Below are positions 1-64,000 of a stretch of DNA of 64,000 nt, piece after piece. A program made the position numbers and the translations under genes. The notes under the pieces are model-generated. The model saw only the letters and a program-made list of their open reading frames with translations, did not search any database and had not been told where the DNA came from. Position 1 is the stretch's first letter; each line of letters opens with the position of its first letter. Origin of the DNA: an uncultured Candidatus Saccharibacteria bacterium (lineage in GTDB: Bacteria; Patescibacteriota; Minisyncoccia; Phycocordibacterales; PALSA-1337); NCBI GenBank assembly GCA_964412585.1, contig CAYPPJ010000003.1:12027-76026 (forward strand), read 5' to 3'.

Positions 1-9
1 CAGTTTAGG

Positions 10-249
10 GTGCGCCAAACCGGTACCGATGGGGCAAACTACTCATCAGCATGGTGGGGGACAGCTGATACGACAGCTTCGGCCTTATTTGCCGGTTTTC
101 CTGTAAGTAATCAGAACATTATTGACCGTAGTTCATCAGCGGTATCTACCACCACGGCGTATGTCCTGTATAACCTCAATGTTCCGACTACTCAGAAAAC
201 TGGGGCGTATTCAGGAGATGTTATTTATACTGTCACGACAAATATTTGA
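10..249 (+). CDS. C-terminal fragment of a secreted Thr/Ser-rich surface protein; its N-terminus lies outside the window. It is a paralog of the 364..1071 product.
   Basis: The ORF runs in from the window edge. Its tail (SSAWWGTADT...TGAYSGDVIYTVTTNI) aligns with the C-terminus of the next gene (SSSWWGATDV...TGAYSAPLTYTATSN). The terminal motif resembles the distal WxL-domain motif with W replaced by Y. Confidence 0.4.
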   Translation: MRQTGTDGANYSSAWWGTADTTASALFAGFPVSNQNIIDRSSSAVSTTTAYVLYNLNVPTTQKTGAYSGDVIYTVTTNI

Positions 250-363
250 TTCATTAAGTAGTTGGGATATGTGGATAAGTCATACAGTGGTGTCGTGATA
301 TAATATGGGTTATAGGAATCAAAACCTGCTTTTATTTTATTAATATATACTAAGTACACAATC

Positions 364-1071
364 ATGCGCACATTCTCGCGTGTCCAAAACAAGTCGAACG
401 ATCGCCTCAAGTCGTTTGCAGCCGCGCTTTTGGCAACGGTGATTCTGACCTACTCAGGCATGTATGGTCTCCAGGCAGCATCTTCTTCATCGTCACCTAC
501 ACTGACGGCGACAGTTGCAGCGGCTCTTACGTTCACCGTTTCGACTGACCAGTTTCCAACCATTAACCCAGGCACCATCGCTTATGCGACGACAACACTT
601 GCAGTTGCAACTAACGAAAGCAATGGATGGAATGTAACATTGCTTGGTACTAACAAGACAACGAGTAATAACAACCTCCAGCTCGCAGGTAACACCGCAT
701 CTATCCCAGATCAGACCGAGTGGATTCCGCCCGCAGGCAATGCAACGACTACCACTGGAAATGCTGTTGTACGTGGCTCTCTCACTAACTCAGGCAACGT
801 ATTGGCATTTCGTGTCATGACAGCATCGAGCAGTAACGGAGCAGCGTTCACATCGAGTTCATGGTGGGGCGCGACAGATGTTGACGGTGTTGCAAAGTGG
901 GCAGGTATCGCAAGTACGACAGGTGGACCACGATATATCGGTAACGCTGGCGCAGGTTCATACAGCGCTTCGACTCACTTGAATACAGTCCAATACTATC
1001 TCTTGGCATCAATCACACAGCCAACGGGTGCCTATAGTGCCCCATTGACATATACCGCCACCTCGAACTAA
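364..1071 (+). CDS. secreted Thr/Ser/Ala-rich cell-surface protein with a WxL-like C-terminal domain (tentative)
   Basis: The N-terminal signal peptide (LKSFAAALLATVILTYSGMYGLQA) is followed by low-complexity T/S/A-rich beta-type sequence. The C-terminus has SSSWWG and a Y-x-x-P-L-T-Y-T motif, similar to the WxL domains of Gram-positive Csc surface clusters. It is a tandem paralog of the upstream fragment. Confidence 0.5.
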   Translation: MRTFSRVQNKSNDRLKSFAAALLATVILTYSGMYGLQAASSSSSPTLTATVAAALTFTVSTDQFPTINPGTIAYATTTLAVATNESNGWNVTLLGTNKTTSNNNLQLAGNTASIPDQTEWIPPAGNATTTTGNAVVRGSLTNSGNVLAFRVMTASSSNGAAFTSSSWWGATDVDGVAKWAGIASTTGGPRYIGNAGAGSYSASTHLNTVQYYLLASITQPTGAYSAPLTYTATSN

Positions 1072-1081
1072 ACTGCACCAT

Positions 1082-2017
1082 ATGAAATCGTGCCGCTTTA
1101 TCCTTGGTGTAGGAATCACCGGAGTTCTATCTGTCCTATCTGTGGCTTTGTTGATGGCACCATCTACTGTATCAGCTGGCACTGGTCTTACGGTGCAGCC
1201 GATCAAGATCTCACAGACCATGAAGCCGGGCGATACCGTCTCTGGCAAGGTCCTTTTGACTAACGCGAGCCCAGAGGATGTTACCGTTGATTTGTCTATC
1301 CAAGATTTCGTTCCAAGCCCAGGGAGCGATTCTTTCAATTTCGTCGGACGTGCAGAGGGTGTTACCACTGTTCGTGATTGGATAAAATTCGATCTTCCCA
1401 AGGATTCGTTTACCTTCAAAGAAGGGGATATTCGCGAGATTCCATATACGATAACCGCACCGAAGGACGCAGAACCAGGTAGTCACTTTGGTGTGTTGTT
1501 TTTCAAGGCGGTTCGTACGGCAGATGCCAATGCATCATTCAAAGTCGGTACACAGGTTGGTGTTCTTGTTTTCGTGACTATTCCCGGAAAGTTCCAGCAA
1601 AAAGGAACAATCAAAGATTTTACCTCTCCTTCATTCCTCCAGACCGGCCCTGTCGTATTCAACATGCAGTTCGAAAACACGGGTACCGTCCACTTTGAGC
1701 CAAAGGGAACTATTGAAGTAACAAATATGTTCGGCAGTAAGGTTGGGTCAGTGCCGATCGAGGGGTATGCAGTACTACCGACTGGTATCAAAAAAATGTC
1801 GTTTACCTGGCATACGGTTGGGTTGCTTTTGGGTAAGTATCACGCTGTTGCCAATGTGTATAATACAGAGGGTGAAGTGATCAGTACGGCCTCTACAGAC
1901 TTCCTTGCTCTCCCAGTTTGGTATACTGTCATCTGTATCGTTATTCTGATTGTACTCTATGTTGTTATCAGATTCTTGAAGCGCCGCGTTAAATTTACCG
2001 TCAGTTTGAAAAAATAG
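1082..2017 (+). CDS. cell-surface protein with signal peptide and C-terminal TM anchor (DUF916/DUF3324-like architecture, tentative)
   Basis: The N-terminal signal peptide (VLSVLSVALLMAPSTVSA) is followed by a beta-rich ectodomain. A single C-terminal TM helix (VWYTVICIVILIVLYVVI) is followed by a basic stop-transfer tail (RFLKRRVKF). This architecture matches WxL-cluster CscA-like anchors, and the gene sits next to the WxL-like genes. Confidence 0.5.
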   Translation: MKSCRFILGVGITGVLSVLSVALLMAPSTVSAGTGLTVQPIKISQTMKPGDTVSGKVLLTNASPEDVTVDLSIQDFVPSPGSDSFNFVGRAEGVTTVRDWIKFDLPKDSFTFKEGDIREIPYTITAPKDAEPGSHFGVLFFKAVRTADANASFKVGTQVGVLVFVTIPGKFQQKGTIKDFTSPSFLQTGPVVFNMQFENTGTVHFEPKGTIEVTNMFGSKVGSVPIEGYAVLPTGIKKMSFTWHTVGLLLGKYHAVANVYNTEGEVISTASTDFLALPVWYTVICIVILIVLYVVIRFLKRRVKFTVSLKK

Positions 2018-2029
2018 TTCCGATTATGA

Positions 2030-3544
2030 ATGAAAAAAATCGTCTTACTTATTCTTATAGGCATTATTCTCGCTCCTCAAGCTCTGGGCGCGGCTACTTC
2101 AAACTTTAATCTACGAATAACTGTGTGTAACGGGGGAGATTGTGGTGATGATACACCACCTTCAGTTCCGACAAACCTTGTAGTGACTGCGGTCACTACC
2201 TCCCAAGTCAATCTTTCGTGGGATGCATCGATCGATCCTGGATCGCCCGCGAGTGGTGTGCTGGGATATTCAATATACCGTAATGGGGGAGGGTCGCCAG
2301 TAGCTACTACATCAGGGACTTCATATTCTGACACGGGACTTAGTTCAGGAACTCTATATTCATACTCAGTCCTTGCGTATGACGTTGTCTTGAATGAGAG
2401 TGCACAAAGCTCGACTGTATCAACAACTACACTTTCCATACCATCAAATGAGCCCGTAGCATCAAATGGTTTGCCGGCGGGCTCTCTTGCCGCAGGGACA
2501 ACACAGACGACGATGTCGTTGGATACTGATATTGCGGCGACCTGTAAATATGGCACAACAGCGAATACGGCGTATTCGAGTCTCCCAAATACATTTTCTA
2601 CGACGGGCGGAATGTCACATTCAACAATAGTTACCGGACTTGCCAATGGTATAACCAAGACACTGTATGTGCGCTGTCAAAGCTCAACGAACGTGCCGAT
2701 GACTAGTGACTACATTATCTCGTTTTCCATCGCTTCACCCTCATCGAGTAGTGGCGGTGGTGGAGGGGGTGGAGGTGGCGGGGCAGGGGCACCGCCGGCC
2801 TTACCGCTTAATCCAGTGAATGTTATTGTGCGCGGTATCGCGTATCCAGGCAGTCGGGTGACTCTTCTTAAAGATGGTCAAACAGCGGCGAGCACTCAAT
2901 CTGGCCCTGACGCTCGATTTGAAATCCAGCTCTCGGGAGTAGGTGAGGGAACATTCACGTTCAGTGTGTGGGCGACGGATAAGAATGGCGTTCGTTCGAC
3001 GCTTTATCCATTTACCGTCACCCTGACTCCAGGGGCGACGACGGTCATCAGTGGCGTGTTCATACCACCGACCTTGAGTCTCGATTACGAAACAGTCAAA
3101 CGGGGCGAGCCACTTCGGGTTATTGGTCAATCGGCGCCAGAAGCGAAGGTTTCGGTTATTTTTCATTCGGATACGGAGATAGTTGAAGATGTGTCAGCTG
3201 ACGCTCAAGGATTGTGGACGTATGTACTTGATACGTTGCGATTGGACTATGGCGATCATACTACTCAAGCTCGATCTATAAAAAACAAGGATATAAGTAC
3301 GCTCTCAAAGACGATTTCGTTCAAGGTGGGTACGCAGAATATTGCTGCAAAAAAGCAGGCTACAACTCAGATAAAATCTGATCTCAATGGTGATGATCGT
3401 GTCGATTTGGCGGATTTTAGTATTATGCTGTTTTGGTACAAGCGTGAACTAACTGACAAATCACCCGTGGGGGTCGATTTAAACAATGATGGAAAAGTTG
3501 ATCTTGTCGATTTTAGTATCTTTGCCTATAACTGGACAGGATAA
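2030..3544 (+). CDS. secreted FN3/Ig-like domain protein with a C-terminal type-I dockerin module
   Basis: It has a signal peptide and an FN3-like segment (PPSVPTNLVVTAVTTSQVNLSWDAS...YSYSVLAYD). A poly-Gly linker (SSSGGGGGGGGGGAGAPPALP) precedes an Ig-like region. The C-terminus carries duplicated Ca-binding dockerin repeats, DLNGDDRVDLADFSIMLFWYK and DLNNDGKVDLVDFSIFAYNW (nt ~3380..3541). Confidence 0.7.
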   Translation: MKKIVLLILIGIILAPQALGAATSNFNLRITVCNGGDCGDDTPPSVPTNLVVTAVTTSQVNLSWDASIDPGSPASGVLGYSIYRNGGGSPVATTSGTSYSDTGLSSGTLYSYSVLAYDVVLNESAQSSTVSTTTLSIPSNEPVASNGLPAGSLAAGTTQTTMSLDTDIAATCKYGTTANTAYSSLPNTFSTTGGMSHSTIVTGLANGITKTLYVRCQSSTNVPMTSDYIISFSIASPSSSSGGGGGGGGGGAGAPPALPLNPVNVIVRGIAYPGSRVTLLKDGQTAASTQSGPDARFEIQLSGVGEGTFTFSVWATDKNGVRSTLYPFTVTLTPGATTVISGVFIPPTLSLDYETVKRGEPLRVIGQSAPEAKVSVIFHSDTEIVEDVSADAQGLWTYVLDTLRLDYGDHTTQARSIKNKDISTLSKTISFKVGTQNIAAKKQATTQIKSDLNGDDRVDLADFSIMLFWYKRELTDKSPVGVDLNNDGKVDLVDFSIFAYNWTG

Positions 3545-3545
3545 T

Positions 3546-4475
3546 ATGGCTATTCATACACTGACAACGAGGTTGGTTCTCTGTGCTCTAGGCATTGTTG
3601 CTTTTATGACAGTGTTGAGTCTTGCATCGCCCGCTGCACGTGCGGCAACTATTGCATTTGATCCGCAGGAGACGACCGTCGGTACGGCTCAGCCATTCCT
3701 TATTGGTATAACTATTGATTCGGATGTGGCGGTGAATACAATTCGCGCGGTAATCGACGTACCTGAATCCATGGACATCGTTGAGGCATCTGACGGAAAC
3801 TCAGTCATCAATTTTTGGGTAGAACGCCCGCATATCACCGATGCGCATCAGCTCGTATTTGCCGGCATTATTCCGGGCGGATTTGTGGGAAACAAAGGAA
3901 AACTGGTGACACTTACCGTGCGCGCAAAAAAACGCGGCTCGTTTGATTTTATTTTCAACCCTTCTTCAGGTATTTATGCAAATGACGGATTGGCGACTCG
4001 CCAAAGTGTTGTCTCTCGTCCATTGCGGTTGGATGTTGTTGCGGGTAAAGATAACATTATGAATATCATTCCAGATACGGTTGCTCCTGAGACGTTTACT
4101 CCGGTTCTCGTCGAAATCCCTGACGGTGGAAAGGGGAGCTGGGCAGTCTCATTTGTTGCGCAAGATAAGATTTCCGGTATTTCTTCGTACGAAGTTGCAG
4201 AATCATTTACCAAATTTGATCAGTCTAGTACACGTTCGTTGTCTCATTTGAAATGGCGTACTGCATCGAGCCCCTATATTCTTTCTGACCAGGAGTTATC
4301 CTCTCATATTTATGTTCGAGCGACTGATGGTAAAGGAAATACTCGAGTCGCATACGTGGCACCGCACTCAGTACCCTCATGGTATCGAACGCCTGGAGGT
4401 TATATACTTATAGCATTATGCCTATTTCTTGCTCTGTATGGTCTTAGCCGACGCCTACATTGGAAACGTGAATAA
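3546..4475 (+). CDS. membrane-anchored cohesin-domain protein (small type)
   Basis: The ORF track starts at 3486 and overlaps the upstream gene. An in-frame ATG at 3546 gives a clean signal peptide (MAIHTLTTRLVLCALGIVAFMTVLSLASPAARA). The cohesin-like beta-sandwich region (ATIAFDPQETTVG...IRAVIDVPESMDIVEASDGNSVINFWVERP...LVTLTVRAKKRGSFDFIF...ANDGLA) follows, then a C-terminal TM (GGYILIALCLFLALYGL) and a short basic tail. Confidence 0.6.
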   Translation: MAIHTLTTRLVLCALGIVAFMTVLSLASPAARAATIAFDPQETTVGTAQPFLIGITIDSDVAVNTIRAVIDVPESMDIVEASDGNSVINFWVERPHITDAHQLVFAGIIPGGFVGNKGKLVTLTVRAKKRGSFDFIFNPSSGIYANDGLATRQSVVSRPLRLDVVAGKDNIMNIIPDTVAPETFTPVLVEIPDGGKGSWAVSFVAQDKISGISSYEVAESFTKFDQSSTRSLSHLKWRTASSPYILSDQELSSHIYVRATDGKGNTRVAYVAPHSVPSWYRTPGGYILIALCLFLALYGLSRRLHWKRE

Positions 4476-5901
4476 GTTCAAACAGACGTTCAGTGTCGTC
4501 TGTCGCGGGATAGTGCTATCAGTTGTGGTCCTTGCATTGTTGTGGGGAGTTCGCGCCCCAGCGCACGCCGCTACAGTCTCTGCAGTTTCAGCCGGAGGAA
4601 CTTCTTCGTTTGCTGTTGGTCAGCTATTCTCGGTGACAGTTGCAGTCTCATCGTCTGGAGCAGAACCATTGAATGCTGTCTCGGGGTCTTTATCGTACCC
4701 GACAGACTTGCTCCAGATTGTTTCTGTCGACAAAACAAACAGCATTATCAATTTTTGGATCAGTGAACCGGCTTTTTCGAATCCTACTGGTCAAGCTACT
4801 TTTGAAGGGGGAGTATACAATCCTGGGTTTAGTGGGTCCCAAGGAAAAGTCGTCACCTATTTATTCAAAGCAAAAGCGGCTGGTGTCGCCGATCTGACTT
4901 TTGCCAGAGCTTCGATATTGGCAAATGACGGCCAAGGTACAAATATTCTTGAACGAACCATCCCGCTTCGTACGACCATTGGTACGGCAGCGCCGGAAAC
5001 TGTGCCTGAATCGACGATGCCGCCTGCAGGTATTCCGATCAGGTCAACAACGCATCCTGACCAGAATGCCTGGTATACGAATGGCAAGGTTATTGTGGCT
5101 TGGGATCTGCCGACCGGTGCAACTTCAGTACGTACAGGGGTTGATCACAATCGTCAATCGGTTCCAGTAACAGTAGCAGACCATCTTATTTCAGAGACAA
5201 CACTTACACTCGAAGATGGGACCTGGTATTTTCACCTTCAGACCAAGGATGCAACCGGGTGGGGTACAGTATCAAGTTTTAAAATAAATATCGATTCATC
5301 AGCAGTCAATCCGCCGACATTCGATAAGTTCCCATCAATATTGACGGAAGGCGATGTTCTCCTTGTATCCGGTTCGGCCCCGAAGAACGCCGTTGTCCGG
5401 ATGTTCCTCAAAAATAGTGACGGTGACATACTCAATCAATCTACCAAAGCTGGTGAAGACGGAAGGTTCCAGGCCGTCTGGAGTACGCAACTCGATAACG
5501 ACAGTTATACATTAAATGCAGAAGCGGTAAATAGCCGTGGCCTCAAGAGTTCACGCAGTTCTGACATCGTTATTACTGTTCGTCCGACTGCGCTCGAACG
5601 CGTAGCCAAGCCAGTCATCAGTTATGCAACGATAGTTGCGCTTGTGGCGGGTGTTATCGTTCTCTGTGTGCTGTGGGTCTGGTATCTGATCCAGCGCGCT
5701 CGACATTTCCGCGGAAAAGTCCGTGCTGATATCAAGCGCACCAATCAACTTGTCCATGTTCAATTCAAGAAGCTGCTTGACCAAGCTCGCAGCAAGCGCG
5801 AGCTCACTGCTGAAGAAGAGCGCATGATGGCGATCGTTCGAGAAGGCATCCAGGAAGTAGAGGAAGAAGTGGAAGAGGAAGTGAGAGATATTGGACAGTA
5901 A
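4429..5901 (+). CDS. membrane-anchored cohesin-domain protein (large type: cohesin + conserved ~95-aa module + TM + acidic cytoplasmic tail)
   Basis: The start is uncertain; an in-frame GTG at 4468 would remove the overlap with the upstream gene. Signal peptide: IVLSVVVLALLWGVRAPAHAA. Cohesin-like region: AVSGSLSYPTDLLQIVSVDKTNSIINFWISEP...VVTYLFKAKAAGVADLTF...ANDGQGTNIL. A second module, STTHPDQNAWY...DGTWYFHLQTKDATGWG, is shared with two paralogs. The TM is IVALVAGVIVLCVLWVWYLI, followed by a coiled/acidic tail (EEVEEEVEEEV). Confidence 0.65.
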   Translation: MLCMVLADAYIGNVNKFKQTFSVVCRGIVLSVVVLALLWGVRAPAHAATVSAVSAGGTSSFAVGQLFSVTVAVSSSGAEPLNAVSGSLSYPTDLLQIVSVDKTNSIINFWISEPAFSNPTGQATFEGGVYNPGFSGSQGKVVTYLFKAKAAGVADLTFARASILANDGQGTNILERTIPLRTTIGTAAPETVPESTMPPAGIPIRSTTHPDQNAWYTNGKVIVAWDLPTGATSVRTGVDHNRQSVPVTVADHLISETTLTLEDGTWYFHLQTKDATGWGTVSSFKINIDSSAVNPPTFDKFPSILTEGDVLLVSGSAPKNAVVRMFLKNSDGDILNQSTKAGEDGRFQAVWSTQLDNDSYTLNAEAVNSRGLKSSRSSDIVITVRPTALERVAKPVISYATIVALVAGVIVLCVLWVWYLIQRARHFRGKVRADIKRTNQLVHVQFKKLLDQARSKRELTAEEERMMAIVREGIQEVEEEVEEEVRDIGQ

Positions 5902-5989
5902 TACTTGCTTGTTGAGTGCTATTTCTTCAACACAGATATCAGATGTATTTCAAGTAGACAAAGCACGCCCGCTTCACTAGAATGAGCGT

Positions 5990-7828
5990 ATGAAGCGGAA
6001 GCCTGGGAAGAATGCCATTGCTCACAAATATATCTTCGTTATCGGAGGCGTGATGTCCGGCGTCGGAAAGGGTATCGCTACGTCATCTATTGGAACTCTA
6101 CTCGCGGCAAAAGGGTTTAAGGTCAACCTCGTGAAGGTTGACCCATATTTGAATGTGGATGCGGGTACTATGAACCCGATCGAACACGGTGAGGTTTTCG
6201 TGTTGAATAATGGCCTGGAGACTGATCAGGACATGGGTAACTACGAACGTTTTCTCAATCGAGATCTCACGGCTGATGACTACATCACGAGTGGTATGGT
6301 CTACAAGCATGTTATCGAAAAAGAGCGGGCACTCGGCTATGGTGGCAAGTGTGTCGAGGCGGTCCCACACATTCGCGATGAGATCGTCAGACGCTACGAG
6401 CATTCGGCACGAGTAAATAAGTCAGATGTTTCAATTATTGAAATTGGCGGTACTGTCGGCGACTATCAGAATATCATGTTCATCGAGGCGGCTCGTGCGC
6501 TCAAGATTCGTCATCCACAAGACGTGGCATTCTTGATGGTGTCGTATTTGCCGACTCCAGGGACACTTGGAGAGATGAAAACTCGTCCGACACAAAACGC
6601 CGTCAATCAGCTGGCATCCTATGGAGTGACCACAGATATTGTCATTGCCCGAGCCTCAACGCCGCTCGATGATCGTCGCAAAGAAAAGATTGCCGTGGCA
6701 TGTAACATTTTGCCAAAGCGCGTTATTTCAGCGCCTGACATTAAGAGTATTTATGATGTACCGGTCAATTTTGAACATGACAAGCTCGCCGAGATATTGC
6801 TCGAGGTTCTCCATGTAGATCAGAAGGTGCTCAAAGGACTTTCAGCTCATCCCGTTTTGTCTATGGCCGACTGGAAGAAGATGGCGCGTGGCATTAAGAA
6901 TCATGAGGGAAAGACGTTGAACATAGCTATTGTAGGAAAATATTTTAATACCGGAGATTTCGTACTTACCGACGCCTATCTATCAGTTCTTGAGGCGGTG
7001 AAGTTTTCTGGGTATGCGGTCGGGATGAAGGCGATCATACACACGATCAATTCAAGGGATTTTGAGATTGAAAAGGGGTCAAAGAAAAAGAATGCGGTAT
7101 TTCCATATGAAAAGCTTGAAGAAATGGACGGAATCATTGTTCCTGGAGGATTTGGTGAATCCGGTATCGAAGGCAAGCTCAACGTCATCCGCTATGCCCG
7201 TGAAAAGGGGATTCCGTATTTTGGCTTGTGCTACGGCATGCAGCTCATGACCATCGAGTATGCACGAAATGTTCTTGGACTCGCAGGTGCGCACACGGCT
7301 GAGATTGATCCAAAGTCACCGCATCTTATCATCGACATTATGCCTGATCAGAAAAAGAAGATTGCCGAAGGGAACTATGGTGGCAGTATGCGTCTCGGCA
7401 CATACCCAGCAAAATTGCTCAAAGGTTCGATTGCGCAAGAAGCGTATTCATATTTCTGTAACAAGAAGCTCGACAAGCCGACGACCAGTATCAAGGAGCG
7501 TCACCGTCACCGTTATGAGGTCAATCCAAAGTACATTGATCGTATTGAAAAAGCGGGGTTGGTATTCTCTGGCAAGTCGCCTGATGGTACGTTGATGGAG
7601 ATTGCAGAACTGCCGCGCGAGGTTCATCCATTCTTCCTGGGCACACAGTTTCATCCAGAGCTTCTCGCGCGACCATTGATGCCACATCCACTCTTCACGC
7701 AGTTTATGAAGGCGGCCAAAACGCGCAATAAACAGGTTGATCGTACAGCTATTACAGAAGTAGTGACGCCTGTTGAAGGTGATTTGATCAGAGATATCGA
7801 GGCTGAAGTAGGAGATATGGGGGAGTAA
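5990..7828 (+). CDS. pyrG: CTP synthase
   Basis: The N-terminal synthetase P-loop is KYIFVIGGVMSGVGKGIATSSIG. The C-terminal class-I glutamine amidotransferase has GLCYGMQ and HPE motifs. The product is 612 aa, full length. Confidence 0.9.
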   Translation: MKRKPGKNAIAHKYIFVIGGVMSGVGKGIATSSIGTLLAAKGFKVNLVKVDPYLNVDAGTMNPIEHGEVFVLNNGLETDQDMGNYERFLNRDLTADDYITSGMVYKHVIEKERALGYGGKCVEAVPHIRDEIVRRYEHSARVNKSDVSIIEIGGTVGDYQNIMFIEAARALKIRHPQDVAFLMVSYLPTPGTLGEMKTRPTQNAVNQLASYGVTTDIVIARASTPLDDRRKEKIAVACNILPKRVISAPDIKSIYDVPVNFEHDKLAEILLEVLHVDQKVLKGLSAHPVLSMADWKKMARGIKNHEGKTLNIAIVGKYFNTGDFVLTDAYLSVLEAVKFSGYAVGMKAIIHTINSRDFEIEKGSKKKNAVFPYEKLEEMDGIIVPGGFGESGIEGKLNVIRYAREKGIPYFGLCYGMQLMTIEYARNVLGLAGAHTAEIDPKSPHLIIDIMPDQKKKIAEGNYGGSMRLGTYPAKLLKGSIAQEAYSYFCNKKLDKPTTSIKERHRHRYEVNPKYIDRIEKAGLVFSGKSPDGTLMEIAELPREVHPFFLGTQFHPELLARPLMPHPLFTQFMKAAKTRNKQVDRTAITEVVTPVEGDLIRDIEAEVGDMGE

Positions 7829-7843
7829 AGGCATGTTGTTCGT

Positions 7844-8446
7844 ATGAAGAAAAAATTAACAATAAATAATCTCGAGCGATTTACTGATTTATTGAATAGA
7901 TTCAGAAAAGTTAATCGTGTATTACGGGCCAATGGATTAACGCGCGACGAAAATGATGTCGAGCATAGCTATATGTTGGCGATGCTAGGCTGGTATATTG
8001 CCTCAATTGAAAGGCCAGAGCTCGATCTTCATAAAGTATTGATGTATGCATTGGCACACGATCTCGTCGAAGTCTATGCCGGTGACACATTCTTTTATCA
8101 TAAAAATAAAAGAGTACATGAATCGAAACAGAAGAGGGAATACAAAGCTTTGCAGAAAATCACCAAAGAATTTTCTGAGTTTAAAGAACTTCATCGATAT
8201 ATTCGACAGTACGAAGCTCGCAAAGATGCAGAGTCAAAATTTATGTATGCGCTCGATAAGATTCATCCGGTCATTCTTATCTATCTTGATAAGGGACATA
8301 CATGGAAAAGAGAAAAGATTACCCTTGCGATGGCTCGTGAGATGAAAGACCACAAGATTAAGGTCGATCCTCTCATAGACGAATATTGGAAAGAGTTGGT
8401 CCCAAAACTAAAAAGAAAGGAGAAAAAGCTTTTTTATAAAAAATAA
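7844..8446 (+). CDS. HD-domain phosphohydrolase (YfbR-like 5'-deoxynucleotidase family)
   Basis: It has the HD motif (ALAHDLVEVYAGDT) and an upstream metal-binding His (VEHSYMLAMLG). Length is about 200 aa. Confidence 0.65.
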   Translation: MKKKLTINNLERFTDLLNRFRKVNRVLRANGLTRDENDVEHSYMLAMLGWYIASIERPELDLHKVLMYALAHDLVEVYAGDTFFYHKNKRVHESKQKREYKALQKITKEFSEFKELHRYIRQYEARKDAESKFMYALDKIHPVILIYLDKGHTWKREKITLAMAREMKDHKIKVDPLIDEYWKELVPKLKRKEKKLFYKK

Positions 8447-8447
8447 T

Positions 8448-17684: not shown

Positions 17685-18305
17685 ATGACCCAAACCCACG
17701 TCCTCATCATCCATGGCGGTATGACCTTCAGAAATAGGAAGGATTATCTCCACTATCTCAAGACGAAGAAGGTTTCTATCGAGCCGAGAATAAACTGGGC
17801 GGGCGACTATCTTGAGAAAAAACTTGGGCCCAAGTTCAAGGTTATCAGGCCTCGGATGCCGCAGCGAGATGATGCAAAATATAGCGATTGGAAAATATTT
17901 TTTGAGAGATATCTTCCGTTACTGAAAGGGAAGTTTATTTTGATAGGCAATTCATTGGGTGGCATATTTCTTGCTAAATATCTTTCAGAACACAAGCTGG
18001 CCAAGAAAGCACATGCGGTTTACATGGTCTGCACCCCTTTTGATGACACGGTCCCTACCGAAGATTTGGTAGGAGGATTCAAACTCAAGCCGAAGATAGT
18101 TCAGCTTGAGAACAATGCCACACATGTCAGAATGCTATTTTCAAAAGATGATGAGGTGGTTCCTGTGTCTCATGCTAAAAAATACGCCACAAAATTAGAC
18201 AAAACAGAGATCTATATTTTCGATGGGAAGAACGGTCATTTTAATGTACCGACATTTCCTGAGATTGTGAAGATGATAAAGGAGGATGCAAAAAATTCAA
18301 AATAA
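17685..18305 (+). CDS. alpha/beta hydrolase (YdeN/RBBP9-like serine hydrolase)
   Basis: The nucleophile elbow is GNSLGG. The product is 206 aa and begins HVLIIHGG. Confidence 0.6.
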   Translation: MTQTHVLIIHGGMTFRNRKDYLHYLKTKKVSIEPRINWAGDYLEKKLGPKFKVIRPRMPQRDDAKYSDWKIFFERYLPLLKGKFILIGNSLGGIFLAKYLSEHKLAKKAHAVYMVCTPFDDTVPTEDLVGGFKLKPKIVQLENNATHVRMLFSKDDEVVPVSHAKKYATKLDKTEIYIFDGKNGHFNVPTFPEIVKMIKEDAKNSK

Positions 18306-18310
18306 TTTTT

Positions 18311-18928
18311 TTACACCTTCCACTTTGTAACGGCATTTTTTAATTTTTCCAAGAAACTCTGCTTGCGCGGAGGTTCTGACGGAGGAATGATTAGCGTAGG
18401 TGTTTGGACTGGTGCAGGAACTGGTGGGGAAACTGGAGAAGGAGATGGTAACGGAGGGGGAGGGACTGTTGCCACTTTTTTTGGCTTCTCAACAGGATGA
18501 ACACCGAGCTGCTTTTTGAGCAGATTATTTTCTTTTCGAAGTGACATGATCAATTTGTTTTGATCGTGTATCTTTTTTTCAAGACGCTTGTCTGGTTCGG
18601 CTTCGAGCACGTTACTCATGTTCGTAACTTGTTTTTTGAATACAACATCGGCCGTATTTGTTTCCAATTTGTTTTCTTTTATTTTTGAATTCCAATCAGT
18701 GAGTGTGCCAAGATCTTTTATGTTAAATTTTTTTGCAAAAGCAGTTTGATTTTTTATTTTGGCGATCTTGATGATCAGGGGATCGGTGAATCCATACGAA
18801 ACAAGCTGCTCTTTTTTCATGCCACGAAAATATGCCGGCAACGATTTCCATAAAACATACGTTTGGAACTCTTTTTCTTTATAAGCAACTTTATTGGCAT
18901 TTATTGGCATTTGAGTATTATACTTCAT
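18311..18928 (-). CDS. hypothetical Lys-rich protein with Pro-rich C-terminus
   Basis: The ORF track extends to 19141, which would overlap the start and promoter of the divergent giant gene. The internal Met at 18928 (MKYNTQ...) is a more plausible start. The C-terminal half is coiled-coil-like, followed by a PPPPLPSPSPVSPPVPAP tail. Confidence 0.45.
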   Translation of the reverse strand: MKYNTQMPINANKVAYKEKEFQTYVLWKSLPAYFRGMKKEQLVSYGFTDPLIIKIAKIKNQTAFAKKFNIKDLGTLTDWNSKIKENKLETNTADVVFKKQVTNMSNVLEAEPDKRLEKKIHDQNKLIMSLRKENNLLKKQLGVHPVEKPKKVATVPPPPLPSPSPVSPPVPAPVQTPTLIIPPSEPPRKQSFLEKLKNAVTKWKV

Positions 18929-18974
18929 TACATCAGGCCATTCTATCCCCAGATTTACGTAAAAATCACATTTT

Positions 18975-19015
18975 TTTTCGTAAAAAATGGGCTGTTTTTT
19001 GGTACAATATTGAGT
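18975..19015 (+). promoter_or_regulatory. candidate sigma70-type promoter for the giant adhesin gene (extended -10 TGgTACAAT)
   Basis: tggtacaat lies at 19000..19008, 11 nt before the ATG at 19020, which would make the transcript nearly leaderless. An AT-rich tract lies upstream. The call rests on the sequence pattern only. Confidence 0.35.
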
Positions 19016-19019
19016 ACAC

Positions 19020-22000
19020 ATGAACCTTCGTGGAAGTGCCCAAAAACTATCTGTTCTTTTGATCGTTATGATCATGTTCTGCGGCTTTGTTTCAACCGCA
19101 TTGGCTGATGAAGCTGATGCGCCTGCACCTGCCGCTGACACGAGTGCTCCCGCGGTTACTGCTCCTGCGCCAGAAGCGCCAGTGACGCCTGCTCCAGAGG
19201 CAACTCCAACGCCTGAAGTAGTGCCTCCTACTGAGCCAGTCGTCCAACCTGAACCTCAACCACAACCAGAAACTCCTACGGCTGATAATCAGCCCCCCGT
19301 CACGCCCGTATCGGATACAGTGGCTTCGACGACGGCTCCAGTAGTCGTCGTTTTGACAGGTGATGTTGCAACCTCGACGAATCCCGTCGTGGGGGAATCG
19401 GTTGCGACATCGACCGATTCGCTAGTGGTTGAACCTATGGCAACTTCAACCGAAGTCGTTGCTTCGAGTACTGTTCCTACATCATCCGCCAGTTCAACAA
19501 TAACTGAACATGCGTCAGGTGGTGGTTCAATTTCTACCACTACGACACCAACAGTTGCGACGACGACTGGTACAACGGCAACTTCGACGAACTATTATAA
19601 TTTTACATACAGCACGGTGTGGACCATTACGGAGGGTATTCTGGAAACGTCGACTTCAACGACTGCAACTTCGACTCAGGCAACATCAACTTCTGTTTCT
19701 GCGACAACAACCCCGACAACAGTTTTGGCAAGTTCAACACCGGAGACTGTTGTGGCGACTTCATCGTTGCCAACAATCACCGAGCAGCTTACTGATACGG
19801 GAAAAGTAGTCGTCGTTTCTTCTACGCCGGAGCAGGAACTGATCAGCCCTATGATCAATGTTCCCGTACGTACCGAGATTCCTGAGATTTTCAGAGTAGG
19901 CCAAGAGAGCCAGATCAAGATCACCTGGTCCAACAACGACAATCAGCAGATGGAGTTTGTGACGTATGACGATGATGGAGATGGATTTATCGACCACGTG
20001 TCATGGGTGGTACCGCACCTCTCGACGCAAACATTTGAGATTATTTTGATCTCAAATGCGTTGCGTCTTGATGCGAACAAGAATACCCTCGAAGATATCT
20101 TTGCTGGGGTAGGTACGTTGGACCAAAATTACATAAGCATACTCGACGGTCAGTATGTTCGAGTTACCTTTGAGAGAATGCTCAGTAATACCAACGATAT
20201 TACGCTGTATGCGCGACCAACTGATGCGAACGTTCCCGCAACAATTGAGGTGTATACCAAGGACGGCGTACTTGTGGGAACTTTTGCGACCATCGATCAT
20301 GACGGAAGATATCGCATTGTCCTTTCCGGACTTGCTTCATCGACAGATGTTTTTGATTTGAAAGTTATCGGGAATGTAGATATTGATTACGTCACTGATC
20401 CTCCCGCAAACGCGTACTGGGTCGGTGGCTCGGGAAACTGGTCAGATGCGGCAAACCACTGGGCGACTGTTTCAGGTGGTGCCCCAGGTGCAGGCAATCT
20501 GCCTGATGCAACGACGAACGTATTTTTTGATGCGACATCAGGTGGTGCCGCAGTGACTGCTACGATCGATAGTTCTATCAGCATTGGCTCGCTGACGATA
20601 AACGGATTTACCGGAACCATTGTACAAAGTGCCAACCTGACGATTACCAACTCTGGCGGACAGTCAGGAAATTACCTGCAATCATCAGCCGCGACATTTA
20701 CTGCTACTGACCCAGGTACAAATACATTTTCTGTTACGGGTAGTTTTTTGTTGAACGCGGGAACATTTCGTCGTTACACAGGCATAGGAAATAGCTCGGA
20801 TCCGTTTATCGTGTTTGATGTATACGGACTCCAGGGTATGAAGACAGGACTTTCGAGTTCATACAAATTGAACAATGACATTAATGCATCAGTTACCTCT
20901 GGCTGGAACTCTGGGGCAGGATTTGCTCCAGTCGGTGATAGTACAACAAACTTCACGGGTATTTTTGATGGTAACAACTACACAATCAGTAACCTATTTA
21001 TCAGTACAACGACGCTCAGTTATGTTGGTCTCTTTGGCTATTCAACGAACATTATACAAGATGTAACTCTTACTGGAGTTTCGATTGCTGCAACAAGTAC
21101 ATCAGGAACTGCAGGTTCGACTGGTGCCAATGGTTCTGATGGCTCAGCGACTTCAAACGGTACTGCGGGTGGAGCAGGGACAGCAGGAAGTACATTGTAT
21201 CTGGGAGGAATTGTTGGATACAACACCGGAACTATTACCAACGTTGGCGTGAACGGGACAATTATTGGTACTGGAGGCGCAGGTGGTGCGGGAGGTAACG
21301 GTGGAAATGGCGGAAATATTACCAGTGGTTCGAACGCTGGAGGTGCGGGTGGAAACGCGGTGAGCAACGCGGCGGCAACGGGTGGTATCGCTTATGTCGG
21401 CGGAGTTGTCGGGTATTCTCAACAAGGAAGTATTACGACTGCGACAAGTTCGGCGACAGTAACTGGCGTTGGCGGCGCAGGAGGTGCAAGTGGTAATGCG
21501 GGTAATGGAGGTAATGGATCGGTGGCTGGAGTTGGAACGGGTGCTGGTGGCGCAGGTGGTGCGGCCGCTCTTCCAGGTGCAGGTAACATTGCGTATGTCG
21601 GTGGACTTATCGGATGGATACAAACGGGAACGGTTTCTAGTTCGTTTGCAACAGGAAATGTGACGGCGCGCGGAGGTGCCGGCGGAAATGCAGGAACCTC
21701 TGGTACGGGTGGAAATGCAGGTGTTGGCGGTGGCGGCTCCGCTCTTGGTGGCATTGGTGGTGCAGGAGCTGCCGGTGGCGCTGGTGGTGTTGCATATGCA
21801 GGTGGAATTGCAGGAAACAATTCTGGAACAATTCGAAATGGAAGTTATGCTACGAGCGATGTGTTGGCAAGTGGAGGTATACCAGGAAATGGGTCTGCTG
21901 GTAGTGCCAGTGGTGCATCTGCGGCAGGGTCAGTTATTGCTGCGGCATCAAGTGCAACCGCAACTGGTGGCGCGGGCGGTGCCGGTGCAATCGCATATGC

Positions 22001-25000
22001 TGGGGGATTGGTTGGGCAAAATAACACCCCAGGTTTTATTACCGGTATTGTATCTCCTGTGTATGCAACAGGGGCAGTTACTGCTATTGGTTCAACAGGA
22101 AAAAATGGAACAGCCGGTGGGGCTGGAGGTAGTGCTGGACTTACTACATCAGGAACTGGAGGTGTTGGTGGTGCCGCAGGAAACGGCGGTGCCGGCGGAG
22201 CGGCGTATGCAGGCGGACTTATTGGTATAAGTATGGGATCACTTCTTACTACTAATTCATCAGTTGGACTCGTTACTGTTCTTGGTGGTGCGGGAGGTAT
22301 CGGAGGAACGGGTGGCGCTGGTGGAGCAAAAGGATCTGCGGGAACATCGGGAGCAGGAGGTGCCTCGGGTTCAGGTGGTTCTGCTGCTGTTGTTGCTTCA
22401 TATGCAGGAGGACTCATTGGAAGTAATGTGGGAACTATTCGTAATTCATATTCTACAAATGCAGTGAATGGAACAGCGGGAGCGGGTGGAGCAGGTGGTG
22501 TTGGTGTTGCCGCGCAAACAGGTCTTGCAGGTCTTGGTGGCGGAACTGGAGGTGCAGCAGGAATTCTTTATATCGGTGGAGTCGCTGGTAACAGCACGCT
22601 TTCTATAACTGATAGTTATCACACTACAGGAGCAATCAATGGAACTGCTGGTGCTGGTGGTGCAGCGGGTGCTGGTGGTGCTGGCGGTGCATGGACTGGT
22701 GGAACGCAAGGAGCAGCTGGTACGGCGATCATTGGAGGTGTCGTATACGCCGGAGGTGTGGTCGGCAACAACACAGGTACCTCATTGCTCAATGTGTACT
22801 CGACCGTTGATGTGACCGGAACATCAGGTGCTGGGGGCGCTGGTGCAAACGGTGGAAACGGATATACAAACACAACGGGAGTTGCGGGTGTTGCGGGCAG
22901 TGTCGGACTTACCGGAGGTACTGCATATGTTGGTGGAGTTGTGGGATACATGACGAACGGTGAAATTTCAAATGCGTATTCAACAGGCACTATTACTGCG
23001 CAAGGTGGTGTGGGTGGCGTAGGAGGAAATGGAGGAAATGGCGGAGCAGGGACTTCGAACACGGGTGGTGCGGGTGGAGCCGGCGCAACTGGTGGTGCTG
23101 GTGGCCCAGCCTTTGGTGGAGGTGTTGCGGGAATTATTATTTTGGGAACAGTTTCGGGAAGTTATAATACCGGAAATATTATTGTCGATGCGGGAGATGG
23201 TGGTACGGCGGGAAATGGTGGCAGTGGCGGCGTTGGTGGAACAAACTTTGCGGGAGGTACAGGTACAGTTGCTGGTAACGGCGGTGCGGGCGGTGTTGCA
23301 GCTGCAGGTGGTATTGCAGGGCAGAGTGCGGGTGTGATTCAAGCAACTTCATATTCAACGGGTAATGTGACTGCGCTTGCGGGCGCTGCGCAAGTCGGAG
23401 GAGTTGGTGGAAATGGAGGCGCATCGGTGGGAACATTTGTTGGCGCGGGTGCTGTAGGTGGAGCGGGTGGTGCTGGTGGTGCAGGTGCAACTGCATATGC
23501 CGCAGGTATTGTTGGTAACAATACGAACACCATCCAAAATTCATATGCAAGTGGTGTCATACTTGCTACTGCATCGGCGGGAGCAAATGGTGGCGCTGCG
23601 GGACTTGGAGGAAGTAATGCAACGGGAGGTTCATCAAGCACGGGCGCAGCCGGAGCAAACGGTGGTGCAGGAGGTGCGGGAGCGGTTGCGTATGCTGGAG
23701 GTATCGCAGGTTTGAGCACGGCGATTATTGCGAACACATATATAGAATCAGGATCAGCAACAGTTATCGGCAGTGCTGGTGGTATTGGTGCAACTGGTGG
23801 TGCAGGTGGCACCGCAGGTACGGGTGCACTTGGTGCAATTGGTGGTACGGGTGGCGCGGGTGGTGCAGGAGCGGTCGGGTATGCTGGAGGACTAGTCGCA
23901 TTTAACACAGGAGGTACCATCAACAATTCACATGCATTTATTCTCGCAAGTTCAACATCAGGAACATCAGGTGTTGGTGGCACAGGTGGCGCAGGCGGAT
24001 ACGGAAGTACTGGCGGTACTGGTGGTATCGGCGTAGTTGGTGCTGCTAGTTATGCAGGTGGAGCAGTTGGGTTGAACACGGGCGTTATCAATGGTACCTA
24101 CGCTACGGGAAACGCGATGGCAACGGGAGGTGCGGGCAGCGCAAACGGTGGTGGTGGAAATGGGGGAAACAGTAGTACCTCGGCTGGTGGCGCGGGTGGG
24201 GCAGCAGGTGCCGCGACAACGAACCTTGGCGGTGTTGCCTATGCAGGAGGACTCGTTGGTCTTAACGGAACAAACGGAAGTATTCAAGGTGCGTCGCATG
24301 CAAGTGGTAATGCAACGTCAACAGGTGGTGCGGGAGGAAATGGTCTTACGGGCGGTTCAGGTGGAACGTCCACAGGTGCATTTACGGGAGGCTTAGGAAT
24401 TGCGGGAGGTCCAGGACTTTCTGGTGGCGTTGCTGCAGCTGGAGGATTGGTTGGATTCAATTCAGGAGCAGTTGCATCTGATTCATACGCAGGCGGAAAT
24501 GCATATGCAAACGGAGGTCTCGGGGGTTCGGGAGGAAATGGTGGAAACGGTGGAGCGAGTGGTGGTGGCGTTGTAGGAGTCGCGGGTGTTGGTGGCGGTG
24601 TAGGACTCACTGGTGGTGCGGCATACGCGGGTGGTGTGATAGGTAACGACAGCGTACTTGGTACAACAATCTCAATTCCAAATACCACAGGAACAGTTGC
24701 GTCACTCGGAGGTACTGGTGGTAATGGAGGTAATGGAGGAAACGGTGGTAATGGAGGAAGTGTCTCAGGTGGTAACGGAGGTGCAGGCGGAGCAGCTGGC
24801 GCGGGTGGCAACGGTGGGCTTGCGGCTAGCGGCGGAATCCTCGGGCTAAACGTGGGAGTTATTCATGATGTGACATATACGATTACCTCGATTACCGCAT
24901 CAGGTGGAGTCGCAGGAACTGGTGGTACGGGTGGGAATGCGGGAGCATCAGGAAACGTCGCTGCCGGTGCTGGTGCAAACGGTGGTCAAGGTGGTGCTGG

Positions 25001-28000
25001 AGGTGTTGGTGGTGCAGCATATATCGGCGGACTCGCCGGTGATAACTCGGGCGTCATCGTTGATTCGGTAGTAACAGGAAGTTTGACTGCGGCCGGAAGA
25101 AATGGGGGGGATGGTGGTATCGGTGGAACTGGTGGGAATGGATCACTTGGTACTGGCGGTCATGCGGGCGGTATTGGTGGTGCCGGAGGTAACGGATCAT
25201 CAGGTGGCGCCGTGTATATCGGTGGACTTGTTGGTCAAGGAAACGGAAATATTCAAAAGTCTCGCGCTATCGGAGGTACAATCACTGTTACTTCTGGAGG
25301 AAATGGCGGAACGGGTGGTGCGGGAACTGCCGGTGGCTCGGGAGGATCTGGTAGTGGAAAAAATGGTGTTGGAGGTGGAGGTGGAACGGGAGGTGTTGTT
25401 GGTCCAGTGTATGCGGGTGGAGCTATCGGATACAGTTCACTCGTCTCGGTCCTTATCGATACAGTGTCATCAAGCAACAATGTCACTGTTACTTCTGGTA
25501 ATGGTGGAACTGGTGGTGCTGGTGTCGCTGGAGTAAACGGTGCTGCGGGAAGTGCGGGTGGTGGCGGAGGAGGTGGAGGTGCGGCCGGTGGTCTTGCGGT
25601 ATATGCAGGTGGACTTGAAGGATACAACTCTGGCGCTGCACAAAATATTTCAAATTCTTTTGCAACAGGAAATGTTACGGTATATGGAGGAAATGGTGGT
25701 ACCGGACAAGTAGGTGGAGCGGGTGCTGCAGCAATCAGTGCTGTTGTTGGTGGCGCGGGAGCAGCTGGTGGTATTGGTGGTGCGGGAGGTTTTGCCGTCG
25801 CGGGAGGTCTCGTCGGATTTACGAACACGTTGGTGGCTATCGCATCTTCGAGTGCAACGGGAAATGTGACAGTTGTTGCAGGGAATGGTGGTAACGCGGG
25901 AAATGGTGGCGCTGGCGCACTCGGTGGTGCGGGTCAGGTTGGTGGAGCTGGAGGTGCGGGAGGTGCTGCAGGTCTCGGTGGCGCATCATATGCTGGAGGG
26001 TTGATCGGTCTCGTTACTTCTGGAGATATTGTTAATTCATCTTCAACAGGAATTGTTCAGGGAACTTCTGGAAATGGAGGAAACTCTGGTAATGGCGGTT
26101 CTGGTGGTGCAGGTGGATCGGGGGTGACGGGTACTATCGGTACTGCAGGAACTTTGGGGGCAAACGGTGGTGTTAACTACACAGGAGGATTGGTGGGTGA
26201 TAACACGTCTGCGATTTTGAATTCATATCACGTTGGCGGGGCTGTGTCTGCAACCAGTGGTAATGGTGGTAATGGTGGAGCAGGTGGCGATGGCGGCGCA
26301 TCAGGAAGTATCACCAACGGTACTGCAGTTGCCGGCGGTGCGGGCGCGGCCGGCGGTGTCGGCGGAGCTATTTCAGTCGGAGGACTTGTTGGAAGAAATG
26401 GTGTCACAGCTGTTTCTGCGACGATCACTGGTTCATACGCGACGACGAGTGTCACTGCGGTCGGTGGTAATGGCGGAAATGGAGGCGCGGGAGGACTTGG
26501 CGGTAACGGATCATCAGGAACAAACCACATTGGTGGTGCGGGTGGTGCGGGCGGTGCCGGAGGTGCTGCGGCAACAGGTGTTGGTACTGCAATACAGATC
26601 GGTGGTTTGGTCGGTCAAAATGTCCTCGGAACAATTACTGCAAGTTACGCTCAAACGGGTATTGCGAGCTCAACCGGTGGTAATGGCGGAACGGCAGCTC
26701 TCGGTGGAACAGGTGGTATTGGAACTGGTACTGCAGTATATGGTGCTGGTGGCGCAGGTGCAGCAGGAGGTGCCGGAGGTGCGATCTATGCTGGCGGACT
26801 TGTGGGATATACCACCGGTGTCGTTGAAGCTGGTTCATATTCAAAGACATCACTTGTTCTTACTGGTGGGTCCGGAGCAAATGGATCTGCTGGTATTTCT
26901 GCTTCAGCAAATACTGGTGCGGCAGGAAGTGTGCCGGGTGGTGGTGGTGCGTCGGGAGTTATTTATGCAGGAGGACTTGCGGGGTATTCAACGTCAGATG
27001 TTATTTCTTCTTATGCCAGCTATGACGCTGGTTCGGGAAGAGGCAATATCACGGTAAATGGTGGCACACCTGGTAATGGTGGCAATGCGGGGAATGGTGG
27101 TTCAGGACTTGCGGCTGGAGGTGTTGGTGGTGCCGGAGGTTTGGGAACTGCTGGTACGGGCGGCAACGCATCAGGAGCTTTTGTCGGAGGACTCGTTGGA
27201 TTTAGTTCAGGAATAGTCACTTCTTCATATGCAGACACATTGACCATTTCTGGAATTGAACAGCCAGGTGGAACGGGAGGAAATGGAGGTAGTGGGGGTG
27301 CAGGTGTAGGGGCAAACAACGGAGGTACTGGTTCTGTTGGTGGTGCAGGTGGTGCAGGTGGTGTCCGAGCATACGGTGGACTTGTAGGGGATTTTCTCTC
27401 AACGCTCGGAACTGTTCAAGGGTTTTCATATTCAAGCGTAAATATTTCTGTAACCGGTGGCAATGGTGGTAATGGTGGAATGGGCGGAACAGGTGGAACA
27501 TCTGGAGCCAGCCAGTCATCTGGTACAGCCGCAATAGCTGGTGTGGGTGGTGCAGGTGGTGCTGGAGGTGCTACATATGGTGGTGGATTGATTGGACGTA
27601 TTTCAGGTACGACGCAAGTCATGCGCGTTTCGAATTCAAATGCTACGGGAAATATTTCTGTAACTAGTGGAAATGGGGGAAATGGTGGGCAAGGCGGTGT
27701 TGGAGGAAATGGATCAACAGGAAGTGGTACGCATGCAGGAGCAACAGGAGCTTTGGGAGGTGTTGCAGGTGTTGGAGGTGAAGCTGGTGCTGGAGGACTT
27801 ATAGGTATGAGCAGCCTCACTTCAGGGTCTATCGACTTTATCGCATTGAATGCGACAGGAAACGCGAGTGCGTTAGGTGGTAATGGTGGGATACAAGGAA
27901 CAAGCGGTGCGGGTGGCGCATCAGCAAGTGGTGCAGCAGGAGCGGCAGGTGGTGGTGCAGTATTGACTCCTCCTGCTGGGGGCGCTGCATATGCCGGCGG

Positions 28001-31000
28001 ACTTATTGGTATTCATCGAGTAACTCTTGCTCCATCAGGAAGCGGTGTTATCAATTCGTACGCAACTGGTGTCGTAAGTGCGCAAGGAGGAATCGGTGCT
28101 TTCGGAAACACGGGAGGCAACGGTGGAACTGGGGGAACGATCGGTGGTGCAGGCGGTGCGGGCGGAGCGTCAGGTATTGGCGGTGAAGCTGATGCTGGCG
28201 GACTTGTTGGACTGACCAGCGCCGGTACAGGGGCTATTCACTATTTGAATAACTACTCTACTACAGGGACTACCACCGCAACTGGTGGTGCATCAGGAAA
28301 TGGTGGTAGTGCTGGAAGCTCAATGTCAGGTGGTACGGGTGCAGGTGGTTCAACAGGTGCTAGTGGCGCAAGTGCTGCTGGCGGTGCCGCATTTGCGGGC
28401 GGCTTGATTGCTCAGACGAGTGCGACAGCAAGTAGTAACTTGCAGATTACCACAAACTATTCAACCAAAAACGTAGTTGCTATTGGTGGTGCGAGTGGTA
28501 ATGGAGCGGACGGTGTTATTGGTGGCGCGGGAGGAACATCTGCGATCGGTGGAGTGGGAGGCGCTGGCGGTGTCTCTGGTGCTGGTGGTGCCGCATATGC
28601 GGGCGGACTTATTGGAACAAATGGATCATCAGCAGGTGCTGGTGGTGGTATTATCGAAAATGTCTCATACGCAACGGGAGATGTCACTTCAACAAGTGGT
28701 AATGTTGGGACTGCGGGAAATGCGGGTGCCGGCGGTGCAAGTAATAGTGGTACCGCAACAACGGGTGCAAGTGGTGGAACGGCAGGTACGACTGGTGCAG
28801 GCGGCGCTGCATATGCCGGCGGACTTGTGGCGATCAACGGCGCGACAGGCGTGATTCTCAATTCGTATGCAGGAGGAAATGTGACATCGCTTGCGCGAAA
28901 TGGCGGTATGGGCGGTACCGGTGGTGCGGGTGGAGATGCATCTTTGAGTACGGGAACCGGAGGATCAGGAGTTATTGGTGGTGCAGCAGGTGCAGGTGGT
29001 GATAGTTATGCTGGTGGACTTATTGGGTACAACTTGAGTGCCTTGAACACGATCACGACAAGTTATTCGACGAGTCCGACAGTGACAGGTACGAGTGGAA
29101 ATGGCGGACAGGGTGGTACCGGTGGTAATGGTGGTGCCCCTGGTATTGCCGCTGCTGGCGGAGCTGCGGGAGCAGGTGCTGCGGCAGGCGGGGGAGGTAC
29201 ACTCTATGTTGGTGGACTTATCGGAAGAAATGATGGAACTGTCCAGGCATATTCATACTCAACAGCGAATGTGACTGGTATAGCGGGAACAGGAGGCACA
29301 GGTGGTGTGGGAGGTAATGGGGCAGATGGCGCAGTTGGAACTTCTGGAGCTGGTGGTAACGGTGGCGTAGGTGGTGCGGCAACTGCAGGTGGTGCAGGTG
29401 GTATCGCGTACGGCGGTGCATTTGTAGGAAGAAATGAAACTACGCGCGTTATCAAGGATTCGTATGCTCTTGGCACACTCACTCTTTCTGGTGGCGCTGG
29501 AGGTGTTGGTGGTGTAGGTGGAAACGGTGGCAATGGTGGAAATGGTGCTTCAGCGGGAACGGGAGGAACGGGTGGTAATGCTGGAGCAAGTGGTGCGGGT
29601 ACGGTTGGTGGTGTTAAATATGGCGGAGGATTTGCTGGGTACAACCTCGGTACTATTACCAGCGTATATTCTGTCGGAACAGTTTCGGTAACAGGTGCAG
29701 CTGGTGGAGCAGCTGGTAATGGCGGAAATGCGGGTAACGGCGGTAATGGTGGTGCGTCAGGTGCGGGTGGAACAGGGGGCAACCAAGGTGCAACTTCCAA
29801 TGCGGGTAACGGCGGAGTTTTGCACGCGGGAGGACTTATCGGGTACAACTTTACTGCTGGTGTTATTTCAAACTCATGGACGGCAGGAAGCGTTACCACA
29901 TTTGGTGGTGTTGGTGGTGCGGCAGGAGTGCGTGGAACTTCAGGAACAGGTGGAAATGGGGGGACTCTTGCGGGAGGCAACGGTGGAACCAGTGTTGCGG
30001 GAAGTGCCGGTGGTGCTGGTGGTGCAAGCATTGCTGGCGGACTTATCGGCTCTAATATAAACACAGGATCATTCAATAATAGTTACGCGTCGACAACAGT
30101 CACAATGACTGGAGGAGATGGTGCGATGGGTGGAACAGGTGGTGCTGGAGGAAATGGAGGAGCAGGCGGATCGGGAGGTTCGGGAGACGGTGGAACAGGA
30201 CGAGTGGGTACTATTGGTGGTGCGGGTGGTACCGGTGGTGCGGTGACTGGTGGTGGTCTCGTCGGTGATAACACGGGCGCAATTACGAATGCGTATGCGC
30301 TCGGCAACATCACTGCAACAGCCGGATCGCCGGCCTCTGGCGGTACCGGAGGTAATGGAGGCAACGGTGGAACAGCTGGTGGGGGAAGTGCTGGTACAAA
30401 TGGAAACGGAGCAAACGGTGGTGCTGGCGGTGCAGGCGCGAGTGCGTATGTAGGAGGATTGCTCGGCAGTCATGCGACGTCACTCGTTACCAATGCATAT
30501 TCGGTCGGGACGCCGAGTGCAACAAAAACATCTGGTGTTGCTGGCGGTGCGGGAGGAGTCAAAGGTACTGGCGGTACCGGAGGAAGCAACGGAAGCACTG
30601 GTTCAACTGGTGCTTCATCAGCGCTTCAGTATGCAGGAGGTATTGTGGGTAACCCAGTGAGTGGTACGTGGGCCTCAAGCTATTGGAATACGACAACCTC
30701 AGGAAAAACCGACGGTGCAGGAAACGCTACAACACCAACCAATACATCCGGAAAAACAACGACGCAGATGAAACAGCAGGCAACATTTACCAGCTGGGAT
30801 TTCAGCATCCTCCCAATTTGGAAAATTGCCGAAGCTTCTACATATCCATATTTTGACTACCAGGTAGCGCCAGATGCTCCAACTACAGTTGTTGCCGTTG
30901 GTGGCAATGGTCAGGCAACAATCACATTTACTCCTCCCGCAAATACAGGTGGGGGACAGATTTTATACTACACCGTCACTTCAGATGTCGGTGGCTTTAC

Positions 31001-34000
31001 CGCAACTGGAGGATCATCACCAATCACTATTACCGGTCTCACCAACGGCCAGGCATATACATTCACCGTGACTGCCACGAATGCAAATGGAACGAGTATT
31101 TCTTCGGCTACAAGTAATGCGGTAACTCCAGCAACCGTTCCCGATGCTCCAACTGGCGTCTCTGCCGTACGCGGAAATGGGGAAGCTACAATTACCTTCA
31201 GTGCGCCAGGAAATAATGGAGGCTCATCGATTTTATACTATACCGTCACTTCAAACATCGGAGGATTCGTCGCATATGGTGGTTCCTCACCTATCACTAT
31301 TACAGGTCTTATTAACGGTCAGGCGTACACATTTACCGTAACCGCGACAAATAGTGCGGGAACAAGTTCGCCTTCTTCAACGTCAAATTCAGTAACGCCT
31401 GCAACAGTTCCAAATGCACCAACAGGCATCAGTGCTACGAGTGGAAATGGCCAGGCTACAGTCACCTTTACTCCACCTGCTGATAATGGCGGCGATACCA
31501 TTTCATATTACACAGTTACTTCTAACATTGGAGGATTTGTCGCTTATGGTGGGGCGTCACCGATCGTCGTTACTGGACTTTCAAATGGCGTCCCGTATAC
31601 GTTCACCGTCACAGCAACGAATAGTGTTGGAACAAGTACGCTATCGGCAACAAGTAATTCAGTAGTTCCTGCTACAGTTCCAGATGCTCCGACTATCGGT
31701 ACTGCAACAGCAGGAAATGGACAGGTTACTATTACATTCAGTGCGCCAGGTGATAACGGCGGCTCGGCGATTACGTATTACACCGTCACTTCAAACGTCG
31801 GCGGATTTACTACTTATGGCGCTTCGTCTCCTCTCATTGTGACGGGGCTTACGAATGGTCAGGCATACACATTTACCGTGACTGCGACAAATGCGGTCGG
31901 AACAAGTACAGCTTCGAGCGCGACGAGTGCGGTAACGCCTGCCACAGTTCCTGATGCTCCGACTGGCGTCTCTGCTGTTCGTGGAAATGGTCAAGCAACA
32001 ATTACATTCAGCGCTCCTTCATCAAATGGTGGATCAGCAATCACGTACTACACCGTTACTTCAAACGTTGGCGGACTCACGACATACGGCGCATCGTCTC
32101 CACTTGTTGTGACGGGACTTACGAATGGCCAGGCATATACATTCACCGTGACAGCAACGAATGCGTTTGGAACAAGTACTGTATCAGTTGCAAGCAATTC
32201 TATTTCTCCTGCAACTGTTCCTGATGCTCCAGTTATTGGTACCGCAACCGCAGGAAATGGGGAAGCAACAATTACATTCACTCCAGGATCAAGTGACGGA
32301 TATTCATCGGTCTTGTACTACACCGTTTCTTCAAATACTGGCGGATTTGTGGTCTATGGAGGAGCTTCTCCAATCGTGGTGACCGGTCTCTCAAATGGTA
32401 CAACGTATAACTTTACGGTTACCGCGACAAATGCAGTTGGCACAAGTACTGCTTCGAGCGCAACCAATTCGGTCACGCCAGTTACTGTCCCTGGGGCGCC
32501 AACATCGGTGAGTGCGGTTGGAGGTAATGGTCAGGCAACCATCACATTCACGCCTCCAGTTTCAAATGGTGGATCAGCAATTACTACATACACTGTGTCA
32601 TCAAACGTTGGTGGATTTACCGCAACAGGAGGGGCTTCGCCGATTGTTGTCACCGGACTCACAAATGGTACGACATATACATTCACCGTGACTGCAAGTA
32701 ATGCATTTGGGACCAGTACGGCTTCTGCAACGACAAACTCAGTTGTTCCTGCGACAGTTCCGAGCGCTCCAACCATTGGCACGGCAACAGCAGGAAACGG
32801 CCAGGCAACGATCACGTTCACTCCACCAGCAGACAATGGCGGCTCTTCGATCATTCGCTACACAGTTTCGTCTGATGTAGGCGGCTTCACCGCAACGGGA
32901 GGTTCGTCACCAATCGTTATTACCGGCCTTTCAAATGGAACGACCTACACATTTACCGTGACTGCGACTAATGCGGTTGGAACCAGTACTTCATCGGGAA
33001 CAACCAATTCAGTAACGCCAGCAACTATTCCTGGTGCTCCAACTATTGGAACCGCAACCGCAGGGAATGGTCAGGCAACTGTAACATTTAGTGCACCGGT
33101 TTCAGACGGGGGTTCAGCAATTCAATATTATACAGTTTCATCAAACACAGGAGGGTTCGTGGTGTATAGTGGTTCGTCACCAGTCATCATGACAGGCCTC
33201 TCAAATGGTACCTCGTATAACTTTACCGTGACCGCTACAAACGCAATTGGTACAAGTACCGCTTCTGCAACAACAAACTCAGTAACCCCGGCTACAGTTC
33301 CAGACGCGCCAACTATCGGCACAGCAACTCGTGGTAACGGGGAAGCAACGATTACATTTACTCCTCCAGTTTCTAACGGTGGTTCTGCAATCACGACATA
33401 TACAGTCACTTCAAATACGGGTATCACCGCGACGGGCGGTTCATCACCGATCGTAGTGACGGGCCTCACTAACGGCGTTGCCTACACATTTACCGTTACT
33501 GCAACAAATGCGATCGGTACGAGCACTGCATCAGCTTCAACAAATTCCGTTACGCCAGCAGAAGTTCCTGGAGCTCCGACTATTGGTACAGCAACTCGTG
33601 GCAATGGCCAGGCAACTATTACCTTCAGCGCACCTGGTGTTAGTGGAGGTTCTGCAATCTTGTATTACACCGTGACATCGAATACTGGTCTTAGTGCAAC
33701 TGGGGGATCTTCACCAATCACGATTACTGGTCTAACAAATGGTGTTGCGTATACCTTTACGGTGACCGCTACAAACGCAATTGGTACAAGTACCGCGTCT
33801 GCTACAACAAACTCAGTAACCCCAGCTACAGTTCCAGATGCACCAACTATCAGTACGGCAACTCGCGGTAACGGGGAAGCAACGATTACCTTCAACGCAC
33901 CAGGAGATAATGGTGGTTCGCCTATTTCATATTACACGGTCACCTCAAACGTCGGCGGATTTGTCGCATATGGCGGTTCTTCACCGATCACGATCACTGG

Positions 34001-35807
34001 CCTCACTAATGGTCAGGCATACACATTCACTGTGACTGCTACAAATGCGGTTGGCACAAGTACAGCTTCGAGCGCAACCAATTCGGTCACGCCAGCAACT
34101 ATTCCTGGTGCTCCAACTATTGGAACCGCAACCGCAGGGAATGGTCAGGCAACAATCACCTTTAGTGCACCAGTTTCAAATGGTGGTTCAGCGATCACTA
34201 TATACACTGTCACTTCAAATACGGGTATCACCGCGACAGGCGGTTCATCACCAATCACTGTTACTGGCCTCACTAATGGTCAGGCATACACATTCACCGT
34301 GACTGCATCGAACGCGCTCGGCACAAGTACCGCATCAGTAGCAAGTAATTCAGTTACTCCCGCAACCGTTCCTGACGCGCCAACAAATGTCGCGGCTTCT
34401 ATCGGCGATACATCTGCCGGCGTTACCTTCTCAGTCCCAGCAAATAACGGTTCGGCGATTACGTACTACACGGTGACATCTAATATTGGCGGTCACTCAA
34501 CAACAACTACGTCAACATCCGCCGTTGTTACCGGACTTACTAACGGCGTCACCTATACATTCACCGTGACAGCAACGAACGCGATTGGTACAAGCACTTC
34601 ATCGGGCACAAGTAATGGTATAACCCCTGCAACTGTTCCGAGTGCTCCGCTTAACCTCGCGGCGACGGTTCAAGATAGCAGTATCGATCTCTCATGGACT
34701 GCGCCAGCCTCGAACGGAGGATCAGCTCTTACGGATTATGTTATTGAGTATAAACTCTCAAGCGGTGGTAGCTGGTCAGTATTCTCGGATGGCATCAGTA
34801 CTACGCCTGCCGCTACGGTAACGAGTTTGTCGAACGATAATTCATATGACTTTAGGATATATGCAAAAAATGTTATTGGAACGGGCGTCGCTTCTTCGAT
34901 AGTCAGTGCGACACCCGGAGCTCCTGCGCAGGTCTTGATTCAGAGCTTCTCAAATTTGCTGACGCCGACGATCTCAACAAACGTACGTATTACTAACGAA
35001 GGTTCTATTGCATATGAATATCAGTACACCTGGTGTGTGACGGATTCGGCACTCAACCAGTGTGGTGGTGGCGATGACGTGTTCAGTTCAACTGCGGCAA
35101 AGCTCATTCAGCCGGGAGAGAATTTTGACACCGCACTCAACTCGACGGTTTCGGTTGCAGGCAATTACTACTTCCACATTAATGTACAGTTCGGTTCAGA
35201 TTCATCGAGCGCAAACCAATCTTTCACTGCGACTACAGCCGGGGCAACCGTTCCTGATGCACCTACTATTGGAACCGCAACCGCAGGGAATGGTCAGGCA
35301 ACAATCACTTTTAGTGCCCCGGGGAGTAATGGTGGTTCCGCAATCTTGTATTACACCGTAAGCTCGAACGTTGGAGGATTTATCTCATATACAGCTGGTT
35401 CGCCGGTGACTATAACGGGCCTCACCAATGGTACGGCGTACTCCTTCTCAGTGACTGCAACAAATGCGATCGGAACGAGTTCGGCATCTGCCTCAAGCAA
35501 CACGGTCACGCCAGCCACACCGGCAGCACCAAGTGGCGGCGGAGGTGGTGGAGGAGGCGGGGGTGGCGCTGGAGCTTCTGCGCCTGCAGCACCTGCTACA
35601 TCAGGTGTCATTGTCGGCGCGGATCTAAATGGTGATGGTAAAGTAAATTCAGTTGATTTTTCTATCATGCTCGCATTTTGGAAGACTGCCGCTCCATTCA
35701 AAAATCCTGGTGTAGATATAAACCATGATGGACATGTCAATTCAATTGATTTCTCGATTTTGCTTTATCAGTGGGGTAAAAAACCTATCTTTATTAAACA
35801 ACCATAA
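19020..35807 (+). CDS. giant (5,595 aa) secreted adhesin-like protein: signal peptide, Pro/Thr stalk, globular region, ~50 GLUG-like Gly-rich repeats, ~16 FN3 repeats, poly-Gly linker and C-terminal type-I dockerin
   Basis: A single uninterrupted ORF. The signal peptide is MNLRGSAQKLSVLLIVMIMFCGFVSTALA. The recurring unit is [AV]YAGGL[IV]G.N.G.I.NSY.TG.V followed by a GGxGG spacer. The FN3 units are ...PATVPDAPT..GNGQATITF..P..NGGS.I..YTVTSN.GG......SSPI.ITGLTNG..YTFTVTATNA.GTS.... The C-terminus carries the dockerin repeats DLNGDGKVNSVDFSIMLAFWK and DINHDGHVNSIDFSILLYQW. Confidence 0.85.
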   Translation: MNLRGSAQKLSVLLIVMIMFCGFVSTALADEADAPAPAADTSAPAVTAPAPEAPVTPAPEATPTPEVVPPTEPVVQPEPQPQPETPTADNQPPVTPVSDTVASTTAPVVVVLTGDVATSTNPVVGESVATSTDSLVVEPMATSTEVVASSTVPTSSASSTITEHASGGGSISTTTTPTVATTTGTTATSTNYYNFTYSTVWTITEGILETSTSTTATSTQATSTSVSATTTPTTVLASSTPETVVATSSLPTITEQLTDTGKVVVVSSTPEQELISPMINVPVRTEIPEIFRVGQESQIKITWSNNDNQQMEFVTYDDDGDGFIDHVSWVVPHLSTQTFEIILISNALRLDANKNTLEDIFAGVGTLDQNYISILDGQYVRVTFERMLSNTNDITLYARPTDANVPATIEVYTKDGVLVGTFATIDHDGRYRIVLSGLASSTDVFDLKVIGNVDIDYVTDPPANAYWVGGSGNWSDAANHWATVSGGAPGAGNLPDATTNVFFDATSGGAAVTATIDSSISIGSLTINGFTGTIVQSANLTITNSGGQSGNYLQSSAATFTATDPGTNTFSVTGSFLLNAGTFRRYTGIGNSSDPFIVFDVYGLQGMKTGLSSSYKLNNDINASVTSGWNSGAGFAPVGDSTTNFTGIFDGNNYTISNLFISTTTLSYVGLFGYSTNIIQDVTLTGVSIAATSTSGTAGSTGANGSDGSATSNGTAGGAGTAGSTLYLGGIVGYNTGTITNVGVNGTIIGTGGAGGAGGNGGNGGNITSGSNAGGAGGNAVSNAAATGGIAYVGGVVGYSQQGSITTATSSATVTGVGGAGGASGNAGNGGNGSVAGVGTGAGGAGGAAALPGAGNIAYVGGLIGWIQTGTVSSSFATGNVTARGGAGGNAGTSGTGGNAGVGGGGSALGGIGGAGAAGGAGGVAYAGGIAGNNSGTIRNGSYATSDVLASGGIPGNGSAGSASGASAAGSVIAAASSATATGGAGGAGAIAYAGGLVGQNNTPGFITGIVSPVYATGAVTAIGSTGKNGTAGGAGGSAGLTTSGTGGVGGAAGNGGAGGAAYAGGLIGISMGSLLTTNSSVGLVTVLGGAGGIGGTGGAGGAKGSAGTSGAGGASGSGGSAAVVASYAGGLIGSNVGTIRNSYSTNAVNGTAGAGGAGGVGVAAQTGLAGLGGGTGGAAGILYIGGVAGNSTLSITDSYHTTGAINGTAGAGGAAGAGGAGGAWTGGTQGAAGTAIIGGVVYAGGVVGNNTGTSLLNVYSTVDVTGTSGAGGAGANGGNGYTNTTGVAGVAGSVGLTGGTAYVGGVVGYMTNGEISNAYSTGTITAQGGVGGVGGNGGNGGAGTSNTGGAGGAGATGGAGGPAFGGGVAGIIILGTVSGSYNTGNIIVDAGDGGTAGNGGSGGVGGTNFAGGTGTVAGNGGAGGVAAAGGIAGQSAGVIQATSYSTGNVTALAGAAQVGGVGGNGGASVGTFVGAGAVGGAGGAGGAGATAYAAGIVGNNTNTIQNSYASGVILATASAGANGGAAGLGGSNATGGSSSTGAAGANGGAGGAGAVAYAGGIAGLSTAIIANTYIESGSATVIGSAGGIGATGGAGGTAGTGALGAIGGTGGAGGAGAVGYAGGLVAFNTGGTINNSHAFILASSTSGTSGVGGTGGAGGYGSTGGTGGIGVVGAASYAGGAVGLNTGVINGTYATGNAMATGGAGSANGGGGNGGNSSTSAGGAGGAAGAATTNLGGVAYAGGLVGLNGTNGSIQGASHASGNATSTGGAGGNGLTGGSGGTSTGAFTGGLGIAGGPGLSGGVAAAGGLVGFNSGAVASDSYAGGNAYANGGLGGSGGNGGNGGASGGGVVGVAGVGGGVGLTGGAAYAGGVIGNDSVLGTTISIPNTTGTVASLGGTGGNGGNGGNGGNGGSVSGGNGGAGGAAGAGGNGGLAASGGILGLNVGVIHDVTYTITSITASGGVAGTGGTGGNAGASGNVAAGAGANGGQGGAGGVGGAAYIGGLAGDNSGVIVDSVVTGSLTAAGRNGGDGGIGGTGGNGSLGTGGHAGGIGGAGGNGSSGGAVYIGGLVGQGNGNIQKSRAIGGTITVTSGGNGGTGGAGTAGGSGGSGSGKNGVGGGGGTGGVVGPVYAGGAIGYSSLVSVLIDTVSSSNNVTVTSGNGGTGGAGVAGVNGAAGSAGGGGGGGGAAGGLAVYAGGLEGYNSGAAQNISNSFATGNVTVYGGNGGTGQVGGAGAAAISAVVGGAGAAGGIGGAGGFAVAGGLVGFTNTLVAIASSSATGNVTVVAGNGGNAGNGGAGALGGAGQVGGAGGAGGAAGLGGASYAGGLIGLVTSGDIVNSSSTGIVQGTSGNGGNSGNGGSGGAGGSGVTGTIGTAGTLGANGGVNYTGGLVGDNTSAILNSYHVGGAVSATSGNGGNGGAGGDGGASGSITNGTAVAGGAGAAGGVGGAISVGGLVGRNGVTAVSATITGSYATTSVTAVGGNGGNGGAGGLGGNGSSGTNHIGGAGGAGGAGGAAATGVGTAIQIGGLVGQNVLGTITASYAQTGIASSTGGNGGTAALGGTGGIGTGTAVYGAGGAGAAGGAGGAIYAGGLVGYTTGVVEAGSYSKTSLVLTGGSGANGSAGISASANTGAAGSVPGGGGASGVIYAGGLAGYSTSDVISSYASYDAGSGRGNITVNGGTPGNGGNAGNGGSGLAAGGVGGAGGLGTAGTGGNASGAFVGGLVGFSSGIVTSSYADTLTISGIEQPGGTGGNGGSGGAGVGANNGGTGSVGGAGGAGGVRAYGGLVGDFLSTLGTVQGFSYSSVNISVTGGNGGNGGMGGTGGTSGASQSSGTAAIAGVGGAGGAGGATYGGGLIGRISGTTQVMRVSNSNATGNISVTSGNGGNGGQGGVGGNGSTGSGTHAGATGALGGVAGVGGEAGAGGLIGMSSLTSGSIDFIALNATGNASALGGNGGIQGTSGAGGASASGAAGAAGGGAVLTPPAGGAAYAGGLIGIHRVTLAPSGSGVINSYATGVVSAQGGIGAFGNTGGNGGTGGTIGGAGGAGGASGIGGEADAGGLVGLTSAGTGAIHYLNNYSTTGTTTATGGASGNGGSAGSSMSGGTGAGGSTGASGASAAGGAAFAGGLIAQTSATASSNLQITTNYSTKNVVAIGGASGNGADGVIGGAGGTSAIGGVGGAGGVSGAGGAAYAGGLIGTNGSSAGAGGGIIENVSYATGDVTSTSGNVGTAGNAGAGGASNSGTATTGASGGTAGTTGAGGAAYAGGLVAINGATGVILNSYAGGNVTSLARNGGMGGTGGAGGDASLSTGTGGSGVIGGAAGAGGDSYAGGLIGYNLSALNTITTSYSTSPTVTGTSGNGGQGGTGGNGGAPGIAAAGGAAGAGAAAGGGGTLYVGGLIGRNDGTVQAYSYSTANVTGIAGTGGTGGVGGNGADGAVGTSGAGGNGGVGGAATAGGAGGIAYGGAFVGRNETTRVIKDSYALGTLTLSGGAGGVGGVGGNGGNGGNGASAGTGGTGGNAGASGAGTVGGVKYGGGFAGYNLGTITSVYSVGTVSVTGAAGGAAGNGGNAGNGGNGGASGAGGTGGNQGATSNAGNGGVLHAGGLIGYNFTAGVISNSWTAGSVTTFGGVGGAAGVRGTSGTGGNGGTLAGGNGGTSVAGSAGGAGGASIAGGLIGSNINTGSFNNSYASTTVTMTGGDGAMGGTGGAGGNGGAGGSGGSGDGGTGRVGTIGGAGGTGGAVTGGGLVGDNTGAITNAYALGNITATAGSPASGGTGGNGGNGGTAGGGSAGTNGNGANGGAGGAGASAYVGGLLGSHATSLVTNAYSVGTPSATKTSGVAGGAGGVKGTGGTGGSNGSTGSTGASSALQYAGGIVGNPVSGTWASSYWNTTTSGKTDGAGNATTPTNTSGKTTTQMKQQATFTSWDFSILPIWKIAEASTYPYFDYQVAPDAPTTVVAVGGNGQATITFTPPANTGGGQILYYTVTSDVGGFTATGGSSPITITGLTNGQAYTFTVTATNANGTSISSATSNAVTPATVPDAPTGVSAVRGNGEATITFSAPGNNGGSSILYYTVTSNIGGFVAYGGSSPITITGLINGQAYTFTVTATNSAGTSSPSSTSNSVTPATVPNAPTGISATSGNGQATVTFTPPADNGGDTISYYTVTSNIGGFVAYGGASPIVVTGLSNGVPYTFTVTATNSVGTSTLSATSNSVVPATVPDAPTIGTATAGNGQVTITFSAPGDNGGSAITYYTVTSNVGGFTTYGASSPLIVTGLTNGQAYTFTVTATNAVGTSTASSATSAVTPATVPDAPTGVSAVRGNGQATITFSAPSSNGGSAITYYTVTSNVGGLTTYGASSPLVVTGLTNGQAYTFTVTATNAFGTSTVSVASNSISPATVPDAPVIGTATAGNGEATITFTPGSSDGYSSVLYYTVSSNTGGFVVYGGASPIVVTGLSNGTTYNFTVTATNAVGTSTASSATNSVTPVTVPGAPTSVSAVGGNGQATITFTPPVSNGGSAITTYTVSSNVGGFTATGGASPIVVTGLTNGTTYTFTVTASNAFGTSTASATTNSVVPATVPSAPTIGTATAGNGQATITFTPPADNGGSSIIRYTVSSDVGGFTATGGSSPIVITGLSNGTTYTFTVTATNAVGTSTSSGTTNSVTPATIPGAPTIGTATAGNGQATVTFSAPVSDGGSAIQYYTVSSNTGGFVVYSGSSPVIMTGLSNGTSYNFTVTATNAIGTSTASATTNSVTPATVPDAPTIGTATRGNGEATITFTPPVSNGGSAITTYTVTSNTGITATGGSSPIVVTGLTNGVAYTFTVTATNAIGTSTASASTNSVTPAEVPGAPTIGTATRGNGQATITFSAPGVSGGSAILYYTVTSNTGLSATGGSSPITITGLTNGVAYTFTVTATNAIGTSTASATTNSVTPATVPDAPTISTATRGNGEATITFNAPGDNGGSPISYYTVTSNVGGFVAYGGSSPITITGLTNGQAYTFTVTATNAVGTSTASSATNSVTPATIPGAPTIGTATAGNGQATITFSAPVSNGGSAITIYTVTSNTGITATGGSSPITVTGLTNGQAYTFTVTASNALGTSTASVASNSVTPATVPDAPTNVAASIGDTSAGVTFSVPANNGSAITYYTVTSNIGGHSTTTTSTSAVVTGLTNGVTYTFTVTATNAIGTSTSSGTSNGITPATVPSAPLNLAATVQDSSIDLSWTAPASNGGSALTDYVIEYKLSSGGSWSVFSDGISTTPAATVTSLSNDNSYDFRIYAKNVIGTGVASSIVSATPGAPAQVLIQSFSNLLTPTISTNVRITNEGSIAYEYQYTWCVTDSALNQCGGGDDVFSSTAAKLIQPGENFDTALNSTVSVAGNYYFHINVQFGSDSSSANQSFTATTAGATVPDAPTIGTATAGNGQATITFSAPGSNGGSAILYYTVSSNVGGFISYTAGSPVTITGLTNGTAYSFSVTATNAIGTSSASASSNTVTPATPAAPSGGGGGGGGGGGAGASAPAAPATSGVIVGADLNGDGKVNSVDFSIMLAFWKTAAPFKNPGVDINHDGHVNSIDFSILLYQWGKKPIFIKQP
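21010..30700 (+). repeat. array of ~50 degenerate GLUG-like repeats (~55-65 aa each) inside the giant CDS; Gly-codon-rich (GGT/GGA/GGC/GCG)
   Basis: Units were counted by eye from the translation (e.g. IAYVGGLIGWIQTGTVSSSFATGNV, ASYAGGLIGSNVGTIRNSYSTNAV). The boundaries are approximate. Confidence 0.6.
30864..35520 (+). repeat. tandem array of ~16 FN3-type repeats (~92 aa / ~276 nt period) with long near-identical nucleotide stretches
   Basis: Blocks such as caggcatacacattcaccgtgactgc and ttcctgatgctccgact recur. One divergent FN3 (YDFRIYAKNVIGTG) and a ~200-aa non-repeat insert (aa ~5290-5400) interrupt the array. Confidence 0.65.
35619..35804 (+). other. type-I dockerin module of the giant protein
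   Basis: Two 22-residue Ca-binding loop/helix repeats are present, D-L-N-G-D-G-K-V-N-x-x-D-F and D-I-N-H-D-G-H-V-N-x-x-D-F, each followed by a hydrophobic helix. Confidence 0.7.
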
Positions 35808-35809
35808 AT

Positions 35810-36424
35810 ATGTTTAAAATATCTTTACAACATTGGGTAATTGGCGTGCTAACGCTTGGGGTGACATGCATGCCACTTAGTATGCATGCAGCAGAATTGA
35901 AGTTTAACGTAGTGCCCGTGAGTGGAGTCGCTGACTCGGTAACACGCGTTGATGTCCGCATTGACCCGCAGTCAAAGAGGTTGAACGTCGTCGAGGGTGT
36001 TATCCAGTTTGGTGGCCCCGCCTCTGACAACCTCACCGTTCAGGTTGAAAATGGTCAGTCAATGTTACCCATGTGGCCGACACCTCCGCAGTATGATCCG
36101 AGGACAAAATCAATCCGGTTTACCGGGGGAGTGCCCAATGGTTTTGAATCAGAAGGGTTGTTGTTCAGGTTGCTGATTTCCTCGACCGTGACAGGTGATT
36201 TTACGATGTCATATACCGAGGGAAGTGCATATATAAATGACGGAAAGGGAACAAAGGAGCCAATGAAGGCGACGCCACTCACCATTCAGGCTGGTGTATC
36301 TGGTTCGACGGACAATTCTTCTAGGTCGAGCACCTACACCTATGGTATTATTATCGTATTGATTATTGTTGTGTGTGCAGGAATTTTTATCTATGGCCTT
36401 AGACATAAAGAGAAGCAATTATAG
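35810..36424 (+). CDS. membrane-anchored cohesin-domain protein (small type)
   Basis: The signal peptide is VIGVLTLGVTCMPLSMHAA. The cohesin-like region is LKFNVVPVSG...RVDVRIDPQSKRLNVVEGVIQFGG...LLFRLLISSTVTGDFTMSYTEGSAYINDGKG. The C-terminal TM is YGIIIVLIIVVCAGIFIYGL. The gene starts 3 nt after the giant gene's stop. Confidence 0.55.
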   Translation: MFKISLQHWVIGVLTLGVTCMPLSMHAAELKFNVVPVSGVADSVTRVDVRIDPQSKRLNVVEGVIQFGGPASDNLTVQVENGQSMLPMWPTPPQYDPRTKSIRFTGGVPNGFESEGLLFRLLISSTVTGDFTMSYTEGSAYINDGKGTKEPMKATPLTIQAGVSGSTDNSSRSSTYTYGIIIVLIIVVCAGIFIYGLRHKEKQL

Positions 36425-37886
36425 AACATACTACGCAATCATTCTTGCGGTTGGTATGTTTTTTTTCGGCACAGCGCACATCCATGCCGCCACCTTGCAG
36501 GTCAGTCCAAGTGCAACGACGGTATCGCCTGGAGGTATTTTGACTCTGTCGGTTTCGTTGAATTCTGAAGGCGTTGCCATCAACAATGCCGAAGCAAAAA
36601 TTATATTTCCCGCAGATATGCTGGAGGTTGTTTCAATAAACAAGAGTAGTTCATTGTTCACGTTGTGGGTGGAAGAACCATCGTATTCAAATTCGACTGG
36701 CATCATTGCCTTTAATGGTGGCATCCCCACGCCAGGATTCAACGGTCCATATGGCACAGCATTATCTATTGTGGTGAAAGCAAAAAAGGCGGGGCAGGCA
36801 GATATTCTTATCTCGGATGCTGCTGTTCGGGCCAATGATGGTCTGGGTACCAATGTGCTCACGGGCATAAAAGGTGCCACACTCCGTGTTGTGGCAAAGG
36901 CGGAACAACCTGCGGATGAAATTCAAACACCTGCCCCCTCATCTTCGGTTGCTTCTCTTGTCATAACTTCACCAACTCATCCTTCTCAGGAATCGTGGTA
37001 TAAGGATGCGAGTCCGCTCTTTAGGTGGAAAATTCCTGCTGGTGTAGATGCGGTCCAGACAAGTATAGACGCGACGACCTCAGGGTTACCACGGGTTACG
37101 TATAGTCCAGCTATTTCAGAAAAGTCCGTTACTGACTTGAAAGATGGTATTTGGTATTTCAAAGTTCGTGCCCGCAAGGATGGGCAGTGGAGTCCGGTCA
37201 GTACCTATATTGCCCGCATAGATAGTGTGGCTCCAAAAAACAATAGCGTAGCGTTCAATTACGACGATCGAGCAAAAGTGCTGCATATTAATGCTGATAT
37301 CATAGATGAAACATCAGGTGTTGATTATTACGAACTGTATCTCAACGATACTCTTGCAAAGAAGGTTCCTGCAGCAGAATTTGTAAAGGGATCTTATGAT
37401 CTCCCAATATCAACTTCTGGGGATGTTGCCGTAAAGTTAGTTGCAGTTGATCGTGCGGGTAATAATGTAGACGCTCTTGGAACATTCCATGCGACTCCGA
37501 TAATAAATGATTCACCGCAGTCGGTTCAGCCGGTCGCATCGACGGACAAACAGATGCTTGTCACTATCGGCTCGTTTGCTATGCCGGTCTTGTATTTCGT
37601 CGTTCTTCTCATCTCAATCGTACTATTGCTCGTTCTTGGTGCATTCAAGCTGGGAAATCATTACAGCTCCTTCTATCACAAAGTAAGGACGAGAGCTGCA
37701 TTGGGTAAAGCGGATAATATAAAAGTACTCATTTCTCTGAAGAAACGCCTTGAAAGGCATCTAGAATTGTTGCAGCGCACTCGACATGAACGCGTGCTTT
37801 CAAAGGAAGAAAAAGATATCAAACAAGCAATAGAGGGTGATTTGGACGAAGTCGATCAGGCTATAGAAGATCAAAAAGGGGAGTAA
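36393..37886 (+). CDS. membrane-anchored cohesin-domain protein (large type: cohesin + conserved module + TM + charged tail)
   Basis: The start is uncertain (ORF track 36366; the Met at 36393 gives MALDIKRSNYRTYYAIILAVGMFFFGTAHIHA). The cohesin-like region is NNAEAKIIFPADMLEVVSINKSSSLFTLWVEEP...ALSIVVKAKKAGQADILI...ANDGLGTNVL. The second module is SPTHPSQESWY...DGIWYFKVRARKDGQW. The TM is FAMPVLYFVVLLISIVLLLVL, followed by a K/E-rich tail. Confidence 0.65.
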   Translation: MALDIKRSNYRTYYAIILAVGMFFFGTAHIHAATLQVSPSATTVSPGGILTLSVSLNSEGVAINNAEAKIIFPADMLEVVSINKSSSLFTLWVEEPSYSNSTGIIAFNGGIPTPGFNGPYGTALSIVVKAKKAGQADILISDAAVRANDGLGTNVLTGIKGATLRVVAKAEQPADEIQTPAPSSSVASLVITSPTHPSQESWYKDASPLFRWKIPAGVDAVQTSIDATTSGLPRVTYSPAISEKSVTDLKDGIWYFKVRARKDGQWSPVSTYIARIDSVAPKNNSVAFNYDDRAKVLHINADIIDETSGVDYYELYLNDTLAKKVPAAEFVKGSYDLPISTSGDVAVKLVAVDRAGNNVDALGTFHATPIINDSPQSVQPVASTDKQMLVTIGSFAMPVLYFVVLLISIVLLLVLGAFKLGNHYSSFYHKVRTRAALGKADNIKVLISLKKRLERHLELLQRTRHERVLSKEEKDIKQAIEGDLDEVDQAIEDQKGE

Positions 37887-37896
37887 TATCTGAGTA

Positions 37897-38199
37897 TTAG
37901 CGCAGCTCCCCAGTCTTTATCAGCCAGTTTATGCCGCCAAAACAGCAGACGCGGCGCTTGCCACATGAGAGCATGTCGCACGCTTTTTTGATGCGTGTTT
38001 TACGCGTTTTTTCTTGTTTTGCAGTATTGAGCCAGAGGATCCAATCTCGACGTGCGATCGGGGTAATATCATCCCACTGTGCCTTGGCGAGCGGGGTAGC
38101 ATCGAGAGCTTTGCGAAGGTCGGCTGGCATTTTGGGGTGGAGCCATTTGGCGGGGATGCGAGATGTTGATGTAGCTTTGCGAGGTTTGGTTGCTTTCAT
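37897..38199 (-). CDS. YdeI/OmpD-associated family protein (PF13376-like)
   Basis: The sequence KATKPRKATSTSRIPAKWLHPKMPADLRKALDATPLAKAQWDDITPIARRDWILWLNTAKQEKTRKTRI matches the family's typical C-terminal region. The Met at 38199 was chosen as the start because the longer start at 38241 would overlap the ilvD terminator. Confidence 0.5.
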   Translation of the reverse strand: MKATKPRKATSTSRIPAKWLHPKMPADLRKALDATPLAKAQWDDITPIARRDWILWLNTAKQEKTRKTRIKKACDMLSCGKRRVCCFGGINWLIKTGELR

Positions 38200-38226
38200 G
38201 GGAGTATAGTAGCAAATAAAATGATA

Positions 38227-38267
38227 ACAAAAAAATAGCACCCCGCCACGGAAAACCGAGTGGGGTG
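38227..38267 (-). terminator. rho-independent terminator after ilvD
   Basis: The hairpin is cacccc-(17 nt loop)-ggggtg. On the minus strand it is followed by a T-run (the plus-strand aaaaaaa at 38229..38235). Confidence 0.5.
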
Positions 38268-38282
38268 ATTGAGAGATAGAAC

Positions 38283-40115
38283 TTACGGGACTTCTTGAAT
38301 GGCGCCCCTGCTTGCGCTAGTGACAAAATGTGCATAGCGCCTGAGTGCTGGACTTACCACGCGATTTCGTTTTGGCGCTTTCTCCCCAAACCGGCGTTCG
38401 TAGATTTCTGCTTCGGTGAGATCTACATAAATCGTTCGGGTGGGAATGTTGTACGAGACGATGTCCCCGTCGCGGATGAGACCAATGAGACCTCCAGAGG
38501 CTGCTTCGGGTGACACGTGCCCAATGCATGGCCCATTTGTTCCACCCGAAAAACGTCCGTCAGTGACCAAGAAGCACGAGAGGTCGAGCTTACGTTGTTT
38601 CAAGTAGGTGGTTGGGTACAACATTTCTTGCATCCCCGGACCACCTTTGGGCCCTTCCCAGCGAATGATGACGGCGTGTCCAGGTTTGACTGTGCCGTCA
38701 AGAATTGCCTTCATGGCTACTTCTTGTGAATCGAAGACGATTGCACGACCTTCGTGGACCAGCATGCTTGAATCAACACCCGCTGTCTTCACGATACATC
38801 CTTCCGGAGCTAGATTGCCGTAGAGCACGGCCAGACCGCCGTCTTTGGAATATGCGTGATTGATTCGACGAATACATCCGGCCTCTCGATCGCAATCGAG
38901 TGATTCATAGAGAGATGAATGACTGCCCATTATTCCGCTTCGTACGCCAGCAGGTGCCCCAAAGTAGATCCTCCGGGGGTCAGACTCGTGTGACAAGTTC
39001 TTGCGCTCGAGTAATACGTCGTACGCCTGGATGACGTCACCGATATTTCGGAGTGTACGTCCTGACCATGCGTACGTTTCAACATGGTTGACTTCCGTTT
39101 TAATGCGCCCCGCGCCTTTGAGTTCGGCCAAGATTCCCATAATGCCACCGGCCCGGTTGACGTCCTCGATATGGTACGACGAGCTTGGGGCAACTTTGCA
39201 GAGCACGGGAACACGACGAGAAATCTCGTCGATGTCCATCATGGTGAAGAAGACTCCGGCTTCATGGGCAATCGCTAAGATGTGCAAGACCGTGTTTGTC
39301 GAGCCACCCATGGCGACATCGAGTGTCATTGCGTTTTCGAAGGCTTCACGGGTTGCGATTGAACGTGGCAAGACATCCGTGTTGCCGTCGCTGTAATATT
39401 CATTGGCCATGCGGACCAGCACAGCCGCTGCTTTTTTGAATAGGCCGACTCGGTCTGTATGCGTAGCTAAGATTGTTCCGTTGCCAGGAAGCGCCATACC
39501 GAGGGCTTCATTGAGGCAGTTCATACTGTTGGCAGTGAACATGCCGGAACAGGAGCCGCATGTCGGACAAGCAGATTCCTCAACGGCCTGCAATTGCTCG
39601 CTAGTGAGTTCAGAATTTGCTCCTGCGGCGATAGCGGTCACTAAGTCGGTGCGACCAGTGCCCGCCTCCATTGCACCACCGGAAACGAAGATGGTGGGAA
39701 TGTTGAGTCGCATGGCTGCCATGAGCATGCCCGGTGTGATCTTGTCGCAATTGCTGATGCAAAACAGGGCGTCAACGCAATGCGCGTTGGCCATGTACTC
39801 GACTGAATCTGCGATGAGTTCGCGAGAGGGCAAGGAATAGAGCATCCCGCCGTGACCCATAGCGATGCCATCATCGATGGCGATCGTGTCGAATTCAGCG
39901 GCGAAGCATCCCAGCTTCTCGATCTCAGCTTTCACCAGTTGTCCGATGGGGTGCAGGTGCACGTGCCCAGGGACGAACTGTGTGAATGAATTAACGATGC
40001 CGATGATGGGCTTTCCGAGCTGACTTGGTTTCATCCCGTTGGCTTTCCACAGGGAACGGGCACCGGCCATGAGTGAGCCGATGGTGACTGTATTGCTACG
40101 GAGGGGTATTTTCAT
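38283..40115 (-). CDS. ilvD: dihydroxy-acid dehydratase
   Basis: The product is 610 aa with IlvD/EDD family motifs ([32 protein letters not shown], the Cys ligands CPTCGSC, and [17 protein letters not shown]). Confidence 0.9.
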
Positions 40116-40294
40116 TATGTCTAGGGGCTGTTTGTTTTCGTTGTTTTGACGCCCGAAAGCGTCTCTCAGAATCCAAGGTCACATTACAATAATATATGTA
40201 CTGTGGCAAACTGACCTGATGCGCTATTTTTGTATTCAATTCATTTGCTATACTGTTCCTAGCAGCACCTCCTTTACCATAATTTCTTAATTCT

Positions 40295-40717
40295 ATGTTT
40301 ACCATCAATATTTTAGCCGTCATTGTGGCGGCGCTCGCAGCTTTTATTCTCGGTTTTTTGTTCCATGGTCCGGTCACTGGCAAACTGTGGATGAAACTTG
40401 CCGATATTCATCCAACAGGCAATGAGAAGCTTGGGGACATGATCCCACAAATGATATGGAATCTCATATCGAACGTGGTCATGACTCTCGGTGTTGCGGT
40501 TATCTACGCATTCGCAGTTACATCGCCATCATTGAGCGATTGCGGTCTGTGGGGAGCCGTCCTTATTTCTTTGATTGTCTGGCTTGGCTTTCTCGTCACC
40601 TCTTCATCTATTGAAGTTATCTGGATGGGCAGAAAGGCAAAACTCTGGCTTTTTGAGAGCGCCTGCTCACTGGTCGTGATGTTTGTCGTGGGAGTGATTA
40701 TTGGCGCGTGGAGGTAG
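40295..40717 (+). CDS. DUF1761-like small integral membrane protein
   Basis: The protein is 140 aa with 4 TM helices and an N-terminal MFTINILAVIVAALAAFILGFLFHGPV pattern. Confidence 0.45.
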   Translation: MFTINILAVIVAALAAFILGFLFHGPVTGKLWMKLADIHPTGNEKLGDMIPQMIWNLISNVVMTLGVAVIYAFAVTSPSLSDCGLWGAVLISLIVWLGFLVTSSSIEVIWMGRKAKLWLFESACSLVVMFVVGVIIGAWR

Positions 40718-41324
40718 TTTGGTAACTCATATATCAGTGACTACAAGAATACGGATTTTCATTGTACTTGGTGTTTTCATTCTCGTAACATTTATTGCGG
40801 GGTATGTTTCCATGCAATACGATTCTGAAGTCGCTCAGGGAAATCTCTATACGGATGCCTCGGGGAGCTTTTCTATCAACTTGCCTGCAGGGTATGTCGT
40901 CGACGAATCCTATCAGTATCAAAAAGATCCACAGACGGTATTTGAGGGCGTCAAATTTACCATACCGAAAGATCGTGCCGATGGTACAAATTTGGCTCAT
41001 GATACCTATGTGAGCGTCGAAATGGCGCCAGCAGTGGATACATGTACCGCGGGTGTGTTTCTTGATGGCGTCCATAGCGTCTCAGTTCAACAGATACGTG
41101 GCATGACCGTTACGGTGGCAACATCATCTGGTGCGGGAGCAGGGAACAGATACGACGAAACAGTTTATGCGTTTCCGCGGTCTCATCTATGTATTGCAGT
41201 ACGTTATTTCGTGCACTACGGAGCGATTCAGAATTATGAACCAGGTGCAGTCAGTGAGTTTAATGAACAGGTACTGCTCAATGAGTTTGACCGGATACGT
41301 GATAGTTTGAGGTTACACGAGTAG
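40701..41324 (+). CDS. hypothetical membrane-anchored/secreted protein
   Basis: An N-terminal TM/signal (IRIFIVLGVFILVTFIAGYV) is followed by a soluble domain with no recognisable motif. Confidence 0.4.
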   Translation: MARGGSLVTHISVTTRIRIFIVLGVFILVTFIAGYVSMQYDSEVAQGNLYTDASGSFSINLPAGYVVDESYQYQKDPQTVFEGVKFTIPKDRADGTNLAHDTYVSVEMAPAVDTCTAGVFLDGVHSVSVQQIRGMTVTVATSSGAGAGNRYDETVYAFPRSHLCIAVRYFVHYGAIQNYEPGAVSEFNEQVLLNEFDRIRDSLRLHE

Positions 41325-41327
41325 GTC

Positions 41328-42611
41328 CTACTCCTTTGGTAGTACCACCGTCACGGTTGTACCTTTATTGAGCTCCGAAGTGAGGTTTATTGTGCCTCCG
41401 TGGAGGTTCACTATCTTTCGAGCTGTATAAAGACCAATACCACTCTGATCAGGTTCTATTTGTAGGGCGTTTTTACCGCGATACATACGTTCAAATATAT
41501 ATTTCATATCAACTAGTGATATGCCGATGCCTGTATCTCGAATAGTTAGTCTAATCCCGGATCCTTCATCGGTCAGCGTAATTTCGACACGAGCTTGCGG
41601 TGAGTATTTTAGAGAGTTATCAATCAGATTGTTCATAGCTGCCCGGAGTAGTTTTTTGTCAGCCACAATCTCCATATGCTGAGGAACGCGTACCACCAGG
41701 GTGACTTCCTTGCGTTGGGCGAGAAATTCCAGGTCACTGATAATATCTCGCACCAACAGGGCAAAATCAAAAGGTGCTTTTTTGATAGCCAGAGCTTTCT
41801 CGGTACTTTCGGTTGCCTTGAGCATATCGCCCACAATACGGATAGCGTCGTTGACTCGTTCGATACTCGTTTTCAGGATGGAGCCCGCATCAGGTGCAGA
41901 TAAATTGTCACCGATGGACTCAAGAGCCCACTTGATGCCGGTGAGTGGTGTACGAAGCTGGTGCTCGGCGATACTGAGGAAGTCATTTTTGAGTGCGTCT
42001 ACTTGCGCGAGTTCAGTGAGCCGCTTGCTTGCTTCCTCCTTTTCAGATTTTTGGCGCAACGATTCAATGACGATATGATGCATGAAATATGCGATCATAC
42101 CAACAAGCGCTGTTTGGATCACATGGTGGGTGATGAGGCTACTGGTGATCTCTGCCTCAGGGTACGTAAAAATAAGTGCACCCAGTGCGATGGTGATGAA
42201 AATACCGACATCGCGTGTTGTGGTGCGATCCAAATAGACCGCAGACGTGAGTAGGGGGAATACAAGCAAGAAGACAAATGAGCTATCCACGCCTCCGGTT
42301 ATGAAAATGAAGTAAATGAAAAAAGCAGCATAGGCATATTGTGCTGCATTGTAGTAAACATTCTTTTTTGTATATTCGTGGAGGCTAAAAAGAGTGGCGT
42401 GTGCGATACCGATCGCGAAAAGTGATATGCAGGCCGCTCGAGGGTCAGGCATCCACATAAACCATGAGGGGATCTTGTAGATGAGGGTTGAAATAATGAT
42501 AGGCACGATGATGCCGATCATCTCGATGGCAATAAAATAAATTTTGATGTGTGAGCTGGATGACTTTGGGGCGGCGACAGGGAGTTTGGTAGAAGTTTCA
42601 GTGGTTTCCAT
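41328..42611 (-). CDS. sensor histidine kinase (polytopic membrane N-terminus, HisKA + HATPase_c)
   Basis: The start is set at the internal Met (METTETST...). There are about 6 TM helices. The H-box is SIAEHQLRTPLTGIKWALE, the N-box is LIDNSLKYS, the G-boxes are DTGIGIS and GIGLYTARKIVNLHGG. No response regulator gene is adjacent. Confidence 0.75.
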   Translation of the reverse strand: METTETSTKLPVAAPKSSSSHIKIYFIAIEMIGIIVPIIISTLIYKIPSWFMWMPDPRAACISLFAIGIAHATLFSLHEYTKKNVYYNAAQYAYAAFFIYFIFITGGVDSSFVFLLVFPLLTSAVYLDRTTTRDVGIFITIALGALIFTYPEAEITSSLITHHVIQTALVGMIAYFMHHIVIESLRQKSEKEEASKRLTELAQVDALKNDFLSIAEHQLRTPLTGIKWALESIGDNLSAPDAGSILKTSIERVNDAIRIVGDMLKATESTEKALAIKKAPFDFALLVRDIISDLEFLAQRKEVTLVVRVPQHMEIVADKKLLRAAMNNLIDNSLKYSPQARVEITLTDEGSGIRLTIRDTGIGISLVDMKYIFERMYRGKNALQIEPDQSGIGLYTARKIVNLHGGTINLTSELNKGTTVTVVLPKE

Positions 42612-42697
42612 GCAGATATTGTAACATGGAGCCATGTATAGAAAAAATAAAACCCTGCTCCGTGGGGACGGAACAGGGTGGGGAAGCAATCACGAGC

Positions 42698-43657
42698 TTA
42701 CTTCCAAACAGGCTGGATCACCAGGAGCATAGGATTGACTTTGAGATAATCAGGTATCCGGCGCACGAAGACCTGTTTTACCAATTCCCGAAAGCCGCTT
42801 TCGGTGGTCGGTATTGGAACCGACATGAGTTCGGCAATCTCGAGGATTGCACCCTTCACATAGGGCCCTATATGTTTGTCGCTGAATGCCGGCTGACCGA
42901 TGGTGGCAATCTCCCGGATTCCCAAGCCAGACGGCACTGTGGCGAAGGCGTGCACGATGCACCCATAGATCATCGTCTGCAAGGCAGTTGCTAGAGACTC
43001 GATGACCATGCTGGAATCAGGTTCGCGCGCATTGAGACTCTCGACGAAGAGTGGCAGGCTCTTCTGCTTGAGGGCCAGCATACTCAGCCAGCTAGTAGCT
43101 TCCTGCCGCTTGGCTGAGGAAGCATTACTTTTGCGCATCACCATGATTGCGCGCAAGAGAGCTTCAGCGTCTTCCAGGCGACCTTCATCAAAAGCCTTGA
43201 GAAAGTCAACTTCGCGACCGTATAGTTCACGACGCTTTTCTTCAAAGGCCTTCTCGCAGTATGCGATATCAGCCTCGACGTCATAGTCGGCGTAGCTCTT
43301 CTGGTCCGGCAGTTTCCTTTTTGCCAGCGGCCCAAGGAACTCACGTTTGACCTCGGCGTTGTGTTTTTTCATAGCGTCCAGGTACCGGAGCTGGAACTTC
43401 GTCGGTTGGCTTGCGTACAGGACGTTTTGCGGTTCGAGTTCGGCGCGTACACGGTCGAAGATCTCCCGATGGATCGGTTCGAATTTTTTGAGAACGCCAG
43501 CCACGAAGTGCTCACGTTGTTCGCCTTGGAAACTCGCCATGGCGAGGTGTACCGCGTCAGGTGAAGTGGCTGCAGATTGTGCCGTCTCCCACATCTTTTG
43601 CCAGAAGGCGTCATCGAGTTTTGGTATGACATTTGCATGGACTGCATGTGTGCTCAT
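42698..43657 (-). CDS. hypothetical protein (319 aa), co-directional and immediately upstream of the histidine kinase
   Basis: A long ORF with coherent codon usage and no recognisable motif. Confidence 0.5.
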   Translation of the reverse strand: MSTHAVHANVIPKLDDAFWQKMWETAQSAATSPDAVHLAMASFQGEQREHFVAGVLKKFEPIHREIFDRVRAELEPQNVLYASQPTKFQLRYLDAMKKHNAEVKREFLGPLAKRKLPDQKSYADYDVEADIAYCEKAFEEKRRELYGREVDFLKAFDEGRLEDAEALLRAIMVMRKSNASSAKRQEATSWLSMLALKQKSLPLFVESLNAREPDSSMVIESLATALQTMIYGCIVHAFATVPSGLGIREIATIGQPAFSDKHIGPYVKGAILEIAELMSVPIPTTESGFRELVKQVFVRRIPDYLKVNPMLLVIQPVWK

Positions 43658-43797
43658 AGTTTGTATTCAGTTGGTTGGTTCAAGTTTGACTAGATATTAA
43701 AATACTATCTGGTAAATGTCAATACCTTGCCATCTAGTTTCCCTCTTGAAAGGGAAATGCTATGATATCCACGTTATCAAGTCATAATCATATACCT

Positions 43798-44052
43798 ATG
43801 GCAAAAGAAAATTCAGCGTTTATGAAGCCTCTCAATGTCAGTGAAGATCTCGCTGCTATTGTCGGCAAGGGTCCGTTGCCTCGTTCAGAAGTCGTCAAGA
43901 AGCTCTGGGTCTACATCAAGGGCAAGAACCTCCAGGATCCAAAGAATAAGCGCAACATCAATGCTGATGAAGCTCTCAAGAAGGTCTTTGGTGGCAAAGC
44001 AGTCGTCAACATGTTCGAGATGACCAAGCTCGTCTCAAAGCACCTCTCATAA
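43798..44052 (+). CDS. SWIB/MDM2-domain protein
   Basis: The start is set at the internal Met (MAKENSAFMKP...). LNVSEDLAAIVGKGPLPRSEVVKKLWVYIKGKNLQDPKNKRNINADEALKKVFG is a near-canonical SWIB domain. Confidence 0.65.
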   Translation: MAKENSAFMKPLNVSEDLAAIVGKGPLPRSEVVKKLWVYIKGKNLQDPKNKRNINADEALKKVFGGKAVVNMFEMTKLVSKHLS

Positions 44053-44071
44053 TTTTCATTACAGTGTACCC

Positions 44072-44100
44072 AAAAAAGCCGGTATCGACACGGCTTTTTT
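44072..44100 (+). terminator. rho-independent terminator after the SWIB gene
   Basis: The hairpin is aaaagccg-gtatcgaca-cggctttt, followed by tttttt. Confidence 0.6.
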
Positions 44101-44230
44101 GTTACACCACAATCCAGCAATTCTTTTGACGTACCTATAGTTTTTGTGGTAGGGTCTTTGCAGAAAGTTTGTTGTCTCGACACCGTGTCTGAGCGGACTT
44201 TCAGTAGAGAAACCTCAACCAAGATACATC

Positions 44231-45304
44231 ATGAAAAAATCGGCGAGTCGAAAAAAACAGTCAATCCTGGAAATGCCCTATAAACCGGCGCGCGTCTATA
44301 CAAACGACGATGCCAACCCGGGGGTTCTCAAAGGAAAGACGTTGGCTGTGCTCGGATTTGGCTCACAAGGCCACGCCCATGCACTCAACCTCGTGGAGTC
44401 TGGATTCAGGGTCATCATTGGCCTGTATCCTGGCAGCAAATCCATTCCCGTTGCTGAGGAAAAGGGACTCAAAGTTTTTCCTGTTGATGTCGCTGTCCGT
44501 ACGGCCGATGTCATCATGATTTCCTTGCCGGACATGGTTCAACCGGGTGTGTTCAATCAGCTCATCAAGCCGAACCTCACACCGGGGCAAACCGTCGTCT
44601 TCCTGCACGGGCTGACGGTCCATTCGCACCTCTTGCGTGTGCCAAAAGGTGTCAACGTCATTATGGTCGCGCCCAAGGGTCCCGGTCACATCGTCCGCCG
44701 TCAATATCTCGAAGGCAAAGGCGTGCCCAGCTTGATCGCGGTGGCAAAGGGTGGGGCAGTCGCAAAGCAGATTGCCCTGGCGTGGGCGTGGGGGATTGGT
44801 GCCACCCGCGCAGGCGTGATCGAGACGGACTTCAAAGAAGAAATGGAGACGGATCTGTTCGGCGAACAGACGGTGCTCTGTGGTGGAGTTTCCGCGCTCA
44901 TGCGCATGGGCTTCGAGGTGCTCGTCGAGGCGGGATATTCACCTGAGATGGCCTACTTCGAGTGCGTGCATGAAATGAAGCTCATCATTGACTTGGTCAA
45001 CGAAGCCGGCATTAGCGGCATGCGCTTCTCGATTTCCGAGACGGCCAAGTGGGGCGATGTCAGCGTCGGACCAAAGATCATTGATGGGAGCGTCAAGAAG
45101 CGCATGAAGAAAGCTCTCAAGGATATCCAGTCTGGCAAATTCGTTAAGAGGTGGGCTGCTGAATACGCGGCCGGCAAGCCCAATTACCGCCGACTTCTCA
45201 AGGCCGACGAGGGCCATCTCCTTGAACAGACTGGCACCCGCCTCCGCTCCATGATGCCCTGGATGCAGAAGCGCGACATTCAGGGTGCGCAGGCGAAGTA
45301 CTAA
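44231..45304 (+). CDS. ilvC: ketol-acid reductoisomerase
   Basis: The NADPH-binding motif is LAVLGFGSQGHAHALNL. The C-terminal knotted domain is class I. The real start may be the Met at 44273. Confidence 0.9.
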   Translation: MKKSASRKKQSILEMPYKPARVYTNDDANPGVLKGKTLAVLGFGSQGHAHALNLVESGFRVIIGLYPGSKSIPVAEEKGLKVFPVDVAVRTADVIMISLPDMVQPGVFNQLIKPNLTPGQTVVFLHGLTVHSHLLRVPKGVNVIMVAPKGPGHIVRRQYLEGKGVPSLIAVAKGGAVAKQIALAWAWGIGATRAGVIETDFKEEMETDLFGEQTVLCGGVSALMRMGFEVLVEAGYSPEMAYFECVHEMKLIIDLVNEAGISGMRFSISETAKWGDVSVGPKIIDGSVKKRMKKALKDIQSGKFVKRWAAEYAAGKPNYRRLLKADEGHLLEQTGTRLRSMMPWMQKRDIQGAQAKY

Positions 45305-45351
45305 TTCCGTGCGGCGGGCAAGATGTCCGTGTGTGCTTGTACGCCAAACGG

Positions 45352-45390
45352 CGCGTGTGGTTCCGAAAGGAATCACACGCGATTTTTTAT
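45352..45390 (+). terminator. rho-independent terminator after ilvC
   Basis: An 8-bp stem (cgcgtgtg/cacacgcg) with a 14-nt loop is followed by attttttatt. Confidence 0.65.
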
Positions 45391-45399
45391 TGCGCCATG

Positions 45400-46326
45400 T
45401 TACTCAAACACATTTATGAGATACTCATCAATCTTGCGCTGATCCATGTCGTAGAAGTTCATGTTGTTGTCGTGCAAATATGTTGCAAGCTTTACGCCGA
45501 CATAGCGCCAGTGCCATGGTTCAAAGACGTAGAATTTGTTGTTTTTCGGATAGGAAAGAATAAAGCCGTACCGATAGGCATTTTGCATGAGCCACGTGAA
45601 TGCCTTGGTGTCATCAAATCCCTCAAGTTGCCCGCCAAGTCCTGAAGTAATGAAATCAAGTGCTGTACCGAGCTGGTGCTCTGAGTACCCTTGGTCTGCA
45701 GAGAATTGATTTGCAGTACCTGCACCATACGTAATCGTATAGACACCCTTGAGTGCTTGTTGTTCATTGAAGGAACGGTAGGCTGACTGCACATATATTT
45801 TGACTTGGTCAGCATCAGCAGCTGTCAGCATATCCTTGAGGCGGGGAAGGACATCCGTATGTATTTTGAGAACTCGTGTCGCAATAAACTTGAATTGATC
45901 GGGAATCTCGGCCAGTCGTGCGGGCGCATAGTATTCGTTGAGGAAAAATACTTTTGAATATTTTTGAAGTAATTGCGGATCGGTTTTGCTGAGCTTTTGG
46001 AGTGTTTCAACTGTGTTTGAAACGGTACCGACCTGCTGTTGATATGTACCAAGCTGCTGTTTGATTGTGCCCACATTTTGCTGCTGCAAATGGAGTTGGT
46101 CATTGATATACATTTGTGATGAGGCAATCGTCTGGCGGAGACTTTCAGTTGTTGACGCAAGTGCACCTTCAAGTGTACTGACTCGCGCTGCCAATGTTGA
46201 AGTACGTGCATTTGTCCTGTACAGACCAATAACACTGTAGCAAATAACGGCCACTAAAAAGAGTAAAGGAATCCCATACCAAAGCACAAAATTATGTTTG
46301 AGAGACATGGGGGCATTATAATCCAA
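45400..46326 (-). CDS. membrane-anchored peptidase M15 (VanY-like D-Ala-D-Ala carboxypeptidase family) with coiled-coil spacer
   Basis: The N-terminal TM is followed by a Q-rich coiled coil. The C-terminal catalytic region has SAYRSFNEQ, YSEHQLGTALDF and EPWHWRYVG (the H-x6-D...H zinc ligands of VanY). Confidence 0.7.
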   Translation of the reverse strand: MDYNAPMSLKHNFVLWYGIPLLFLVAVICYSVIGLYRTNARTSTLAARVSTLEGALASTTESLRQTIASSQMYINDQLHLQQQNVGTIKQQLGTYQQQVGTVSNTVETLQKLSKTDPQLLQKYSKVFFLNEYYAPARLAEIPDQFKFIATRVLKIHTDVLPRLKDMLTAADADQVKIYVQSAYRSFNEQQALKGVYTITYGAGTANQFSADQGYSEHQLGTALDFITSGLGGQLEGFDDTKAFTWLMQNAYRYGFILSYPKNNKFYVFEPWHWRYVGVKLATYLHDNNMNFYDMDQRKIDEYLINVFE

Positions 46327-46412
46327 GTACCTGCATTTGGGTACTATTCATCCACATTGACATGTGTCGTGGCGGGGAGTAGTTTTATGCGAGTGTCCTT
46401 TGGTTTTTAACT

Positions 46413-47027
46413 ATGGTAGAACCTCAACCCAGCATTGAAATGACTAAGAAATTCATTATTGTGGTGTCGGTACCAGTCTCGAATGAAGGTCGCACTGAGT
46501 GGTCCGAGCGCGTTCGGGCGATCATACAGGGAGCGACTATATTTCTCCGTGCCAGTGCACATGAGTGTGCTGATTCGAGGGAAGTTATCAATGGATCTCA
46601 TGTTGTTAGTCTTGTTGCACTGTCTCGCGGCAATCTTATTGCAAAGATGCAACATTTCGCATTGGGGTATGCGGCCAACGGTTTTGGACTCCTGATGGTG
46701 CCGCGGCCGCTCGTGCGAGAAGTCTTGTGTGCGGAGGATGTTGACTGTCTTGCGGTCCCGTGCGATGTCGAAAATCGTCCGCAATCAGCTCGTCCGATAC
46801 GTTTGGCCGAAGAGCTCTGTGCACTTCTCGGCGAGCCCATCGTCACTGGTGCTGAAATGTTCAACACAAAGACTCGGCTACCGGATACCTTGAACATTCC
46901 CGCTCCACGCTCGTCGTCACTTGGGTCTCGACGCCCGCTGTCTGCAGCGACTGTTGGGGTACGCTCTGGCGTTTCGTTGGGCACAAATAGTGTGCATGGT
47001 CTCGCAGAGGCGGCGACTGCCAGTTAA
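46413..47027 (+). CDS. hypothetical protein (weak call)
   Basis: It is the longest ORF in an otherwise ~800-bp gap. No motif was recognised, and antisense ORFs of similar length exist. Confidence 0.3.
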   Translation: MVEPQPSIEMTKKFIIVVSVPVSNEGRTEWSERVRAIIQGATIFLRASAHECADSREVINGSHVVSLVALSRGNLIAKMQHFALGYAANGFGLLMVPRPLVREVLCAEDVDCLAVPCDVENRPQSARPIRLAEELCALLGEPIVTGAEMFNTKTRLPDTLNIPAPRSSSLGSRRPLSAATVGVRSGVSLGTNSVHGLAEAATAS

Positions 47028-47121
47028 TTTCAACATCGTTCACGAGTCGTGGCACTGCCGCGACTCGTTTTATTTTGCTCATTACGCAGATATGTATACA
47101 TAAATAGGGTAAACAGGTAAA

Positions 47122-48924
47122 ATGGCACACATGGAACACCAACAAGATGAAGACAAAATAACTAAAGAAGGCATATATACAGGGTTCAAGGTCCTATTAA
47201 AATACCTCGGCCAATATAAGGGAAGGATTATCACTTTGAGTATCATGGGTGTTCTGTCCGCTATCGGCAATGGCGTTATTCCGTATATTGCTGGGCGTTT
47301 TTTCGATTCCATCATCAGTCCGAGTGTTGTCCATGTCCTTGGGTATACCTTACCTCTTTTTGTAAGCTTGTTAGTGATGTGGGCCGTCATTCAATGCATA
47401 ACGTATGTGCTCGACTGGCGAAGTACGATTTTGAGCGAATATCTATCGAACACCATCTGGCTCGACTATTTGGCAAACGGTTTTAGTTACCTCCTATTGC
47501 TGCCCATGTCTTTTCATAAGAAGAATAAGATTGGTGAAATAGGAAATAATATCAATACAGCCGCTGGCTCACTCGAAACTATTGCTGGCAGGATCGTTAT
47601 TGATTTGGCCCCACAGATTCTTTCAATTGTAATTGCGCTTGGTATCGCGTTCTACGTCAAGCCGATACTGGCTACATTCCTAATTATTGGTTTGATTATT
47701 TATGTTGTTGTACTTTTGCTTAAAGTAAGTCCGCTCGGCAAGATTCAGAAAGAATATTGGAGCGTTCTCATGAAAGGTTTTTGGGGTGACAGTTATGATG
47801 CTATCGGCAATACGCTGGCGGTAAAGCAAGCGACAGCTGAAGAATATGAGCGAGAAAAATTGTTCACAAATAGCCGTCAGGCAGTACCGCTCTGGATGAA
47901 AATGACCAACATTTGGGGATCGCTGACTCTCTATCAACGTTTTATTATCCTTGGAACGCAAATCATTATTTTTGTACTATCCGTTGCCTATATTCATCAA
48001 GGTTCGATGACGCTTGGAGAACTGCTTGCTTTCAATGCGTATGCCGCGATGATGTTTGGCCCGTTCGTCACTATTGCTCGCCAGTGGCAGACAATTCAAA
48101 ATGGCATTATTAATATTCAGCAGACTGAAAAAATATTAAAAACTGAACCAGAGAACTATGTCCCAAAAAATGCTATCAGTGCACCGGTTAAGGGGGATAT
48201 TTCATTTAGGAATGTATCTTTCCACTATGATGAAGGTAAACCAGTCCTCCAGAATATATCATTTGAGGTGCATGCGGGAGATGTGATAGCGCTGGTCGGA
48301 GAATCGGGCGTGGGCAAGAGTACACTTATAGACCTTATTTCAGCCTTCCATTTTCCGACTGAGGGTGAGATTCTCATAGATGGACATCCGATCAGGCAGT
48401 TGGACTTGAAGAAGTTTCGCTCCCAGATTGCCGTCGTTCCACAGGAGATCGTACTTTTCAATGATAAGATCAAAACCAATATTAAATATGGTAATTTCCT
48501 CGCGACTGATGCAGAGATGAAAGAAGCGGCACGCAAAGCTCATGCAGTCGATTTTATTGAAAAGTTTCCGGATACTTGGGATCAGATGGTTGGTGAGCGC
48601 GGCGTCAAACTCTCAGTGGGTCAAAAACAGCGTGTAGCTATCGCACGTGCTATCTTGCGCAATCCGCACATACTGGTTCTCGATGAGCCGACTTCGGCGC
48701 TTGATTCGGGTACAGAAAAAGTGATTACAGACTCTCTCAATGAACTTATGAAGGGGAGGACTACATTTATCATTGCGCACCGCCTCAGTACAGTGCGTAA
48801 GGCTGACACCATCCTTGTTTTCAAAGAGGGAATGATTGTTGAGTCGGGCATTCATGATGAGCTTGTAAAGAAAGAAGGCGGAGTCTATCGCAAGCTCTAT
48901 GACTATCAGATTGGACTTCACTAG
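47122..48924 (+). CDS. ABC exporter, fused permease-ATPase (MsbA/type-I exporter family)
   Basis: A six-TM N-terminal domain is followed by the NBD. Walker A is GESGVGKST, the signature is LSVGQKQRVAIARA, Walker B is ILVLDEP, and the H-loop is IAHRL. Confidence 0.85.
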   Translation: MAHMEHQQDEDKITKEGIYTGFKVLLKYLGQYKGRIITLSIMGVLSAIGNGVIPYIAGRFFDSIISPSVVHVLGYTLPLFVSLLVMWAVIQCITYVLDWRSTILSEYLSNTIWLDYLANGFSYLLLLPMSFHKKNKIGEIGNNINTAAGSLETIAGRIVIDLAPQILSIVIALGIAFYVKPILATFLIIGLIIYVVVLLLKVSPLGKIQKEYWSVLMKGFWGDSYDAIGNTLAVKQATAEEYEREKLFTNSRQAVPLWMKMTNIWGSLTLYQRFIILGTQIIIFVLSVAYIHQGSMTLGELLAFNAYAAMMFGPFVTIARQWQTIQNGIINIQQTEKILKTEPENYVPKNAISAPVKGDISFRNVSFHYDEGKPVLQNISFEVHAGDVIALVGESGVGKSTLIDLISAFHFPTEGEILIDGHPIRQLDLKKFRSQIAVVPQEIVLFNDKIKTNIKYGNFLATDAEMKEAARKAHAVDFIEKFPDTWDQMVGERGVKLSVGQKQRVAIARAILRNPHILVLDEPTSALDSGTEKVITDSLNELMKGRTTFIIAHRLSTVRKADTILVFKEGMIVESGIHDELVKKEGGVYRKLYDYQIGLH

Positions 48925-50273
48925 TCCTGCAGGTGTGGCGTATTCGAGTCAGAACTATTACCCTCAGGTGGGTTAGATAGCGTCTCGTTCTCAATTTTTT
49001 CCAACTCTTTTTTGTTGGTAATAACTTTCCAAATAGCTTTGATGTGCTTCGTGATATGGTGTCCGTAGAAGTAATGGACGAGACCGGCCGCTATCAATAG
49101 AAGTATGATAATGAGTAATAGTGCCGTGGCGTGATTTTTTATAAATAAAGTAAACTCAAATGGCGTACTCACATCGATGGATGCATCTTGTACGTTTCCG
49201 GCACGATCAAAGGCTCGTACGATCAGGCGAGCGTGTTGGATGGTTTCAAACGGTATTTGGTAGGGGCTTTCGGTACGAAAAAAAGCAGGTGATTCGGTTG
49301 CGGGCTTGCTTTTATCGATGACACCGACTTCATAGTGGTCCACACCAGAGAGTGCATCGGTCGTGAAGAATGATACCAAGGCGCGGTTTATAACAGCTGC
49401 AGTGATGTAGTTTATTTCTGGAGTAAATTGTGCTGGGGGCTCCGTATCCACTTTAAACTCATAGTGCGTTGTTGCTCCCCAGGCATTATTTTTGAGGGCT
49501 TTGACGTGGAAATACCAGGTGCCATCGCCCACATTCTCATATGACTGGATAGCACCTGCTGTGTTGACTGTATTTTCGGGAATAGTATTTGGCTTGTTGT
49601 CGAATGAGGTGCTATATCCTGTTATTCCTGATTCCGTATTCCAGGTAAAGGACGGACTACTGTTGTTGTACCAGTGATCGTGAAATGGGTGCGTCTCGGA
49701 AGTTACGGTGACTCCACCAGGTGGGGTAGCTACCACGGTATAACGAGCACGGTTTGATTCGTATATGGCTGGCGATCCGACGCCATCACTTATGAGGACT
49801 CGGGAATTATTTCGGATACTCACTTCGCTGTTTCCGACGTTTTTTGCCCCAAATGTGATTGTGGCGATGAGGCCAGAACTGGTCGTGATGCCGCGGGGAA
49901 TGCCTCCAATAAAGGTAAGCGTACCATTGGTGTTGTCATATGAGGGGGCCTCAATCCACAGACCGATGACCGATGATCCTCCGGACGGTTTTATGACATT
50001 CAAGACATTGGGATCAAAGCTAATATGCAGTTCAAGTGCTCCAACACTGTTTCCTTTTGTGTCGAGGTAGATCGGGACCTCAAAGGTTGATCCTTGAGTG
50101 AATGTACCCGAAGGAGGTGATATAGAAATCTCAGTTTTTGGAATGGCGTCAGACGCATTGATGTTGACTGTTGTCTGCGCGTCCAGGGTCCGTGGTGGTG
50201 CGATGAAAATACCAATGCTGTATATTGCAATCAACACTACACATGAGTTGATGATGGATCGATGGGGTCTCAT
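48921..50273 (-). CDS. membrane-anchored cohesin-domain protein (large type; fifth paralog)
   Basis: The signal peptide is VVLIAIYSIGIFIAPP. The cohesin-like region is ISISPPSGTFTQGSTFEVPIYLD...LELHISFDPNVLNVIKPSGGSSVIGLWIEAP...IATITFGAKNVGNSEVSI...ISDGVG. The conserved second module is SETHPFHDHWY...DGTWYFHVKALKNNAWG. The TM is LLLIIILLLIAAGLVHYF, followed by a K/E tail. The stop overlaps the ABC exporter stop through a palindromic CTAG. Confidence 0.6.
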   Translation of the reverse strand: MRPHRSIINSCVVLIAIYSIGIFIAPPRTLDAQTTVNINASDAIPKTEISISPPSGTFTQGSTFEVPIYLDTKGNSVGALELHISFDPNVLNVIKPSGGSSVIGLWIEAPSYDNTNGTLTFIGGIPRGITTSSGLIATITFGAKNVGNSEVSIRNNSRVLISDGVGSPAIYESNRARYTVVATPPGGVTVTSETHPFHDHWYNNSSPSFTWNTESGITGYSTSFDNKPNTIPENTVNTAGAIQSYENVGDGTWYFHVKALKNNAWGATTHYEFKVDTEPPAQFTPEINYITAAVINRALVSFFTTDALSGVDHYEVGVIDKSKPATESPAFFRTESPYQIPFETIQHARLIVRAFDRAGNVQDASIDVSTPFEFTLFIKNHATALLLIIILLLIAAGLVHYFYGHHITKHIKAIWKVITNKKELEKIENETLSNPPEGNSSDSNTPHLQD

Positions 50274-50276
50274 GAA

Positions 50277-50735
50277 TTATTTCGAGCGGACAGGTCTCAT
50301 CTTCATCGGGTGAACATGGGCAGCGATGCCAATGGCCGCGGCGATGATTACCACATTTTTTATAATATACTGACCTTCAAGTGTTGGTACCAAAAAGCTG
50401 GACCAGGTTACCTCAGGAATCAGAAAGAGGGGGAGTATAGTGGTCAGCATATGTATAAATAGGAGAGGGATGACCACGCGCTCCATTCCTTTTATTAAAA
50501 ATAGGATACCGATGATGCACTCAAAGGCGCCGAATGCCACCATGAACGTATCGAATGGCATGATTGGCATCGTGTGCTCAAAAAGATTTTGTACCAATGG
50601 GCTAGCAGGAGAAAGAGCGAGAATTTTGAGAAAACCGAACCAGAAGAAAACGATGAAGAGACCAATACGTGCCACAGGAATACTCAATGTCCTGAATGCA
50701 TGGATAATTTCAACATCGAAAGTACGAAGGGACAT
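50277..50735 (-). CDS. hypothetical 4-TM membrane protein (DoxX-like fold possible)
   Basis: Four hydrophobic helices are predicted. No motif was recognised. Confidence 0.4.
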   Translation of the reverse strand: MSLRTFDVEIIHAFRTLSIPVARIGLFIVFFWFGFLKILALSPASPLVQNLFEHTMPIMPFDTFMVAFGAFECIIGILFLIKGMERVVIPLLFIHMLTTILPLFLIPEVTWSSFLVPTLEGQYIIKNVVIIAAAIGIAAHVHPMKMRPVRSK

Positions 50736-50808
50736 GCCTCTATTGTACCGCGAAAAGTTGATGTTGAAAATTGGCTATATTTGATACAATATGGTTCTAT
50801 AGAGTCTT

Positions 50809-51555
50809 ATGTTATCCCCATTTCTCATATCTATTCTCGCATCGGTAGCCGCATTTGCGGGCGGAGCTATAGCGCTCCGTTTTCGGGATAAGTTACACAT
50901 CATTCTCGGGCTTTCTGCGGGTGCGGTTATTGGCGCGGCCCTCTTCGACCTTATTCCTGAGGCGATCGAACTTGGTGGGTCAGTATATTCTGCTGGTGAA
51001 GTATTGTCTCTCACCGCCATAGGTTTTTTTGTCTACCTTATTCTCGATCGTGCATTTTCGTTCCATGTACACAATGGTCACGACCATGATGTTGATGACC
51101 ATGCGTCAGAAGCGCAGTCGTCTCGAGGTTCGCTCGGAGCTGCAAGTTTTTGTTTGCATAGTCTTATTGACGGTGTTGCGATCGGCTTGGCATTTCAGGT
51201 ATCGAGCGTTATTGGGGCAGTAGTGGCTATTGCAGTCGTCGCCCATCGTTTTTCAGATGGTATCAACACAATTGGCGTCATCCTCAAACATCGTGGAAAG
51301 CATGCTGTGGCAAAAGGGTGGTTAACAGCCGTGGCGCTTGCTCCTATTGTTGGTACAGTTCTTACCTTTGCTGTTTCTGTGTCTGAGTCAGTACTCGCAA
51401 CGATACTCGCTTTGTTTGCGGGATTCTTCCTCTACATTGGTGCGAGTGATCTTATTCCCGAAGGGCATCATAGTCACTCAAAGATATTAACGACAGTCAT
51501 GACACTGGTTGGTGCAGCTATTTTGTATGTGATTGTGCATAGTTCGGGAGTGTAG
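50809..51555 (+). CDS. ZIP-family divalent metal transporter (ZupT-like)
   Basis: HSLIDGVAIGLAFQ and HRFSDGINTIGV match the ZIP TM4/TM5 metal-binding motifs. A His-rich loop is present (HVHNGHDHDVDDH). Confidence 0.8.
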   Translation: MLSPFLISILASVAAFAGGAIALRFRDKLHIILGLSAGAVIGAALFDLIPEAIELGGSVYSAGEVLSLTAIGFFVYLILDRAFSFHVHNGHDHDVDDHASEAQSSRGSLGAASFCLHSLIDGVAIGLAFQVSSVIGAVVAIAVVAHRFSDGINTIGVILKHRGKHAVAKGWLTAVALAPIVGTVLTFAVSVSESVLATILALFAGFFLYIGASDLIPEGHHSHSKILTTVMTLVGAAILYVIVHSSGV

Positions 51556-51565
51556 TGATTTTCAT

Positions 51566-51593
51566 ATAAAAAATGGCCGACAGGATGTCGGCC
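51566..51593 (-). terminator. rho-independent terminator, serving the minus-strand small gene (possibly bidirectional)
   Basis: The hairpin is ggccgaca-gga-tgtcggcc, with an A-run on the plus side (a T-run on the minus strand). Confidence 0.5.
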
Positions 51594-51619
51594 GGATCTC
51601 ACACGGTACGTGAGTGTAA

Positions 51620-51832
51620 TCACGAAGTCGTATAACTGCAGATGGAGCACTTGGACCTGCCGGTGATTACACGCGGGTCAACCGGGAACAATGTCCCGGG
51701 GCAGCCTTGTTTCGGGCAACGGTCGTGAGTGATGACGTGTTGGTCTGATCTGCCACTGCCGTTACATTCAGGGCAATGGCTGTGTCCTTTTCCCTGGCAG
51801 GTACCGCAAGGGAGTGTCGTTTGCTGTGACAT
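51620..51832 (-). CDS. small Cys-rich zinc-ribbon-like protein
   Basis: Four CxxC-type pairs are present (CGTC...CPEC...CPKQGC...CSIC) in 70 aa. Confidence 0.4.
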   Translation of the reverse strand: MSQQTTLPCGTCQGKGHSHCPECNGSGRSDQHVITHDRCPKQGCPGTLFPVDPRVITGRSKCSICSYTTS

Positions 51833-51948
51833 AGTATGTGGTATGTGGGTTTGCTACGCTCAGATTAAAATAGAATTATTACGTTGTTTTGTCAATGTTT
51901 ATCGGTAATGGCTGTGGGCACCGCTTCTTTTATGGTAAAATAATATCA

Positions 51949-53259
51949 ATGTTGAAACCTCACATTGTTATTCTTGGTGCAGGATTTGGCGGCACATATG
52001 TGGCCAAGAAACTTGTGCCGTACGTACGAAAAGGGAAGATTGATGTCACCATCATCAACCGCACCAACTATTTTCTCTTTACGCCGTTGTTGCATGAGGT
52101 TGCTACAGGGGCCCTCTCGCCGAATAGTGTCGCTGAGCCACTTCGAGAAATTTTTTCAGGTACTGGCATACGAATTGCGCAGGGGATAGTAGAGACTATT
52201 GACCGAAAAACAAGGAAAGTAAAACTCTCTGGTCACGCAAGTGGGTGTGATGTGTCATATGATTACCTGGTTGTTGCGACAGGAGCTGAAACAAATTACT
52301 ACAACATTCTAGGTGCAGAAAAATTCTCGTATCCGCTCAAAAATTTGGCTGATGCCGCGCGCATTCGTTCTCAAGTCATTGACTCATTTGAACAGGCGAT
52401 CCTGACTACCGATCAAACCGAACGTACCCGTCTCCTTTCGTTTGTTGTCGTCGGTGGTGGTGCCACGGGCGTAGAAACGGCGGCTGAGTTGGCCGAATTT
52501 GTTCACGCGATGGTCAATCGCTACTACAACGGCGGTCCAGGGTGCGATCCCATGGACAAGCGCATCTGCAAACCTGAAGAGGTCAGTGTATCTCTTATAC
52601 ATACGGGTCCCGAATTGCTCCAGATGTTCAAACCCAATCTACGTGCGGCCGCCGAGAGGCGTCTGCGTCATAATAAGGTGAATATTCACCTCGGGAGTAC
52701 AGTGGCAGAAGTATCTGCACAAGGGGTAAAGCTCGCTACGGGGGAGATGCTTCAGGCGTCAACGGTTATCTGGGCAGCCGGCGTGAAGCCGATCATTCCG
52801 CATTTTGAAGAAATGCAACCGGCTCTGGTCATGGGACGACTCGCAGTCGATGAATTTTTCCGAGTCAATGGTGATGAACACATATTTGCCTTGGGGGACA
52901 ATGCGGGCTATGTCGATCGTCGAGCTTTGAATAGTGATCCGACAAAAACAGTTATGCTTCCGCTCTTGGCTCAGGTTGCCCAAAAAGAGGCAGGTATCCT
53001 TGCGAAAAATATTATTTCTTCAATACGGAACAAACCGCTCATTGATTTTCATTATCACTCAAAAGGCAGCATGGTTTCTGTGGGGCAGTGGTTTGCTATT
53101 GGTGAAATATTTTCGACCGCATGGTCTGGCCGTCTGACGTGGTGGCTGTGGCGCACGGTTTATTTGTTCAAGTTTGCATCATGGAAAAAACGTACACGTA
53201 TTGCATTCGAATGGACGCTCGACATGTTCTATCCTCGCGATATTACCAAGCTCACTTAG
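51949..53259 (+). CDS. type II NADH:quinone oxidoreductase (NDH-2) / FAD-dependent pyridine nucleotide-disulfide oxidoreductase
   Basis: The start is set at the Met giving MLKPHIVILGAGFGGTY (the first Rossmann GxGxxG). The second dinucleotide site is VVVGGGATGVE. C-terminal hydrophobic helices are present. Confidence 0.8.
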   Translation: MLKPHIVILGAGFGGTYVAKKLVPYVRKGKIDVTIINRTNYFLFTPLLHEVATGALSPNSVAEPLREIFSGTGIRIAQGIVETIDRKTRKVKLSGHASGCDVSYDYLVVATGAETNYYNILGAEKFSYPLKNLADAARIRSQVIDSFEQAILTTDQTERTRLLSFVVVGGGATGVETAAELAEFVHAMVNRYYNGGPGCDPMDKRICKPEEVSVSLIHTGPELLQMFKPNLRAAAERRLRHNKVNIHLGSTVAEVSAQGVKLATGEMLQASTVIWAAGVKPIIPHFEEMQPALVMGRLAVDEFFRVNGDEHIFALGDNAGYVDRRALNSDPTKTVMLPLLAQVAQKEAGILAKNIISSIRNKPLIDFHYHSKGSMVSVGQWFAIGEIFSTAWSGRLTWWLWRTVYLFKFASWKKRTRIAFEWTLDMFYPRDITKLT

Positions 53260-53282
53260 GTGATGTGTGAAGATGTCGTAAG

Positions 53283-53320
53283 TATATATAAAAAGGCGCG
53301 ACCACCGAAGGCGGTCGCGC
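53283..53320 (-). terminator. rho-independent terminator between convergent genes (T-run on the minus-strand side)
   Basis: A 9-bp stem (ggcgcgacc/ggtcgcgcc) is preceded on the plus strand by aaaaa. Confidence 0.55.
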
Positions 53321-53341
53321 CTGTCCCACGTTTCTCCTCGA

Positions 53342-54289
53342 CTATCGCCTAAAGATACGTCGAAGAGTTTTGAAAGGAGCATCGCACGAAAAACCAATGA
53401 GCACTTGTTGCTCTTGTTCATTGATCTGAGCCGAACCATAGAGGAGATTTACGTCTCCACCACTCTGATCGAGTATGTGCGTCATGCGAACCGTCAACGA
53501 TGGTGATGTGTCATTACCCATGGTTTCGGTGAAGTAAAATCTGTACCCCATAGTAACCAGGGTGTAGCGATCAAAGGGAATGGTGACGCCTTGATCGCCG
53601 CGAATACTGCCTACCCGCGAGGAGAGGAACATCAGCCGCAGACGGGTGTCCGTGATACATAATGGCAGACCGTTCTTTCGCTTCCCGAAGGCGTGGGCAA
53701 AATAGCAGTAGGGATTGGCGTTGAGTGGATTTATTCCATATTTTGTCTGGTCAGAATGAATGAAGGATTCCACCCAGTTTTCATTGATCGTGACACTGTC
53801 TGGTGCCAGTGAATCTGGCTCCAGCTTGCCTTCGTCGGTGTTGAGTGTACCTTGAACAAACTTGACGCCAAAGTTGACCGCCGAATTTTCGGGTCGCTTG
53901 AGCCGATCAAAGTCGTACCATGAGGTGAACGCATCTATGAACGTGTCGCCAATGGTGTTGGCAAACCATTCCTCACCTTTGGACTCGGCTCGGTCCTGTC
54001 CGCCCCGGTGTTTGGTACCGAGCGTGGCTTTTGTGTTGTCGAACAAGGTCATTGGTCCGAAGAAACGCACCAGATTTTCCTGCCCGTTTCTACCGGATTC
54101 GTATTTGATCCAGTCAAACAGGTGCCAATGAGGATCGGGTTGAGCCGCAACCCACTCGTCAATGATGCGAACGGTGAAAGGTGACAGAGCGTCGTTTGGG
54201 GCGTTGGTATTTCCGGCCTGGGCATGTGGTGCGGTGCACAACAGCCCACTAATGAGTACTGCAATGCAAGGCATATTCATGACTACCAT
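53342..54289 (-). CDS. hypothetical secreted protein
   Basis: The internal Met start gives the signal peptide MVVMNMPCIAVLISGLLCTAPHAQA. The protein is Trp/Phe-rich and likely beta-rich. No motif was recognised. Confidence 0.45.
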   Translation of the reverse strand: MVVMNMPCIAVLISGLLCTAPHAQAGNTNAPNDALSPFTVRIIDEWVAAQPDPHWHLFDWIKYESGRNGQENLVRFFGPMTLFDNTKATLGTKHRGGQDRAESKGEEWFANTIGDTFIDAFTSWYDFDRLKRPENSAVNFGVKFVQGTLNTDEGKLEPDSLAPDSVTINENWVESFIHSDQTKYGINPLNANPYCYFAHAFGKRKNGLPLCITDTRLRLMFLSSRVGSIRGDQGVTIPFDRYTLVTMGYRFYFTETMGNDTSPSLTVRMTHILDQSGGDVNLLYGSAQINEQEQQVLIGFSCDAPFKTLRRIFRR

Positions 54290-54498
54290 CCTTGGGTATT
54301 GGTTGTTTTCAAGCTTCAGAAGAGCCAAAGCTCCCGCAATACTAGCGCTCTGCAGGGAATGCGCAATATTGACGGAATTGCCTTTCTGGGACGTCAAAAA
54401 GCCGCCTCATGGCGGTTTGTTATGTGTTTATATGTAGTGATAAAAATTCGCCGAACCAACGTGCTATTCGACGAACGATAGAGGCCAGTCGGCCACAT

Positions 54499-54795
54499 TT
54501 AGCTCGCTTCGAGCTTGAGAGGGGCAGACTGAGGTTGTGGCAGTTTCCATCCTTGCGGGCGATGCTTCACGTGTCCAAGTAGTGTGAAGTACCACAATGT
54601 CAGGCACAAACGGAGGGGCGAAATGTGTATCTCGTACTCCTGAAATCTTTTGTACAGCTCTGACGCTGTTGTACAGGATTCACTCTTGAGCTGGGTGAAA
54701 ATTATCTGCTTGATGTTTGCGCGCTGTATTTTGTGGGTGAAATAATACAGGGCATACACGACGCAGAGCACGGCAATGACGATGTACAGGTTCAT
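54499..54795 (-). CDS. hypothetical small single-TM protein (weak)
   Basis: The internal Met gives MNLYIVIAVLCVVYALYYF. The ORF is short and the evidence is weak. Confidence 0.25.
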   Translation of the reverse strand: MNLYIVIAVLCVVYALYYFTHKIQRANIKQIIFTQLKSESCTTASELYKRFQEYEIHISPLRLCLTLWYFTLLGHVKHRPQGWKLPQPQSAPLKLEAS

Positions 54796-54919
54796 GTGTT
54801 GGGTTCTCCTGTCATTATTATACTCCTCCTGCACAGTATGAAAATAGCCCGGTGTGTATAAAAAAGCCGAACCGCGCATACGCAGCGGTTCGGGGTGAAA
54901 TGGACTCGGCAGGAAAAGA

Positions 54920-55255
54920 TCAGTTGGTTGCGCGCATCAACTTTGCGCGGTGATCGGCGAGGCGGAATTGCGCACGCAGGATGTCGCTCATGCGTTTACG
55001 CACTGGCTTTGGACTCACGCTTGCGGAGTCGCTGACACGAGTCATGTTGCGGACCGCGGCGTCCGCAGCCATTTCGAGCAAGGAACTCTCGGTCATAATG
55101 GTCTCTTTGATCCCTGTCTTGTGTCGCCAGGCGCCAGGGCCGTCTGAAAACTGCTTGACGACCCATTCGCCAGGATTTGGGCCTCGGCGGACGAGATAAA
55201 CGTTGACGTTACGGTTTTTTACCGTGTCACCAGGTTGGAAGGTTCTTTCAGCCAT
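54920..55255 (-). CDS. hypothetical protein
   Basis: The ORF begins at the internal Met (MAERTFQPGDTV...). Codon usage is coherent and no motif was recognised. Confidence 0.35.
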   Translation of the reverse strand: MAERTFQPGDTVKNRNVNVYLVRRGPNPGEWVVKQFSDGPGAWRHKTGIKETIMTESSLLEMAADAAVRNMTRVSDSASVSPKPVRKRMSDILRAQFRLADHRAKLMRATN

Positions 55256-55465
55256 AATGTTCTGTGCACTATGATGGGTTGAATTGTGAAGAGTGTTCGG
55301 TAAGATATTAAAACATAATACTATATATGTCAATTCAATCGATAGCACACATTTTCGTCTCGAAATTTTCCGCGCTTACGCGCCAAAAATTCTCTCGATC
55401 CGAATTTTCTTAAGAAATGAAAATTCGCCATTTTGTTAAAAATAAGGTACTCTGAATCTTCAACT

Positions 55466-57004
55466 ATGGCCAAGAAATCCGTACAATCCACCTCACCAAC
55501 CAAGGCATTTACTGGCGACACTGTTGTGCGTTTTGACGAGGTTTCTTTTGAGTGGGGTCACAACAAGCCCATTCTCGATGAGGTTTCCTTCAGCGTGCGC
55601 CGGGGCACTAAGGTCACCATTATGGGGCAGAATGGGGCGGGCAAGACCACGTTATTCGGCCTCATTCTTGGAGACTACAAACCAGAGTCGGGAGAAATAC
55701 ACCTTGCTCAAGGTGCTACAGTTGCCACTGCACGCCAAGTCATTCCTCGCGACCAACTTGAGCTCACCGTTCGTGACTTTTTCGCCAACTGTTTTTCAGA
55801 GAAAGTATATGATATTGATCCGCGCATTGATGCCGTTCTCGAGGTGGTCAATCTGAGCACGCCAAAAGCCGGAACAAAGGGCGTAGTTGATACCAAAAAT
55901 CGTATCGTTAAAACCTTTTCAGGCGGTCAGCAGGCTCGTCTTCTCTTGGCATCAGCACTTATTCAGGATCCTGATATCTTGCTTCTCGACGAGCCGACCA
56001 ATAACTTGGACAAAGCGGGCATCGAGCATCTCACACAATTCCTCATTGATTACAAAAAAACCTGCTTGGTCATTTCCCATGATGCTGATTTCTTGAATGC
56101 ATTTACTCACGGCGTCTTGTATCTCGATGTGCACACCAAGAAGATTGAACAATATGTTGGTGACTATCATGATGTAGTTGAACAGATCTCAGCACGTATT
56201 GAAAAAGAAAATATGGATAATGCACGTCGTGAAAAGGAGATTGCAGAAAAGAAATATCAGGCCGGACTGTTTGCCCAAAAAGGAGGTCAGATGCGTTTGG
56301 TGGCCAAGCGTATGCGCGAAAAAGCGGAGGAACTTGAAGAGGAAATTGTTGAGGTGCGTAAAGAAGATCGTACCATCAAACCATTCAAGATTCCTGCCCA
56401 GCCGGAGCTTATCGGTGATATTATTTCCATCAATTCATATTCCATTCTCAATCCCAAGACACACAAACCGGTCAAGCGCACCTGTTCAGTACGTCTGCGC
56501 CGCAAAAACCATTTGCTGCTCGCTGGTCCCAACGGTATAGGGAAGAGTACGTTGCTGGAAAAAATTGTGAATGGTGCCGAAGGTGTGACGATTTTGCCGG
56601 GCACTCGCATCGGCTACTATCGTCAGGATTTCTCAATGATGGATTTTAACGATACAGTCTATCAGTCTCTCGAAAAAGTTATCCGCTCTGTTGAAGGACG
56701 TCTCATTGAAACAGAACTCCGTGCCGCGGCTGCTTCATTCCTTATCGGTGCTGATGCAATTCATACCAAGATCGCTTCACTGTCAGAAGGGCAGAAAGGC
56801 TTGGTTGCTTTTGCGCGTCTCGTTCTCCAGCGCCCGGGACTGCTTATTCTTGATGAACCAACCAACCATATAAATTTCCGCCACATTCCTGTGATCGCAA
56901 AAGCGCTCGATGAATATGAAGGTGCAATGATTCTCGTCTCTCACGTGCCAGAGTTTGTGAAGCAGATTCGCATTGATGAGGTGCTGGATTTAGAAAAAGA
57001 ATAG
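55466..57004 (+). CDS. ABC-F family ATPase (two NBDs, no TM domain; translation-factor/ribosome-associated type)
   Basis: NBD1 has GQNGAGKTT, LSGGQQARLLLA and LLLDEPTNNLD. NBD2 has GPNGIGKST, LSEGQKGLVAFA and LILDEPTNHIN. A charged inter-domain linker separates them. Confidence 0.85.
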   Translation: MAKKSVQSTSPTKAFTGDTVVRFDEVSFEWGHNKPILDEVSFSVRRGTKVTIMGQNGAGKTTLFGLILGDYKPESGEIHLAQGATVATARQVIPRDQLELTVRDFFANCFSEKVYDIDPRIDAVLEVVNLSTPKAGTKGVVDTKNRIVKTFSGGQQARLLLASALIQDPDILLLDEPTNNLDKAGIEHLTQFLIDYKKTCLVISHDADFLNAFTHGVLYLDVHTKKIEQYVGDYHDVVEQISARIEKENMDNARREKEIAEKKYQAGLFAQKGGQMRLVAKRMREKAEELEEEIVEVRKEDRTIKPFKIPAQPELIGDIISINSYSILNPKTHKPVKRTCSVRLRRKNHLLLAGPNGIGKSTLLEKIVNGAEGVTILPGTRIGYYRQDFSMMDFNDTVYQSLEKVIRSVEGRLIETELRAAAASFLIGADAIHTKIASLSEGQKGLVAFARLVLQRPGLLILDEPTNHINFRHIPVIAKALDEYEGAMILVSHVPEFVKQIRIDEVLDLEKE

Positions 57005-57241
57005 CTCCTAAAGGGCTTGACTTTTTCCTTTTTTGGGACTATAATACAGGTGTAAGATCTTTGAGGTGTGACTAATAGGGAATGGATTGATAGTGGTTGT
57101 ATCGGCTTTATGGCATTAACTCTACGTACGCAGTCGCCAGACAGCTTTCCGCCCCGATACAATTTCCACACTATCACTCCCACTCCCACTCAATTTTTTC
57201 ACTTTTGTTCTTTTCACCCCCCCCACACCTCTTTCTTACAA

Positions 57242-57274
57242 CGCCCAGGCTTTTGCCCGGGCGTTCTCTTTTTA
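57242..57274 (+). terminator. rho-independent terminator after the ABC-F gene
   Basis: The stem is cgcccaggc/gcccgggcg (one mismatch) with a tttt loop, followed by ttctcttttt. Confidence 0.45.
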
Positions 57275-57292
57275 TACGATCATATTGTCCCC

Positions 57293-59095
57293 ATGAAATC
57301 CGCAGTTCCGCGAAGCGGTCGACACATTCTATCTGCTATACTCACCAGCATGACCCAATCTCAAGCACTCGATATTCTCAAAATGGGGAGGAATGTGTTC
57401 ATCACTGGACCGGCAGGTTCAGGTAAAACCTATGTCATCAATCAGTACATTAAATACTTGAAAGATCATGAGGTCTCGATTGGCATTACAGCCTCGACTG
57501 GTATTGCCGCTACGCACATGGGTGGCGTAACGATCCACTCGTGGTCGGGTATGGGTATCAAAAATAATATGAGTGACCATGATCTAGCAGCACTCGCCGA
57601 CAAGCCCCACGTCGCTCGACGCATTCGCGAATCGGCTGTACTCATCATCGACGAAGTTTCTATGCTCCATCACTTCCGCTTGGATACACTCAACGCAATC
57701 ACCCAGCATATCCGCAAAAGCACTCAGCCATTTGGTGGATTGCAGATTGTCTTGTGTGGCGACTTTTTCCAGCTACCGCCGGTGTCGAAATACGGCGAGC
57801 CAGATACCCATTTCATCTATCGGTCCGAAGCCTGGCGTGATGGCACATTCACCGTCTGCTACCTCGAAGAAAATTATCGTCAAGGTAATGACCCGATCGT
57901 TTCTGTACTTAACGAAATTCGCAGTGGGGAAGTATCCGAAGAGGCGCGTGAACAGTTGCGGAGCCGACATAACCTTGGAGAATGGATTGGCGCAAGCGAA
58001 CAGACTCGTTTGTATACGCATAACGTCGATGTCGATACGATCAACGACACTGAGCTCGATAAAGTGGATGAGCACGAAATAACCTATGAAATGACCTCTC
58101 ATGGTAGGAAGCCACTGGTCGAGGCCTTGAAAAAATCCTGTCTGGCGCCAGAAAAACTCCGTCTCAAAAAAGGCGCGCGAGTCATGTGCGTCAAGAATAA
58201 TTTTGATAAAGGCTATGTCAACGGCACGCTCGGCGTGGTTGTTTCCTGCGGGTATGGTGTTGACCCGGTGATTCGTACTGCGGGTATGCCTGATTTTCCT
58301 GATGGACGGTTGGTGACCATAGAGCTTGCCGATTGGTCTATAGAAGATGATGGAAAAGTGTTGGCGCAGATTACTCAGTATCCACTTCGGCTGGCATGGG
58401 CGATTACCATCCACAAAAGCCAGGGCATGTCGCTCGACGCGGTCGAAGTCGATCTATCGAGAGCTTTTGAGCCGGGTATGGGGTATGTGGCTCTGTCACG
58501 AGTGCGTACGCTGGCAGGGCTTTCTATTTTGGGTATGAATGAAGGAGCTCTCCATGTTCATCCGGAAGTTCTCGAGTACGATTGTCATCTCAAAGAATTG
58601 TCAGTTAAAGCTGAGCGGGTTATGGACAGCATGGATAGCAAGGAAATAATTGCTGCACAGCATGGATTCTTGGCACGAGTTGCACCGCTCTATTCTGTAG
58701 GAAAAGATGGAAAAAAGAAGCGCGTGAAGGAAAAGAAGCTTTCGACGTTTGAGAAGACGGCCGTGTTGATCCGCAATCAGATGTCGCTCAAGGAAATCGC
58801 GGCGGAGCGAGGCATGATTGTCGAGACCATCATCAGTCATATCGAAAAATTGATTGAGATGGGTCCGGATAGCGGTGGGCTGACCTTGAATGAGATTTCA
58901 TATCTCAAAAAGGAGATTTCACCGATTCATTTTCTCAAAATTGAAAAAGCGCTGGAAGAAGTTACCGAAAAACAAAAAAAAGATGAGCCGCCGCTACTCA
59001 CGCCAGTGAAGAGGATTGTTGGCTCAAATGTCTCGTTTCGAGATATTCAGTTGGCGCGGGTATTGTTGGGGTATGTGAAGAGGAAGGTGAGTTGA
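57293..59095 (+). CDS. Pif1-family ATP-dependent DNA helicase with C-terminal HTH-like extension
   Basis: The start is set at an internal Met (the ORF track begins at 57068 in apparent leader sequence). Motif I is FITGPAGSGKT, motif II is LIIDEVSML, QxxR is CGDFFQLPPV, and the C-terminal region is HKSQGMS. The tail is helix-rich. Confidence 0.8.
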   Translation: MKSAVPRSGRHILSAILTSMTQSQALDILKMGRNVFITGPAGSGKTYVINQYIKYLKDHEVSIGITASTGIAATHMGGVTIHSWSGMGIKNNMSDHDLAALADKPHVARRIRESAVLIIDEVSMLHHFRLDTLNAITQHIRKSTQPFGGLQIVLCGDFFQLPPVSKYGEPDTHFIYRSEAWRDGTFTVCYLEENYRQGNDPIVSVLNEIRSGEVSEEAREQLRSRHNLGEWIGASEQTRLYTHNVDVDTINDTELDKVDEHEITYEMTSHGRKPLVEALKKSCLAPEKLRLKKGARVMCVKNNFDKGYVNGTLGVVVSCGYGVDPVIRTAGMPDFPDGRLVTIELADWSIEDDGKVLAQITQYPLRLAWAITIHKSQGMSLDAVEVDLSRAFEPGMGYVALSRVRTLAGLSILGMNEGALHVHPEVLEYDCHLKELSVKAERVMDSMDSKEIIAAQHGFLARVAPLYSVGKDGKKKRVKEKKLSTFEKTAVLIRNQMSLKEIAAERGMIVETIISHIEKLIEMGPDSGGLTLNEISYLKKEISPIHFLKIEKALEEVTEKQKKDEPPLLTPVKRIVGSNVSFRDIQLARVLLGYVKRKVS

Positions 59096-59119
59096 TAAGT
59101 CATTTGCTATACTCAGGGC

Positions 59120-59374
59120 ATGTTCTACGTCTACATTCTCCACTGCTCCGATGGCACCTACTATGTTGGTTCAACGAATGATTTGGAGAAGCGGTTACAT
59201 TCGCATAATCATTTGAAATCAGGCGCACATTATACGAAAATCCGCCGACCTGTTACGTTGGTCTACTCAAGAAAGTGCAGAACCTATTCAAAGGTGCGCT
59301 CCCTTGAAGGAGAGTTCAAACGACTAAGTCGGGCAGAAAAAACTCAATTGATCGAACGCGCCGCAAAGAAATGA
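59120..59374 (+). CDS. GIY-YIG nuclease-fold small protein (UPF0213/YhbQ-like)
   Basis: FYVYILHCSDGTYYVGSTNDLEKRLHSHN is the canonical GIY-YIG core. The protein is 84 aa. Confidence 0.7.
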   Translation: MFYVYILHCSDGTYYVGSTNDLEKRLHSHNHLKSGAHYTKIRRPVTLVYSRKCRTYSKVRSLEGEFKRLSRAEKTQLIERAAKK

Positions 59375-59913
59375 ATATTCCTTACACATGTATCCGAAGT
59401 TCGCGTGCTCGTAGCATGCGCATCACTATTTATCCGACCGGTGAGGTCAAGGTGACGGCGCCACGACTGGTCCCTGAATTTGTAGTCAGGCGTTTTGTGG
59501 CGAGCAGGGAAGAATGGATCTCGAGAAAGGTTGCAGAATTCAAGTCGAGGCCAGTCGCGCCAAAACGAATTCAATGGGGAACTGGAAAGCGTCGTGAATA
59601 TCTAGCGCACAAAAAAGCAGCGTATGCTTTGGCGGTTGAAAAGGTCCGTCATGTTGCAGAAAAATATGGCGTACAGTTCGGCACTATTACTATTCGAAAT
59701 CAGAAAACTCGCTGGGGAAGTTGTACGAGGAAAGGGAATTTGAGCTTCAGTTATCGCATTGTCTTTTTGCCCGAGGAATTGCAGAACTATTTGGTAGTCC
59801 ATGAAGTGTGTCATATTCGTGAGTTCAACCACTCAAAGGCATTCTGGGAGTTAGTTGCACAAGAGGTTCCGAAGTATACAGAATTGAGAAAAAGGCTGAA
59901 GGGGATCGAATGA
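59371..59913 (+). CDS. YgjP-like metal-dependent hydrolase (DUF45/M48-related)
   Basis: WGSCTRKGNLSFSYRIVFLPEELQNYLVVHEVCHIREFNHSKAFW contains the HExxH-type motif of the family. The gene overlaps the GIY-YIG gene by 4 nt. Confidence 0.7.
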   Translation: MNIPYTCIRSSRARSMRITIYPTGEVKVTAPRLVPEFVVRRFVASREEWISRKVAEFKSRPVAPKRIQWGTGKRREYLAHKKAAYALAVEKVRHVAEKYGVQFGTITIRNQKTRWGSCTRKGNLSFSYRIVFLPEELQNYLVVHEVCHIREFNHSKAFWELVAQEVPKYTELRKRLKGIE

Positions 59914-59917
59914 GTTG

Positions 59918-61234
59918 TTACTTCACGCTATTTCCCGCCACATACCCACTCGTCCAGCAGATTTGCAAACTATAGCCGCCCGACGGACGATCAATGTTAA
60001 GAATATCGCCGACCAAATAAAGATTGGAAACAAGCTTTGATTGCATGGTTTTGAAATCAACTTCAGTCAGTACCACGCCACCTGATGTGACAATAGCTTT
60101 TTCTACGCCGAGCAAACCCGTTGCTTGCATACGCAGATCTTTGAGGAGTCTTACGAGATTGAGTCGTTCTTCGCGGGTCACGCTGTGGCAGAAGGTGTCG
60201 GGATTGATACCAGATTTCTCTACGATAACAGGTGCGAGCGATGACGGGACCAGTGAGCCGAGTGAATTTTTGAACTTTTTGTTGCTCTCTTTTTTGAAAA
60301 GATCTTGCAGTGCGTCATTCATAGTTGAGTAATCGTGTTTCGGCATAACGTCCACTGAAATAACCACTTCTCCATATTTGAGGAGTTCGCGGATGTCTTT
60401 ACTCATGTTGAGAATAGTCGGACCGCTGACGCCAAAATGAGTAAAGAGAATTTTACCTTTCTTCACGGCCTGCTTGGTTTCATTCTGGAAGAGCGTAATT
60501 TTCACCTCCGGCAATGAGAGGCCAGAAATTCGTTTCACCCACTCATCTGCTACTTTCACGGGAACGAGGGCCGCATCTGGTTCGATCACCGAGTGGCCGA
60601 GCTTTTTGAGCCAGGCAAAGCCGTCGCCGGTCGAACCGGTTTCTGGACGGGATTTGCCACCAGTTGCGAGGATGAATGAGTTGGCGTTAATAGTTTTGCC
60701 GCCTTTGAGCTGGATGGATTGAATGCGTCGCGGGGAAGCTTTGGTGACTTCATCAACGGTCTCATTGAATCCGGTAACTGTAGAATTTGAGAGCATCGTA
60801 ACATTTCCTTTTCTCATATATTCAACCAACACATCACAGACCGACTGTGCTGAATCGCTAACAGGAAAGACACGCTTTTCTGCCTCAACTTTTGTCTTCA
60901 TGCCGTGTGAGTTGAAAAAATCCAACGCCCCTTTAACACTGAACTGTGAGAAAGCTGAAAAAAGGAATTTGTCATTTTCTTTGAATTTGGCCAAAAGTGT
61001 TCGGTCGTCAAATTCAGCGTTGGTGACATTGCATCGTCCGCCGCCAGTAATAAGAAGTTTTTTGCCGAGTGTGTCATTTTTCTCGATCAAGATCACCTTG
61101 AGTCCGCGTTCAGCTGCGCGTCCTGCAGCCATCATACCAGCCGGTCCACCACCGATCACGGCGACGTCGAAAATCTGATCGAAGATTTCGGGGCGAATTT
61201 TTGGCGGTGTTGTAGCGGTAACGCTTTTCTTCAT
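59918..61234 (-). CDS. HI0933-like FAD-dependent flavoprotein (BaiN/aminoacetone oxidase family)
   Basis: The N-terminal dinucleotide site is DVAVIGGGPAGMMAA. ITGGGRCNVTN and the C-terminal GDILNIDRPSGGYSLQ are typical of PF03486. Confidence 0.8.
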   Translation of the reverse strand: MKKSVTATTPPKIRPEIFDQIFDVAVIGGGPAGMMAAGRAAERGLKVILIEKNDTLGKKLLITGGGRCNVTNAEFDDRTLLAKFKENDKFLFSAFSQFSVKGALDFFNSHGMKTKVEAEKRVFPVSDSAQSVCDVLVEYMRKGNVTMLSNSTVTGFNETVDEVTKASPRRIQSIQLKGGKTINANSFILATGGKSRPETGSTGDGFAWLKKLGHSVIEPDAALVPVKVADEWVKRISGLSLPEVKITLFQNETKQAVKKGKILFTHFGVSGPTILNMSKDIRELLKYGEVVISVDVMPKHDYSTMNDALQDLFKKESNKKFKNSLGSLVPSSLAPVIVEKSGINPDTFCHSVTREERLNLVRLLKDLRMQATGLLGVEKAIVTSGGVVLTEVDFKTMQSKLVSNLYLVGDILNIDRPSGGYSLQICWTSGYVAGNSVK

Positions 61235-61316
61235 GTGGGTAGAGTAGCATAACTACGGTATAATTCTAACTAGCGTTCCTTGAGAGCGTAATCACCCACA
61301 ACCCAAAGGCCTTACT

Positions 61317-62162
61317 ATGGATGCTTCTATGTCGAACGGGAGGAAGGTCGAAGAGCCCTTTTCCCCGGTATTGTTTATCGTAACCGTTGTTCTCACTCTG
61401 CTCGCAATTTTCGGGGCGCTGGCGCTGTGTGTTCCCAGCATTTGGGCCACGCAGATCCATTCGTCATCGTGGATGATATTCAAAGTTTTTCTCGTCACGC
61501 ATGTTATTGCGGCGGGATTTGAGTTTGTTTTTCACCGATATGTTTTCCATAAACATCCCATTCCGTTTCTGAAGCGTTTTTATACGCAACACACGATTCA
61601 TCACGGCCTGACCAACGTCAAACTGATACGGTCTGCTGATGGTAAAAGAGTCTTCAACAGATACGCCATCGTCACAGAAAAACAGCACGAAGCTTCGTAT
61701 TTTCCGTGGTTCTCGCTTGGTGCATTTATCGGCGTCAGCTCGCCGGTACTTATCATCGCGCAGTTACTCATGCCCAGTCTGCCCATCTTGTACGGTGGCA
61801 TCCTGGCAATCGCGTGGTCAATGATTCTGTATGAACTCATCCACGCGCTCGAGCACTTGGAATACGAGACGTTTTGGAAGTCGCGTATTGAACACCCTGT
61901 TTTTGGTAGATGTTGGAAAATCGCCTACTGCTTTCATCTGCGTCATCATGCCAACATTTTGTGCAATGAAGCGGTCGGGGGATTTTTCGGATTTCCCATC
62001 TTCGATTGGGTTTGTCGTACCTACATGTCATCGCGCTTGGTTCTTCTTGAAGGAGTGCCGGCGATCGAACAGGATTTCGAGCCGCCGCGGCCAATCTGGC
62101 CCGTTCGTGTCCTCGATACGTGGGCTGATTACTTCACGAGATTGCAGAGTAAGCCGGCCTAA
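61317..62162 (+). CDS. fatty-acid hydroxylase / sterol desaturase superfamily membrane protein
   Basis: Histidine boxes are present (HRYVFHKH, HTIHH, HALEH, HLRHH) in a polytopic membrane protein. Confidence 0.6.
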   Translation: MDASMSNGRKVEEPFSPVLFIVTVVLTLLAIFGALALCVPSIWATQIHSSSWMIFKVFLVTHVIAAGFEFVFHRYVFHKHPIPFLKRFYTQHTIHHGLTNVKLIRSADGKRVFNRYAIVTEKQHEASYFPWFSLGAFIGVSSPVLIIAQLLMPSLPILYGGILAIAWSMILYELIHALEHLEYETFWKSRIEHPVFGRCWKIAYCFHLRHHANILCNEAVGGFFGFPIFDWVCRTYMSSRLVLLEGVPAIEQDFEPPRPIWPVRVLDTWADYFTRLQSKPA

Positions 62163-62179
62163 GCTAGCTACTCTATTTC

Positions 62180-62212
62180 GCGCCGCCCGGAGGTTCTGGG
62201 CGGCTTTTATTT
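62180..62212 (+). terminator. rho-independent terminator after the hydroxylase gene
   Basis: The stem is gccgccc/gggcggc with a 9-nt loop, followed by ttttatttg. Confidence 0.55.
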
Positions 62213-62311
62213 GACTTTTTCCTTCAAATAGTTTATAGTGATTACCTATCAATCTCTCATTGTTCGCCTTTGAAATCTATAGGCATTCTGATGGGATAAC
62301 GCCCATCGGGC

Positions 62312-63577
62312 ATGTCGTGCGCATCAGCGCACATAATATGTATGTATCAAAAGCATTTTAGAGGCGGAAGCCATAGCGGCGCCGCCAAACAGTTCAATTA
62401 TAGGAAACCAGGTGGCCGAGGAGGTCATGGAGGCGGCAGGGGACGCGGTGGTCGCGGACCAGGCGGTGGTTTTTCCAAATATATCGACGTCTCAAAGTTT
62501 GTGAACAAGGCGGTCATTACCGAAAAGACTGAGCACTTTGTGCCAGATCACAATTTTGCTGATTTCCAGATCGACAATCGTCTCAAAACAAACATTGCGA
62601 CAAAGGGTTATTTTGTCCCAACACCAATCCAAGATAAGGCAATACCACATGTTCTCCGAGGAGCCGACCTTGTTGGTATTGCCAATACTGGTACTGGAAA
62701 GACTGCCGCATTCTTGATTCCTCTCATCAACAAGATCCTCACCAATCCAAAAGAAAAAGTGCTGATCATCGTGCCAACACGCGAACTTGCTCAGCAGATT
62801 GAGCAGGAGTTCATGGGCTTTGTAAAGCATATGGCACTCTGGTCAGTCTGTTGCGTCGGTGGGGCATCTATCGTACCTCAGCTCAAGGCGCTTGGACGCC
62901 AATACAATTTCGTCATTGGTACGCCCGGACGTCTTCGTGACCTTATCGAACGCGGCAAGATCCGTCTCAACGAATACGCCACCGTCGTTCTCGATGAGGC
63001 TGATCGTATGCTTGATATGGGATTCATCAACGATATCAAGTTCATGATGGCTGGTATGCCAAAGGTGCGCCAAACATTGTTTTTCTCGGCGACTATGTCT
63101 CCAGAAATCAAGGCGCTCATTTCTCATTTCCTCAAAGATCCTGTCAGCATCTCAGTGAAAACTGCGGACACCGCTCAGTCAGTCGAACAGGATATTATCC
63201 GTGTTCCAGTAGGGCAGAATAAGCTCGATGTTCTCCAAGGTCTCCTCAATCAGCCTGGTTTTACCAAGGTTCTCATTTTCGGCAAAACCAAACACGGAGT
63301 TCAACGACTCGCTGAGGATCTCATCAAGCGTGGATTTACCGCAGAAGCTATTCATGGCAACAAGAGTCAGAGTCAGCGTATGCGCGCACTCAAAGCCTTC
63401 AAGGATCATCAGGTCAAGATTTTGACGGCAACTGATGTTGCTGCACGTGGTCTTGATATCTCTGGTATTACTCACGTGATCAACTTTGATATTCCCGCTA
63501 CGTATGAAGATTACGTTCATCGTATTGGCCGTACTGGTCGTGCGGGAAAGCAGGGAAAGGCACTGACGTTTGTGTAA
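62312..63577 (+). CDS. DEAD-box ATP-dependent RNA helicase with N-terminal Gly/Arg-rich extension
   Basis: The Q-motif is FVPTPIQ, motif I is ANTGTGKT, PTRELA, DEAD (VLDEADRM), SAT, and motif VI is HRIGRTGRAG. An N-terminal GGRGGHGGGRGRGGRGPGGG tract precedes the core. The true start may be the Met at 62342. Confidence 0.85.
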   Translation: MSCASAHIICMYQKHFRGGSHSGAAKQFNYRKPGGRGGHGGGRGRGGRGPGGGFSKYIDVSKFVNKAVITEKTEHFVPDHNFADFQIDNRLKTNIATKGYFVPTPIQDKAIPHVLRGADLVGIANTGTGKTAAFLIPLINKILTNPKEKVLIIVPTRELAQQIEQEFMGFVKHMALWSVCCVGGASIVPQLKALGRQYNFVIGTPGRLRDLIERGKIRLNEYATVVLDEADRMLDMGFINDIKFMMAGMPKVRQTLFFSATMSPEIKALISHFLKDPVSISVKTADTAQSVEQDIIRVPVGQNKLDVLQGLLNQPGFTKVLIFGKTKHGVQRLAEDLIKRGFTAEAIHGNKSQSQRMRALKAFKDHQVKILTATDVAARGLDISGITHVINFDIPATYEDYVHRIGRTGRAGKQGKALTFV

Positions 63578-63608
63578 TCAATTTTTGGGGTAAAATATAT
63601 TCAGATAA

Positions 63609-63639
63609 AAAAAGCCCGGCTCGTGAGAGTCGGGTGGTA
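63609..63639 (-). terminator. rho-independent terminator for the minus-strand gene at the window end
   Basis: On the minus strand the hairpin cacccgactc-tcac-gagccggg is followed by ttttttt (the plus-strand aaaaaaa at 63610..63616). Confidence 0.55.
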
Positions 63640-63661
63640 TGGTGAGCGGATGTTTTGGAAA

Positions 63662-63994
63662 TTATGCCGGTTCGGGCATACGCAAGCCCCTGACCATTTC
63701 TGGTTTGAGAACTACTCCCGTTTCCCCAACATATCCTCGTGGCAGCAAAATCGCGCTGCCAACTCCAGGTATTTTGAAGCGGAATGAATTGGCATCTGAT
63801 GCTTCACGGGGTATGCCGCTCAGAGTATAATCAAATGCGATTGTCAGACGTTTTGGGTCTTCGCAGATTTCCCACCTACGAGTGCATGCTGGTCCGCCGC
63901 CGGAATCTTTTTGTGCGCACCAATCAAGCATAAAGGTGAATTGATTGTCGGTATCTCCCATCATCATCCGTGCAATGGGGCCGCCATACCGCAT
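63662..63994 (-). CDS. hypothetical protein (start at or beyond the window edge)
   Basis: The ORF reaches within 6 nt of the window end and a terminator lies downstream. No motif was recognised. Confidence 0.3.
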   Translation of the reverse strand: MRYGGPIARMMMGDTDNQFTFMLDWCAQKDSGGGPACTRRWEICEDPKRLTIAFDYTLSGIPREASDANSFRFKIPGVGSAILLPRGYVGETGVVLKPEMVRGLRMPEPA

Positions 63995-64000
63995 TATCCC

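Follow-up and report, generated by a model that had tools for sequence, protein, structure and literature searches.

Two copies of a conserved dockerin-cohesin-cohesin triad in a Parcubacteria-type bacterium: a putative plug and socket for surface fibres

Cohesin anchors in known systems and in this locus

The anchoring scaffoldins of cellulosomes carry SLH domains, as in SdbA, OlpB and Orf2p of C. thermocellum, or a sortase signal, as in ScaE of R. flavefaciens; PDB entries 4dh2, 3ul4 and 2zf9 belong to this group. Cohesin-dockerin pairs outside cellulosomes include the glycoside-hydrolase toxin complexes of C. perfringens (2w1n, 2vo8, 2o4e) and a pair from Archaeoglobus fulgidus (2xdh). In these pairs both modules are on soluble secreted enzymes or proteins, and we know of no membrane-anchored cohesin, conserved plug-socket-socket operon or giant repeat passenger among them. 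How CPR bacteria build their surface and attach to a host is largely obscure, because almost none has been cultured. In eukaryotes, TMEM132 combines a cohesin, three BIG Ig domains, a transmembrane (TM) helix and a cytoplasmic tail; it has been proposed to be an adhesion molecule linked to the cell interior and has no known dockerin partner (PMC6030884). ANME archaea, which are non-cellulolytic and partner-dependent, are rich in dockerin and cohesin proteins, whose proposed role is to fix functional proteins on the cell envelope and to bring about contact between cells; the dockerins described sit on proteins with an S-layer domain, on ABC substrate-binding proteins and on scaffoldin-like proteins with several cohesins (PMC9012536).

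The DNA analysed here (the window, 64,000 nucleotides) comes from an ultra-small CPR bacterium of the Parcubacteria type. The initial annotation had described a single cohesin-dockerin system; the window instead contains two paralogous copies of a three-gene cassette, putatively for surface display (genes B-C-D and E-F-G), and a cohesin anchor that stands alone, H. Both clusters follow one layout from 5' to 3', namely a dockerin protein, a small cohesin-TM protein and a large cohesin-TM protein, and what is new here is that they are recognised as instances of one conserved triad. The best reading of these sequences, which we consider probable at roughly 70%, is that the triad would serve as a non-cellulosomal, Ca-dependent plug and socket, tethering surface fibres to the membrane through putative cohesin-dockerin binding, and it looks like a general CPR means of fastening adhesin-like fibres onto the cell membrane.

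Compared with the anchoring scaffoldins of cellulosomes, the CPR anchor is a C-terminal TM helix rather than SLH or LPXTG; each protein has a single cohesin, there is no scaffoldin and the cargo is a non-enzymatic fibre, and plug and sockets lie together in a fixed three-gene cassette, in CPR bacteria. The large anchors D and G resemble TMEM132, in architecture only, by their extracellular cohesin, Ig-like domains, single TM helix and cytoplasmic tail; unlike the eukaryotic protein, the CPR anchors are bacterial and have a dockerin gene alongside. Like the ANME system, that of CPR is non-cellulolytic, whereas a TM-anchored single-cohesin pair downstream of its plug is not described there (PMC9012536). 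A literature search, with the 2009 survey of Peer et al. outside its coverage, found no published description of TM-anchored cohesins in CPR.

Two triads and a solo anchor

The first triad is made up as follows.

2030..3544, plus strand: B, secreted dockerin passenger, 504 aa (Pfam, synteny)
3380..3541, plus strand: dockerin module of B, aa 451-504 (regular-expression and six-frame scans)
3546..4475, plus strand: C, small cohesin membrane anchor, 309 aa (cohesin HMM, hydropathy, alignments, synteny)
4438..5901, plus strand: D, large cohesin membrane anchor, 487 aa from the ATG at 4438 (Pfam, homologues, hydropathy)

B runs from a signal peptide through FN3, a poly-Gly stretch and Big_6 Ig-like domains (fn3 and Big_6 by Pfam) to its C-terminal dockerin. 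The Ca-loops of this dockerin are DLNGDDRVDLAD, which has Leu-Ala at positions 10-11, and DLNNDGKVDLVD, which has Leu-Val there. C starts 1 nt past the stop codon of B and comprises a cohesin (about 3642-4040), a TM helix (about 4389-4445) and a short basic tail. D overlaps C by 38 nt; its cohesin (about 4567-4980) is followed by an Ig-like stalk, a TM helix (about 5632-5688) and, on the cytoplasmic side, a charged helical tail (5689-5898). This triad is syntenic in loci L085-L088, where the orthologues of B keep the same gene order and the Dockerin_1 match is faint on that of L087.

The second triad has a far longer passenger, and the solo anchor lies on the opposite strand.

19020..35807, plus strand: E, giant dockerin passenger, 5,595 aa (list of open reading frames, Pfam, repeat analysis)
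19020-19106, plus strand: signal peptide of E, followed by a Pro/Thr-rich linker
about 19830-20999, plus strand: N-terminal globular region of E
about 21000-30809, plus strand: Gly-rich repeats of E, period about 67 aa (repeat analysis)
about 30867-35504, plus strand: about 16 FN3 domains of E (Pfam fn3 in 16 stretches), followed by a poly-Gly linker and the dockerin
35622..35804, plus strand: dockerin module of E, aa 5535-5595 (Pfam Dockerin_1 above cut-off)
35810..36424, plus strand: F, small cohesin membrane anchor, 204 aa (cohesin HMM, hydropathy)
36393..37886, plus strand: G, large cohesin membrane anchor, 497 aa
48921..50273, minus strand: H, solo cohesin membrane anchor, 450 aa (Pfam Cohesin, hydropathy)

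Giant genes orthologous to E, of 5,419 aa and 4,054 aa, are present at loci L001 and L002. Residues 600-3,899 of E match no Pfam family at E<=1, and its Gly-rich repeat has no counterpart in Pfam or the PDB; GLUG (PF07581) was considered for this region and rejected, as the likeness (Y-A-G-G-L-V-G-x-N-x-G-x-I) is by eye only, with no HMM match. The Ca-loops of the E dockerin, DLNGDGKVNSVD and DINHDGHVNSID, have Ser-Val and Ser-Ile at positions 10-11, and a DFSI(M/L)L helix follows each. F, which starts 2 nt past the stop codon of E and has orthologues in the same position at more than 100 loci, consists of a cohesin (about 35888-36292), a Ser-rich linker, a TM helix (about 36344-36400) and the tail RHKEKQL. 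G overlaps F by 32 nt, so that the junctions of both triads are gaps of 1-2 nt or overlaps of 32-38 nt; it has a cohesin (about 36486-36893), two Ig/FN3-like stalk domains (about 36960-37493), a TM helix (about 37587-37643) and, on the cytoplasmic side, a helical tail that is conserved (37644-37883). H, with its cohesin at about 49731-50138 and TM helix at about 49068-49124, is flanked by genes for a 152-aa membrane protein and an ABC transporter and adjoins no dockerin gene. Solo anchors without an adjacent dockerin also occur at other loci; thus, an obvious partner is not present for every cohesin anchor.

The dockerins of B and E had been read as paired type I modules, and this is borne out. 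A type I dockerin is a tandem of two segments, about 22 residues long; each consists of a 12-residue Ca-binding loop, in which positions 1, 3 and 5 are D or N and position 12 is D, and of a helix after it. B and E both have the two segments, with a DFSI.L helix after every loop, and a six-frame scan of the whole window with the 12-residue pattern D-x-[NDST]-x-[DN]-x-x-[VIL]-[NDST]-x-x-D returned exactly four loops, that is, the two pairs at the C-termini of B and E. Against the Dockerin_1 gathering cut-off (PF00404, 22.9 bits), E scores 33.8 bits and B falls just below at 20.9 bits; eight passengers of other loci score 22.8-36.7 bits, seven of them above the cut-off. The dockerin of B can be aligned with 25 others (alignment A4), and columns D4, D15, D35, N37, D39 and D46 are invariant in the 26 sequences. 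When the profile of this alignment was run against the PDB, 17 dockerin-bearing chains ranked top (E from 6e-11 to 2e-3), the best solved type I dockerin being CelS at 6e-11, and generic EF-hand proteins came only from E of about 0.02 upward (first at 0.025), which argues for dockerins rather than generic EF-hand or thrombospondin-type loops.

For the cohesins, Pfam is less uniform. Against the Cohesin gathering cut-off (PF00963, 24.1 bits), H reaches 43.9 bits, or 47.1 when its domain is taken by itself, and D, which also matches Big_13, stays below it at 20.9 bits; C and F have no match in the Pfam scan and G has no Cohesin match. The Pfam assignments proposed for the seven proteins therefore stood for H (Cohesin) and E (Dockerin_1), and not for D and B, which are below cut-off, or for C, F and G. 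Among the homologues of G and D, of which D has 110, some carry a precomputed PF00963 match and several the NCBI name 'cohesin domain-containing protein'. Profiles built from five or eighteen of the cohesin domains retrieve solved cohesins first, weakly (E 0.02-0.05). The fold is a flattened beta-sandwich (jelly-roll) that superposes on solved cohesins, which upholds the suggestion that the domain is a cohesin, and the cohesin HMM finds exactly one in each of C, D, F, G and H. A single-sequence co-fold of the F cohesin fused to the E dockerin gave a pLDDT of 35.7, too low to bear on the putative binding.

All five anchors have an N-terminal hydrophobic segment with an AxA-type site at its end (HA/AT) and a single C-terminal hydrophobic helix followed by K/R (Kyte-Doolittle); signal-peptide cleavage and TM orientation are taken from hydropathy and the positive-inside rule only. 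The placement of the cohesin between signal peptide and C-terminal TM helix, as first described, agrees with a structure model of the large anchor, in which the TM helix begins at residue 399 and is continuous with cytoplasmic helices, and with the related loci, where a TM-like segment follows the cohesin in 307 of 315 cohesin ORFs. The small anchor has nearly no cytoplasmic tail; in the large anchor, the cohesin stands on two Ig-like domains and a conserved helical tail of about 80 aa lies in the cytoplasm.

Conservation and covariation in related loci

The gene order was surveyed in 170 related loci, nearly all labelled CPR/Patescibacteria or unclassified MAGs ('bacterium'), in line with the earlier guess of a CPR-like organism. 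They contain 114 non-identical triads, and a dockerin C-terminus lies directly upstream of 119 of the 126 adjacent cohesin gene pairs for which upstream sequence was available, so the order dockerin, cohesin, cohesin is kept at 94%; of 132 dockerin-like C-termini, 131 are immediately followed by a cohesin gene. Passenger length varies between 291 and 5,597 aa, and FN3 or MG2-like Ig are the only domains detected; B, E and eight passengers of other loci contain FN3, Big_6 or MG2-like domains and unannotated repeats only, and no catalytic domain was found in them. The cassette is widespread in CPR/Patescibacteria, its anchor parts conserved and its cargo variable. Two-cohesin proteins were found only as natural fusions of the small and large anchors, at least 8 among 143 cluster representatives. 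A large-anchor profile retrieves 2,292 clusters (50% identity) at E<=1e-30, some via repeated Ig-like domains alone.

The strongest covariation between dockerin and cohesin pairs loop position 10, in both dockerin repeats, with domain position 34 of the large cohesin (N65 of G). Its normalised mutual information is 0.45 and 0.35; the 9,306 control pairs, formed with the stalk and tail of the large anchor, reach 0.26 at most. The covariation reflects few independent changes, perhaps 2-4 clades. The residues at dockerin position 10 and cohesin position 34 are S/N 93 times, A/Q 5 times and L/A 4 times. N65 of G aligns to the Thr of 'GTCNF' in the cohesin of C. cellulolyticum and, through the CipA Coh2 sequence, presumably corresponds to Asn37 of C. 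thermocellum. In the C. thermocellum cohesin, Asn37 and Asp39 touch the Ser/Thr motif of the dockerin (PMC5772552). The covarying residue may therefore be the equivalent of a known dockerin contact, and to this extent it is supporting. At the specificity positions, Ser-Val of E goes with Asn of G, and Leu-Ala of B with Ala of D; as the two triads differ here, E/G and B/D are probably orthogonal putative binding pairs. The small cohesins do not have Asn at the canonical contact position (Val in F, Thr in C), and their putative dockerin binding is thus less supported.

A proposed tethering mechanism and other readings

We propose the following scheme. The product of gene 1 is a predicted Sec-exported passenger of very variable length, in which a flexible poly-Gly linker precedes the C-terminal dockerin, itself type-I-like and equipped with two Ca2+ loops; those of genes 2 and 3 are predicted bitopic membrane proteins with one extracellular cohesin each and a C-terminal TM helix. 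Once exported, the dockerin would dock, non-covalently and dependent on Ca2+, into the cohesin of the large anchor, using the canonical strand-3/strand-8 cohesin face and the position-10 residue of each dockerin loop. The small anchor would act together with the large one, as its partner subunit or by offering the dockerin, which is internally symmetric, a second socket. The passenger would then be a fibre crossing the wall from the membrane, with its N-terminal end distal, and probably an adhesin, as suggested by its domain content alone; a host-attachment role of the system is possible. A bolder version, which we offer only tentatively, gives the triad the leading part in envelope anchoring among Parcubacteria-type CPR bacteria. 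The small and large anchors, paired 1:1 as the recurrent natural fusions suggest, would form a heteromeric two-cohesin socket that grips the symmetric dockerin; the host-attachment fibres bearing this dockerin would be interchangeable and evolve fast, and the conserved helical cytoplasmic tail of the large anchor would couple fibre occupancy or load to the cell interior. If true, the triad would match, in a prokaryote, adhesion receptors of the integrin or TMEM132 type, beyond a passive tether.

The conserved gene order, the tight or overlapping junctions and the covariation together strengthen the view that the membrane cohesins are receptors for the dockerin proteins, the binding itself being putative. 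Two other possibilities bear on this view. First, the cohesin-like membrane proteins may be export, assembly or chaperone factors of the passenger, or a generic wall-spanning scaffold, with the dockerin, as a Ca2+-stabilised module, binding another target, for example peptidoglycan, an S-layer or a host glycan. A dedicated assembly factor would equally predict conserved order and gene coupling; C, F and G are below the Pfam Cohesin threshold, the small anchors have no Asn at the canonical contact (alignment A1), and the conserved cytoplasmic tail hints at more than passive anchoring. We nevertheless regard this as unlikely.

Second, and less likely still, the interaction may act in trans: the passenger is held otherwise on its own cell, and its dockerin plugs into the cohesin of a neighbour, giving cell-cell aggregation and not self-display. 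The cohesin-dockerin pair is a mechanically strong adhesive link (PMC6030884), the dockerin is internally symmetric, each dockerin comes with two cohesins, and a solo anchor such as H could take dockerins from other cells. However, the signal peptide of E looks cleavable (ALA/DE) and no other anchor (TM helix, LPXTG or SLH) was detected in E; moreover, the plug and both sockets are co-transcribed in one cell, which most simply indicates self-assembly. The neighbour would be a sibling CPR cell or, less likely, the host; a host receptor is unlikely because our search found no homologous anchors outside CPR-type MAGs.

A small cellulosome-like complex for polysaccharide degradation is effectively refuted: cohesin and dockerin are hallmark modules of cellulosomes and NCBIfam matches B weakly and partially to exoglucanase CbhB (61 bits where the cut-off is 1,950; FN3/Ig region only), but one cohesin per protein means no multi-cohesin scaffoldin, and GH, CE, PL and CBM are absent from B, E, the eight other passengers and the other scanned window proteins. 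Indeed, no GH, CBM or SLH domain was found among the about 30 window proteins scanned, nor any LPXTG-like signal near a C-terminus in the six-frame translation of the window, and the initial annotation was right to see no cellulosome content. Metagenome counts of cohesins and dockerins are sometimes taken as cellulolytic potential (e.g. PMC7038595); in CPR genomes such counts signify something else.

For the proposed tethering mechanism, the protein pair of the cassette is tractable in vitro: once both modules are expressed in E. coli, it takes days to measure binding, its dependence on Ca2+ and its cross-specificity. Confirmed pairs would provide a handle for pull-down of native fibres, a label for CPR cells and a route to the ligands at the distal ends of the fibres.

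The RTX adhesins LapA and SiiE are retained by a T1SS outer-membrane plug in diderm bacteria. E resembles them in being a very long repetitive Ig/FN3-like fibre whose distal region is distinct and which has an element of its own for retention near the cell; unlike theirs, its retention would be by a C-terminal dockerin in a membrane cohesin. The Ig repeats of SiiE (2yn3) were among the Foldseek matches.

Dockerin passengers and cohesin anchors in the window

The window carries two clusters of dockerin- and cohesin-type genes, both on the + strand, with ~12 kb of unrelated, mostly housekeeping-type genes between them (including pyrG and genes for HD phosphohydrolase, CYTH, EamA and rhodanese proteins). 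A fifth cohesin-type protein, H, lies beyond the interval 2030-37886 to which the initial annotation had assigned the system:

2030-3544, + strand: B, secreted dockerin passenger, 504 aa, cluster 1
3546-4475, + strand: C, small cohesin-TM anchor, 309 aa, cluster 1
4438-5901, + strand: D, large cohesin-TM anchor, 487 aa, cluster 1
19020-35807, + strand: E, secreted dockerin passenger, 5,595 aa, cluster 2
35810-36424, + strand: F, small cohesin-TM anchor, 204 aa, cluster 2
36393-37886, + strand: G, large cohesin-TM anchor, 497 aa, cluster 2
48921-50273, - strand: H, solo cohesin anchor, 450 aa

Each cluster forms a triad of passenger, small anchor and large anchor, with a gap of 1 nt between B and C and of 2 nt between E and F, and an overlap of 38 nt between C and D and of 32 nt between F and G. 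A terminator-like hairpin, identified by consensus match only, is located 3' of G (37990-38008).

A six-frame scan of the 64 kb revealed exactly four 12-residue dockerin-type loops, one pair at the C-terminus of B and the other at that of E. The two dockerin halves are nearly identical to each other, and each loop is followed by a conserved DFSI(M/L)L helix that is distinctive for the family. Against Pfam Dockerin_1, E scores 33.8 bits, above the cut-off of 22.9, and B scores 20.9, just below it. When a profile built from 26 modules of the window and related loci was searched, 17 solved dockerin chains ranked at the top (CelS at E=6e-11), including the C. cellulolyticum, A. cellulolyticum and C. 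acetobutylicum dockerins, and generic EF-hand proteins appeared only at E values of at least 0.025. Thus, the dockerin modules first recognized by eye are real, and they are not merely generic EF-hand or thrombospondin-type loops.

Aligned with one another, the five N-terminal domains (C, D, F, G, H) share 21-31% identity and ten invariant columns. The Pfam Cohesin family recognizes H (43.9 bits), but D (20.9 bits) stays below the cut-off and C, F and G give no match in this search. The fold was approached through a structure model of G, calculated from a 38-sequence alignment with a mean pLDDT of 81. From the N- to the C-terminus, it consists of a signal helix, a beta-sandwich at residues 33-166, two Ig/FN3-like domains (190-276 and 282-367) and a TM helix that starts at residue 399 and runs into cytoplasmic helices up to residue 496. 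In Foldseek, the model matches type-I cohesins with TM scores of 0.73-0.78, the best match being 2w1n, a cohesin+FN3 module, so the cohesin-like sandwich does fold as a cohesin in the model. The modules are classical cohesin and dockerin. According to hydropathy, each of the five anchors has an N-terminal signal-like segment with an AxA site at its end (HA|AT) and, at the C-terminal end, one hydrophobic helix with K/R after it; together with the G model, this agrees with the proposed topology, in which the cohesin is predicted to lie between a signal peptide and a C-terminal TM helix.

The large anchors further possess a conserved, charged and helical cytoplasmic tail of ~80 aa (G, 37644-37883; D, 5689-5898), in which L453, R467, E473, K477, E481 and L484 are invariant among 38 sequences; a search for a family match to this tail found none. 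The small anchors are without it.

A conserved cassette in CPR bacteria

The survey of gene order in relatives that the initial annotation had called for covered 170 related loci, searched with a cohesin HMM and a dockerin pattern (for triad counts, DFSI.L twice; a stricter loop regex overlooks those whose first loop is degenerate). A dockerin C-terminus is located directly upstream, on the same strand, of 119 of the 126 adjacent cohesin-gene pairs for which upstream sequence is available, and a cohesin gene directly follows 131 of the 132 dockerin-like C-termini. A TM-like segment comes after the cohesin in 307 of 315 cohesin ORFs. The survey yielded 114 non-identical triads, with small anchors of 196-362 aa and large anchors mostly of 480-610 aa; the length of complete passengers varies between 291 and 5,597 aa (median 813). 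Eight passengers of other loci combine Dockerin_1 with FN3 or MG2-like Ig domains, and no catalytic domains were found in them. Compared with cluster 2, cluster 1 is a paralogous and more divergent copy of the cassette, and its gene order, U-A-B-C-D-pyrG, where U and A are secreted proteins, is retained in three other genomes or metagenomes. The system had initially been described as a single one; its cohesin and dockerin parts stand as noted, but the finding is broader, since the cassette is CPR-wide and present twice here.

In 8 of 143 cluster representatives, the small and large anchors are fused in one ORF of 766-886 aa (P0234, P0240, P0257, P0283, P0318, P0319, P0332 and P0334), in the order cohesin-TM-signal/TM-cohesin-stalk-TM. 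Each of the eight has two cohesin domains, with a TM or signal segment in the interior of the ORF, and P0240 keeps the AxA cleavage site. These single-ORF fusions are Rosetta-stone evidence that small and large anchors work together. A single cohesin ORF at each of two further loci (L031, 821 aa; L074, 908 aa) may be of the same fusion type. Some solo large cohesin-TM genes lack an upstream dockerin gene. At L092, L129 and L131, the solo anchor is preceded by a conserved ~200-aa gene ending '...YY[IL]KVSKINGVEAEFRS..F.I...P.G.DC', and at L117 by a more divergent ~200-aa gene ('...YYLAANKINGTSLGERSYAFTIYETPTG...'). It is possible that these genes encode a different partner.

The anchors are widespread. 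G has at least 495 homologues, the best 120 all at E<1e-117, and D has 110; their source names include 'Candidatus Parcubacteria', 'Paceibacterota', 'Patescibacteria group' and Uhr-, Falkow- and Vogelbacteria, and several NCBI records are already named 'cohesin domain-containing protein'. A scan of one genome per GTDB species gave 230 relatives, 80 of which were kept. The labels of these 80 are mostly of Patescibacteria type (Parcu-, Paceibacteria/Paceibacterota, Nomura-, Falkow-, Wolfe-, Adlerbacteria and 'Patescibacteria group'), with Saccharibacteria as the label of many MAGs; for seven the label is simply 'bacterium' or 'uncultured bacterium', and two short contigs, labelled Flavobacteriaceae and Gammaproteobacteria, are taken to be mis-binned. 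Among 1.84 billion 50%-identity representatives, the large-anchor profile matched 2,292 proteins at E<=1e-30, and most of the best 150 of these are full-length (480-600 aa).

Dockerin-cohesin pairing and a proposed mechanism

A single-sequence model of the F cohesin fused to the E linker and dockerin, calculated without an alignment, reached a mean pLDDT of 35.7, too low to speak for or against binding. Pairing was instead approached by covariation, as normalised mutual information between dockerin columns and columns of the neighbouring proteins over the 114 triads. The highest values (0.45 and 0.35) connect position 10 of the dockerin loop, in each repeat, with large-anchor cohesin position 34 (N65 in G), against a maximum of 0.26 among 9,306 control pairs in which dockerin columns were matched to stalk and tail columns of that protein; as it arises from only a few independent changes, this covariation is counted as supportive, not decisive. 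The pairings are Ser-Asn (93), Ala-Gln (5) and Leu-Ala (4), the last being the B/D type. In type-I dockerins, the Ser/Thr specificity pair begins at loop position 10. In alignment with the C. cellulolyticum cohesin, G N65 falls on the Thr of 'GTCNF', and we take N65 and E67 of G to be equivalent to C. thermocellum Asn37 and Asp39, presuming the CipA Coh2 sequence 'ANCDF'. The dockerin Ser/Thr motif is contacted by cohesin Asn37, Asp39, Gly123 and Ala125 (PMC5772552). Small anchors have Val or Thr at the position equivalent to N65, and the covariation favours the large anchor as the canonical binder. Mirror-tree analysis, in which dockerin distances were correlated with cohesin distances (Spearman 0.44-0.47), was dropped as uninformative, since these values do not clearly exceed the stalk control (0.30) or the cohesin-cohesin value (0.60).

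With the parts of the cassette, their fold class and topology class, and the conserved linkage demonstrated, we propose the following: First, the passenger would be exported by Sec, and its C-terminal dockerin would then plug Ca2+-dependently into a membrane cohesin socket. Second, the large anchor would be the primary partner of the dockerin, with the small anchor acting as a partner. A passenger plugged in this way would be rooted by its C-terminus and project outward. The specificity residues differ between the triads, which suggests, at the level of sequence, that the two triads are orthogonal dockerin-cohesin pairs within one cell. The observation made in the initial annotation is confirmed, and its interpretation of the cohesins as membrane receptors for secreted dockerin proteins is supported. 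The cassette may be a common, conserved and directly testable answer to surface-fibre retention in these uncultured bacteria.

A cellulosome is rejected because enzymes, CBMs and a scaffoldin are all absent from the proteins scanned; likewise, LPXTG-like signals, SLH domains, CBMs and glycoside hydrolases were sought in the window and none were found in the proteins scanned, consistent with the non-cellulosomal context initially proposed. The cassette is not a new principle. Non-cellulosomal use of cohesin and dockerin is known in C. perfringens and A. fulgidus. It has also been described in ANME archaea (PMC9012536). In the literature searched, which leaves aside Peer et al. 2009 on non-cellulosomal cohesins, where isolated TM-linked cohesins may already have been noted, no description was found of bitopic-TM cohesin anchoring, of a fixed plug-socket-socket operon, of non-enzymatic, hypervariable dockerin cargo or of a CPR-restricted cohesin/dockerin cassette. 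Eukaryotic TMEM132 has the same order of parts as the large anchors, but is without a known dockerin partner (PMC6030884). In the cultured Saccharibacterium Southlakia epibionticum, SEML1_0315 is an essential dockerin-annotated protein (PMC10633639); it lies next to hydrolase and tRNA genes rather than cohesin genes, and it is therefore not the same cassette.

Passenger E and the surrounding genes

In the proposed arrangement, E would comprise, from the membrane outward, a poly-Gly hinge, ~16 FN3 domains, a Gly-rich stretch of ~3,300 aa built of 67-aa repeats and, at the N-terminus, a globular region; this layout is typical of a fibrillar adhesin. The Gly-rich region (21000-30809, + strand; 35% Gly, repeat period ~67 aa) follows the pattern Y-[AV]-G-G-[LIV]-[VI]-G-x-N-x-G-x-I...S-Y-x-T-G-x-V, then GGxGG runs, and it lifts the local GC content to 0.50-0.56 and the GC skew to +0.34 to +0.39. 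Neither this region nor the N-terminal one found a match in Pfam, NCBIfam or the PDB; the repeat resembles GLUG by eye only. A minus-strand ORF (18311-19141, 276 aa, GTG start, without a Pfam match) overlaps the first ~120 nt of E; its true start is probably further downstream, leaving a short divergent intergenic region before E.

Two secreted proteins are encoded immediately upstream of B, in an order kept in the related loci L085-L088:

364-1071, + strand: U, 235 aa, rich in Thr and Ser; it contains the motif GWNVTL, and its C-terminus reads YSAPLTYTATSN
1082-2017, + strand: A, 311 aa; it has a signal peptide and, at the C-terminal end, a TM helix and a KRR tail

Neither has a match in Pfam or NCBIfam, and their likeness to Firmicutes loci of a WxL protein plus DUF916/DUF3324 membrane protein is by eye only.

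The window sequence recurs without differences in JGI metagenome contigs (3300045331 and others). The JGI call of D (P0121; window 4429-5901) has only 397 aa and lacks the signal peptide as well as a portion of the cohesin domain; the orthologues are 483-487 aa long, which supports the start of D at ATG 4438. Truncated calls of this kind would conceal the cohesin and signal peptide from automated surveys.

Branched-chain amino-acid biosynthesis and respiratory-type enzymes are unusual for a CPR-type genome, and the window encodes three such proteins:

38283-40115, - strand: IlvD, dihydroxy-acid dehydratase
44231-45304, + strand: IlvC, ketol-acid reductoisomerase
51889-53259, + strand: type-2 NADH dehydrogenase with an NDH2_C domain
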